Below are positions 1-64,000 of a DNA stretch of 64,000 nucleotides, piece by piece. Where the stretch lies: assembly GCF_004010195.1 (NCBI RefSeq), contig NC_057753.1, positions 7,498,130 to 7,562,129 of the forward strand, written 5' to 3'. A model generated the notes under the pieces. It saw only the letters and a program-made list of their open reading frames with translations, was not told the origin of the DNA and ran no database searches. The stretch is from Chiloscyllium plagiosum (lineage: Eukaryota). The stretch's first letter is position 1. Each line of letters opens with the position of its first letter. A program made the translations under genes and the position numbers.

Positions 1-189
1 CTTCAATAATATCATGGAAAAATTGATTGTTGCTCGTTCCCAAAATACCACAACCCAACCTGGATACGTTTTGGCCCTGATGTTCACCATGCAACACTTT
101 TGCCTCTGTATTCGCAATAAGCAATGACTCTGCCTCCTCTGCTTACTGGGAAAAGATTTTCATTTTCACAGCATACTCTGATAAAGAAA

Positions 190-800
190 ATAGAAATGCA
201 TGCAAGCACAGACTGTAATAAGAAACGCAAATGAAATGTTGGCATTTACTTCAGTAACAATAGAATTTATATGGAGGGAAAGATTGCTGTAAATATACAA
301 AACATTAGTGAGCCCGTGAATGGAATGCTGTGTACAGTTTTGGTGCTCTCACTTTGGCATGGATGCTGTTGAATTGCAGGCAATTCTGAAGACGTTCACT
401 GTATTGAATCAGAATATAAGGGGATCTTCATAGCAAGAGAAATTAAGCAGTTCAGAATTGCACTGTCTTCAATTTAGAAGAACGAGGGGAATTACAATTG
501 GGGTATTGAAGACACTCAAGGAATTGAAAATGTCGACAGTGAGTGGATGGTTTCTCGTGTGGGTGATCTAAAACTAGAAATCACAGATTGAGGATGGAGT
601 GCAGCAGAGTTACCGCAGCGGTACAATTCACTATCTTAACATTCAGAGCTTGCTTGACATTTGAGTAAATGAATTGTTACGCAGAACGGACAGGGGAGTG
701 GAGGCGATGGCAGGATAAGGTCAGCCATGACAGCAGAAATGGCGAAGCAGGCTCGAGAGGCTGAATTGCACAGTGTTGGTTCCTTCTTCTTTTGTTCTTC
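190..800 (+). mobile_element. CR1-clade LINE 3' fragment (degenerate)
   Basis: Decayed ORF2 C-terminus (ANEMLAF; YKTLV..ECCVQFW) followed by a CR1-type 3' UTR. Confidence 0.75.
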
Positions 801-929
801 TGTCTTCACGGAAGATAATGACTTTCTAATACCATAGAACGTGAAACGGTAGGTAGATTATCAAATAAAAAACGCATACATTGTAAATAAGTAATCCTTA
901 TCATGTCGGGATAGTGTGGCTGTAGTGGT

Positions 930-1360
930 TGTGACGAGGTCAAACAATTGGACCTTACTGGGGCTCTTCATCTGGTACAATCAAGGAGCTCTGGTTGATA
1001 GGTACAAAGAGGAATGTTAGTCGTTCTGTCAGTTTGACAAGTGACTGAATGACGTTGTACTCCAGGCAAGAACTGTCCATGTGCAACTAAAGCTTGACTT
1101 GGTGACAGGATACCGGCACTGTACAGCTATCTCTCTGGCATTGGACTAAAGCACGTCCCTGAAGCAACTCGATTGGAACAACCCTCATTGACTTGGGGAA
1201 GTATTTTGTAAGTGTGGATTAATTTGATCGACCTTAGCGTCAAGGATTGGGTTTAGGATGCGAAAATTTATTCTTTTCTGGGAGAATGACATTCTGAAAG
1301 ATCCAAATCAATGTGTAATTGTCCCTACCGGATGTGTAGACACAGGTTTTTCTATTATTA
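930..1360 (+). mobile_element. LTR plus gag-start relic of a Gypsy-like element
   Basis: TG start, LTR-like end (gacttggtgacaggataccggc), then a decayed gag-like N-terminus; recalled similarity only. Confidence 0.4.
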
Positions 1361-3149
1361 CTCGTGGAGGGGTTTGAGGATGCAATGATTGCATCAAGGA
1401 CAGACAGTTAGGCCTCGTGGAATATGATTTACTTGAGTAAGGCTGTTAATCTCGTCCAATTACAGAGCATTCGCTGACAGATGAAAAGATGGATTGGCAT
1501 AGATTCTGGAACTTTGAGAGCTGAATCTAAATGCGGCATGTATGTACAAGAGGGAAGGCGGAATAGAGACTTCTGTGGATTGATTTCACTAAAGAGTGCA
1601 GTGACACAGTGATTTTGAAAGTTGTTAAAGTACCCGCCTCAACCATTTCTGCTGGCAGCACATTCTGGACGCACACCACGCTTTATGGAACAAAGCCTGC
1701 TGCACTAGAAAACCTGGCTGCCAAGATATCGGTCTGCCTCCATGTCCATGTGCGACTCTTCCCCTTGAGCAGGTCACTTCTGGTTAGGTCAGCCTAAACC
1801 AGTTTCGGCCAAAGAGCATAGCTTGACTGTATTCTCAGTGGATACACGACAACTATAGGAATGACTGACTGCTTCGTAATTAAGATGCTGTGTTAGCTGC
1901 CATGAGTACGGGCTTTATTCAACATGATGTGCTCTGCATGGTCACACTCTGGCCTTAAAAGGCTGAGATTTCCTTTAGTTTTTCCGCTTTCCCTCATTGA
2001 CATGGGGACCCCACAGCGCCTTGTACGCCATTGGTAATTCCGCTATACTAGGAACAGAACAGCCCAGCTGGCAGCACTGTATTGACCTTACATCTATGAC
2101 CTCTGTCAACTAATAGATGCATCTGTGTCAACATAGCGGAAGATGATAGATGTATCACGCACTTCTTTCTGTAAGTCTGTGCAACGTAGCATCTGAATGA
2201 GGCTGTGACCTTAAGATCCACTGCTAGCACATCTCATCCCACTGTGAAGCTTCAGGTCACATTGAATGACCTGATACCACCCAGTGACCGGCCCATTGAC
2301 TCAGTGTCAGCTCACACTATGGTCCTGCATCAAATGTAGTATAGTAAGATGTTCTCTAAGAGTTTGCTAAGTCAGATTCCTTTCGACAAGCAAGCTCGTC
2401 CATACTTTCAGAGCTTCCCCTCTCTGCGGCATTGGGTCCACTTGTTTTCATGTTCCAGATATGGATGCTCTGTAACTACAATCTCTCTGCTTCTTTTAGT
2501 ATCGGGTCACCAAATTCTCTGCTTTCCCTGAACATTTAAACAGCTCACAGCCCCATCTCCGAAAAACCAGCTGAATCCCCTTTACTATGAATAACGGGAG
2601 TCAGACTGAAGCCTCTCAGGCATAAGTTTGATGACTCGTCTGTCGTTCTATGATAGGGAAAAAAAAGCTTATACCAGATCATTTAGGATTAATTGTGTCG
2701 GATTACTTAGAGATGATGACGCTGCTGAAAACAACTGGAAAGTTACTGGTTTTGTGCAGGGACAGTTGTTTTGGCTTTCAGTGAACCCCGTGACATCATT
2801 ACCTAGGGATGGATTTCTGCATAATGCAATGCCTGTCCAAGTACTGAAATCGTGCAGAATTGTATTAATATCATGGATTCTGCAGCACTCGTTGGACTCT
2901 AACTCCTTCTGAGATCATGAACGTTGTCAAGAAACAGCAGTCCTCCTGATGAGCCAGCATTACGTGGGACCCTCATGGGTAGAATGCAGCAAGACATGTT
3001 AAATATGTCTAAAGTAGCTCAAGCAAACAGATCCACTCATTAGTTTGCAGATGTTTCTAACATATCTAAAATATATTAAACAATAGTTTTATGCAATTTC
3101 AGGTAATAGATTAAATGTGCAGTGCACTATCATCTGGTTCAACTCAACG

Positions 3150-3455
3150 CCGGTGACTCAGTGCTGCCTCAGCGACAGGAACTCAGGTTCAATTCCATCC
3201 TTAGGTGAACGCCTGTGTGGAGTTTGCACATTTTCCACGTGTCTGCGTGGGTTTCCTCCGGGTGTTCCTGTTTCCTCCCACAATCCAAAAAATGCGCTAG
3301 TTAGGTGAATTGGCCGTGTTAAATTGCATAATGTTAAGTATATTAGTCAAGGGTAAGTATGGAGAATGGGTCTCGGTGGGTTACTCTTCGCAGGGTCGGT
3401 GTGGAATTGTTGGATCGAAGGGCCTGTTTCCAAATTGTAGGGAATCTAATCTAAA
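3150..3455 (+). mobile_element. HE1-type V-SINE
   Basis: tRNA-like head (ggttcaattcc B box), V-domain core (tgtgtggagtttgcacat..gtctgcgtgggtttcctccgggtg), LINE-derived tail and atcta repeats. Confidence 0.9.
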
Positions 3456-3891
3456 TAAAACATGAAGAACGCTTCCACGTGTTTTGAACACATGATCTGC
3501 TGGGTGCGACGAACGCAGGTGTTCAATGGACAGGCACAGAACAAATTTCAAAGACATTTCTCAGAGATGCTGAAACCCTCGACGCCTCAAAATGCCAGCA
3601 CTTGATAGTCTAGACAGCCTAAAACCAGGGGAAGCTAGACAATGATATAAACCAACATTGAAAATACCATCCGTCATTACTTCATCGAGAGCAAGCTGGT
3701 GAAATTTGGGGAATAGAATGTGCATGACCAGTTCGTCTGGACTAAGTTGCGAAGTGAGATATTGGAGGGTACAATTGTTATGAGGCCGAAAACGTATATG
3801 CTCACTTTAAAATGTATATTTTTTTCTGGAAATTTCAAGTAAATATATAGTACAGCCAGAGATGCCAGAACAGAGCACCGAAGAGACATGC

Positions 3892-4585
3892 TGTTCTAAA
3901 ATAGATACAAGTAGCAAATGGGCGTGAAATGGATACATGAGTTTTCCTGACAACAATTCAAATTTCACTGGTTAAACTATATTATACTTTGGATATTAAA
4001 ACCCAACTGAGTTTGAATTTATTGCATTGACAACATCGGTCCAATGACTGGGAATGGTGCAGTGTATTTTTGAAATTGGCCACATCAACTGCCATATACC
4101 AGAGAGCAAAGGCCATCCAACATAGTAAACATCTTACTCTCGAGGAAATTTCAGATGGTACTATCTATCAAAAGACCCTTTCTAATGAAAAAAACAAAGC
4201 ACACGCAGTAAAAAGAAAGAAGAGGAAACTCGGGAGCAGACAACGGAATCGGAATACCAGAGGGAAGACAGCATAAGAGATTGTGTGGATTTCAGATTAA
4301 GTTAACGTGCTATTTACTACATGTGTTATTGGTTGAGTATTTAATAGAATTGTGTTCATTTAAGGGATCGTGGCTAGGTGGGGAAAGAGTGTTGGGTTTG
4401 TTAATAGTTTTGTTTCGTGTCCACTGTTAGAGGTAGGAAAATAAATTGCTACTTTTCTTTAAATAATGCAAATTAGGAGTTCTGTTTCACTCACTTACAA
4501 TTTTAGCAGATTACGAAGCAAGGTGGGCTTCTTTTTGGGTGTTGAGTTCGTAATAGCAGAGGACTACGACCAACACTGCATAATG
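3892..4585 (+). mobile_element. Probable solo LTR, related to 30884-31532
   Basis: Shares blocks with the 30.9-31.5 kb element (gagtttgaattt..ttgacaa..ccaat; aaaataaa.ttg.tactttt). Confidence 0.45.
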
Positions 4586-4629
4586 GAATCATAAGAAGGG
4601 GAACACTAAATAAAGATAAGATCAGATCA

Positions 4630-4933
4630 CCTACCATGCTGAAACAGACACTTCGGCCCTTCAAGTGCACACTGACCCTCCGAAGACCAACCCACCCAGA
4701 CCCATTTTCCCTCTGACTACTGCACCATACACTATGGGCAAATTAGCATGGCCAATTCACCTGGCATGCACATCTTTGGACTGTGGGAGGAAAGCGGAGC
4801 ATCCGGAGTAAATCCACACAGACACGGGGAGAATGTACAAACTCCATACACACAGTCGCTCGAGGCTGGAATCGAAGCTGGGACCCTGGTGCTGCGAGGC
4901 AGCCGTGCTAACCAGTGAGACAACGTGCCACCC
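4630..4933 (-). mobile_element. HE1-type V-SINE
   Basis: Reverse complement has head, V core and tail matching the other copies. Confidence 0.9.
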
Positions 4934-5034
4934 ATGGTCACATCAGTTGAAATGATTTGTTATATAAATTCAGAATCTGCAGAAAGTAAACAGCCCAGCA
5001 AACAGTAAGTGCGAGAAGATAACAGTTCCATTTA

Positions 5035-5990
5035 GAGACATAGAGTCATAGAGATGTACAGCATGGAAACAGACCCTTCAGTCCAACGCATCCATGCCAA
5101 CCAGCTATCCCAACCCAATCTAGTCCCACCTGCCAGCTCCCGGCCGATATCCCTCCAAACCCATCCTACTCATATACCCATCCAAATGCCTTTTAAATGT
5201 TGCAATTGTAACAGCCTCTACAACTTCGTCTGGCAGCTCATTCCATACACGTACCATCCTCTGCGTGAAAAAAGTTGCTCCGTAGGTCTCTTTTATGTCT
5301 TTACCCTCTTACCCTAAACCTATACACTCTAGTTTTGGACTGCCCTTACTCCAGAGAGAAGACTTTGCCTATTTACCCTATCCATGCCCCTCATAATTTT
5401 GCAAACCTCTGTAAGGTCACCCCTCAGCCTCCGAGGATCCAGGGAAAACAGCTCCAGCCTGTTCAGCATCGCCCTATAGCTCAACTCCTCCAACCCTGGC
5501 AACATTCTTGTAAATCCTTTCTGAATCCTTTCAAGTTTCACAACATCTTTCCGATAGGAAGGAGACAAGAATTGCATGCAATATTCCAACAGTGGCCTAG
5601 CTGTATAGCTGCAACATGTCCTCCCAACTCCAGTACTCAATACTCTGACCAATAAAGGAAAGCATAGCAAACGCCTTCTTCACTATCCTATCTACCTACG
5701 ACTCCACTTTCAAGGAGCTATGAACATGCACTCCAAGGTCTCTTTGTTCAGCAACACTCCTAGGACATTACCATTAAGTGTATAAGTCCTGCTAAGACGT
5801 GCTTTCCCAAAATGCAGCACGTCGCATTTATCTGAATTAAACTCCATCTGCTAATTCCCAGCCCGTTGGCCCATCTGGCCAAGATCTTGTTGTAATCTGT
5901 GTTTGCCCTCTTCGCCATCCACTACACCTCCAATTTTGGTGTCATCTGGTGTCCTAACTAGACCTCTTATGTTTCGCATCCAAATCATTT
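5035..5990 (-). mobile_element. HER1/CR1 LINE 3' portion (relatively young)
   Basis: ORF 5329-5670 reads RPLLEYCMQF..YRKDVVKLERIQKGFTRMLPGLEELSY..RRLRGDL, a CR1 ORF2 C-terminus; (ctctatga)-type tail. Confidence 0.93.
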
Positions 5991-7007
5991 GTCGAGCTGT
6001 GTAAACTATTGCAATCCCCGTTCAGTCAACTGAGCTATCCGTCCAGCATGTGGAGAGTAGCTCACATTACCAGTACCATGCAAGGTTTACCTGTACTACA
6101 CATTTACATATCATTATGAATATTTGCAGCTCATGCTGTGACTAGTTTATATCTCCGTAAATTACTTACACCAATAAAAGGCGAGGGGCAGGGTGGCAGA
6201 CGTGACAATTCATTTTTACAGACAAATCACAGTGGGGGTATCAGTTTAAATGTGAACAATTGCCCGGGGTTTGCGCAACAGACAGATAATGACTAAAATG
6301 TATGACTGGATGTAATAATCTGCTTGAAAATATTAGAGTGAAGGAATTTCACAGAGTCTTTTGTTTTGTGCTCAATGAGCATAATGATGAGTGGACGGGG
6401 TTTTGGTTGGTGGAAGCATACGAGTTCAGGAGATTTGGCTGACCTTTGCTAATGTAATGTATCTGAAACTACAATCAAAAATTCTCATACCCTCATACTG
6501 GATTTCTCTGTTCATGACGTAAATAGCAGATGGTTTGATCTATTGAATTATATTCCAGAGATGATCACAGATGGCATTCAGAATAGTCGTGGTACCAGGC
6601 GAGAAATCTGCTCAGGCTTAAAGAGTCACTACAGGGATCACCATGCTGCTTCACTTTCAGATACTAGCTAGGGATGGGATGGAAGTAAATATGGCAATTG
6701 TGTTGCTAAGCAGAATTGACAATAACCTCTATTTTCCTAATGTGCAAGTGTCGAGGGCATTAATGCAATGAATCCTACTACCTGAAACTGAGCAGCTGAG
6801 CAGAGACCAATGAGGGACAGTACCTGAGCAAAGAAGGAGAGAGTGAAGTAAGCAAGTTTACCAAAACAATTGGTAGTTTTTACAGTGAATAACTGGATAC
6901 AGATTCCCAACAACAACGACAGTAATAAATAAGGCACATGAAATATTAAGAACAATAAACTAGCTTTAACCGGTTTCTGAAAATAATAACTCAGTCATGA
7001 AACTTAC

Positions 7008-7317
7008 CTTGCACTCCAACAATAGCCAGGATTGGATAATAAAAATATTTAATGATGTCAATTGCATATCTGATCTTCGCTGGTAAAGATAACCGATCAT
7101 AAAATGTTGAAAGATACCAAACATCCCCAGATAAACTTCTGTCGATATTTGTAAAATTCCAGTTTGTTTTTATCTGATCTGTTCTTGGATATATCCAACT
7201 TAGTGTTTCCAGATTCTGATCCATTGTTAGCACGTTCCAGTCTGTTCCAGAATCTGATCTTTTATAATTCTTCTGGAGTCGCTGATCCCTGTTAGTCGAG
7301 GTGACAGTCTTCCTCAT
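7008..7317 (-). CDS. GPR139-like GPCR gene A, exon 1 with extended N-terminus; exon 2 not seen in the window
   Basis: ATG-initiated 310-nt open exon ending IKYFYYPILAIVGVQ-G|GTAAGT (consensus donor, phase 1), at the same TM1 position as genes B and C. Confidence 0.8.
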
Positions 7318-7519
7318 ACTGTGCCAGAACAGCTTGAAACGAGTCCCTAGTTAATGGAAGAGGGAATTCCTCCTGTGACATATTTAGGATCCATGGAGAC
7401 AGATGTTGATCATGATCACTAAACAAAAAAGTTCAGTTAACCCCTTTCAAGACAGCACTTTTCATTTCACCATAAGTGGGCATTTTTATTCTGTCCAGAT
7501 GGAAATTATGGTGTCGGCG

Positions 7520-7730
7520 AGCATTGGTGCAACTCTTTTGGCTGGACGGTCGTTTTGTGGGGCAGTGTGATAACGAGAGCACGGGTGAAATTCCCGCATC
7601 GTGCAAAGGTTACCTTGTTGGATTCTGCTTCACAACCCTTCATGTGAAATGTGACAGCCCCACAGTGAAAGCAGCACCATTCGTGTCTCTGTAATGAGAA
7701 AGCCACCCTGTGGTCAGAGAAGACTATGTA
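7520..7730 (+). mobile_element. Old tRNA-derived SINE-like repeat
   Basis: B-box-like gggtgaaattcccgc and body ending tctctgtaatgagaaagccaccctgtggtc; recalled shark SINE pattern. Confidence 0.4.
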
Positions 7731-9787
7731 GTCTTGAGGTAATGAGAGTTGCTGAGAATATAATAATGGAAGCGGCTCAGGGACCAGCCCATAATCTTTC
7801 AGTCCTTATCATGTTTCCTCCTAGTAAGTGGGACTAGTGCCACAGAACTGACTGTTGAATAGGCTCCATCTTGTTTAGAAAAGGTGACACTGATAAAATC
7901 TGGGACGACAGACTATTGCATACAGTCACGAGAGAGGAAATTTCTACAGAGCAATATCCAGGTTAGCAATAATTGTTGCTCATTGACATTGTGTCGTATT
8001 GCTGGTATCTTTGAATGTTCTGTTAATACAGTATACCCGTTCTGACCACGAGAAATCAATGCGAGTGTTGAGACTGCTGCATCGGGTTTGGCAATCAGCC
8101 TCTCGAAGTTGTTACTGAATAACAGCAAGAGCCTATTCTACCCCTCGAATGCAGCACACAGAACAAGATAACATTAATCAGCATGTTGCCGCAATTCCAG
8201 ATGAAAACGAAGAGATCATTTACCAAAAGACAGAAGTTTTGTAGTAATAGTAGTTGAAAGGCAGTAACATTAAGAGATCATTCAGCCCCTCAATCACAAT
8301 ACAAGGAACAGCAAGAGCCATTCCAGACCGTTATACATGACTAGCGGGAGGACATTAAAGTTAACAGGAGCAGGAGTAAGCCAGTCAACTGCTCAAGACT
8401 GGTACACAGTAAAATGTGTAGCCATTCTGGATCCAGAATGTTGTTACCCAGCAGGAGGAAAGAAAAGGCGCATTGCCCTTCCGTTTGGTCAGGTGAAGAA
8501 GAGTCCTGCTCCACCTCTCAATTCGAACATGGCAGATCTGATTGTGACTTCTCCTCCTCCATCTTTGCAGAGATATCTTCTTTTGCAGACTCTGCTCCAT
8601 TTGTTCTCTATGTTTCCGATGCTGTGTCACTACCATCTCCATGCCTCATTGTTGTCGGGATGGGTGCATGGGTGGCTGCATAGCATGTGGTCTCCCAGAA
8701 TGTCAGCAGCTTCTCATAACTCGACCTGCAGGAAATCATCCTCAACATCTCCAGGTGTGACCTCAGTTGTTGCCATACCATCTGGATCAATTCGTTCTGA
8801 CCATACTCCGTTTCTTTGTAGCAGCCACTGTCTGTATTCAATATGTGACCATTCTCTTTCTGTGAATTTAAGCACTTCGCTTGCTCCAGAAGCAGGAATA
8901 GAGCTCAGTCATTTTGAAGCACTGTTAGTCATTAGACTGAAGCTATAAATTTGTGGCTGGACCATCCCGTAATGCAGAGACAGTTTTCATTCGTAACTTG
9001 GTATTTGGGATACGAACAATACCAGCAGCAATACTACTGGTTTAAGCTGTGACACTGCTAGACCAAGACGTTCTAGCTTTTGCTCAAAATGTGAAGTTCC
9101 AAAATGAAAAGACCAACCACAGAAAAAATGTATAAAATCGATTGAGTCAAATAAATGAACTAAATTTGGCATATGATTGCTACTGCAGTGGTCGTTTATA
9201 GAAGAGAAAACACAGCTCGTTCCAGAAAAGATAAGCTAGCATTACAATCAGAGGACGAGAGTTCATATCGTCAGCTATTGCATAGTCGGTGCAGGTATAA
9301 GCTGCCTTATCTCAATTCCTTTCAAAGTCCTTGTCTTTATATTGAACAGTGCGTTTTCCTACACAGCTTTGCAGAACTGGACTAGAACACATTTCATGTG
9401 GCTGCAAACTGAGTTGGAAAACTGTTTGGAAATGGAAAGAAACCGGTACATTGGATTATACTAATTTCCCTGGGGATTATTCAGAGATGCGACAAAAAAA
9501 AGCTGTAAACCGGTTCAAAGAACGCGAGGACGACCAAAGCATAGCTGTTGAGCAGTCGAGTGCCTGAAGTTAGAATTACAATCTGGGCAATACAATTAAG
9601 TTGGTAATGTGAACCAAGACAGAGAGAATTTCAATAACATTTCTCACAATAATTCGTTGTTTTTTCTATTCCACCAACTGCACATCATAGATTTAATACA
9701 AGGCTACATGACAAAAACAGCGATATGATGATCTCCGGTCTGGTTTACAGAAAAGTGGGGGCAACAACCCGTGCCCAAATAGTGAAG

Positions 9788-10440
9788 CAATTGTATTGAA
9801 TTTATTGTCACTTGTACAGACGCGTAGTGAAAAGCTTTGGCTTGCGAGCAATACAGGCAGATCACATAGTTGAATAGCATAGATAAGTAAATGATAGATA
9901 AACAGTGGCAAAACAAAAACGTTACAGACGAATGCTTAAGAGTTTGTGAGTCCATTCAGTATTCTAACAACAGTGGGGTGGAAGCTGTTTCAAAACCGGT
10001 TGGTTCGTGTGTTCAGGCTTCTGTACCTTCCCCTCGATGGCAGAGGTTGTAGAAAGCATTGCCAGGTGGGATGGATCTTTGAGAATGCTGGCAGACTTTC
10101 TGCAACAGTGAGCCTCGTAGATGGATTGTACAGATGGGTGGTTGGCCTTTGTGATTATCCAGGCTGAGTTCACCACTCTCTGCAACTGTCTCCGATATTG
10201 AATAGTACCACACTTGGTAATGATGCCACCAGATAAAATGGTCGCGATGGCGCACCTATAAAAGTTGGCAAGGGTATTCGCCATCATGCCAAATTTGCTC
10301 AGCTGCCTAAGGAAGAAGAGTCGTTGTTTGGGCTTTCAAATCATTGCGTCCACATGACGAGTCCAAGAAAGCCTGTTGTTGATGACAACTATACTTGTTA
10401 ATAGCACTCTCCACTTTTTCCACCTCTGTATTGTATAATT
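9788..10440 (-). mobile_element. Rex1/Babar-type LINE 3' fragment
   Basis: FYRCAIATILSGGIITKCG..LQRVVNSA..ILKDPSH C-terminal domain; aataaattcaat tail; same family as 57966-58700. Confidence 0.85.
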
Positions 10441-10469
10441 GGAGACAATGCATGATTGAACAGAAGGTG

Positions 10470-10860
10470 TTTGAAGAACAGTGACCGAATGCCCAGATGA
10501 AACCTTTGGAATACAAAGACGTTGCTGTTCCCCCAATTCTATATGGATATGAAACGTGGACTACCTATGTAGGCATCTCAAATCGCTGCAACAATACCAA
10601 TCCCTCTGAAAAGTCTGAGGGAGATCAGTTCACTAACAGGAGCATCTGGGTTGGGGCCAACATATCAAGGATCACATCCACCATAAATGAGCAGTAACTC
10701 CGATGGACCATTCCTCTCATTCGAAACCCCAGCTTACACCTCTAAAAACACAGCACGCATCCCTAGCTGAAGGATGGTCAGCGACCCGCTTGTGACCAAA
10801 AGAATAGCTTGGAAGGTAACGTCCAGATGAACCTCAAGAAATTCTAAATCAACACAAAAG
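10470..10860 (+). mobile_element. RTE-clade LINE fragment
   Basis: YKDVAVPPILYGYETWTTY...EQ*LRW, the RTE post-RT LLYGxETW / QLRW motif. Confidence 0.7.
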
Positions 10861-10885
10861 CTACAATACCATACCAACATCAACA

Positions 10886-11195
10886 TGACGGTACTGTGGC
10901 TCAGTGGTTAGCACTGCTGCTTCACAATGTCCGGACCAAGTTTCGACTCCTGCCTCGTGTGACTGCGCAGATTCTCCACGTGTCTGCATGGGTTTCCTCT
11001 GGGCGCTCTGGCTTCCTCCCACTGTCCAAAGATGTGCAGGTCTGGTGAATTGGCCATGCTAAATTGCTCATTGTATTTGATGCATTAGTCAGGGGTAAGT
11101 GTAACGAAATAGACTTGGTTGGGTTACTCTTTGGAGGGTCGGTGTCGACTTGTTGTGACAAATGGCGTGTTTCCACACTATAGGGAATTTAATCA
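10886..11195 (+). mobile_element. HE1-type V-SINE
   Basis: gtggctcagtggttagcactgctgc head, V core and tail. Confidence 0.9.
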
Positions 11196-12139
11196 ATGAA
11201 TGGCTACAAACGGGAATCATTGGAGAAGCATCGTCTAACAGAAAGCCAGACAGCAGTAGAACTCTCTGTGCTGTGCCACTACACAGAACGACTGTTGTGC
11301 GAGGAAAGACAGAGCATCAAGGTGGCCTTAAATCCCCCCACCCCACCCCCACCGCCCCAGTGGATCCCAGGTTTGGGTCTTCAGCCTTCTGAAGACACAC
11401 AACTTGGTGCTCTTATAGTGACTAATGATAGTCGACCTGAGTGATCACCGACGATGATAAATAGAAGTGTTGTTTCGAATTGGAGACTTATGCTGACGCA
11501 AAATTAACTACACAAAGTAGGACAGCACAGCCGCAGACTCGGTTGAGATTCTGTATTATCGGTCATTGTACATTGTTTTGCTCAAAACTGACCATGGTTC
11601 ATCGTCAGCCACTTAAGCACAACTCACTCGTATCAAGGCTCAGTGTGGTAAGTGAACATCAAATGTGGGAGCAGGGGGATTTACGTTTACACCGCTGTAG
11701 ATGTACAGAAGCTAAACCTGTTCCATCAGACCACTTAGCAAAGAAACCACGTTCTGATTTTGTGGCTAAAATATGGCATAAACGAAGGAAAGATCCTTCA
11801 GCATTCAAAATCTCATTCCCAACTTCCTTAGCTGATCTAGAATATACAGCCACAGCATACATTTCTGAAGATAGCTTTCAAGGCACGGTGACCAAAAAGA
11901 AAAACAAAATACAGTAAGAAGTTTCATTCTTTTAAATATTGATCAACAAAACGTGAACTGCACAACTTTTCGTAAACTCAGATGTTTGCTTTGGACAGTG
12001 ATCTTGGCCCTTGTTAGACGTAGAACAGCTTTCATGTTTTGGTGTCACGTGATTAACCCAGGTTGCAGGGACGAAAGTGCAAAGCTAAGCTGACCACGCA
12101 GAAGATGATAAGATATTCTTTTCAAGTGTTACCTTTTTT

Positions 12140-12255
12140 GCCAGTACCCAGAGAGATGGGTCATGTTGTTGGATCTTTGGTTTAAATCCCGTCACAGCAG
12201 GTGGTAGAATCTGAATTCATGAACGAAGCTAGGATTAACAGTCTGATTATGATAA
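12140..12255 (+). mobile_element. Old SINE head fragment (a related copy lies at about 56945-57065, minus)
   Basis: ggtttaaatccc B box followed by gcaggtggtagaatctgaattca; a reverse-complement match occurs near 57 kb. Confidence 0.5.
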
Positions 12256-12269
12256 TAGATATAGGGCAT

Positions 12270-12338
12270 CGCGGAAACTCCGTGAGTACAGTAATATGTT
12301 TTAGGGAAGGGACGTGCGATTCAAACTTGGGCGGGCCC
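12270..12338 (+). pseudogene. Possible decayed tRNA-Pro relic
   Basis: ttaggg..gggacgtgcgattcaaacttgggcgggccc resembles the tRNA-Pro 3' half (TTAGGG..GAGAGGTCCCGGGTTCAAATCCCGGACGAGCCC). Confidence 0.3.
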
Positions 12339-12542
12339 AAATATGATTCTAGACCTCGAGCAATGCAGTTACCTCGTCCCGTTCGGGTGTAGAAATAAAA
12401 TAAATTATTTGTTGACGACTGTCAATGATATAATTTTTGCAAAATGCGAAGTGCTATTCCAAGTTTATTCCCCTTCGAAAATCTTGGACTCTGTCCTTAT
12501 ATATAAAGACGCGGATATTATCAACAGTCAGAGTGTTTGGGG

Positions 12543-12618
12543 CCCTCGGTGTGATCTCAGCAGCTGGAATTGACGTTTCATCCCTAGAGAAATCTCAGTT
12601 TCATTCCGAAAGAAAGAA
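12543..12618 (+). pseudogene. Possible decayed tRNA-Glu(TTC) relic
   Basis: gtgatctcagcagctggaattgacgtttcatccc aligns loosely with GTGGTCTAGTGGCTAGGATTCGGCGCTTTCACCGC. Confidence 0.35.
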
Positions 12619-12762
12619 CCAGGATAGACAAATAAACACTGCTGTGTTAAAAGAAGGACAGGGAGGCTAATTGAGTTGAATCATGCGCAGGACAACACCG
12701 GCATGATTACTTGAAAGGTGATTATCATTGCTCTAAACTTTCTTTAGCGTATGCAATCAGAA

Positions 12763-12844
12763 TCGCCTCGTGGCTGAATGGTTAAATTGATAGATGAGAT
12801 TTCTTTGACTGTTAGCCGTGCAGATTTGAATCCAGCTAACAACG
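12763..12844 (+). pseudogene. tRNA-Ser pseudogene
   Basis: tcgtggctgaatggttaa..gataga..ccgtgcagatttgaatccagctaacaacg is colinear with vertebrate tRNA-Ser (TCGTGGCCGAGTGGTTAAGGCGATGGA..CCGCGCAGGTTCGAATCCTGCCGACTACG), ~82 nt with variable arm; stems broken. Confidence 0.6.
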
Positions 12845-13149
12845 TTTCTCATTATCCTTGAGTTTCAGTTTTTACTTTGTCGCAATTCTTACACCAATAT
12901 CCCTGTTTATAAACAGACATGAACCAAACTTGCTCAACTCAGTATGAGGAGAAATGAATGCTTAATATTCATTCAATGTGCTCGCTTCCAATCATGTGTC
13001 TTTGCCTTGCATCCACTTTCAAAAAAATATCTTTCTGCAAAATAAAAAAAAGACAGAAACATACTGACAAACGAAACAGGAGATGTGTTCAATATATTCG
13101 CTGCCACTCTCCAGAGAGGTTAATTGTTCATTCAGTCAATAACAGAAAT

Positions 13150-13275
13150 TATTGTTTCTGATGGAGGTCACCAGCTTCGAAACATGAACACTGCATTTTC
13201 CGCTCATAAGAAGCCAGACTTGCAAAATTCTGGCAGTATGTTTACTTTTGATTCTGATCTCCAACATTCGAATGG
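13150..13275 (+). mobile_element. Penelope-type terminal repeat fragment with degenerate hammerhead
   Basis: ctgatgg-aggtcaccagcttc-gaaacatg followed by the characteristic downstream body. Confidence 0.5.
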
Positions 13276-14319
13276 CGTTGTTTAATCTGTGCATTAAGAC
13301 AGAATAATAGTTACAAGTTATCTTGAAAGCTAACCACTGGGCCACCGTGCCGCCCACGATCATCAGCGGGAAAGCAGAGTTGGTCGAGTGGGATGACCAA
13401 ACCTGCAGGAAAGTGTGATATCGCCGCAGTAGACGTCAAAACAGTCCAGAGGCAGCTAGACTTGGGCAACATGCAAAAGAATTCAAGCAGGGTGGTCTGC
13501 GTTGAAATTATACTTGTGTGTACGTGAACTTACTCAGTGAGTGACCTTAAATATTCAGACTAGTATCCAGAAAATTCACCATAGATCGTTGTAAAACGGC
13601 AGATTAACCATGAAAGAAGCAACTGTGCAGCGTGAGCCAAGAAAAGGAGATAAACTAAAAGCATAGGAAGACGGAATGCCATCTGGCATGCTGGTTTGTA
13701 ACAGCAGTCGTAAATATTGTGCAATGATACGTCCATCAATTTAAATAATCGTAGTCAGAAATGAAAACGAATTAAAAGGATGATTTTAACCGTAGCTGGA
13801 GAGCAGTGCAGCTTCAACAAAATTACAAATAGATAAAAGGTTTTAGTTATGTTTTCTGAATTGTGGTGATATGCATTAATCAATTATTTCATCTCAGATG
13901 TTTCCATGATTCTTTGGTTAAATTAATTAAAATTAATTTAATTCCGACGGAGAAAGAACAAGAAGTACAATTCAAAACCGCTCAATGCCATTATACGTGA
14001 TTCGAGGAGGCAGAGCTCCAGAAGCAGTCAATAAAAGCTGAACCTACCTCCTGCTCTCTAATACAAGCACTAAAAGAGAAACAGAACGATTTTCGGGGTG
14101 AGGCTTTTAAGCTTTCCATAACTAATGGAGGTAAATGCAAATGAAGATTCATGTCAGTCTTGATTTCACGAAACCACAGAGAAGCTGTGAGGGAAGTATA
14201 GCAAGTGAATATGGATATACCTCTGGTTCTTGAACGTCCTGTATATTTTTACTCCGTCACCTCGATTAAGATCCTTCTTACAACTGGAAACGTTACACAA
14301 TGTTTTGGAAACAATAACA

Positions 14320-14410
14320 TAAATTTTGGAAAAGCCCAGCAGACCTGGCAGCATCTATGTTTAGAAATCAGAGTTGTCATCGTGGGTCCAGTGACCCTTC
14401 TTGAGAACCA
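14320..14410 (-). mobile_element. Penelope-type terminal repeat fragment
   Basis: Minus strand gttctcaagaagggtcactggaccc..aactctg..gatgctgccaggtctgctgggcttttcc. Confidence 0.55.
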
Positions 14411-15961
14411 GCTTCAGAACAGACTGTTGGCCTCAGTTCTCTGTCTACTTTTAAAAGATTAATCTCAAATATTGCTCTTAATCTTGAGGATCAGTCATGG
14501 ATACCGCCTGAGTTTGTGACGCAATGATAGTGTATTTGATTCCAAGTATTACAGCCGAATAATCAGATCAGAACATGACGTGTTCAATTGATGTGAACCT
14601 GAGAAAGCCAGCTCACAGCTCAAGTGCTTTCACTTTACATAAGGGAATAGCTTAAAGTGGAGAGCTGATTATCAATCCACTTATGTTCTTCAATAGTTAT
14701 ACTCATTTATCCTAATCCCTTTTGCCCGCAAAGTTACAATTACAATTTTAAATAAGAACTATGTTACATGAATGTGGCATACTCATTGTTTCCGTGTTTG
14801 CTTTTTTCCCCATTGTGAGCAATAAAACACAAAATGTGCATCGTTAAACCCATAGTTGTGTGCCTGGATATAGGTAAAGGAACTCAAACTTGGCATTAAC
14901 ATTATTCTCACCTTGTAATGCTCAAAGGATTATCACCGAACATTAGTTTTAAATTGTCAGGAGAGTCTAGCTCTTCCTAGTAAATCAGAACGACGGTGAC
15001 CAGGGTATGAAGGGGTTAATGCTTCTAGTTGTTCTCGGAATGACAACGGTCCACGATCATTTTTAATCAACCAACGTAAACGCTGAGACATTCACTGGTG
15101 AGAAATGGGAACAGTCTGATCTCACACACTGCAGACATATGTATGCCCCATGGATCCTATCTCCTTCATTAACTGGGGCAACCTCCTCTCAAGTATTTTC
15201 AGTGTTTCTTCTGTACCTAACGTTTTTTACTATCTGCAAATCGACATATTAGAAATGTACATATGCAGGGACGTGAATCTTTTGATAATCATAAGTAAGT
15301 TAATGTTGCCTAAAGCGTCAGAGAGACTGTTCCAGTTTTTCAAAGAAGTGAAAGGCGTCTTGACTGTTTGCGCTCAATGAGACAATTTTCCTCTCATCTA
15401 AGTCTCAAGAGATTGGGAAAGATTCTCAAAGTAGTTGACTTGAATTTCTCTCACTTTGCTTCCAATGCCTGCCAATCAATATTTTCCAAAATCCGATCAC
15501 ATTACGCCACCTTGTACTTTGGATTGGTAGAGTCGTTCTAGATATTTAAAGTTCTGAGTTTCAATCAAGAAGATGTACTGGATCTAATTAGAAAGAAAGA
15601 GGTGTTGAGGTGTGAGGTGAGAATTTTGGGTGGGGAGCTGTTTGTGAAGGCCAATAGACCAGGTGGGCAAAATAACGACTGTTCCCGCTGCCAAGGATCA
15701 GAAATCAGAAGACTGGAATTGAAAATCATTGAATGAATCATGTAATCTAAGAGGAACAAGGAAATATACTGCCCTTGCTATCCGTGGACTGATGTTGATA
15801 CTGTAATATAACATAAAAGAATGTGTTGGCAGAAACATATATACATTTCTTAATGAACTGTAGCGTCTTTTCCATCCCCATCACTTATTATCTACATCAA
15901 TGCGCCTCTAGGTGCATGTGGTGCAGCACTCCAGTGCAATTGTAGACTTGTCCTAATTACT

Positions 15962-16058
15962 TGTTTCCTGCTCCTCGGAAGCTGCCTGACCTGCTGTGCT
16001 TTTCCAGCATCACTCTAATCTAGACTCTGGTTTCAGCATCTGCAGTACTCACTTTTGC
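15962..16058 (+). mobile_element. Penelope-type terminal repeat fragment
   Basis: cctgctcctcggaagctgcctgacctgctgtgcttttccagc, same family as 23657-23782 and 44055-44187. Confidence 0.6.
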
Positions 16059-16712
16059 ATCATCACTTGTCTAACATTCCTTGACTGGGTTATTCGACCC
16101 TGCCTTATCGTCTACCATAGACATTTCACTTAAGCTAACTCTGAATGATTGTTGAAATTACACTTAGAAAATGCTGTCCCAATTCTACAGCTCTTTTAAC
16201 ATGGAATAAAGATTACTTTTAATGCTGACACCGCTTGTGAAAAAAATCTGGACTTCAGCTTGAAAAATGGAGTTCAACATAAAAGTACAGAGCATAGTGT
16301 TGAAATCTTTGATTTTGCGATGAAGACTCTTATGCTCTACTGACTAATCTAGCCGGCACATGCAAGCACAAGTTTATTTTTTTTTTAAAGAGAGAGGTGA
16401 TGAGGAAGGGGAATCAAGACTTGTGGAGAAAAGGCAGGAGAATCGTGTTGAGAAACACAGCAACCATAATCCAAAATAAGTGCAGATTTGATGGGCTCAG
16501 TGGATTAATTGCGTGGTCTATGGTCCTCTGGCGTTTATGGAAAGAGACACAGAGTTAACTTTTCAACTCGGTGATCTTCAGTCAGAATTGCAAAATTGAC
16601 AGTTGAAAGAGTTTAGAAACTAAATTACAGGCAAGGAAATGGTGCAGAAGAAAGAAAACTAGGGAAGCTCTCTAATATGCTGGAAGGCAAAAGAGAAAAT
16701 GAAAAGAAGGAT

Positions 16713-17052
16713 CGAGGTAATATCTTCAGTGGGACTTCGGGTAAAGGACTGGTGTCGATTTCTACTTTCTATTTGTATGTTTGAGTTGGTGATGTCACTT
16801 CCCGTGGTGAAGGCATTTTCTATGGTGATGTCATTTCCTGTTCTTTTTGTCAGGGTGTGGGGAAGATGTGATCTAACTCGATGTCTAACCCTTAGAAAAA
16901 GAAGAGAAAATGACATCACCACAGGAAATTACATCACCAACCCAAAGAAACCAGAACATATAAATAGAAAGTCGGAATCATCAGCGTTGCTTCGCCCAAA
17001 GCCTTACTGAAGGTGTTACCTAGATGAAATGTATGGAAATGAACCTTCCAGC
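16713..17052. mobile_element. Penelope terminal repeats in inverted orientation
   Basis: Arm 16713-16856 is the reverse complement of 16888-17022 (gaaatgacatcacca repeats, aaatagaaag, ctgaag.tgttacct). Confidence 0.7.
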
Positions 17053-18950
17053 GTTCGTGTTTTTGTTAAATAAACATAAGATGGGAGAGGTATTCTGAAG
17101 GTCTCGCTGCCATGGGAATGTTTTCGTCGTTAACCCAGATCACCACTGTTCTGCACAGAAAACTTGCAATGCTTTCCCTGCTGTCAATTCCCAAGAATAA
17201 ACATTTGGTTGAGTAAACCCTGAAAGAGCAAACGGGAAGACATTATCTTTGAGAAATCCCTAAAGATTTTTTTCGGAATCTTCTGTAACACTTAACACTT
17301 GTCCTGTTCCATTTGACGTGTGTCTGCCACTGCCAGTGCCCCTAGGAAGTGTCCATTCAAATTCTGTGACTCTTAACAGTTTCTTGGTGCAGAACTGGAC
17401 TGGAACCTGTGTATTTGAAAGTGCCGTCAAACACTGTAACACAAACTGGAAAAGCAAACTTGTCTCTGGCACTTCCAGTAAAGCTGAGACAGTTTAAGAA
17501 AGAGACAACTGGTGTTTCAACAGACGCAGCATGAAATGAAAACACTTTTCGTCTGGTGACACTGCTGCAATAATGAAAGGCTGGGTGTCAGCTCAGATCG
17601 AGTAATTTCAACTTTAAGGGGCTTAGCCTGGCTTTCTGACCCACAACTCTGACTTGACACTCTCATTGTCTACAGACAGCTATAGCTGTGCATCAGTAAA
17701 TGTCACTCAGTTCCCCATTTCTCACTGCATCTCAAATCAATTTCCTGAAGCGAGTGATCTATTACACTTAATAACTGTTCATTGGTTAAAATGAACAAAA
17801 TATAAACTGTTAAACATGTAAAGCAGCAGCAATGACTTTCTGGAATACACTGTTTAGTGAGATGGAAGGGGCATGGATACATAGCTCTTAAAACGATTGA
17901 AAACAACATGTGAATTCACCATTCTGGAAAAAGTTGACGGAACATAAATAAGCTGTTGCCTGGGGGTAAAGTAACAACTGTTTGGTAGGTTTTTTGTCTC
18001 ATGTCTAGTAGACATTTGACTTCGCCTGTGGAAGGAATGTTTTGAAATAAAGTGGTTAACTGAAGGAAAATTGCTTTTTTAAACAGACAGCTAACACCGA
18101 ATCTAACGAGGAATGAGTGAAAGACTTCTGAGAGGAAGGCAATTTATAGATCTGAGGTCTCCAAGCGTATGATTAATGTTGGGAATGAACGAATCTATCG
18201 AATCATCAATAATGTCACACCACAAACGTCAAGAGAGAAAATTGTAGTAGAATTGAACACTAGAACGTTACCTTCAGCAGAACATCAGAGAACAAAGCTG
18301 CAAATGTATCGAACCCCGGAGACTTCCAGAAACAAACCACTGTCGATGAAATTATGGCCAGATTTTTTAAATATTCACATTAAGGTTATCATATTAATAT
18401 TTCATTCTCAAATGTGTAGGAGATAAAGCCTAGGGATTCTGAAAATGCTTTCAATAGGATATATACTGTCGGAGCGGTGGTTGCTGCTGCTCAGAACTTG
18501 GATAGTCTCAGTGATAAGAGTGTTAGAATTGGCATAACTTTTTGGAAACAGTGAGAGATCCAACTACACAACCTCTCTTCAAATCACCGCTAAAATCTTG
18601 TTTTAGGAGATTTCGCATAGTAAGCGTTTAGAGCACAGAAAATTGCAGTTCACTACAGGCCCTTCGAACCTCGACGTTGTGCCGACCTGTGGGAACAATC
18701 TGAAGCCTACCCATCGCAGACTATTCCATTTTCATCCATATGTTTAACCACTGACCATTTAAATGCACTTAAATGTAGTGACTCTACTACTGTTGCAGGC
18801 AGTGCCTCCACACCCTTATTACTCGCTGAGTAGAGACACTATCTCTGATATCTGTCGAATATCGACCAACTCACAATTTGAAGTTGTGTCCCTTCGTGCT
18901 AGCCATCAGCATCCGAGGAAAACAAAAGTCTCTCACTGTCCACCCTATCT

Positions 18951-20193
18951 ACATAGAACATAAAGAATGGAGCAATGCAGCACAAAACAGGCCCTTCGAC
19001 CCTCGATGTTGCGCCGACCTGTGAACTAATCTAAGGCTATCCCCCGACACTATCCCAACGTCATCCATATGCTTATCCGAAGACTGTTTAAAAGCCCCTA
19101 ATATGGCTGAGTTAACTACATTGACAGGCAAGGCATTCTATGCCCATACCACCCTCTGAGAAAAGAACCTACCTCTTACATCTGCCTTAATTCTTTTACC
19201 TCTCAATTTGCAGCTATGCCCCCTCGTACAAGCAGACGTCATCATCCTATGAAAAAAGACTCTCACTGTACACCCTATCTAATCTTCTAATCATTTTGTA
19301 TGTCTCTATTAAATGTCGATTTAGACTTTTTCACTCCAAAGAGAACAGACCCAAGTCCCTCAGCCTTTCCTCATAAGTCCTTTGCTCCCGACCAGGCAAC
19401 ATCCTGATAACTATCCTTTGCACCTTTACCAATGCTTCCACATATTACCTACAACGGGGCAACTAGAACTGTACACGACATTCCAAGTGAAGCCACATAG
19501 CATTTTGCGCAGTCACAACATGACATCATGGCTCTGGGACTCAATCCCTCTACCCATGAAACCTAACACAACGTATGCCTTCTTAACAGCACTATCAACC
19601 TGGATGGTAACTTTCAAGGATCTGTGGACATGGACAAAAAATCCCTCTGTACATCCACACTACCAAGAATTTTTCCATTGATCTAATATTCTGCCTTTTA
19701 TTACTCTTCCCAAAGTGAATCAACTCACAGTTATCTGCATTGAATTTCATTTGCCATCTCTCAGCCCAATTCTGCAGTTTGTCCAAGTCCCCCTGTAACC
19801 TGCAACATTTTTCCACACTGTCCACCACTCCACTTACTTTATTGTCATCTGTAAACTTACTTCCCATCCACCAATGCCTACGTTCAAGTTATTTATAAAA
19901 ATGACAAACGAGCAATGGCCGCAAAACAGATCCTTATGGGACACCACTGGTAACCGGACTCCAGGCTGAATATTTTCTGTCAACCACGGTAAAAATCACA
20001 CAACACGAGGTTATAGTCCAACAGGTTTAAATGGACGCACACTAGGTTTCGGAGCGACGCTCAGCCACCATTCGTAGCCTTCTTACAGAAATCCAGATTC
20101 TAATCCAAACTGCTAAATCATCCTCAAACTCATGCTTCTGCATTTACTCCAATAGCCTACCATGTAGAACCTTATCAAAGGCTTTAATGAAAC
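18951..20193 (-). mobile_element. Second CR1 LINE 3' portion nested in the older copy
   Basis: A new 3' tail (catagaacata) starts at 18951; KFTDDNK..LQGDLDKLQNWAERWQMKFN; the host resumes near 20194 at ctatcta. Confidence 0.85.
19988..20065 (-). mobile_element. Penelope terminal fragment inside CR1
   Basis: aaaaatcacacaacacgaggttatagtccaacaggttt..ctaggtttcggagcgacgctc, same family as 53180-53300. Confidence 0.65.
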
Positions 20194-21414
20194 TATCTAA
20201 TATGCTTCAATTACGTCAACTCTCAACTTTCTTCTTTATAAGGAAAATAGCTTCCAGCACATCAGCCTTCCCTCATAATACCTTCCCTCCATACCAGACA
20301 ATATTCTAGTAAGTCTCTTCTGAAAGCTTTCCAAAGCTTTCACATCGTCCGTATAATGTGGTGACCAAAACCGTATGCAATACTACAAATGCAGCCACAC
20401 CAAAGTTTTTTTTTTACAGCTACAGCTCGACCTGGTCACTCTGAAACTCAATCCATTTACCATTAAATACTAATACACTGTATGCCTTCTTAACAACGAT
20501 ATCAACTGGGGTGGCAACCTTCAGGGATCAATGTTCATTGACACTGAGATCTCTCTGCTCGTCTGTACTACCAAAGCTCTTGCCATTAGCGCTGTACTCT
20601 TTATTAATTTTGCTCCTTCCAAAGTGAATCACACACAATTCTCTGCAAAAAAACACTATTTGTCAATTCTCAGCCCCACTCTACAGATTATCTATGTCCC
20701 TCTGTAAAGTAAAACATCCTTCAGCACTATCCAGAACTCCATCGACCTTAGTGTCATCTGCAAGTTTATTAACCCATTCTGCTACTCCCTCCTCCAGGTC
20801 AGTTATGAAAATGACTAACAGCAGTGGCCCAAAACAGTTCCTTTTGGTACACGAGGAGCTGAACTCCAGTATGAACATTTTCCATCAACCACCACCTTCT
20901 GTTATCTTTCAACTAGCCAATGTCTGATTCTAACCGCTAAATCACTGTCAACCCCATGCCTCAGTATTTCGTGCATTTGCTTACCGTGGGTAACCAAATC
21001 AAATGCCTTACCAAAATCCATATACATCAAATCAACCAATTTACCCACAAACACCTGTTTGGCCATCTTCTTGAAAAACTCAGTAAGATTTGTGAGGCAC
21101 GCCTTACCTTCACAAAACGGTGTTGACTATCTCTAATCAACTTATTGCCGTCTAGATGATTATAAATCCTACCTCTTTTAGCCTTTTCCAATACTTTAAC
21201 CACAATCGAAGTAAAGCTCAATAGTCTATAATTACCAGGGTTATCTCTTACTCATCTTCTTGAACAAGGGGGCAATATTTGCTATCCTCCAGGCTCCTGC
21301 ACTATTCCTCTACACAATGACGACATAAAGATCAAAGCCGAGGCTCTGGAATCTCCTCCCTGGCATGGCAGATAATCTAAGGATAAATCCAATCCGGCGC
21401 AGGGGAATGATCTA

Positions 21415-21587
21415 CAGAGGAACCTCAATTATCTGGCAATCAATTACAGAATATTGGATTGTACAGCAAGATGACAAGGTACCAAAGCTCGGCTAAATTA
21501 TGTTATCCAGCATTCGATTTTTCAGAATTTGATTAACCAAACGTAATACTCCCCGTCTGTGTCATTTGGATAATCGAGGATCGTCTG
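21415..21587. mobile_element. Tc1/mariner (Tigger/pogo-like) MITE
   Basis: Terminal inverted repeats CAGAGGAACCTCAATTATCT ... GGATAATCGAGGATCGTCTG; inserted after TA at 21413-21414 in the CR1, which resumes directly afterwards. Confidence 0.75.
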
Positions 21588-22605
21588 CATTTTCACACTT
21601 TCCAGATTTGCTAACACCGTCTCCTTGTGAAACTCAATCCCATCTCGTCTAATAGCCTGTATCTCAGTATTCGCATCGACAATATTTTCTTTTTCCAGTG
21701 TGAATGCCGACGGAAAATATGCATTTAGTGCTTCCCCTATCTCCTCGGATTCCACGCAAAACTTCCCACTACTATCCTTGATTAACCTCCATCTTTCTCG
21801 AGTCATTCTTTTATTCTTATATATCGACAGAAAGCTTTAGAGTTTTCCTTGATACTATCTGTCAACAACTTCTCATGTCCCATCCTGGCTCTTCTTAGCT
21901 CTCTCTTTAGGTGTTTCCTGGCTAACATGTAAAGCTCACATGCCCTAACTGGACCTTCACATTTCATCCTAATATAAGCCTTGTTCCTTCTGTTGACGAG
22001 AGATTCAACGTTCTTAGTAAACCATTGATAGCTGGCCCAATCTCGTCCCTGCCTGACAGGTACATTATTATTAAGGACACTCAGTAGCTGTTCCTTGAAT
22101 AAGTTCCACATTTCAATTGTGCCCATTCCCTGCAGTTACCTTTCCCCATCCGATGCATCCCAAATCTTGCCTAATCGCATCATAATCGCCTTTCCTCCAG
22201 CAATAACACTTTCCCTGCGTTTTTTACCTATCCCTTTCCATCGCAAAAGTAAACATAACCGAATTGTGGTCACAATCACCAAAGTGTTTGCCTATCTCCA
22301 AATCTAACACCTGGCAAGTTTCATTAACCAGTACCAAATCCAATGTGGCCTCGCCCCTTGATGGCTTGTCTACATACTGTGTCTGCACACTTTGGATAAA
22401 AATTGACTCATCAAATATCCTCGAACTTGCTGACACCTCCTCCTTGTTAACTTCAATCCCATCTCGTCTAGTAGCCCCAGTATCTCAGTATCCTCCTCGA
22501 CAAATTTGTCTTTTTTCCAGTGTGAATACTGAAGATAAATATTGATTTAGCCCTTGGTATTTACAGTCAATATTTGGAAAGTTAAAGCCTTCATCACAAG
22601 AAGTA

Positions 22606-22905
22606 GCACAGTGGTTAGCACTGCTGCCTCACAGCGCCAGAGACCTGGGTTCAATTCCCACCTCAGGCGACTGACTGTGTGGAGTTTGCATGTTCTCCCC
22701 GTGTCAGCGTAGGTTTCCTCCGGGTGCTCCGGTTTCCTCCCACAGTCCAAAGATGTGCAGGTTAGGTGAATTGGCCATGCTAAATTGCCCTTGGTGTTAG
22801 GTAAGGGGTAAATGTAGGGGTATGGGTGGGTTGCGCTTCGGCGGGTCGGTGTGGACTTGTTGGGCCGAAGGGCCTGTTTTTACACTGTAATGTAATCTAA
22901 TCTAA
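22606..22905 (+). mobile_element. HE1-type V-SINE (5'-truncated, young)
   Basis: Near-consensus body with taatctaatcta tail. Confidence 0.93.
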
Positions 22906-22907
22906 AT

Positions 22908-23220
22908 CTATGAAGGGAATAGATAAGACAGAAGAGGGATAGATAAGGGAGAATGTTTCCACTGCCGTCTGAAACTAAAACCAGACGGCATAACCTCAAA
23001 TTAGGGGGAGCAGATAGCAGGCTGAATTTAGGAGGAACTTCTTCAAACGATGCGTTGTGAATCTGTGGATTTCCATACCTAGTGAAGTTGTTGAAGTTTC
23101 CTCATTGAATGTTTTGAAGCTAAGACAGATGACTGTATCTGGGGCTGCAAAAAGATCAGCCGTGATCTTATTCAATGGTGTAACGGCACGAATAGCCAGG
23201 CAACCAACTCTTGTTCCTGG
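22908..23220 (+). mobile_element. CR1 LINE 3' end
   Basis: RRNFFK..VVNLWISIP.EVVE motif followed by 3' UTR. Confidence 0.75.
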
Positions 23221-23656
23221 TAAAATGTTCTCATCCTTTTATAACCAGCACTTTAGACCGTTCAGCTATGCTATCACAACTATTGCCTTTTAAATCATGT
23301 CTTTCTTTCGTGTTGTCACAACATCGCTACAAAAATGAAGACGCATGACAAAACCTTCTCGGATCCGTATCTTGCTCCACCTATCCCTTTGAGCGTCCAG
23401 CATGATCAGATGCTGACAATCCTTTGCCAAACAAATAATTAATCCCAAGCTGAACGCATGCTTTGAGATATGAAGAGCAACAAATGTATTGTTTTGTGAA
23501 GTATTTTTTGGTAAAACTGAGATTAAGAAAATATGACGTGCATGACATTTCTGAAATTTAGATTATTGAGTTGCATAACAATTCAGTCCATTATTTGAAA
23601 CAGAACAACTGTCACCTCTAAAGGTAACATGATATGTAGAGTGAAAATATACAAAG

Positions 23657-23782
23657 GGAGACAGTGAGGTCTGCAGATGCTAGAGATCAGAGTTGAGAGT
23701 GTGTTGCTGGAAAAGCACAGCAGTTCAGGCAGCATCAGAGGGGCAGGACATTTGACGTTTCGGGCCAGAGCACTTCATCATC
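23657..23782 (-). mobile_element. Penelope-type terminal repeat with hammerhead-like core
   Basis: Minus strand TGATGA-AGTGC-TCTG-GCCC-GAAA-CGTC then ctgcctgaactgctgtgcttttccagc. Confidence 0.7.
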
Positions 23783-23924
23783 GCCTACTGAGGTGTTATG
23801 GGCTGAGGTTAGAAAGAGGAAATGCGACGTCACCCTGTTGGGAGTGTTCTCTAGGCTTCCATATAGGTTCAGATGTGTCAAGGATAGAGAAGATAATTCT
23901 GTACAGGAGCAAGAGAAACAGGGT

Positions 23925-24550
23925 TAGATTAGATTACTTACACTGTGGAAACAGGCTCTTCGGCACAACAAGTCCACACCGAGCCGCCGAATCGGAACCC
24001 ACCCAGACACATTCCGCTACATTTACCTAACACTACAGGCAATTAAGCATGGCCAATTCACATAACCAGCACATTATTTGTGACTGTGGGAGGAAACCGG
24101 AGCACGCAGAAGAAACCCACGCAGACACGGGGAGAATGTGCAAACTCCACACAGAGGGTCGCCTGAGGGGGGAATTGAACCAGGGTCCCTGGCGCAGTGA
24201 GGCAGCAGTGCTAACCACTGTGCTACTTCTTGTGATGGAGGCTTTAACTTTCCAAATATTGATTGTAAATACCAAGGGCTAAATCAGTATTTATCTTCAG
24301 TATTCACACTGGAAAAAAGACAAATTTATCGAGGAGGATACTGAGATACTGGGGCTACTAGACGAGATGGGATTGAAGTTAACAAGGAGGAGGTGTCAGC
24401 AAGTTCGAGGATATTTGATGAGTCAATTTGTATCCAAAGTGTGCAGACACAGTATGTAGACAAGCCATCAAGGGTCGAGGCCACATTAGATTTGGTACTG
24501 GTTAATGAAACTTGCCAGGTGGCTAACCACTGTGCCACCGTGCCGCCCAC
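23925..24550 (-). mobile_element. HE1-type V-SINE whose head is split by a ~300-bp templated insertion
   Basis: Head 24550-24522 (gggcggcacggtggcacagtggttagc), insert 24521-24224, body 24223-23925. Confidence 0.88.
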
Positions 24551-24579
24551 GCGGCAATAATTTCATTGTTTATAAGATC

Positions 24580-27500
24580 CCCCACTCTCTCCCACTCCCG
24601 TCATTCTTATAAATTACCATGAAGTCAATCCCAATTTGTTCAGTCTCTTCACAAACGCTAATTCCGTGAAGTTCTGAAATTATCTAGTGAATCTCCTCTG
24701 CACCCCATCTAATGCCAAAACATCATTTCTCAAGTACGAAGACAAAAACTGCTTGCAGGTCTTCAGATGTGGCCTCACCAGTTGTAATACAACCTCCCTG
24801 CTTTCAATCTCCATCTTTTTTAGCGATGAAGCACGACATTCTATTTGCCTTCTTAATTAACTATGTACATACCAAACATCTGCGATTTATGCAAAAGGAT
24901 ATCCAGGTCGTTCTGCACAACAGTATGCTACAATTTTTTAACCGTTCACATTATCGTCTTTCTTTACTGTTACTTCGACCAAAACAGACGATTCACATTT
25001 ATCAACATTGTACTCAATTTCCAAACGTTTGCCCACTCATGGAAAGTATGTATTTACCTTTGCAAACTTTCAGACACCTCTGCGCACTTTGCTGTACCAC
25101 TCATCTTAGCATCATCTGCAAATTTCGACACACTAAAAGTGGTTCCCAACTCCAAGTCATCTATGTTAATTGTAAACAATTGTGGTCTCAACACGAATTC
25201 CTGAGGTACGTTACAAGTCACTGATCGTCATATAGCCATTCATTTGAACCCACTTTTTGCTTTCAATTAGCTAACCAATCCTGGTTCTATGCTAATACAT
25301 TTGCCTGTAACGATGTGCACCATTATCTTACGCAGTAGCCTTTTCTAACCCATCTTGTATAATGCCTTTTGGAAATCTAGATACACCATAGCTACTGGGC
25401 CCCCGTTATCCGTCACGCCCATGATGTCTCAATAGAATTATAACAAATTAATGAAACATGACCTGCCTTTCATGAACACATGCTGCGTCTGCCTCATGAG
25501 ATAAGTTTTGTCTAGATATCTTGCTATTTCTTCCTTGATTTTAGATTCTTCCATTTTCCCCACTACAGAAGTTAAACTACCCGGCCTACAATTCTGTCTT
25601 TTCTCTACCTCCTTTTTGAGTCAGTGGTGTTCTATTTACTGTTTTCCAATCTCTGGAACTGCCCCAGATTCCAGCAAATTCTGGAAACTTATCACGAACA
25701 CAATTGCTATTTAACCCGCTCTCTCTTTTAATAGACTGCGATGCTTACCATCAGGGCCAGGAGATGTGTTACCCCAAAGCGGTATTAGCTTTGCCAACGC
25801 TACCTCTTTCAGAGTAATGATTGTTTTTAGGTCATCATCCACTTTAGTGTCCTTGTCAATTATTTGGATTGCATTCGTGAACACCACTGTGGAGACCCAC
25901 AGAAAATATCTTTGCAATGTATCGTCTATTTCCTCATTTTTCATTATTAATTGCCCTTCTCATCCTCTAACGTCCAAATTCTTACTTTAGACGCTTTATT
26001 TTTTTGTTTTATGCATTAGTCTGTCTTTATATCCTGACCTACTTTACACTCATAATTAAGTTACGTTTTCTTCATAGCTTCTTTTTTGTGGCTTCCTATT
26101 TGCTTTTAAAGTTTTCCTAATCTTCCAGCTTCCTTTTGGTATTTGCCAATTTGTATTCTTTCAACTTGATAGTCTCCCTTATGTCCTGAGAGAATCTTGA
26201 CTAATTAGTCATTTTCCTACTGTCCTTTCTTTTCACTGGTATATGCTCTTGCTGAACACTTTGAAAAATTACTTTGAAAGTACTTCACTGTTACTCAACT
26301 GTCCAACCATAAAATCTTTGTTTGCAATCAACGTTAACCAAATCCTCCCTCACCTTATTGTATTCTCCCTTTCTTTAAGTACAGGATCCTGGTATCTTTT
26401 CACTTTCCATCTTTGTTCTAAATTCGGTCATACTGTGATCGCTCATTCCAAGACAATCCTTAAGTATGACATCATTTATTATTCCTGTCTCATTACATTG
26501 GGCCGGATCTAGGATAGTTTGCTCCCTTATCGTTTCCATTAACTACAGTGCTGAAAAAGAAACGATAACAGAAACTTTTATAGAGCTGCTCCTCAAAGTT
26601 GCCCACTTGACCTGGTTCGATCAATCCACATTTGGATTAAATCCCCATTAATGATTGCCACATTTACAGGCATTAGCTATTACTTTATTTTTTGCCACCT
26701 CAGAGTGCCATTATTGTGTAGTATCCAAAGGTTAACGATTATATTTGAATTTTTCTTCTCAGAAATTGTAAATTCCACCCGTTTGGATTCAAATTGTTTC
26801 TTTTTCTCCATAGAACCTATAACTTTTCACAACACCGTCCTGATGTCAACCTTCAACATTAGAGCTACACAACCTCCCTTACCTTCTTGTCCATCCTTTC
26901 TAACACTCTGATACCCATCGATATTTACTTCCCAGTTGTGACCATCCTGCAACCATGTCTCCGTACTGGCCACTAAATCATACTCATTGGCGATGATTTG
27001 TGCTGTTGACTTATCTACATTGTTGCAAATGGTGCAAACATTGAGGGAAAGTACCTTTAGTCTAGTTTTATTGCTTCGTTTTAGATTCAAACACACCAAT
27101 CAATAATACCTCCCGCGTTTGCTTTCTTTTTAAATTCTTTCATCGTTTTCAATTTAAATAACCCCTTCAGCACACTTGTCAAATTGTTGCTTTCTTTCCT
27201 ATTTGCCATTAAACTTGCTGCCGTTTTCTCCTTACCGACTCCGTCCCCCAGTCGTTATTTTAAAGTCCCAGTGACCACCCTATTTCTCCTTTCCGCGAGA
27301 CAATTGGTTCCAGATCGGCTCCAGTGGAGACAATCCCAATAGTAGTGATCCTTCCTGTTCCAGAAGATAGGCATCAGGCCATGCCCCATGAAGTGGAAGC
27401 TCGTTTCCCACACCATTCCTATAGCCACGTGTTTACTTCCCCAATTTTCTTATCCCTAAACCAATTTGCACGTGTCTCGGGGAGTAATCTGGATATTATA

Positions 27501-28400
27501 ACCCTTAAGGGACTATTGTTTTTTGTCATTATTAATCGCCAATCAAGTCCTCCTTCCTAGCCTTGTCTATGTTGTTTGCCTCAAAGTCGACACAACAACT
27601 GGATCTTCCCCCTCCCACTCCTTAATCTTTTCAAGCCTATCAGAGATCTCCCTCACCCTGGCAACAGGCAGGCGACACACCATGTAGGACTCTCCATCCT
27701 GCTTACAAAGGATGCTAATAATCCCCATAAGTTTAGAATCCTCTACAACTGCCATAGAACTTTTACATCCACGCGTTTGAATGGTGTGCTACATCACGGA
27801 GCAATGGCCAGCTGGCTTATTCTTACTACAGCCCTTTTTCTCATCCTTGCAGGAAGCAAGTATCTCGACAAATACCTGTTCGACAAGACAAGAGCCGTGT
27901 GTCTCATGCCCTTGAATTCAGAAATCTCCTAATTGCCTCATTTGCAGTCGCACCTTGCTGTCCCTAATCATTGTCTGTAGTTTAGGTACTTTATCTCCCA
28001 AATGTGATCATCTTTGGAATACAAGCGTCTAGGTACTTCGTCACAACCCCCTCAATTGGACGAGCCGCAGTGTTTCAAGCCCAGATTCCAGCTCATCAAA
28101 TCTGAGCCGAATTTCCTCAGGCAACTGGCACTTTCTGCAATTCTTGTCATTCCAGGTCGAATGGGAACTGCCAACTCCCACATTGTACTGCCAGAATCCA
28201 CCACCTGCCCAACCATCTCCATTTAGTTAACAACTTTATTTATTTATATAACTTTATTCATAAATTTATGTACTTATTAATATTTCTATCCTGCGTTTCA
28301 AATTTAGTGTAGATTTTCTACGAACCAATCAGGTCTAAGATTCCCTGTGAAGTCACTCCAGTTTTATTCGCATCTGCAATGTGCCCCAAGCTCAGTAAGT
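24580..28400 (-). mobile_element. Near-full-length decayed CR1 LINE (ORF1 zinc finger plus SGNH esterase, ORF2 APE-RT)
   Basis: ORF1-like VVEDSK..MVCRLPVARVREISDRLEKI.EWEGEDPVVV (27567-27755); APE LSLNV..DLVASTETWL..KGGCVAL (26827-27099); SPGPDGKH (25711-25944); RT region 24900-25500. Confidence 0.9.
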
Positions 28401-28694
28401 TTTAAAATCACTGTCTGTTGCTTTTCCACCCTCCCACTGCTCCCTGCAGACAAGGCCGTAATCCCCAAGCTGATTTAGCTTTATGCTTATTTTGTGCTGC
28501 TGCAACTGCTCCCTGCGGATTAAGTTCCATTTTTGGGGTCAGTTCAATACCACCTACTGCTCCAATGCTTGCCATTTCTCACGCAAAGCTTTGTTAAGGT
28601 AACTTCTACTGCAGTTGCCCAAGGATAAATGTGACACAACACAACCCATCAAGAAGACAAGACTAAACTTCCATTGCGTTCGCAGCGACCCTAA

Positions 28695-28765
28695 CTTTCT
28701 GTGGTGTAATAGTTACAGGGCAGAAGTTAACACTGGGCTGAAAGAGTGCTGGTGCTGTATTATCG
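28695..28765 (+). pseudogene. Possible decayed tRNA-Val(AAC) relic
   Basis: tttctgtggtgtaatagtta vs TTTCCGTAGTGTAGTGGTTA (16/20), then taacac and gaaag in the expected order. Confidence 0.4.
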
Positions 28766-29689
28766 AGTGTTTCCCCCTACGTCTTGATAAAACTGAACGG
28801 AGATCAACTATTTTGCTGGTGTACTCGTTCACAACATCTTGCATTCATATAATTTTTAATATTAGCTATTGTGAGGCCCGCACACCAAGATAATTCCAAT
28901 GAATTACAATCGAAAAGTCGATTGATTTTCTCTCTTTTCTCATTCTGATTATATTTAAAAAAACAATGCAAAGGCCATCATCATAATTAAGGCATGGCTC
29001 TGCTAAATCATTCTCCTTTATATATTTAAGTAGCAATTGTCCATGTTAGCGCAAATGCTCACCTCAGGATTCCAGCTTTGCTTTTGCTGAAGGTTTGAAG
29101 GACCTTATTCTTATCAATTTGTCTCACCAGAGAGCATGAACATGTCTGTCCTTCAATAAAATGCATAGGAAAAACTGGAACCACCTCCTGAACGTCGTCT
29201 GAACGTAGGGTTAGTTGTATTCATGAAGAGAAACTAGAATTTCCCTCGTTCCCTAAATTTCTTCTTTCATTAATCTCTAAGGAATTACGAAAGGAGAGAA
29301 TTGGCACCAAATGATAAGAGACAAAAGCACAAGATTACCTCGTTAAATACGTTTAAATGTACATCATTTTCACACATTGATTGGACCCAGATATAGTTTG
29401 ACTTCCATGTTCAAAATAAACTCTTTCTGTTCCAATGGTGGCTATCCTGGAGAAGAGACTGGTGCTCCGCTTTCTCGAGAGTAATCTGAGTGGGATTATG
29501 ACTGGAAAAATTCAGTTTAGTTGGGTCTTTCTTTTTGTTCAATTCTGCTTTTGTTACTGAAACGCTTTCGAGAAAGCAGCAGCAGAGAAAGGCTGTAGTC
29601 TGCTCAGAGACGCTGGTTGGTGTCATCCCACACTCCTCGTACTGTGTAACAGTGAAACTACGTTTAGTCTTTACTGCGCCTGAAAACAC

Positions 29690-29760
29690 GGCCGACTAGT
29701 CATTTTGTTTTCTTATGCTGCACGTGAAAGGTTGATGGTTTCTGGACTTAATGGATACCT
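29690..29760 (+). pseudogene. Possible decayed tRNA-Val relic (3' half)
   Basis: cacgtgaaaggt..ggtt..ggatac vs CACGCGAAAGGT..GGTT..GGAAAC. Confidence 0.25.
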
Positions 29761-30035
29761 CAGGCGCTGATACAGTTTTGGGGGCATTTTCCGTCTTCTC
29801 CGAAAATTGGCGAGTATTTAAGTGAGACCTGGGATTGGGCGAAGTAAAAAAAATTTTGTACCTCCACAATCCACGAAACCGGGGGTCAGCTGTTTGTTGC
29901 AAGGTATTTTTGTTTTACAATGCTGACAAAACTCCAGGTCAAAAATCGACATATTTGAACAAAGAAAATTAAAGCAATGAACGGCCATGAAGTTAAAATC
30001 TGTAAGAAGCTCAGTGGGACGAGGCATTATCGCCC

Positions 30036-30109
30036 GTTTCAATCGTTGAGTGGTTATCACGTTCGCTCAAAAATGTGTAAATTCTTTGGATGGAAACCTC
30101 GCAAAAGTA
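30036..30109 (+). pseudogene. tRNA-Val pseudogene
   Basis: Starts gtttc; exact 18-mer AGTGGTTATCACGTTCGC (30049-30066) of vertebrate tRNA-Val; gaaacc at the T arm; anticodon arm and B box mutated. Confidence 0.7.
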
Positions 30110-30883
30110 TGGCCGTGCTCTTTATCTGGCCGAACGGTGCTGTGGCCGTTAGTTGACGGAATAAACTGAAGTTCTTGTCAACAGGTCTTGAACTGAACCT
30201 ACTCGCCAATCTCATTTATTATCTATCTTCCATCGTGGACCACACAGACTTCGCAGTCAGATTGCAGCCATGTGAGGCTTGCTCTTGCCCAAGCATGGAA
30301 AGCTGTGCAGAAAAGCATATGGTTAAGAAGAAAGGCAAGGAACCTCAAAGGTATTGAGGTGAGGTGGCTGGCACTTGCAATACAGTTAGAACAATCCTGT
30401 AATGTGAAATGTTGGTGTCGGATTCTAATGCTTGCACTTCTTTTCATGCACATGGTTTTTTTACTAGTTTATGAACAAAAAAGGAGCAGTAATTTACAGT
30501 GTTACATGGTTATCATCTTGTGCACGGCCTAGTCACTGTAGTCTGGCACTAATTATATTTCATCAATATGTGATTGCAGTTCTGTTTTGAACAATAGACG
30601 GAATCATTATCCATAGTGCAAATCTGAATTCAAGAAAAGTTTTGCATGGCATGTTTTCTTTTTTGAAGCTGAAGCGAATGTACATTAGGTAGACCATATT
30701 AAAAAAACCAAAAGAGTCTTAGTTTGGGTGAGAGGAGAGCTATTAATAAGGGCCTGAGTGGCATGTTTTCCATGCAGTCACTGGTGCCTGTATGGAAAGA
30801 GCTGGAATAGTAGAAGCCGACACACTTACAGTATTCTCAATAACACATCAGATAAGTGCATGAATAGTAAGGGATTACAGGTT

Positions 30884-31532
30884 TGTAATATTTGGTAGAG
30901 AAGCTAGTGTAACTAGGTTGCCTGGAGACAAAAACAAATTGAAATTTGGCGAACCAGTTTAAACGATACTCTAAATAACAATCTCCAATCAAGTTTGAAT
31001 TTGATATTTTGACAATATTAAGACCAATCAGACGATATAATACGGGGAGAAATTGAACACTTGGAGATAACCTATCAAAAGATCAACAAATGTGGGCTGC
31101 TGGTTAGAATTCTTTGAGAGGTAACTGTCCAGACAAAGAGTTTGCACAGAAAAAAAAGAACCCACATCGACCTGGAGAGCAAATCTACAGAGCAAGATAC
31201 AAAAAGAAGATTCGACAGCTGAATGGTTTTAAAATTTGAATTTATTGGTAAATTTTAATCGGAGGTTATATCGGACTAATACTGCAGAAGGGTAAGGTAA
31301 AATATAGGTTGAAGCAAGGAGTTGTAAATCGTTGTTAATTAATTCTTTTCTGTTAGACTTTAAAAATAAAGTTGTTACTTTTTATTTGAAATCGTGACTT
31401 TTGAGAATAGTTCCTTGCCTCTCGAATTTTCACTGATTACTGCATGGGATAATTATTTTCTGTAGCTGGTTTAAGTTAGCTGTGATTGTGGTGGTGGGAG
31501 ATAGGGGTTGGGTTGTTACCTGTATCATAACA
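30884..31532 (+). mobile_element. Probable solo LTR
   Basis: TGTAAT...ATAACA termini, internal aataaa; it interrupts a CR1 3' fragment (30720-30883). Confidence 0.55.
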
Positions 31533-31931
31533 TAGGACTTGTGATTTGGGTACTGATTTAGGAGTACTTAGACGAGACTATAATCTGATGTTTAAGCAAG
31601 GTGACTCCCACTTATGTAGGTGCAATTGATCTGTGAGTGTCTGGTTTGCTTTAGCAGAGCAGCTAAGGATCGGGCCACAGAATTCAGAGGTTGTTGCTGC
31701 AATTTTTTTGAGTTGTGCATCCTGGGGTTTTGAGCTCGCAGTTCCCCCCTCGCCTATAGTTAATGGCGAGTAGGAAATTAATAATTTGATTTCATGTCAC
31801 ATTAAAGATAAATTCTTCAGGCAGCACACATTTGTCACAGCTGAGATTGGTGGAGTTAAACTGTCTGAAAATGGCTTTTAGTTTTGGAACGCAAAGACTT
31901 TGTGTGCTTCTCGCACTAATTGAAAATCTTG

Positions 31932-31959
31932 GAGAGAGAGAGAGAGAGAAAGAGAGAGA
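31932..31959. repeat. (GA)n microsatellite
   Basis: Direct reading. Confidence 0.9.
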
Positions 31960-34419
31960 CCAGTATGTATTTGTTGCGGTATCCCTGAACTACGTTGTCA
32001 CTCTTTATGGGCTGGATTACATGCTTCTTCGTTTGTTGGTTTGTCATCGTGTGTATTTGATATACTGTCTCTCCTGGAGCTCGGCGTTTGGGAATATCAT
32101 GAGTTTAGTTTATATTTTGGTTCTGTATGATGGTTTGAAAGAATGATAAGCGCCTGTATCAGTTTGGAACGTGTATGATTAACTGGATGTCCGTTTAAGG
32201 AATTATCAGCTTTATGTAAAGCAAAATTCTGCAACGAATTTTTGATTTTAAAATTTGGTCCTGCAATCTACGTGAAAATGTACCTTTTGCCATTATCTTG
32301 AATTGTTTAAAGTTAGTTGAAAAAGTAAAGTTAAATAAGAAATCTAACATATCAGCTTTTTCCGCAAATTAATGTACCAGCTGTGCTGTGTTCGGATTGT
32401 GCAACAAGGCCTGGTTACATATTAATTTAAGAAACTTTAAGTTTAAATTATCATGCTTCGAGTTCCATTTTATGATCAGAGTGAAATTCCAAATACACTT
32501 TTAACAGGTGAGTGAATCTTTAATTTCAAATCACAAGATTTGCTCATCATAAATACAAGTTGTTGTGAAAATATCCAAGTGAAGAGAAATATGTTCTAAA
32601 ATCTGCGCATACTGATAGCAAGGAGTCAAAAAAGGCAGCAATCTCTAACAAGGGAGATAAGTTTTTCGTCAATTAATCATGAGCCATTATTTGTGCAATG
32701 GAGTAAGTCAAGCTGTTGACGTAATTATGCCCAGCATCTTTCACCCCGTATATTTAAACCAGCAGAAAACCAATAGTAAATAACTCTTGTAGTGGAATGG
32801 ATGAATGCTGACTTGTTTTCCAGTCAACTACTGAAACTGAAAGCTTTCACTAACGGCTACAAACCTCTGAATCTGATCACAGATTTTCAACATCATAACA
32901 CAGTTTTGAATGAGGCATCCACAACCCATCATTAACACCTTTCAGCATTAGAGAACTACCGTGAAAGCAATAAATGTATTGGACATCAGGAATTTAGAAA
33001 CCTCTAAGCCTGTTTACACATAACCAGATTGGAATAAGCATTCTAAAATGTTTAAAGGGAATATTCACCTGATCATTTAAAATTATCCTGGGAAAGGATA
33101 AAATGTATGCACACAATCATAGCGGTTTCAGTGCATAGGAAAGTTTTAGTGACTTTAAGGGGAGTAAACTGAATCGTGAATTTGAATGAATTGACGTAGC
33201 GATATGTCAAATATCTACAATGAATTAACAAGTAAGTTGTTTTAATGAGAGTCATCTTAGAGAATTAACTAAATGTGTTGTCGCTCAATGAAACAGAAAT
33301 GTATTTTAAAATATTATTAAACTTTTTCCATGCAAGACCAATGTCTTGAGAACTCTGAAATTATACAGAGGTAATACTTAAATTACAAAATTGGATGAGA
33401 TGCTGTGATTAATTGTGGAGAGTACCAACAGAAAAGAACATATTAGCATAATATGCGAAAACTGTAATTGAATTTAACGTTTATTTTATTGAAAAAGAAT
33501 TTTAGGTGAGTATACTGACCTGATAGGTTTCTCTTGGTGTCGTTTTCTTTTCTTTTAAAAGTGAATTTTTCCTCAGTGGTCACAAAAATGAGGGAACCCA
33601 CTGAAGAACTGGTTTCAGACATTTGCAGCTACTTTACAAAGGGACTAGTGTAGTTTGGAAGAACACAACAGCATAGTTTAAACGCCAAAACGCAGACACA
33701 AAACCCATTGAGAAATTGACTTTAAAACAACAGAAGTGATATTAGGCAATGGTAGAGAATAATCAGAATAAATCTGTGATGAGCTGTTATGTCAAATGTT
33801 ATGAAATAAAAGAATCCAAACTCTGAGAGATGTAATAGTGGACTGAGTGAATGGACTTATTGGATATCAGACAGTTACCCAAGTTTGAGCAGATGCATGA
33901 TGCATGTACCTCAGTGTTATAACCAGTGGGTGAAATTGTAATACTTCCAGACAATTACTGTACGTGAAAGAACGCCGAGTTAATATTCGGTTGGTGAGGG
34001 AGTCTGTTATAATGGAACCCTAGGGAACATAAAAGGCGAGAAGCAAACCTTGACTATAAAACCTGATGCACACACTGCACTATCTTACCGATGTACTGTT
34101 TAACACCGCGGACTTTTGAAGATCAAGAGTGGGTATTTGCATTTGGAAGCAGTTGCCACTGAACGATATAATCATCCAGAGAATTGAAAAAGCGTCCTTG
34201 AGTTCGACAGTGATGAAGGGAACTGGGAAAATGTTGTTTCCATTGGTGATGGTATCTGAATGCTATTGAGGGAAGCGATCTGTGCATAGAGAACTGAAAA
34301 AGCAAATATCATAAATGGAAACCTTTAATGTCCAGCGTTTACAGAACTTGAACAGAGTGAATTTTAGATCAAATTATGCAAGTAAATATATTGAAAGAAG
34401 CTAGATATAGGTAAATAGA

Positions 34420-35745
34420 GCAGACCATTATACTGAAAGAATGAAGGGAAAATTGACAGAGGAAAATATATGAGATAAGGGTAAGAAATTGTTCATAACC
34501 TATAGTGGGTGAACTTTACCAATGCCATGTGTTGTATGGACAAGTGAGGTTCTGAACTCGTCACCCTGATTGGATAAGTTGGAAGCGAAAAGTAAATATG
34601 ATTAAGAACAGAATCAGACGACCACAGCGCTAAATGGTCGTTTGTGCTTCTCCAGTTCTATAAACATTCCAAGGAAGAGAAAAAAAAAGTAGAAAACACG
34701 GCAGGACTAATGATGACAAAAGGAAATGAGCGATAATCTGTGGGAGAAACCATTAGTGGCAAATGGAGTGTCTTCGATACCGTCTTCTGAGTTATTTGTG
34801 AATGGATCATGGAATGTCAACAGGAAACAGCCTGCACTGCATGTCTGGTGGTAGGTGTAGTTATAACATAATAGCAGAAAAGCAGATTCCTGACAAATAT
34901 TCAGCCCAAGTAGAAAAAGCAAGTAAAAACAAGATGTTCGTCAAAAGTATAGTAATTAATTTAATTAGAACACCACTAACTGGAAACTTTCACATAGTAA
35001 TAGTAGGAATAGTTAAAAAGGGGTAGGTGAAGAACCTCAAGTTAACACTGGATTGATAGGCAAACGTGAAATATGAGGAAATGAAGACTTCCTCCAATGA
35101 GGATGACTGCTAGCATTATCGTTTTATGCGTGTTTTCCACTTGTTTCGATGACACCGCATGTTCTTCCCTCTCCTGCAACCTAAAGAGCATTCCAGACAA
35201 AGGTTCAGTTAATTGAATAATACCGTTAAACAAAGAAGAGATATTGTATGATAATGTAAAACGTAAGATTGTATCCATTCTGATCAACATTTCAGGCATT
35301 CAGCTACCAGAATGTTGCGCAGATTGGTTGAATAAAATGTGTGGGATGTTGACTAATATAATAATACGCCAATCTACTGATGCAATGGGAGCCACTACAT
35401 TCAGGGAATACTACACTTTCATGACGTGCACGAGGGAGGTTTTCAATGATATTTCGACAGAGGTTAATAACAAGTCTTCTGTAATAAAGTTAACAGACAT
35501 TCATGCTACGAATGCGCATATACAACTGTTGAGGCAAATTATGACAACAATAGTGCGGTCTACGAACGCTCAGTTGGAAGGGGAGGTCCCGGTAAATAAA
35601 AAAAAGCGAAGATCCAGCTGGGTGGGCCAGACACAATAGGGACACATGCTAAGACAATCATGCACTTAATAGATAGATAGCAACAGAAATCGCACACATG
35701 GCATTACTGCAGAAAACTATCCCTGGCACACTTTAGAAATTAACC
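34420..35745 (+). mobile_element. Endogenous retrovirus-like relic: pol connection/RNase H fragments and env-like ORF
   Basis: SAKWSFVLLQ (connection), DNLWEKPL..ELFVNGS and QIPDKYSAQ (retroviral RNase H); frame 35097-35639 has a signal peptide, Cys residues, NxS sequons and KKKRR, with one internal stop. Confidence 0.55.
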
Positions 35746-36762
35746 ACCTTCCAGTCAGGTTCTGTTTGCCTCTCTCAATCTATATTGAAATGAAAATGGT
35801 TCAGTACCTCCATTCTAGCTTTGGTACGCAAGTGCCCAATTTCGTCATTGACATAATGTAGCAACTCAAAGTGTCTGTACACAATAGCAACTACAGTTTG
35901 AGACTTTTCACATTTCATAGGCATTATCCATATGCTTCCCATTAATTGCTTTTCCCTCCATATGCTCTCGCTCACCACTGAAATACTTTTTGTCAGCTCA
36001 GGAAGGCTGCTCAACCTCCTCTGCCAGTTCTACTGTCTGTTCTGTGAAGCTTAAAACTTGATATATTTATTTGATAGTCATCACCTTTTTGCAGCCATCT
36101 CTCAGTAATGGTAAATGTATTATCATCTACTCTTTGTCCATTCATTTCATCTCATTAATTCATTATGTTTTGTGCATTGTGATAGAGGACTATTATTCGG
36201 GTCAGGCACTCTACCCAACCAAAATTATTGAAGGTTTGTGCAGCTATCTATTATTTATCCCTTCTGGTTAGGCATTGTCCTTCATAAAGTTGTTTTTTTC
36301 TTATTTGTCTCCGTTATTTGGCGTACCTTGGGAAGGATGTCTGACTGTTTCTTTGCTCTTTTTTCTGTTAATTGACTTTGAAACTCTATTCACTTCCACC
36401 AAGTGCTGAGCGCCAAGTTCAGCTCGAATCCCAGAGGAAACACACACTGAACTTTCAATTTATGTTAATGTATCTCTCGCTGGTTCTCTTTTCTAGATAA
36501 AGGAATAAAAATTCTGATCGTTATATATCAAACGTAGGACAGTTTCTTTTCGTTTCGATTGAATTCTTTAGCTCTTGTTTCGGAAAGAGACCAGACACTA
36601 AACAATAATGCTTTCGGCACTGGTGAGAAATTATCAGAACTTGGACTATTTCTTTATGGACATTAGATTCACATTGTTACATGGCTACAGACCATAGAAT
36701 TTATTTATGAAATATATAAGAAGCGATTATGACAGATTTCAATATTGTTTATTTATTTAGAC

Positions 36763-37673
36763 TTATGTTTTTGATTTGAATACAGTTGTGAGTGAAATGA
36801 ATGGCTTTTGCACCATATTAATTAATTGCATTCTGAATTTTTTTTGAGTAATGGCATAAATAAAAGTGTTGGTGCAACAGCTCAAAAGCTGAAGCATATT
36901 TGCACTTTCTCGGAAAATAAATTTGGGATCACTGGCACCATTCAAGTCATAGTCATTTGTTATTTGTTCTAAGAGGAACTGTATAAAGTATGCCATCCAT
37001 AACAGGATAAAACTGCCTGATATAGAAAATATTAAAATTATGGACTTCTTCCGGCTCTCCAACTCTGGGTCATCCCGATTATATTCTGATTTCCGACCCA
37101 CAACTCTCCTTCGGGCTCTATTGGCCACCAAAATATGATGGACGGTCAAAGCATTGAATAGAATAATAAGAAAGAATGGAAGACATGGGGTTAAAATACG
37201 ATCTATCCAGTCGAAGACTCGCCACGTAACTGAAGTATAACGGATATCTTTTATCCTGCAGTACCACGGGATATTTTTAACTTTGTAAATAGGTTCATGT
37301 ATAAAATACCAAGGAATATTGATTAAACAGCCCAGAGTGCAAACCAATCCTATGACCAATGTTGCCGATTTCTCAGTGCAGTATGTTGTTTTCAGTTTCT
37401 GGTAACAAATAGCTATGAAACGGTCAAAGGTGAAAGCAACTGTTAACCAAACAGAGCAGTCTCTTGATGCATAAATTGATGCAGTGCTAATACTGCACAC
37501 TGGAGTAATGAACAGGAAACTACCCGGAATAAAAGTAGCAGGAATCCGATTTAACATCACAGCTGTGATAATAACCAAGAGATCTGTTACCGCCATTGAT
37601 ACAAGGTATCGAGTTATGCATTTTGAAAGACCACACCTTCCTTGCGACAGGATAACAATAGCCACCAGATTTA
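36763..37673 (-). CDS. GPR139-like class A orphan GPCR (gene B), exon 2 (TM1 end to C-terminus); full CDS join(41145..41076,37673..36763), 326 aa
   Basis: Open frame with 7 hydrophobic segments: NLVAIVILSQ (TM1), MAVTDLLV (TM2), TM3 Cys plus WLTVAFTFDRFIAIC, ECL2 PWYC, TM7 CTNTFIY, helix 8 KKFR. Acceptor cttttcttccttccaccttacAG at 37675-37674; phase 1 joins exon 1 as G|TA = Val. Confidence 0.95.
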
Positions 37674-40189
37674 CTGTAAGGTGGAAGGAAGAAAAGAGAT
37701 ATCAAGGATAGAACCACAGAGGAAGAAACATGTTGATTTAATTTCTACAAGCTTTAATGATTATGCATGGCTGCATTTCCAGATTACAGAAATGCATAGT
37801 TTGATTTATAATAGTTTCTGTGCTCTGAGATCAGCTTTGATAGTTGTAGTGATTGAAATAAATATAAATATCGAAGAGAAGGAGGTTAACAGGACACATC
37901 CGAGATAAATAAAAAGAAGAACAGATATAGAAAGAAAATCCATGAATATAAATTAGAAGTTCAAAAGGTATCAAACATTTAATTATCTAGATCAATGAAA
38001 TAAGTGAGTGAAAGTGAGTGAAATGCACATATTAAGGAAGAAAAGATAACTTCAGGAAATTGAAATTGTATACATTGAAACGTTTACATAAAACCTATTT
38101 CAATATGTTAGAACCATTTCCTATTGACAGATCCAGCAGTCACTCAGCATGACTCAGCACAAATGAAACGTATTTACAAAGTTCACGTAAGAATCGCCAC
38201 ATTGATTCAAATAGTAGCAGTACCTTTAGTCCCAGTGAATGTTAAATTATTCAAATTGTCACTCAATATTTAAAGCAATCCGCAATTACCTAACAATTGT
38301 GATGCACAACGGAAAATCAAAGATATGCGATGCAACATTTCCTTAATACTATAGATAATCTGAAAATGCAGCCCAAATTTTGAAGATACGTATGAAATCA
38401 TTTGCTGTCGGTGACTGGTGCACTACTATCTCTTATTGAAGAATAACAATATAAAATAGATACAGATATTTACATAAAATAGAGTATAGAGGCAGACACT
38501 CATGTCTCTGAATAGAAGCTATGGTGAACCATGATAAATTCAGTGGAAGCTAAACATAAAAATGGAATGTAAAATAGATTTTGAGTTGCATGACCGAAAC
38601 GTTGTGCCAGGTGAGGTGAAAAATAGAGATGTATCCTGACCATAATAGTCAGATTGAAGCATCATTCAAAGGTTACTCCACAAGTAATGTTTAAAGGGAA
38701 TAATTAGGACCATACAACATGCATTGTTACTTCTTTCAGCAAGGAATCGAGGATCAACAAATTTAGGAATAAATGCGACAGATAAACTAGCTGATGCTAG
38801 AGAAACCATACTGTGAAATGCATTCTGAATAAATTTTGTTATTCACTTCGTGCTTCACGCTTGTTGTAAGCACCTTGAGCTATAAGTTACCGGTATTGCA
38901 TTTATGCTTGCAACGTAAATCACTACATATATATGTTAGCGTCAATTTACTGAATGATTGAAAAAAAGGAATTAAAAAGTGAATTTCCCATTTTATCAGT
39001 TGCATAGTAAAGCTAATACAAGGGAAGGAATACTTATGTCGATTTGCCATAACGATGCCTACTAATTGGTGCCTTTTGATATGAATATCATTCTTGTAGT
39101 CTGTTGATTAATCGATTCTTCTTCATTTTCTCAACAGATGTTCAATGCTGGAAATGTTTCGAAATCAATCAACTCGTTTTCATGCTCATCACTTTGATGA
39201 TCAATTTGGTTTTAAAAAGAAGATGCACCGAAGCTCTGAGTCTTATCATTGTATTATATTATAGCACTTATTATAATCCTTCGAGTTCTGTTCGTGTTCA
39301 AAACGCAATTCATACAATCTGAAACATGGAACAGGAAGACTTTATTTGCTTGCTTCGTTTTTCAGTCAGAACATGGATGATTTCTCTTTTAAACGTATCC
39401 GTCAGTATACTCTCAATAATATGTCTTCTACCAAAAAGTGCAACTTAATGAATAAAACTTTCTATTACTCAAACTTAGATAACGTCAGTAAAAGAAAAAC
39501 AAAAGTTAAGTCGGATAAGAGAGGCAATCAGCTCGTTGTATAAGTAGCTGTCGATATATAGTTATTTTTTGAATCATCAACTTGAGAATTACGTCCAGAG
39601 ACCTTCACTTTCTGACACTTTAATAGCATATAGACCTATACGTAAAATATGTTAGCAGCATTATTTAGGCAGTAAATTCCACTGTGAAGAAAGATGCGTC
39701 TATTTCAGCAACTAGATGAACATTTGTTCGAACTGCTTGAGTCCATGCCATCCGCCTCTTCATTTTATGCAGTGCTCTTTTCTATACCCTTTTTTTAAAC
39801 TTAGTATACACCAATCAATTTATATGCAATCAATTTCCATTCTCGAAGTATTTTTGAGAAAGAATTATTAATTGAATTTTACAAGAAGAAGTGTTCGGTC
39901 ATTTCACGTGCACGTTGAGATACTTTTTGCGCACAGCAGAAAATTCAATGATTTAGTTATACCACCTCATACCATTAACACACTGGGATTTCATGATCTT
40001 CCAGAAACAGAACTGGGCTGGTCATTTACGTGCTGTCCCTTCAAGGTCAGTTCAAATGCTGGGGGAGAAAAGCAGAAGAACAATGCACTTCCTTACTCCA
40101 CAAACCCGAGTCACAATCTCCAAAGAGGGATGCAGGAGCGTGAGGGAACAATTCCACTTTTTTGATTCTGAAGACATCAAAACCATTCC

Positions 40190-40620
40190 AGAACTATGAA
40201 AGCATCAACTGAAAACGAATTAATTGTTTGACATCCTCACCTAACATCGGTAGAATCTGACATCTTTCCATCACTGAGACACAGTGGCATCTACAACATG
40301 CATTGTGAAATCTTATTTAGGTTCAATGTAGAACACCTGAGGAAGATCCGACTTTGAAGAAATCGAAGGCCATTAGCAGCATACCCTATGGGACACCGCC
40401 AGGTTCAACCTTCTTTCCAAACATTAAAACATTTGAACTCTACCGATATTCTTTCATTGATACTGCGCCAAAATACTATACCTCCCTGTCAAAGGTCATT
40501 TTCAGAGTACACAGAGAACATGCATAGTTTCAAGCAGCAATCTTATCATAGCCTTCGCAGAGCGATTGCGCTTGGATTTAAAATCTGATGTATCGAGCTA
40601 CACCCACATCTCAGGCATCA
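40190..40620 (+). mobile_element. Old CR1/L2-group LINE 3' fragment (same family as 46830-47260)
   Basis: Colinear with the reverse complement of the 46.8-47.2 kb segment. Confidence 0.5.
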
Positions 40621-40844
40621 TCGAAAGTTAAAATCGAAATCTAAGTTCATGCCTTCACTTTTATCAGCTTTTAAAAACTTTAGACACAAAGCAACTTTTT
40701 AAAAAGTCATAGACACCTGCATTTGATAACAGCTTGATTTGTTATTATTGAAGTCAAATCTATGCAGCACATCATCAAAATCTAAACAATGAAAATATGA
40801 CATCAGTTCTGATGAATCAACGCTTCCTTCACAGATGCGCGCAA

Positions 40845-40920
40845 ACACACACACACACACACATCTAATCTGTAAGATGAATTTTCATTTGCCGGTTTGT
40901 ACACACACACACACACACAC
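40845..40920. repeat. Two (CA)n microsatellites in the gene B intron
   Basis: Direct reading. Confidence 0.9.
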
Positions 40921-41075
40921 CTACCGGAGGTGTGGGGCCCGGAAAACCACGTATCTGATTTAAATAACATGTTGCAGACGCATTGCATAGATTCTATGTA
41001 TCTGCATTAGAATCCACATTGAGACAAAAGTTACGAACTAAAGAATTTATAATATAACTTATTGCAATGCTTCAC

Positions 41076-41145
41076 CTGGGACGGCAATAACTGCAAGTGC
41101 AGTGTAATATGTAGCATATACCAAGCCTTTTGGCGGTGCGTGCAT
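41076..41145 (-). CDS. GPR139-like GPCR gene B, exon 1 (MHAPPKGLVYATYYTALAVIAVP)
   Basis: 70-nt ATG exon ending CCAG|GTGAAG; same length, phase and YY..LA.I.VP motif as exon 1 of gene C; splices in frame to 37673. Confidence 0.88.
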
Positions 41146-41220
41146 TCTGCTGTCAGAGTCAGAGACAGCGACGCCTGTTCAAAACCTGGCACGCTCTCTA
41201 TTCAGATTTAAAGTGCATCC

Positions 41221-41230
41221 CTTTTTATAT
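41221..41230 (-). promoter_or_regulatory. Putative TATA box of gene B
   Basis: Minus strand reads ATATAAAAAG about 80 nt upstream of the ATG at 41145. Confidence 0.5.
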
Positions 41231-42134
41231 CTAATGTTAATCGAACAAGCTCACAATTAGATGGTATCATCATTACAGTTACTTACAGTCATTGAACAAA
41301 TTAATTAGATTGCATCACCATGAGTATCATTTGCAGTTAATGAGCAACACGTTAAATGAGTTCTAATTGTAAATTTCTGATGAGAATTCGAGTGATTGGC
41401 CAAGATTGCAATTGAATTTGAATGTATAGTTTTGCTTAAACCCGTTTCCCCATGTTATGTATTTTCAAACGAGGTTCTTGGCAGCCCACCTTTTTAAATT
41501 GATATCAAGAACAAATCATAAACCTAGGTTATTATGACTCATCCCATACTAGTTTGAGACTGCCATCTTAAATGCAAAGTATCTTTATTGTCCAGACATA
41601 CGGTGTTCTTTCGCGAACTGCCATTATCAATTCCCCACTTTGGAAAGTGCTACTCTTATTCATTAAACATCGTGAAATTCCTCTTTCCATATTCGTCGCT
41701 GTATTTCTTAAAATTTCATTTAAGAAAACAGCTGCACGAGATGCAAAATTGTACTATTGATTTCGAAACACATAAAATGGATATTTTGAACTTTATCATA
41801 TAAAATCCTAACATAAATTTGCAATGATCTTGTCTCTTGATGTTGTGGCGGTACCGTTGAGAATGAAACTAAGCATGTGTTATCATTAATGTTGCATCCG
41901 AAAGTCAGAAAAAAGCACAGTGGACATCCCAACAATTAGCAGCAGGAGCTAAATTATACCAGCCTTAAAAAAAGTTGAAAATGTTCAACAATTCCAACAT
42001 TAACTGTGAAGAGAGAGAAATAATTGTGCCTTTGGTTCAATGGTCATTCAGGGACAGTGTACAACGTGAAAGTGTTGGGCTTCACCAAAAATAAAAGAAT
42101 CAATGGAAGATGAGTGAAACGTTTATGGACAAAG

Positions 42135-42218
42135 GATGGAAGGGAGCAGACAGACGTCGGATGGCTGGATAGATGGATGGCTGGATGGTCCAACGGGCAG
42201 CTGGTCTGACGGACTGAC
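42135..42218. repeat. Degenerate (GGAT/GGAC/GGCT)n tetranucleotide repeat
   Basis: Direct reading. Confidence 0.7.
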
Positions 42219-42894
42219 TAAAATTCGTTGTTACATTTCTCATTTGTGACCGACGCCTTTGCAAACTGTTGCAGTTCATTTTGTTTCATTTGATTTTATA
42301 TTTGTCACTCCTTAGTTTTGTCTGATATCATGGATCACGGAATTCATTCAGACAACAAGCACGAATGACCTGCAAACCACAAGGAGAAATCTCGGAATAT
42401 CCATGACACATCAATGATTCTTCTTTATCGACGATGAACCTGCATCTCAAGGATAGGAAGTTCGGTAGAAGGCTGAGTTGAGAAGTCATGCTTTTCAGAT
42501 GAGAAATTGACTTTCCTTCCTCGTTGCAACACATCACTTCAAATGTACCTATCAGGAATATTGCAAATAACTGACTGTGCTTTATTTTGACTACTTTGGT
42601 AATTAACTGGGTATTCACCAATGATGGTTCAAGTAGCGCCTTCGGAACTGCATGGAAAAAAAATTGAATGAACTATTACTTTCCTCACAAAGACACATCG
42701 GACAAAAGAGTTAAGTATATGTTATGTACATTCGAGATTACAACAGCATTTATTTTTTTCCTTCAGTTTATTTTTTATTCACAATGCGCAGAACATTTAA
42801 ATCAGTCATTGAGAGGAGTTAAATAATTTTCAAGAACTCATGACTGAAGTCAGAATCTTCAATGAAATATGACCATGAACACAGTTATGGAGAC

Positions 42895-43385
42895 ATCGAA
42901 TGCGAAAGAATGATACAGCACGAAAACCGAACCTATAGTTCGCATAGTCCATGCTGATCAAATGTCAACATTAAACTTGTCTTCTTACTTGTGTTTGCAT
43001 CATATTCCTTTAAACCTTTTGTGGTCATGTACCTGTCCATATGTATGTTAAATATTGTAACAATACCTGCATCGAACTATTCTTCTGGAAGCTTATTCAC
43101 CATAAGTATCATACTTTGTGTGAAAACAATGACCCTTCGGTCCTTTTCAAATCATTCCCCTCTCACTTTAAAATCATTTCTTTAATTTTGAGCTCCGCAC
43201 CTGAGTGAAAACCCTTGCAGTTCACCCTCTTTATGCCCCTCGCGTGTATATCATTCAATCAAGTCACCGTGCAACCTCCTGTGCTTCAGTGAAAAGAAAT
43301 CCCGTCTCTCCAGCTTCCCTACAGTCACACCCAACTCAAACCCTACAGTCCCAGCGACATCGTTGTGAATCTTTTCTAAATCATT
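42895..43385 (-). mobile_element. CR1/HER1 LINE 3' fragment
   Basis: Colinear with 5040-5530. Confidence 0.75.
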
Positions 43386-43920
43386 TTACATTACTTTCTG
43401 TAGTTAATGAAAAGTATGCATTATTTCATGTATAAGGTATTATTTATTATGAGGCTTAATATGATTGAGGGCATACATGAGACACACAGTAAAATGGCGA
43501 GTACGTGCAGAAAAGTCATTGCATATCCAGATCACTCAGATAGATGGGGGATTGTAGGCAAGGTGAGAAGTTAGTTCAAAACTTTCCTTTGGCGATTCCT
43601 CTATCAAATAGTAAAACAATTTTAGGTACAGATTAAAATGATAGTCTCTCATAGGAAACTATATCTGGCAATCTGTTCTTGCCCACGAAGAGTGCTTCTT
43701 ATATTAGGCAGTGTTTATCAAAATTTAGATGAGTATTTGGCATTACGGATTGTCCATTCAGGGGCACAAACAGCAACTTCTGTGTTAACGAGCGTGAACT
43801 TTCAAATAGAATTAAGTTTATTGTCATGTGTGCTCAAGGTCAAAACCGAGGTGTACAGTGATATGTGTACCTTGTCGGCACTCAAGGTGCCATCTTTGAA
43901 CAAGTACCGAGGTACCGATT

Positions 43921-44860
43921 TTCGGCAAGAAAATAGGGAAATAAACAGAAAAGCTAGAACGTTCACATTTCAGTCGATCAGAATATAAATGAGGAGGATA
44001 AGTAAATAAAGTTTAAAGATGAACGTTGCATTCCTTCTGTAATCAGCAATCTGTTTTCCTGATGAAGGGCTCCTGCCTGAAGCGTCGATTTTCCTGTTCC
44101 TCGGACGCTGCCTGCCCTGCTGTACTTTTCCAGCACCACATTAATCTTGACTCTGATCTCAAGCTATCTGCAGTCCTCACATTCGCCTATTCTGCCTATG
44201 CTGTCAGCTTTCCAACCGTAGTCTCACTTTTCATCTACATCCAGCTGCGAGATGTGTGACAGACTTACCACACTGTGTCCCAGCTTATCAGCTGCACTGA
44301 CTGTGCGACCACTGGGATCCCCTCTCAGATCGGGCCCACTGAGCGCTGACTATTCCACTCAGCCATGGCTGGGTGACTGCTGGCCCTTCATTCGGCAAGA
44401 AAATAGGGAAATAAACAGAAAAGCTAGAACGTTCACATTTCAGTCGTTCAAAATATAAATGAGGAGGATAAGTAAATAAAGTTTAAAGATGAACGTTGCA
44501 TTCCTTCTGTAATCAACAATCTGTTTTCCTGATGAAGGGCTCCTGCCTGAAGCGTCGATTTTCCTGTTCCTCTGACGCTGCCTGACCTGCTGTACTTTTC
44601 CAGCACCACTTTAATCTTGACTCTGATCTCAAGCTATCTGCAGTCCTCACATTCGCCTATTCTGCCTATGCTGTCAGCTTTCCAACCGTAGTCTCACTTT
44701 TCATCTACATCCAGCTGCGAGATGTGTGACAGACGTACCACACTGTGTCCCAGCTTATCAGCTGCACTGACTGTGCGACCACTGGGATCCCCTCTCAGAT
44801 CGGGCCCACTGAGCGCTGACTATTCCACTCAGCCATGGCTGGGTGACTGCTGGCCCTTCA
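43921..44860. repeat. Tandem duplication, 2 x 470 bp
   Basis: Units 43921-44390 and 44391-44860; 7 substitutions found by eye and no indels; each unit holds a Penelope-type end. Confidence 0.95.
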
Positions 44861-45089
44861 ACCCCAGGCCGTCAGCGAATGCAGCACTGCTGTTCTCTTT
44901 GCAAGACAAATTAGGTTCAACAAAAAGTGAGAATTTTTTTTAAAAAGTACAGGAGAAGAAGAGAGAAGTAGACGAAAATGACAAACCCCAGGCTGAGCCA
45001 GAATGTTGCATTCCCCATTCCGGGCATCAATCTGGGAAGGTAGTTGCTTTCCTGGTTCTACGATTAAGGATATCCAGAAATGTTTGAAG

Positions 45090-46805
45090 CATATTGTTAA
45101 AGTGCAGACTGAGAAGCTGGAAAGTATTGTACACATTTATAGGAATTGCATTTAGAAGGAATAGTTTTAAGCTTTACACATGGAACACTGGAGTTTAGGC
45201 CACAGATTTAAAACAAAAACAACATTAAAAGGTCGTACGTACGTTACTCGCAATGCCAATTTCAAATGAGAGAAGAAGCAATTAGATAAAGAACATGCAT
45301 ACATATCTGAAGGGGTGTTGTATTGTTCAGGCATTCAGGTTTTTAGAAAATTTGATTGTATTCTGGGAAGGGAAAGTTGAGCTTAACTTGAAGTGGAAAA
45401 AAACTGATGTCTAAGCAGGGGACTTGATAATGATGGACCGGGGTTGGGAGGACGGTGGGTTTGGAGGACACAGAATTAATTCGAAACGATGATATGGAAT
45501 GTTCTGAATGTGTAAACTGGAAGGCAGTATAAAAGATAAATTAACAATGGAGAGTCAGATAATTTCGTAACCCTAATGAATTAAACTGAATTTATTTCAA
45601 TACAAGGCGTCTTATAAGTAAGGTTTCATGAAGTCGCAATATATTTGTGAACATAGGTTTGGGTTTTTATACCTATTACATTAATGTGGCTGACGGATGG
45701 ACAAGGCAGGCAGCTCAATGTTGTGAAGTTTAGATGTCAGAGGAAGAAGAGAAAGGGAAACATGAAAAGGGGGGACTGGAGCTTTGTTTGTGGAAATCCT
45801 TGCTGCTCCAACTAGGAAAGATGTTTCTAAAAAAACAGAGATTGTTTAGGCTTTAGAGATTTGCAATCAGGAAGGAAAGATCATTTTGATGGATTGTACT
45901 ACAGCTCCCCCACCCCAAACCCACCCCCGCCCCAACCCCCAAGTAATCAGAGGGAAATTGAGAAACAAATAATATTCAGACTTCTTAGAATATGTAAGAA
46001 TAATAAAGTTATAATAATAGTTTAAATTTACAAACATCGCGTTAAAAGATTTACATGGTGAAGAATTTGTTAAATGTGGGCACTAAAACTTCATTTATTA
46101 GTATTTATTAGTGTTCCTACTTGACCTTGCCATGGGTAGGAGACAGATCTGACACTGGGAGAAAACGTTTGGTCTGGCGATCATCATTCGAAAATGTTTA
46201 TGGAATAGAACAAGCCGTCCATAAAAGTTAAAAATTGTAATTGGCGTAAAGCGAATTATAATGCTATGTGACAATAACTTTCAAAGGTTGTTCGGAGTAT
46301 GTTCACAGGTAATGTCTGACAAGAGGGAAGCGTTCAAACGTGCGATGCTAAGAGTTCAAAATGATGATGTTTCTGTTAGAGTGAGAAGTGAGGCAGGTGA
46401 GATTAACGAACACAGGGTGAATAAACATATCCAGCTTCTAGTCAAGAATAAAAGAAAATCTCACGGTAATTGTAGAGAACTGTATTCAAATAAGTCTCTT
46501 CTTTCAACGTACAGAGCGTAGGGGCATTCTTTTGGATGACAATTGAGAAAGTAACGAGGCAAAATGAGAGCATTAGCAAAAAAGGTGAAAGATACACTAA
46601 AGCGATTCTAAAAGTAAATTAAAAGTTAGAGGAAAACGAGACAGAGGGAGAGAGTAGAGCATCTAAAAGAACAACGATGTTCACTTTGTTGGTTGGAGGT
46701 TGCAGAGATAACAAATGGAACCTTCGCATAACTCTTGTTGTGCAGAAAGAAATTGAAGCTATAGAACACAGGGAAATACATATTGATGCTTTAAAAACAT
46801 TCAAT
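45090..46805 (+). mobile_element. Heavily decayed CR1 LINE (ORF1 end to ORF2 N-half)
   Basis: Fragments resembling APE and downstream motifs (DLAMG, GDHH, NWRKANY, NTEK/KRF). Confidence 0.6.
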
Positions 46806-46829
46806 TTGCAGATTCTATTTTATGTATTC

Positions 46830-47260
46830 GTTTGGGAGGCATAAACGTTAATGTTCACTGCAGTTGTCCTTGGAAAATAGTATTGAGTTGCCTTCATGAA
46901 ACTTTGCAGTCCACCTGCTGTGGACTGACCAAAATGCCATTAGGGAAGAAATTCCTACACATTGACCCAGCGATAGTAAAGGAATAGTCACAGAGGAACT
47001 GCAAGTTAGCATGATGAGTAGCTTGGAGAGGAGATTGAAGGCATTGGTGTTCCCATATATCTGCTAGCCTTCCCCGTGTAGGTGGAATTGGTCGTGGGTT
47101 TGGAAGGTACTGTGTAAGCAACTTTGGTCAATTTCGGCGGTGCATCTCGTAGGCAGTACACCTTTCTACCACTGAGCTTCTATAGTGGAGTGAATGGCTA
47201 CTTGTGCATGTAATTCTCAACTATCGGGTTCCTTTGCCATAAATGTTGTCAACCGTCTTG
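46830..47260 (-). mobile_element. Old CR1/L2-group LINE 3' fragment
   Basis: QYLPNPRP..ADIWEHQ..SFTIAGS..NFFPNGI ORF fragment at 46894-47121. Confidence 0.55.
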
Positions 47261-48759
47261 AGTGTTGTACACATATTCCGAAATCAAAGTTGTTTTTTAC
47301 AGACTGAAGATATAATTAAGATATATGGATTATTCTATGCGCTTAGAATCCCTAATGAATATAGAATCCTATCAATGTTGTATCCCTCCAGTGTGGTAAC
47401 AGATCCTTCGGCCCAAAAAGTCCACACCACGTAGACCCACTCCCAAAACTTTTATCTTATATGTTTGCCACACAAGACCAACGAACCTCGTCATTATCAC
47501 AGATTAAATGATGTTGGTTCGTGTTATTAATTACTGACAAAGAAAGGCAATCTGTTCTGACCCACCTGCTTCTTTCTCAGATAAAACCGAGCAACATATC
47601 GTCACTAGTCCCACTGCCATTCTAAAGTGCACATCTCCATTCCCTTTTCCTGACTAAGCTATGGTGGCTAACCTCAGTGGATATCGTCCCAAATTAGATG
47701 ACACTGCACAATCTAACCTGTTCTTGTCCTACACCAGACTCCGTATCTCCTCACCAACTTATGTGCCAGATCACAGCACAGAGCCCCATAGCATGGCTCT
47801 TTATTCCGAGGTGAGCCATAACAGTTTTACAGAACACCATATAAACCACAAACGGAGAACCAATTTCTTCACATAAACAGTTCTCCTCCATTTATTAGCC
47901 ACGTTGCAACAGTTCGGCATTTCTTGACCATGAGATGACAATCAATTCATACCCCACTCTATCTACTGTAGAACAAGTTGCATTTCTTAATATTCCCCAC
48001 ACGAAATGCAATCACATTGCTACACACAATATGCTCTTCTCGAAGGCATGTACCAGATGTGCAAAGTTCGTTCCCCTCCAGGTCAGAGCATTTGCAGGTT
48101 CACTGATTGTCTGTGAAATAATTCCCCATGCGAAATGTCCTCCTTCCGGACGCACAGCAGTACATCATTAACTCCTAAGCAACATTTCATCAAAATAGAG
48201 TTCTCTTGGCCGGAATGAACCAGTATTCCGAATTACAAAAGTTTCTGTCCATAACTAAATGCTACTTCATGACATCACCGTTTCCTGTCGCTGACAAAAG
48301 AACGAGCCTCACCACAGCCATTCATCTCTCAGAATATATTGCACTGTTCTTTACGATACAGGATGCAGCATGAAATTCCTCTCCTCTCCCGATGTTGCAG
48401 ATGTTGTTGAGTTAAGAAGAGATGTCAACATTTGCTTGACACCGATTAAACCAAGAAACAATTGGTGAAAAAAAACCTTTTATCTGATTTAAGAATGCAT
48501 CTGAATATCTTCACGTAGAAGAGTATGGCGCAAAAGGTGATGATGGATTGTAAACGTGCTCATCAATGGTTGATTTTGCTATTCGATAGAACGTTAAGCT
48601 AAGTACGAAGTTAGTTATGCACAGATTGTTCAGATACAATTTACCAGAATGATTCCCTTCTGCTTTTTGGAAACTCTGTGATACTATTATCCCCAATTGA
48701 GTCTAAATTAAGGCTCTACATATTAATAGTCACACTCCTCCCCTCCCCAAACCCAATTC

Positions 48760-49640
48760 AACATGATCTTGGGCGATTCGGTGCCTTAATTCTGCATTCT
48801 CAATTTTTCCCCATAAACCTTGGCGCCTTTGAAACCGAAGCATTTTTCTCCCTCGTTCTTGAATATGTTCATTAACTTGAATTCACAGACATCTATGTTC
48901 GAGAATTCCCAAGGTTCGTTTCAGTGATTAAATAATTCTTCATTTCAGTCCAATCGTTTTACCTCATACAAGAGTCTGTTTCTATTCCTTGAGTGCTCCC
49001 AAACAAGAAACATAATGTCCGAAGGATTTAGACTATCCAGCTCTGTGATAATATCAACCATTCTGCAGTGATTTCCCTTTCTCACCCTGAAGAACTCTCA
49101 TAAATACAGGACCAACACATTCTCTTCAGAGGACAGTACTGCCAACACTGGCATCATCCAAGTGAACCTGTGTTACAATTCTTCTCCTTTATTAAGTAAA
49201 GACACAAAAATGGCACAGAGTACATTGTGATTAAAATGCAGTAAAATATCATTTCTTCTGACTTCAGCCGTCTCTCTACTTTCAGTGACTTATGTGCAAG
49301 GATCCTAGATTATCTTGTTTACCAGTGCTTTCAAATATGTCAGTATTTAAATAGCACTTTCCATCTCTATCTGTTTTTTTCATGCCGAAGTTTATGACTT
49401 CACATTTGGCCACGTTGTCCTGCGTCAACCACTCGCTCTTTGTCCAATCACTTAACTTGGCTTAATCACCATGATGTGTACTTGTATCCACCTCAAAGGT
49501 CACTCTCAATCTGTTTTGTGACATCAGCGCTTAGCAAATGTTGCATTTCATTCTCTCATTCAAATTATGTATGTATGCCAAGAATAACTGGTGTTGAAAC
49601 ATTGATGCATATGGTATCACACTCATCAGTACCTGTCCCT
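48760..49640 (-). mobile_element. Old CR1 LINE 3' fragment
   Basis: gtgacatcagc (ADVT/ADDT), acttcacattt (KCEV) and a CR1-like 3' UTR. Confidence 0.6.
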
Positions 49641-49669
49641 TAAAAAAAAACAAATAATCCCCATTTCCA

Positions 49670-49962
49670 GGTTTCCTGCAGTGTAGAAACAGGCCCTTCG
49701 GCCCAACCAGTCTACACCGACCTCCTGATGAGTAACCCACCCAGATCCATTTCCCTCTGACTAATGCACCTAGCACCATGGGCACTTCAGCATGGCCAAT
49801 TCACCTGGCCTGCGGGAGGAAACCAGAGCACATGGAAGAAACCCACGCAGGCACGGAGTGAATGTGCAAACTCCACACTGGCAGTCAACCGAGGCTGGAA
49901 TTGAACCTTGGTCCATGGTGCTGTAAGGCTGCAGTGCTAACCACTGAGCCACCATGCCGCCC
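49670..49962 (-). mobile_element. HE1-type V-SINE with internal deletion
   Basis: Full head gggcggcatggtggctcagtggttagc, V core and tail. Confidence 0.9.
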
Positions 49963-49969
49963 TACAAGT

Positions 49970-50840
49970 TGTAATGCGATGATGCTCCTTCTTTAAAAAG
50001 GTTGTGCTGCCCTAGTCGTTTTGTTTTGTTCCCTGAGAATCCATAAGAGAAGCAACACCAAAACGCTTGGCCTTTGATAGGTTTATGGGCAGTTTGATTA
50101 GGGCCAACTGATACTGCCTCAGACAACGGGCTTTCAAATTGATTTTATTTTGAAATTGTACAAAGAAAGGACCAATCTCCCAACAAATCTTTCCTCTAGT
50201 TTGATTCGGTTTTGGCAGTCTAGTTGTTCGCTGAAAACATTCAGGCAGCTTTGAGCCTGCTGATCCAGGAGACTGATAAATGAAGGAAGCAAGACCATGC
50301 TGATCCTCTCTCTCTGACATCTCTCTTTCTCTGCTGTCAGACCCTGTGTGTACCAAGGAGTGTTTATGGGAATTGTTGCAAGTATTTCAAACAACATCAT
50401 TATGTTGACATAAGCTGTTGGAGTTTCAGATAGTGTACATTATTTGAAATTAACTCTTAGTAAAATAACAGGAGGTCATATTACCCGCCACAACAGACCA
50501 AGATAGATAAATAGTAAGCGGTATAGAGTATCAGTCCTTCATCGGAGCGTCACTGATGTTGGTACCTACCAGTGGTGACGAAACCTCTGACAACAAATTT
50601 ACTTGTTCAGCGAGTAAACGTACATCCTGGATCTCAGTTATTATGTGTTCTGTTCTCTTTTGATTGTACTTCTTTCCGCAACTACATTTTGCTTTGGTTG
50701 AACCTGAGTGGTTTGACCAGCTACATCCCTCCTGGAAAATTCGTGTTACAACTGCTTAAAACAAGTAAAACAACCAGTATAGTTAGGATTTGAGGTTCTT
50801 TCTTGAAGTGTTTTGATGGGATCTGGCCTGGTCCATAAGA
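49970..50840 (+). mobile_element. Solo Gypsy-type LTR interrupted by a Penelope end (about 50465-50640)
   Basis: TGTAAT start; end gatctggcctggtccataa resembles the LTR end at 63845. Confidence 0.55.
50465..50640 (+). mobile_element. Penelope terminal repeat with hammerhead-like motif at 50550-50590
   Basis: TCA-CTGATGT-tggtacc..ggtgac-GAAAC-CTC-TGA; same family as 16888-17052. Confidence 0.6.
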
Positions 50841-51774
50841 GCAATGTAGCTCTGAAGAACCGTGTTCGTGGCATATTGGAAGCTTTTCCCGATGGACTTG
50901 CACAGAATTTCAGTTGATTAAGCGAATTCGATTTCCCTTTTTAATTGCTGGACGGGCGTACTTGAACGTTACTTCAACATTGCTTGCCAGATTTTCCCCC
51001 TGATTCAGTTCCATAATACTCTGTCTTCATGTGCAGTTAATTTCTCAGTATGAGTCCTCGGAATTACTGCCCCAATATTCCTGAATACAGTGCCTTCATA
51101 TGATATGTGTTGCCCTACAGAATAAGTGGAATGGTTTGGAGACTGACAAAACTGTTGTTGGAATCGAAACTATACGGTTGTAATTGACCACGAATTTAAG
51201 AAGACACTTGGCCAAAAACATGTTGCAAATGGTTCATCGAACTAAAAACAAATGTAGCTTTGAAATCTATATGTCCCTGGCACGTTTTGAGGGGAGAGGA
51301 TAAGATTGATTTTTTAAGTTTCCTTCAGCTGCATGAGATGGTAATCGTTGGAAAGCAATTGCTTTTGGCTTGAGTTACACTATTTCAGTCAGAATAATCC
51401 ATTAAGTTGAAGCGCAAATTTCGAATGTCACTTGATGTCTGGATGCCTCTAAGATTGCATTGATGGCTTATCCAAACAACTAGATTCTTAAAGTTTAAAA
51501 TGTTCTTTCAATACACATTATACAGGTGTGGTTGCTCTTTGGTTTGTAATATTCCATTCTAAAGTTTTGATCACGATTGTAACACTATGGCAAGAATTTT
51601 TAATTCGCCTCTGTAACTTCTCATTAACAGAATTTGTCAGAGAGAAAGGTGCAAGGGAATCTATGACTTTTGGAACATGAACGGTGTTGGAAAATAAGAA
51701 ACATTTCATGGTAATTCCTTGTGGACATGATATATACTGCAATAAATGGATGTTCCTTTTGATTGCTAAGTTAT

Positions 51775-52490
51775 AGAATCATAGCTTCAGAGAATATAGT
51801 ACAGAAATGACTCTTGCACCCAGTTAAGCTCTGCTACAGAAAATGGAATGCCCTTTCTCCTCGTGCAATACCGATTATCTTGATTGTCATGACAATTCAA
51901 GTTTTCATCCAAATTTATTAAGGTTTATTTTTTTTGTGAGGCCTACTTTCCCAGGCAATGAAATCCAGGTTCCCATCCCAGTTTAGAGTGAAATGCAAGT
52001 CTGCCTTAAATTCTCTCCAGCCTTTCAATTAAAGATTGTGACACTCACCTAGTAATTGACGTTTTGACGAAAGGTAATAGCTACCTTATATTCACCTTAA
52101 TGCCCTTAATAATTAGATTTCAGGTTCATGAACTCGTAAAGTGCAGTAAAGGCTGTTCTGATTATCGAGTGTGCTCTACTACAAACATTTGAGTTCCTGC
52201 ACGAATCCCACTTCCCAACATTAGGCTCACTGCTGTGAATGTTATGGTACTTAGAGGCATGTGTAAGTCTCTTTCCGTACTCTCGCGAACTTTTCTCGTT
52301 CAAAGAAAGCAATCTGAACTTATCCAGTCTAGCATCGAAGTTGAAATATGTCATGCTAGGCAAATTCTTTGTGAATCTACCTTGCGTCCTCTCCAATGCA
52401 ATCACATCCTTCAAATTGTATGGTAACCAGACTACAGACAGTACTCCAACTATGGTATAACCAAAGTTCTGTACAGTTCCAACAGGTTCT
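51775..52490 (-). mobile_element. CR1 LINE 3' fragment
   Basis: KDVIALERTQGRFTKNLP..RLDKFRLLSL. Confidence 0.8.
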
Positions 52491-53179
52491 CTGCAGTGTT
52501 AGGCTCAAAAATAGGATGTTCATATCTGTAGAGGTAGCCCACGATCAGAGTGGCATGTGTATGGTTGACGTAATGTCTGGTTTTTGCATAGGTATAGCTA
52601 TAGTAACACAATTACCTTGCCAGATTCAACATGAAAATGAGGCCATAGATTTGCTCAATGGTAGAAGAAGAGTTTTCGCAAGCTAGCAGCACCTACTTTG
52701 AGCAAATATGGTTACAAAATACTATACGGGCGTTCTGTAAAAAATAATAGCTGCATAATAGTGCAGGAGACAGGTTGATAAGAGATGCATGAGAATGGGT
52801 AACCTGAAATTGGTAGAAAGCATTGAAAAGAAAAAGTAGACTCCCACAGTAAGAGAGCCAAAAGGTATGAGTCAGATAATGCCTTGGAAAAACTTCTGCG
52901 ATCAGGCAAGTTCGTTTGAGGTGTGAATGTTATTCATTTTTTGTCTTTATAATAGAAAGAATGTTGACTTACTCGATAAATAGTTTAGTCATAGTCGGGG
53001 CAGTAAACCCCATGTAAGAAAAGAGTGATTATAGGAGTTATAATGCAACTGCAAGATAGAGAAGCTGCGTCTAACTGAGGACCCAAGGTCAGGTGGGAGA
53101 GAAACAGCTTTGAACTCATTACTAAAGAACGCCATGAGTAATTGTAAACATAAAACATCACATAAAACTAACTTTGAAA

Positions 53180-53745
53180 ATGTGGAGATGCCGATGTTGG
53201 AGGGGGATGGACTAACTCAACATTACTCGAAACCAGGTTATAGTCCAACAGTTTCATTTGAAACTGCAAGCTTTCGGAGCACTCCGCTCCTTCCAAACGC
53301 ACCAAGTGAGAGAGAATACATGAGACACAGAATTGCAAAGGAAATCATCAAGCGCTCGTACAACTTATGCATAAATATTGAACAAGCCTTGATGGCTATT
53401 AAGTGTTTAATCAGTGAGAATGGAGTTGCGATTGACTAACTTCTGAATGCCAGAACTTCTTTCAAGTCACTGCTCCAAGGACTTTATCAGAATAAAGCTG
53501 ACACCCGTGGTAGATAATGCATTTTGGGTGTGAGGTCATATTTTAACTATGTTTGTAGCTCAAACTGGAGACAGACCTGCTTTATTTCCAAAGTTGGAAA
53601 TTATAAAGTGTCACATTGACTGATTGTATGCTTTCTGAACAAAATGGAATCTATCTGCAAATACAAAACAGCAATAGCAAATTCACCACGCTCATTTATA
53701 TCTGTATGTGCGCGTGTTTGTGTGTCTGTTTTGGAGAAATGGTAC

Positions 53746-53781
<36 letters not shown>

Positions 53782-54372
53782 CGGTGTGTGTACGTGTGCG
53801 TGTTTGTAGCACGTGTATGAGTGAGAAAGAGGGAGGGAGTGGGCATGTGTGAGCGTGTGTGTACGTGCGTGTTCTTGAGAGGGTGTTTGCGTGCTTCAGA
53901 GAGAGTGTGCATGAGTGTGAGTGAGCTATTGCCTGTGAAAGAATGTAAGTTCGAGTCTGTATGTATGAGATTGGGTCTGGGTGAGTGTGCCTCTGTGAGA
54001 GATTGTGAGTATGTGTCTGTGCGTATGAGTGTGATCATGAGTGTATGTGGTCCGTTGAGGTCACCTTTAGTGTGACATGAACCTTAGATGCTAGTTGAGG
54101 CCATCCTCATGCTTATCAAACTTGTCTATCAGCCTCTGTTCTGCAACCATGCACTGTTTGTCCCAAAGTCCGCCATGAAGGATGTTTACCGGAAGACCTG
54201 AGGTTGAATGTCATTGATCACCGAAGTATCCACCGTTGCAATGGAGCATCTTTGCTTTTCATCTGTTGTGCAGTGTCCATGCATCTATTGTCATAGTGCC
54301 TGCTTGTTTTCGCCAATAATACATGAGTCGGGGCAGCCTTGCCTGCAACATTTTAGGAAAAGTAACATTGTA
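53180..54372 (-). mobile_element. Penelope-like element 3' part with decayed GIY-YIG endonuclease
   Basis: LKCCRQGCPDSCIIGENKQAL*Q*MHGH matches the Penelope C..C...YIGET...L..R...H motif; terminal repeat at 53180-53300 retains ggagc..gctcc-gaaagct of a hammerhead. Confidence 0.8.
53703..54050. repeat. (GT)n/(GA)n compound low-complexity tract
   Basis: Direct reading; lies inside the Penelope element. Confidence 0.85.
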
Positions 54373-57300
54373 AATCTTAGACTAATTAATAGAAACGAAC
54401 TTCCTTTTGTAAATCCTGTGATTAGAACTGCAGGAAATGCAAGATGAGGAACAGAATATGCACACCCATTGGAGATAAGCAAGTCTGGGAATGTCCAAAG
54501 GTGTATAACACTTAACTTTGGAATGTGAATTAATGAGATGCATTGTAAGATCCCAAGGCTTGATGATTCCAATGTCTGATAAACATTATGAAATCATTCA
54601 GAATCTAGGCCTGTCCATATTGATGTCCATCATTGATCACATCTTCCAAAGGATTGGTGTGTGTAGATTAAGGGGGAAAGAACAATGAAAATCTTGCATG
54701 CAATTATTTTAACGTGAAATGCATACAAATGCTATACTCAACTGAGGAGATCAGAAAGTAATTGACCTCTTTTCCAACCTCATAAGGCTATTAACATGGC
54801 GACTGGGCCATACCGTAAGATCATATTCAGAGTGCTCTCTGGTCTCTCCCAGACTCTGTGGAAATGAGCTGGAATATAGATTGTTCGCACTTCTGAACAA
54901 AGAGCATGAGTCTTGTGTTTGACATATCTCCACAAAATAATCAGGCCAGTAAAGGATAATTGCTAAGGGTTAGTTGGACATCACAACGAGCAATTAAATT
55001 GAAGTGGAAAAATGGACAAACGTAGGCCAGCTGAAAAAAGAACGGATTGGTTTTGCTGAGGGAGCTGTGTAACGTTGATTGTGTGAGAGGTTTTTTTGTG
55101 TGTAGTTAATAGGAAGCCACTAAGACAATGCTTTAAACTCGTTTTCTGCGTATTGGAATTTTTGGAAAAGTGCAGAATGGTCACATCTGACTGGTCTTTG
55201 TGACCATGGTGCTTGGGCTTCAGGACCATTGCCATGGAAACTGTCATAGACCTTCAAGTGCTATCTGTCATCCAGGGGAATATGTCTAAAGCTGTTTAAG
55301 CTAATAGATTCGTTCATTGTTTTTCCAATCTTTGAAGAGGATAAAGCTAATAAATTTCCCTTACATTCATGCGAACGTGTCTTTTATTTCTTTTGTAAAC
55401 ATCTTGATCTGATCCCCATTTCACAGTTTCGACCTAACAATACGGTTGGCACAGCAAAGTAAGTCCGAGCAAAATGCTCAAGTTTGAAAATGAGAACAAA
55501 TAATAGAGTCACACTCAGAATAAAATAAAGGTAATAAGGATGAATTAAGAGTCACACGGTATCAAATCGAGCTGAACATGATGTATTTAGGTGTAATTCC
55601 AAAATTAACAGTTTTCTCATGGAGAAATAAGAGCCTTTGTCCATGTGATTACTTTTGAATATGGAAACTGAGTTGGATGACTTGTCCACCACATTGGGCA
55701 CAGACGAGGTGGATACATAACAGCCTTCCATCAAATTTGATAGTTCAAAAAAAAAGCAGAAAATCAAGGATGCGTGGCATGATCTTAGGTTATGGATGTT
55801 ACATGTCAATGTTGCATTTGAAGTCACAAATATATAGGAATAAAATGTGAAAATGCACAAAAAGACAGTTTTCAGACATATGCACGTACTTGTCAACCTA
55901 CGTAATACAGCCGTAAAATTATCCTGGTGTGCACATGTGTTCTTTTTCCTTTGTCTTTGCTAATGCCAGTCGAATCGTAATTTCCATGGAAATAGTGTAA
56001 TAATATGTGATCTTTGTATTTCCATCTCCTACTAGAAGTGTATACATTCATGATTTCTGCCACATGGTGAAATACTCAGCTGGAACGGGCAGCAGGTATT
56101 TTCAATTTTTATGCCATTCTTCCAAATGTTTAATTTCTTGAAATATTTGGAAATGTGGTATTTTCTGCGAATTCTGCTTTTTCTTTCAAAATTAACGTTG
56201 TGATACATAGATGACTAGCTGTAGCAATAACTATATTATCCAGCAGTCGGCTGTGTCAGTCAGATTGCTCACAAAATATATTTCCATGAAAATTTATAGA
56301 CTCAAGTTATGTCATTATTTTCTGCACAATTAACAACACTACTCAACAATCTACTTGAAAGCTGATGCGATGATGTAAGCATTGGATTCATAGCCGTTTT
56401 ATGAAACAACCATTTGCATTGGTGGAAAGTGTGATTTGAAGATTGGCAGACATTGTGACAGTGAAAACTTTACCAAAGGCAGATGAACTGGTATTGCAAT
56501 ATTCCATTGTAGTCAGTGATAAGAAAGGAAGAAAGAATGAGAGGCTGTGGAGTACATTGTCACTTTCAGAAGTATGTGTGGTCCACGGGTCTTTGCCATC
56601 AATAAGAACGTTTGGAAATTATATCATTATTATAACGCTGAAGACTGTAACAGCCAGTTTGACAAAAAAAGGAGATAGACTACACCATGCAATGAATCGA
56701 TACTTCTTATTTTGCGCTGTGGATCAGTATCAATATTTTGTCAAAAGACATTGACCTGGAGACGAACAAGAACCATTGATCGGGAATTGATATTTTATCT
56801 ATTTTTCCAAGAAGCAGTGAAAGTTACTGATCCAAATCTCGATTACAACTGATTGTTTGTAAAACTAAATGGACAAATCAAAAATACGTTTCTTTACTGA
56901 ATAGGCATGAGTGACTTATATTGAAAAGAAATGAAATGATAGTTAGAAAACCTTCAGTTTTAGATTTTATTGAATTCAAATCCTGGTATTTGCCATGATA
57001 GGGATTGAATCCTGACCAACAGAGCATAAGTAAATATTTTGCATTACTAGCTCTGTGACATCACAATTTCTCAGAAGTGCTTGCAGAGTGCCACTTTTTT
57101 TGTGTTCTCATCAAACGTTCACGTCACATAGCGGGAATGGAACTGTGCTCATGTGTGGTCTGGATTCGTATGCATGTACAGGTTCGGTTGTCAGCAAAGA
57201 CCATCTCTCAAACACCACATGCACATAACCATATATATTTAAATAGTTCCAATATTTCAAGTGGCATTTGTTCACGAGACATTAATGGAGTTAAGCAACT

Positions 57301-57397
57301 CACTGCTCAGTCGTGTGAGCATAATGCTACATATATGGAGCATAACAGGTTTCATAGCGTGGTCTAAGCGCCTGGCAGGTAAATGCTTAACTGGCTT

Positions 57398-57404
57398 TAT
57401 AAAA
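57398..57404 (+). promoter_or_regulatory. Putative TATA box of gene C
   Basis: TATAAAA about 155 nt upstream of the ATG at 57558. Confidence 0.4.
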
Positions 57405-57557
57405 GCCAAATGGATTTTGTCAAAGCATAAACATGAGAATATCAACGACTTTAAGGTCATTCATGTTGAAAAATATAATTATTTCCCTGGTGGCTGGCAT
57501 TAACGATAAAATGTTACGATATTCCCATGTATCACAGAAGCTCACATTTCTGGAGAA

Positions 57558-57627
57558 ATGCACGGAATACCAAAGGATTCTGCATCTGCCATTTACTATC
57601 CTATCCTCGCAGCGATTGGGGTTCCAG
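57558..57627 (+). CDS. GPR139-like GPCR gene C, exon 1 (MHGIPKDSASAIYYPILAAIGVP)
   Basis: 70-nt exon from gaaATG to CCAG|GTAAAG; YYPILAAIGVP TM1 motif; phase 1. Confidence 0.9.
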
Positions 57628-57965
57628 GTAAAGGACAGCAGTTAATTACTGTTTGATGAAATTACACTTGATTTGACTCACTGCCTCATCTATCAGCCCT
57701 GCTTACTTGATTTTAATATGTGAACTTAACTTTTCTAAAAAGAAAGCTAACACGCATTCCACTTTGAGCTGACATATTTCCCACTTTTAGTGTATCAGTT
57801 TTAGTTTTAAACAGATACATTTCCAATTTAAAGCATGTATTTCTTGTTAGGGTCAAGTTCTCTCTTTCAGCAGTATGACTTCACATCTGCGCTTTGTTTC
57901 GTCACGTGATGGTGCAATTAAAGTGTTTACATTTCTGGTACTACCTGTCTTCTGCAACACCAGTT

Positions 57966-58700
57966 ATTGAATTGAATTGAATTGAATTTATTGTCACGTG
58001 TACCGAGGCACAGTGAAAAGCTTTGTCTTGCGAGCAAGACAGGCTGATCACATCGTTAAATAGCATCGATAAGTAAATAACAGGTTTAAACCAAACACAG
58101 CTGCAGGAGAATGCTACGACTTTGTGAGTTAATTCAGGATTATAATAACAGTCGAGTAGAAAGTGTTTCGAAACCCTTTGATGCGTGTGATCAGGTTTTT
58201 TTACTTTCTCCCCGATGGTTGAGCTTGTAGAAAAGCATTGCCAGGATTGGATGGATCTTTGAGAATGCTAGTGGCCTTTCCTTGACAGTAGGCCTGGTAG
58301 GTGGATTGCATGCATGCGTAAGTTGGCTTTAGTGATTGCCAGAGCCGAGGACACCACTCTGTGTAACCGTCTCCAACCTTGAATGGTATAGTTGCTATAT
58401 TAGTTAGTGATACGTCCAGACAGAATGCTCTCAATGGTACACCTATAAAAGCTGGCAAGGATATTCGCCGTCAAGTCAAGTTTTCTCTGCTACCTGATTA
58501 AGAAGAGATGGTGTTGGACGTTTGTAACCAGTGCTTCCACATGAAAAGTCCAAGAAAGCTTGTTATTGATGACCACTTCCTGGAAGTTGACACTCTCCAC
58601 TCGTTCCACCTCTGTGTTAATGTGTAGGAGGGCATAAGTAACATCTCGCCGAAAGTCAATAATAAGTTCATTGGTTTTGCTGGCACTGAGAGCTAGGGCA
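57966..58700 (-). mobile_element. Rex1/Babar-type LINE 3' fragment in the gene C intron
   Basis: KTNELIIDFR..EVERVES..NKLSW; SILKDPSNPG..PSGR; (TTCAA)n tail at 57966-57988. Confidence 0.88.
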
Positions 58701-59652
58701 CCATTTTTTCCAGGCCTTCCACCTAAACTCATAATTTGTATTTGTTCTTCTTGATTGTTGCATACTTGTAATATTATTTATTGATTCATTGTCGATGTTA
58801 GTATGAATAATATACCACACTTTCTTGCATTGAAAATGGAGATCCTTTATGTTATTTATTTGTCAAGGGCTATTTTGCAAATCACCCTCCTATTTGAAAC
58901 GATCTAATCATAAGTATCCCTACATTTAATTCAGAGAATGAACTTATTTATTATGTTCAGTCACCATTCGTCACTAAATGAGGAAATTACGACCCCTCTT
59001 TCAGCCTTCACATTCTGCCACCTTCTATGATTTAGCACTGCACGAGGTACATTAAGTGGCTTCCCAGATATGGTTCGGGATTCATCTAGGATTCTTGACA
59101 ATCTTGACCCTCAAAAACAGAAAAGTCCAATGACCTGTTTGTCTCCATCTGTTTGAACACATTTTCGAAACTTATATCGTATAGATTAGTAATTTTACGT
59201 TTATGAGTCTGAGAAGGGCATTTTACCACCTTTGAAAAATGCAGTCGAATTTAAACTCAAGTCTTTTTTCTTGGTTCCTTTCAAAAAAAAAGGTCGCCAC
59301 ATTAATCATCCTTTATACATTTTATGTTGTTACCTGACATTGCCACGCCAATTTTCTACTTATGGCAATAAGCGTGAAGACAATCAGCGCAGAAAGCATG
59401 CAGGTCGCGAAAATAGCAGTATTCAAATCGGCATCGTAGTTTAAACTGGAAAACTACTGAAAATCTTTGAAAACTGATCGCGGTTTGAATACGTAGGTTA
59501 GTGATTTTGTCATATACCAATCATCAATTGTCACCAACTCCAACTCCCCGAGCCCCCAAACTCAGCAGCTCCAACATCCCCATTTCAAAACCTCACAGAC
59601 ATAAGACTCTCATTTTTGTATGCTTACCTTTTGTATTCTGTGTTTGTTACAG

Positions 59653-60566
59653 CTAACGTGGTGGCTATTGCCGTTCTGTCCCAAGGAAGATGCGGTCTCT
59701 CCAGATGTGTCACTCGGTATCTGGTATTCATGGCAGTATCGGATCTTCTAGTTATCTTTGCTGCCGTAATCTTAAACAGAATTGTTGGTATTTACTTTCC
59801 AGTCAGTTTCCTTTCAATTACACCGTTATGTAGCCTCCGAGCTGTTTTAACTATTGTAACGTTAGGCAATTCTGCCTGGCTAACGGTGGCTTTTACTTTT
59901 GATCGATTCATGGCTATTTGTTGCCAGAAGATGAAAGAAAAGTATTGCACAGAGAAGATGGCAGCGTATGTTATTGGAATGGTTTTTATAGTGAGCTGCT
60001 TTATATGTTCCTTCCTGTATTACATATATGAACCGCTGTACATAATTAACAATACCCCCTGGTTCTGCAGCATAAAATTAATGTTTTATACATCATCAGC
60101 TTGGGTTGCATATGACCTGATTCTTCGTATTTTAACGCCTTGTCTCTCGTTCACCCTGATTCTGCTTCTCAATGCTCGGACTGTCAGACACATTCTAACT
60201 GCCAGTAAAGCTCGCAGGAGACTACGGACCAAAAGCAATGTTGAGAATAAGAGTGATCCAGAAATAGAGAACCGCAGGAAGTCTATTGTTTTACTCTTTG
60301 CAATTTCAGGCAGCTTCATACTGTTATGGATTTGGGTTCTAATAACTTTCCTGTATGTTAGGATTGCGAGAGTCAGCTATTTCTCCGGAACCACTTCCAA
60401 TGAATCAAACTTTATTTTGGAAGAAATCGGAATCATGCTTCAGATTTTGAGTTCTTGTATCAACCCATTTATTTATGCTGGGACCCAGAGTAAATTCAGG
60501 GATGAGTTGAAGAATGCTGTAAAAAATACAAAGAACCTGATGATAAATCTCATAAAGCAATTATGA
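59653..60566 (+). CDS. GPR139-like class A orphan GPCR (gene C), exon 2; full CDS join(57558..57627,59653..60566), 327 aa
   Basis: Acceptor tgtgtttgttacAG at 59651-59652; G|CT = Ala gives ANVVAIAVLSQGRC. Motifs SDLLV, WLTVAFTFDRFMAIC, PWFC, NPFIY, SKFR; stop TGA at 60564-60566. Confidence 0.95.
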
Positions 60567-61439
60567 AATTATTACGTTCTTGATATAACTTACCCATGTA
60601 TAATCTCAGTGCTCCTATCATCTGCTGGATTTGAACCTGTCACGTTATGGTCACAAGTTTTAATAATTCTTTGAAATGTAGAATCGGATGAAATCGAGAG
60701 AGTCATTAACCCTACTCATACTGTTCTGTCGTTCATTTGCATTATGTTTGATCTGTTTCTATTTAAAAAAGAATTCAGCTGTTTACTTCAATATCAATGC
60801 ATATTATACTCAAGAAAAAAAGCTAGTTTAAGAATTCTAAATTCACGCTGGCTGCCATAGATTTTGGTTCACTTCTTTTCACTCCATAGATTCATGTTGT
60901 GGTTCATGCTATGGTCCACTTCACTGTATCGTATTCTCCCTTTCAGTCTGTCTCTCTGTCTTGTTGCCTCTTTCTGGCTCTCACATGCACGAACTCGTGC
61001 GTGCCTGCATATGCTCACATCTTCTCCCCTTTCTCTGTCTGAATATCGAAATTGATGGTTATACCTTTCCTTGTGCTTGTGTGTCTCAGACTTCTTTTGT
61101 ATAGATGTTGAGTTACTAATTCATTAGTTCAGACAGAGGATAGTTGCTATTCCATGATCAACACAACAATAAAGTTGAGATAGTGATTTCGATCTAATAC
61201 AGGAGCAATTGTCTTCATGTTTTCAATCATTTCCCTCTGGAACCATGAAGTTTACAATGGGAACAAGAAAAGTGTATTAGCATGAATAGAAGGATTTTAG
61301 AACATCTTGTTATGAATCAGGAGATGACTTAAATTCTCACCGATCAAAATCGCAATGAACTCATTGTCTCCATCAAATAAGTTTTGTAACGCCTTGCATG
61401 CAACCAAAATTGCCAAACATCGACTGCAAAAGCATTCCA

Positions 61440-63200
61440 GGAACACAATTATGAAATTAAGTTTTAAACAAGGAGGAAATATTTTTAATAAATTTATGAT
61501 AGATGCATCTCTGAGATTATGGTACGGGGCATTCCTAAGAGATTGGAAATCTACATGCACTCTTTTGAAGGGAGAAAGTTACAATGTTAGATGTGGACTA
61601 TCAACCTCGTTAACAGTGCCACATGTAAGTCAAAATAGGATGACAAGAATCTCCATGTCTGCCAGATGCAAGTGTTCAAAGGGACATCTTACAAATCCGG
61701 AAGGGATGTGGGAATGTTCACTGCTGCAACTGAAAATGATTTGGAGGATTAAAGAAGTGAATTGGATCAAACTTGTCGAAGTTGAAAATAAGAATAGAGT
61801 GCAAAAGATAGTGCTGAATAGAAAATAGCAAGGATTATTAAATAATATAAATAATCTGAAAGTAAAATAATCTTAATTCGCATTCAGTTCTGCTGTTTCA
61901 CAGCAGCGAAGATTGATGTAGGTAAACGCCAAGGACAGGCAGACATGCGGGAATATAATGGATTTACAATAACAAAACCATTTCTTTTTAAGTCCAAAAA
62001 ATTCACATTTAAGGTTCAGAGTTACATGACCCAAAAAGTTATAATTTGGGAATAGAGAATGAGTCAGATTATTGCACAGAGCAAGGAGAGAATATATATC
62101 AGGGTGGAGGGCTAGTGACTTATTTTGAGAAAAAATAAATATGCAATTTGTCAGTAACAGAGCACGTGCGGAAATAGGAAATATTCAAAAAAATTTAAAA
62201 TTTAATTTTCTGGTGGTTAAATGTGTTCTTGTGCCAAAATAAAATGGTACACAAAGATTATGCATGGACTATCACAACGTCAATGCAAATGCAAAGTTTG
62301 ATTCATGTCCGATTCCACGTTTAGAAGACTGTATTGATAAGGATGGATACTCAACCTTTATTTCTAAGTTGGACTTACTCAGAGGATACTGACAAATACT
62401 GTTATCCGAAAGAGCGAAAACAATTTCAGCTTTGTGACACCAAATGCACTAGACCAATTTAAATTCATGCCATTTGGTATACAAATGCTCCAGGAAATTT
62501 AAAATACTAACCGATTAAGTCAGTTCTGGTTCATTCAATTGTGTACTGTGCACTGATGGCCGAATGATTTTTAATCACACACGGAAGGAACACTTGCAGC
62601 GTCCATTCGAATTGTTCAATTGACTTCAGGAGACCAGCTTTGCGATCAAATTACTGAACACAGAATTCAGAAAAGCTCCAGTTGTATCACTGTGCCATGT
62701 TATTGGAAATGGACGCTTAACCCCATTCGATGTGAAAAAAGGTTACTCTGGAGTTTTCCATACTGTCGACTGAGAAGACAGTAGTATGATTACTGGGTTT
62801 ACGGGAAGCTTTGTCCTTTAATGAGCAGTTTCGTCGATCCACTAACTGACTTACTGAAGTAGTACAGATTTCAGTACATGGCAAACTGTCAGAATGCATT
62901 GGATAGCCTGAAATCTGTGTCAAAAATTGTACAATATTAGCTACATCTAATTTACGCAAAGCCATTGAGGGTGGCTATCGACTGGAGTGACGTGGCTGTT
63001 AATGCTTTGCTCTAACAACAAAGGGGCGAGAAGATATTAAACCAATTGGATATTTTTTCTAAAAAAATAAATAGCTTGAAAAGAAATATTCCATGATAGA
63101 GAAGGATCGCTAACTTAGTATTGGCATTGCAGCTTTTCACAACCTAAACTGTCAGTGATGCATTCGAGACAATTGCATATTGTCAGCAAGCTAATTCTTT
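61440..63200 (+). mobile_element. Gypsy/Ty3 LTR retrotransposon pol relic
   Basis: VLVPK*NGTQRLCMDY..PIPRLEDCID..ISKLDLLRGY*Q..MPFG (RT, from 62221); IGYFSKK..KYS.IEK (RNase H, about 63040). Confidence 0.85.
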
Positions 63201-63344
63201 TCTAAAAGCAATTCCTTTTCTCAAGGATACTACGTCTTTGTTTTTTTTTCAGTGAGTAATAAACATTTTTTGATGCTGATTAGACTGTTATTTTACAGAG
63301 ATTAAAGGTTACTGAGATTATTTTGTGTTTATATGAAAACAGAT

Positions 63345-63845
63345 GAGACGTCAGGGCAAAGTGGACAAGTTTTAGAAATGACCTGTATAACCAAAAGGGA
63401 GAGGTCAGCTCTCCAGTTGAGCAGTTTAGTTCAGTGCAGCAATAGTTGGAGTTCAATAATGAGATATGTGGAAACTCCCTCTCTCTGTCTCTCTCTCTTT
63501 CCCTCTCTCTCTCTCTCTCTCTCTCTTTCTGCCCTTCTAACGTCAATGAGTAGGCATGTGTTCCATTTCTACCAGTGTTTAAGGAGGTTTGTTTATTGGA
63601 ACTGTTGTATGCATTCAGAGCAGCGTAATTAAGCCTAGTTTGATATGACTGAGTTCTGTAGGGGTTCATTAATTTGTTCTTTGTGTTTCGATGTGCAATT
63701 TTGTTGGTTTTAAAACCTGGTAATTAACCTCGCTAAATTAATCCTAGTAATTTTCACTGCACACTTACAGATAAAAATTGCAAAGTTGTGATCTGGGCTG
63801 CCTGACCATAAGAATGCTGTGAATGTTATGGCCCAGTTCATAACA
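63345..63845 (+). mobile_element. Probable 3' LTR of the Gypsy relic, containing a (TC)n tract at 63480-63526
   Basis: Follows pol and ends ...cagttcataaCA like the other LTR-type repeats in the window. Confidence 0.5.
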
Positions 63846-64000
63846 ATATAGTATTGGTAACACATTCAAATCATTCTAGACGTTATAAGACAAAAAATAG
63901 ACTGTTTTAACTGGAGTTTCCTATTTAAGCCATGCAAGTTTAAATTTACATAAATGGCAGGACGAGAAAATTTAATTGCTGGGACGTTTCCAAGACTTTG

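Follow-up and report, generated by a model that had tools for sequence, protein, structure and literature searches.

Gene models in the window

Does a 64,000-nucleotide stretch of the Chiloscyllium plagiosum genome (the window) carry members of an expanded, possibly sensory, receptor family, or merely orthologues of GPR139? The initial annotation proposed three two-exon GPR139-like paralogues. Two of them, G2 (41145–36763, minus strand, 326 amino acids) and G3 (57558–60566, plus strand, 327 amino acids), were complete two-exon class A GPCR genes with no internal stops and with GT..AG introns (Table 1). As had been claimed, they were intact and divergently oriented, and the stated distance of about 16.4 kb between their start codons was found to be 16,413 bp. 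The two-exon description did not hold for G1, of which exon 1 alone was present in the window. Searches of positions 1–7007 with tblastn and the family HMM in all six frames found no G1 exon 2, which indicates that the G1 intron exceeds 7 kb or that exon 1 has been orphaned. G1 exon 1 was matched in 4 of 28 candidates, all full-length shark 7tm_1 proteins (best E-value 5.6e-14, 56% identity), and G1 was therefore counted as a real family member.

A phase-1 donor was located at the same TM1 codon in G1, G2, and G3, confirming the common intron position. The exon-1 pattern, [YF]Y..LA...V[PQ] followed by G|GT, occurred three times in the window and never in 100 base shuffles; at the splice codon of G1, Q replaced the conserved P. 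G2 and G3 shared 54% identity over 315 amino acids. The three genes are members of three old subfamilies, not products of a single recent triplication.

The sequence TATAAA was found upstream of all three genes. In G1, it sits downstream of an in-frame ATG at 7317, and ATG 7224 was thus favored as the start codon. The self-repeated share of the window was 14%, which lends modest support to the description of the genes as repeat-embedded, and repeat fragments were present around the genes. The Rfam search gave 0 matches.

Table 1. Features of the three receptor genes in the window
Feature	Position	Strand	Remarks
G1 exon 1	7008..7224	-	72 codons covering a long N-terminus and the opening half of TM1; GT donor in phase 1; member of the long-N subfamily
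TATAAA box upstream of G1	7261..7266	-	putative function
G2 exon 2	36763..37673	-	remainder of TM1 through stop; 7tm_1, DRF, ECL2 Cys, N7.49/Y7.53
G2 intron	37674..41075	-	3402 bp, phase 1, GT..AG
G2 exon 1	41076..41145	-	23 codons plus a single base; N-terminal segment very short
TATAAA box upstream of G2	41224..41229	-	putative function
TATAAA box upstream of G3	57398..57403	+	putative function
G3 exon 1	57558..57627	+	23 codons and 1 base
G3 intron	57628..59652	+	2025 bp, phase 1; contains a 640-bp interspersed repeat at 57975-58618
G3 exon 2	59653..60566	+	remainder of TM1 through stop; 7tm_1, DRF, NPFIY

Receptor class and signaling core

The only Pfam domain matched was 7tm_1 (88.8 and 77.3 bits; cut-off, 30.5). 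Nothing else was found at E-values up to 0.001, and at that limit the window proteins had no match to 7tm_4, V1R, TAS2R, 7tm_3, or Srw. The predicted structure was a seven-helix model with a mean pLDDT of 65.6 that matched GPCR folds; PDB matches to designed repeats (dTor) were rejected as low-complexity artefacts. Both G2 and G3 carry N1.50, D2.50, C3.25, DRF, N7.49, and Y7.53, numbered here by the generic scheme, and the core set includes an ECL2 cysteine along with C3.25. By the same numbering, the deviations were T7.50 in G2, S5.50 in G3, and the loss of P6.50 from both. G2 and G3 are class A (rhodopsin-like) GPCRs in which the signaling core has been kept.

Family size and phylogeny

Horn shark (Heterodontus) proteins accounted for 81 of the best 120 among 1985 hits, each representing a 90%-identity cluster, and 59 of these clusters sit on one 59.5-Mb scaffold. 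The total of 1985 may include other GPCRs, and the Heterodontus count is to be read as at least 81 clusters, compared with 3 copies in the window. Among 30 named representatives, 21 were from sharks, skates, rays, or chimaera, and the range included Callorhinchus. Most members bear the RefSeq label 'probable G-protein coupled receptor 139'. In run X1, the summed contig depth over exon 2 was 97–14,602 versus 5–21 in the unique flanks and intron; this is not a copy number, but it points to many paralogues.

D2.50, DR, N5.58, and N7.49 were invariant in all 81 Heterodontus proteins, whereas the typical length of 320–340 amino acids was seen in only 55 of the 81 models. G3 differs from the family at near-fixed sites, including P5.50, which is S in G3 and P in 79 of the 81 Heterodontus proteins. 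Given these odd substitutions and the Q at the G1 splice codon, some copies may be decaying. Of the birth-and-death repertoire suggested earlier, it was the birth part that stood, with many clustered copies and the pocket diversification described below.

In the tree, whose taxa exclude true GPR139 and GPR142 proteins, 24 chondrichthyan sequences fell on one side of a branch with support of 93/88, slightly below the strict cut-off, and were joined to five amphibian and sturgeon sequences at 100/100. G2 grouped with a Heptranchias protein (70% identity, support 99/97), indicating that subfamilies have been kept across shark orders. The amphibian gene was represented by 20 clusters, one per named species, with 66–100% identity to the salamander query, and the amphibian/sturgeon sister gene is conserved and apparently single-copy. 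The tree also resolved three vertebrate subgroups distinct from GPR139 in which coelacanth, teleost, and amphibian proteins occur, and the shark radiation was sister to one of them; the wider GPR139-related group that contains the family has coelacanth, teleost, and amphioxus members.

We regard it as almost certain that the window genes belong to this family and that it underwent a large expansion, with clustered copies, in sharks, rays, and chimaera. The claim of an expanded elasmobranch family thus holds for the clustered expansion but not for its restriction to elasmobranchs, since Callorhinchus is included and an amphibian/sturgeon sister gene exists. Whether its role is sensory or immune, the family probably ranks with the largest receptor families that cartilaginous fishes have.

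Variability of the ligand pocket

Among the 81 Heterodontus paralogues, the entropy, which is not dN/dS, was 1.30 at pocket positions and 0.80 at outer-half non-pocket positions (p = 0.004), the pocket positions having been picked from generic class A numbering. Among 20 amphibian orthologues, the corresponding values were 0.03 and 0.44 (p = 2e-5), with similar overall identity in the two sets (75% vs 77%). The effect was maximal at register shift 0 and persisted when 20 sequences at a time were drawn, in all 200 subsamples. The pocket is hypervariable among the shark paralogues and frozen among the amphibian orthologues, and the family probably constitutes a diversified detector repertoire. 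Pocket diversification is also known in immune and itch receptor families (FPR and MRGPR); pocket diversity is therefore not specific to smell or taste.

According to PMC5430874, the Trp/Phe site of GPR139 includes F3x33, H5x43, W6x48, and N7x38. With the register set by placing P5.50 eight residues before the invariant N, the same four sites are Y/D/W/N in G2 (2/4 identical), I/L/W/I in G3 (1/4), and F/Q/W/N in the amphibian sister gene (3/4).

Transcription

About 13 reads from one family paralogue, with 10 changed codons and 0 stops, were found in a single-cell polyA run for which the tissue is not given. At least one family paralogue is transcribed. In the 2% of run X5 that was searched, no G3-matching reads were listed on the G3 exons; the exon-1 and 3′-flank bins had zero depth, and spliced junctions were not observed. 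No RNA run was listed for G3; run X6 gave 0 reads even over the repeat in the G3 intron and is therefore uninformative, and run X7, which looks DNA-like, was left out of the assessment. A contig from a DNA-like run covered 57300–57959, the region of G3 exon 1, with 0 differences.

Possible origin and function

The three genes would represent three subfamilies of a large chondrichthyan class A GPCR radiation. Its likely origin is a single jawed-vertebrate gene, a paralogue and not an orthologue of GPR139, which would persist as the conserved amphibian/sturgeon gene. Because the amphibian gene retains three of the four GPR139 Trp/Phe-site residues, the ancestral receptor may have had a single fixed ligand resembling an amino acid or a peptide. 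Tandem duplication could then have produced a set of G-protein-coupled detectors that differ in tuning, whose most likely targets would be outside chemicals, such as peptides or derivatives of amino acids, sensed in barrier or sensory cells, for example, in the nose, taste organs, skin, or gut.

A specifically chemosensory family is a plausible candidate role, to which we assign a probability of about 0.45. In its favor, PMC10116579 describes a very small OR/TAAR/V1R set in sharks. The same paper also argues against it: every olfactory neuron of the catshark is TRPC2/Go-positive, which is read as a V2R system, and no further family is called for. A bolder version is that this is a further vertebrate chemoreceptor family, in which a single GPR139-related peptide/amino-acid receptor gave rise to a repertoire of at least 100 receptors before the chimaera/shark split, expressed sparsely in shark sensory cells; we put this forward only tentatively. 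If true, the repertoire would be larger than the set of olfactory receptors known in sharks and would alter the view that cartilaginous fishes smell and taste with very few receptor genes.

The expansion and pocket data would also fit an immune or barrier surveillance repertoire in which leukocytes, epithelial cells, or mast-like cells detect peptides of microbes or parasites, similar to mammalian formyl-peptide and Mas-related receptors. The nearest relatives are peptide-type receptors, the transcribed paralogue came from a library of unstated tissue, and MAS1 and its relatives are missing in cartilaginous fishes according to PMC8455134, which leaves the niche open. We consider this role somewhat unlikely, since our search found no immune expression data and the main text of the bamboo-shark immune-gene paper (PMC7677710) mentions neither GPCRs nor GPR139.

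Receptors for endogenous peptides or metabolites in brain, gut, or gonad, duplicated for dosage or tissue splitting, appear improbable. The nearest solved structure and human receptor is GPR139, which with GPR142 is a class A orphan receptor activated by L-Trp/L-Phe (PMC5430874) and which also responds to dynorphin (PMC12287315); W6.48, N7.39, and an aromatic 3.33 are kept in G2. However, if the ligand were a fixed self molecule, the pocket should be conserved, as it is in amphibians (0.03), and the shark copies show the opposite (1.30). To our knowledge, a count above 80 in a single species far exceeds any known endocrine receptor family.

There is little likelihood that the expansion mostly reflects neutral drift in copy number on shark chromosomes rich in repeats, with most copies as passengers and pocket variation reflecting relaxed constraint. 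The repeat fragments around the genes, the atypical lengths of many Heterodontus models, the odd substitutions in G3, and the lack of listed G3 reads fit such drift. The intact ORFs, splice sites, and TATA boxes, the subfamilies retained across shark orders, and the invariant core residues do not, and relaxation alone should not raise pocket variability above that of adjacent non-pocket sites.

No description of the family expansion was found in the literature searched, the coverage of which excluded subscription papers. GPR139 was not mentioned in the main texts of PMC11979771, PMC10620051, PMC7677710, and PMC8455134, nor in the available portions of the supplements of PMC3964593 and PMC8455134, where one GPR142 orthogroup line was the only related entry. 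Published shark genome work credits cartilaginous fishes with a 'relative paucity' of GPCRs (PMC8455134), in contrast to the at least 81 distinct horn shark proteins in one subfamily, which have been masked by the automatic name. The conserved amphibian sister gene, with its ancestral-type pocket, makes the family testable in Xenopus.

Comparison with known receptor systems

GPR139 is the closest human receptor and the best PDB match to the model; the TM1 YY..L pattern is similar, N is found at 5.58, and human GPR139 is probably also split into two exons at a comparable place. Despite this and the RefSeq name, plain orthology with GPR139/GPR142 is hardly tenable: identity is only 19–22%, a single family profile scored human GPR139 at 65 bits versus 112–214 bits for salamander, coelacanth, teleost, and amphioxus proteins, the Trp/Phe site is poorly retained in G2 and G3, and dozens of clustered shark copies stand against a single GPR139. 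The sequence comparisons thus indicate that family members are not GPR139 orthologues, as initially suspected. Moreover, the shark copies have a diversified pocket, most of them lack P6.50 and the basic residue at 6.51, and their ICL3 is longer.

The orphan named 'GPR210' by Rinne et al. 2019 (PMC6504862) lies near GPR139/GPR142 and comes in three subtypes, found in coelacanth, gar, and teleosts, reminiscent of the three non-GPR139 subgroups in our tree. That study contains 0 mentions of cartilaginous fish and reports no expansion; we found coelacanth and teleost relatives, to which the Ensembl IDs of its GPR210 sequences were not matched.

In the ESM Atlas, invertebrate sex-peptide/MIP, FMRFamide, and Srw-type receptors were feature-level neighbors of the family. 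Nematode srw chemoreceptors arose from this peptide-receptor stock, a precedent for the conversion of a peptide receptor into a chemoreceptor. These invertebrate receptors are reviewed as GPR139-related (PMC12208981), but they are distant, and the shark expansion is a separate, vertebrate one.

Identity with OR, TAAR, V1R, V2R, or T2R was ruled out, because only 7tm_1 was matched and the nearest named relatives were GPR139-like. With OR, TAAR, V1R/ORA, V2R/OlfC, T2R, rodent FPR-rs, and MRGPR, the shark family shares compact genes, genomic clusters, lineage-specific expansion, and a variable pocket, but it belongs to another GPCR lineage and has an intron in TM1.

Structure of the receptor genes

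Six-frame scanning of the window revealed two long seven-transmembrane reading frames, one on the minus strand at 36766-37701 and the other on the plus strand at 59505-60563; both matched only 7tm_1 in Pfam. They lie in the paralogous receptor genes G2 and G3, whose structures are listed in the table. The exon-1 TM1 pattern and donor of these genes recurred in a candidate third gene, G1, giving three occurrences in the window versus none in 100 shuffles. Neither tblastn nor the family HMM detected exon 2 of G1 in positions 1-7007 of the window. The three two-exon paralogues proposed in the initial annotation were thus recovered for G2 and G3 but not for G1, of which the window holds exon 1 alone; the phase-1 intron at a common TM1 position was confirmed, as was the distance of about 16.4 kb between the start codons of G2 and G3 (16,413 bp).

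Of 28 candidates, 4 matched the 72-residue exon of G1; these are full-length receptors of sharks with long N-termini, the best at 56% identity. In this long-N subfamily, seen in the window at 7008-7317 (minus), the N-terminus is built of short repeated units with N-x-T sequons; in G2 and G3, by contrast, TM1 is preceded by about 12 residues, and the N-terminus lacks a sequon. TATAAA was found 43-161 bases 5′ of the ATG at all three loci. Exon 1 of G3 and parts of its exon 2 (59690-59925 and from 60470) showed zero letter differences from contigs of a DNA-like run, which carries the same species label and may be the assembly's own source.

Positions of receptor exons, introns, and repeated elements in the window
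Feature	Position	Strand	Description
G1 exon 1	ends at 7008	minus	TM1 pattern and donor as in G2 and G3
G2 exon 1	41145-41076	minus	70 bases
G2 intron		minus	3402 bp, phase 1, GT..AG
G2 exon 2	37673-36763	minus	spliced product 326 aa
G3 exon 1	57558-57627	plus	70 bases
G3 intron		plus	2025 bp, phase 1, GT..AG
G3 exon 2	59653-60566	plus	spliced product 327 aa
A-rich stretch	33800-35700	plus	stop-interrupted, adjoining G2 3′ end
Terminal frame of A-rich stretch	35217-35636		140 codons
Duplicated 470-bp unit	43921-44860		head-to-tail, 98% identical
~300-bp repeat	3159-3456, 4619-4933, 10896-11194, 49669-49962; parts of 22308-22907, 23924-24551		interspersed, about six copies
640-bp repeat	9789-10432, 57975-58618		two copies

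The A-rich stretch resembles the decayed remains of a mobile or viral element; it gave no Pfam match in three frames read through stops as X, and its terminal frame had a weak, sub-threshold match to DUF7060 (E 0.011). The 470-bp duplication is either recent or an assembly artefact. The ~300-bp repeat is SINE-like by size, and no Rfam match was obtained in the window. One frame of the 640-bp repeat, which was covered very deeply in both DNA and RNA runs, matched Pfam ALKBH8_N (E 2e-5), a LINE-end signature in fishes.

Size and subfamilies of the receptor family

With G3 exon 2 as the query, 1985 of 5588 candidates passed a cut-off of E 0.001, a figure that is not a family count. The best 120 of the 1985 matches comprised 119 named shark proteins and one unnamed protein, and included 81 clusters (90% identity level) from Heterodontus francisci, 59 of which share a single 59.5-Mb scaffold, with the other 22 spread over four more, in agreement with the expanded, clustered paralogue family suggested initially. 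Just 55 of these 81 models had a typical length. An 18-member profile retrieved 136 representatives (50% level) at E up to 1e-30. Species were named for 30 of 150 listed representatives, picked as divergent or basal and not at random; 21 were chondrichthyan (sharks of several orders, skates, a stingray, an electric ray, and two Callorhinchus proteins), and the others were from a salamander, a coelacanth, a silverside, an anchovy, a caecilian, and amphioxus (two), with two lacking a displayed species. Because the two Callorhinchus proteins fall in separate branches, the radiation probably began before the chimaera-elasmobranch divergence.

G2 grouped with a Heptranchias protein (70% identity; support 99/97), G3 with Stegostoma and Heterodontus proteins (100/99), and the relatives of G1 formed the long-N clade (100/100). 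G1, G2, and G3 belong to three subfamilies, and the array that they form is old and mixed. The identity and expansion of the family are firm.

Expression

Single-cell polyA RNA run X5, which has no tissue label, was compared with G3 using 13.0 million records (~2% of the run). This portion had a depth of 0 over exon 1 and over the 3′ flank and yielded no spliced joint. Exon 2 was covered at 60036-60377 by about 13 reads with 8 starts; since all of these carried the same differing letters, with at least 9 differences each from G3, they derive from one paralogue. The 12 listed differences touched 10 codons (3 silent, 7 changed, and 0 stops). One family member is transcribed in the unlabelled tissue.

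Signalling core and ligand pocket

D2.50, DR, N5.58, and N7.49 were present in 81/81 Heterodontus rows, C3.25 in 79/81, and Y7.53 in 80/81, and the ECL2 cysteine was invariant in a 78-row alignment; the predicted signalling core is retained. P6.50 was lost in most family members, and G3 also lacked P5.50. PMC5430874 describes four GPR139 residues as required for Trp/Phe action. Of these, F, W, and N, together with a basic 6.51 residue, were present in 20/20 amphibian orthologues of a conserved amphibian/sturgeon gene; the four positions read Y/D/W/N in G2 and I/L/W/I in G3.

Entropy at 25 generic pocket positions, with numbering anchored on motifs, was 1.30 among the 81 shark paralogues versus 0.68 at the other 167 TM positions and 0.80 at 41 outer-half non-pocket positions (p=0.004), whereas it was 0.03 versus 0.44 (p=2e-5) in the 20 amphibian orthologues at similar overall divergence (75% and 77% identity, respectively). 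When the position set was moved by 1-2 residues, pocket entropy fell in sharks and rose in amphibians, and the shark pattern held in 200/200 subsamples of 20. Because the pocket is diverse among shark paralogues and near-invariant in amphibian orthologues, a putative one-ligand receptor has become a many-pocket array at the level of sequence pattern; the paralogues would then be tuned to different ligands. The impression of a receptor repertoire was thereby strengthened.

Possible functions

The family is likely a diversified detector repertoire, and we assign a probability of roughly 45% to a putative chemosensory role. According to PMC10116579, the catshark carries very small numbers of OR, TAAR, and V1R genes, and all of its olfactory neurons are positive for TRPC2/Go. 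A role as immune or barrier receptors is the next candidate, though an unlikely one. Recognition of an endogenous ligand is doubtful, and copy-number drift rather more so. A whale-shark paper (PMC8455134) reports a relative paucity of GPCRs in cartilaginous fishes and the absence of MAS1 relatives. No published description of the expansion was found by literature searches or by term searches in shark genome papers, which did not extend to the catshark supplement or subscription papers.

Relationship to GPR139 and bony-vertebrate receptors

Human GPR139 ranked first among PDB matches both in sequence and in fold, yet at 19-22% identity, and scored 65.3 bits under the family profile, compared with 213.7 for the salamander, 197.4 for the coelacanth, 177.3 for the silverside, 125.7 for the anchovy, 116.3 for the caecilian, and 127.4/111.9 for the amphioxus proteins. 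With such values, it is highly improbable that G2 and G3 are true GPR139, in line with the initial surmise that they might not be GPR139 orthologues.

The salamander protein is itself far from GPR139 (53 bits). Used as a query, it gave 25 matches among 1675 candidates: 20 clusters from amphibians, with each named species contributing one (66-100% identity), one sturgeon protein (46%), and 4 chondrichthyan proteins (32-33%). No amniote was among the 25, a result of little weight in view of the word filter applied. In a 36-row tree (mixture model, rooted on amphioxus; rows subsampled, with fragments and true GPR139/GPR142 left out), 24 chondrichthyan rows formed one side of a branch with support of 93/88, slightly below the strict cut-off, and were joined with 5 amphibian/sturgeon rows at 100/100; two more vertebrate subgroups fell outside. 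Trees of 89 and 43 rows concurred on this grouping. These results show that a bony-vertebrate sister gene of the chondrichthyan family exists. It is a highly conserved orphan GPCR that occurs in sturgeon and in each of the three amphibian orders; its pocket is nearly invariant, and the gene bears the RefSeq name GPR139 despite its distance from that receptor. This gene is a good deorphanisation target.

Rinne et al. (PMC6504862) gave the name 'GPR210' to an orphan of three subtypes that lies next to GPR139/142 and occurs in coelacanth, gar, and teleosts. 'GPR210' may be the same group as the relatives found here; that study includes no cartilaginous fish.
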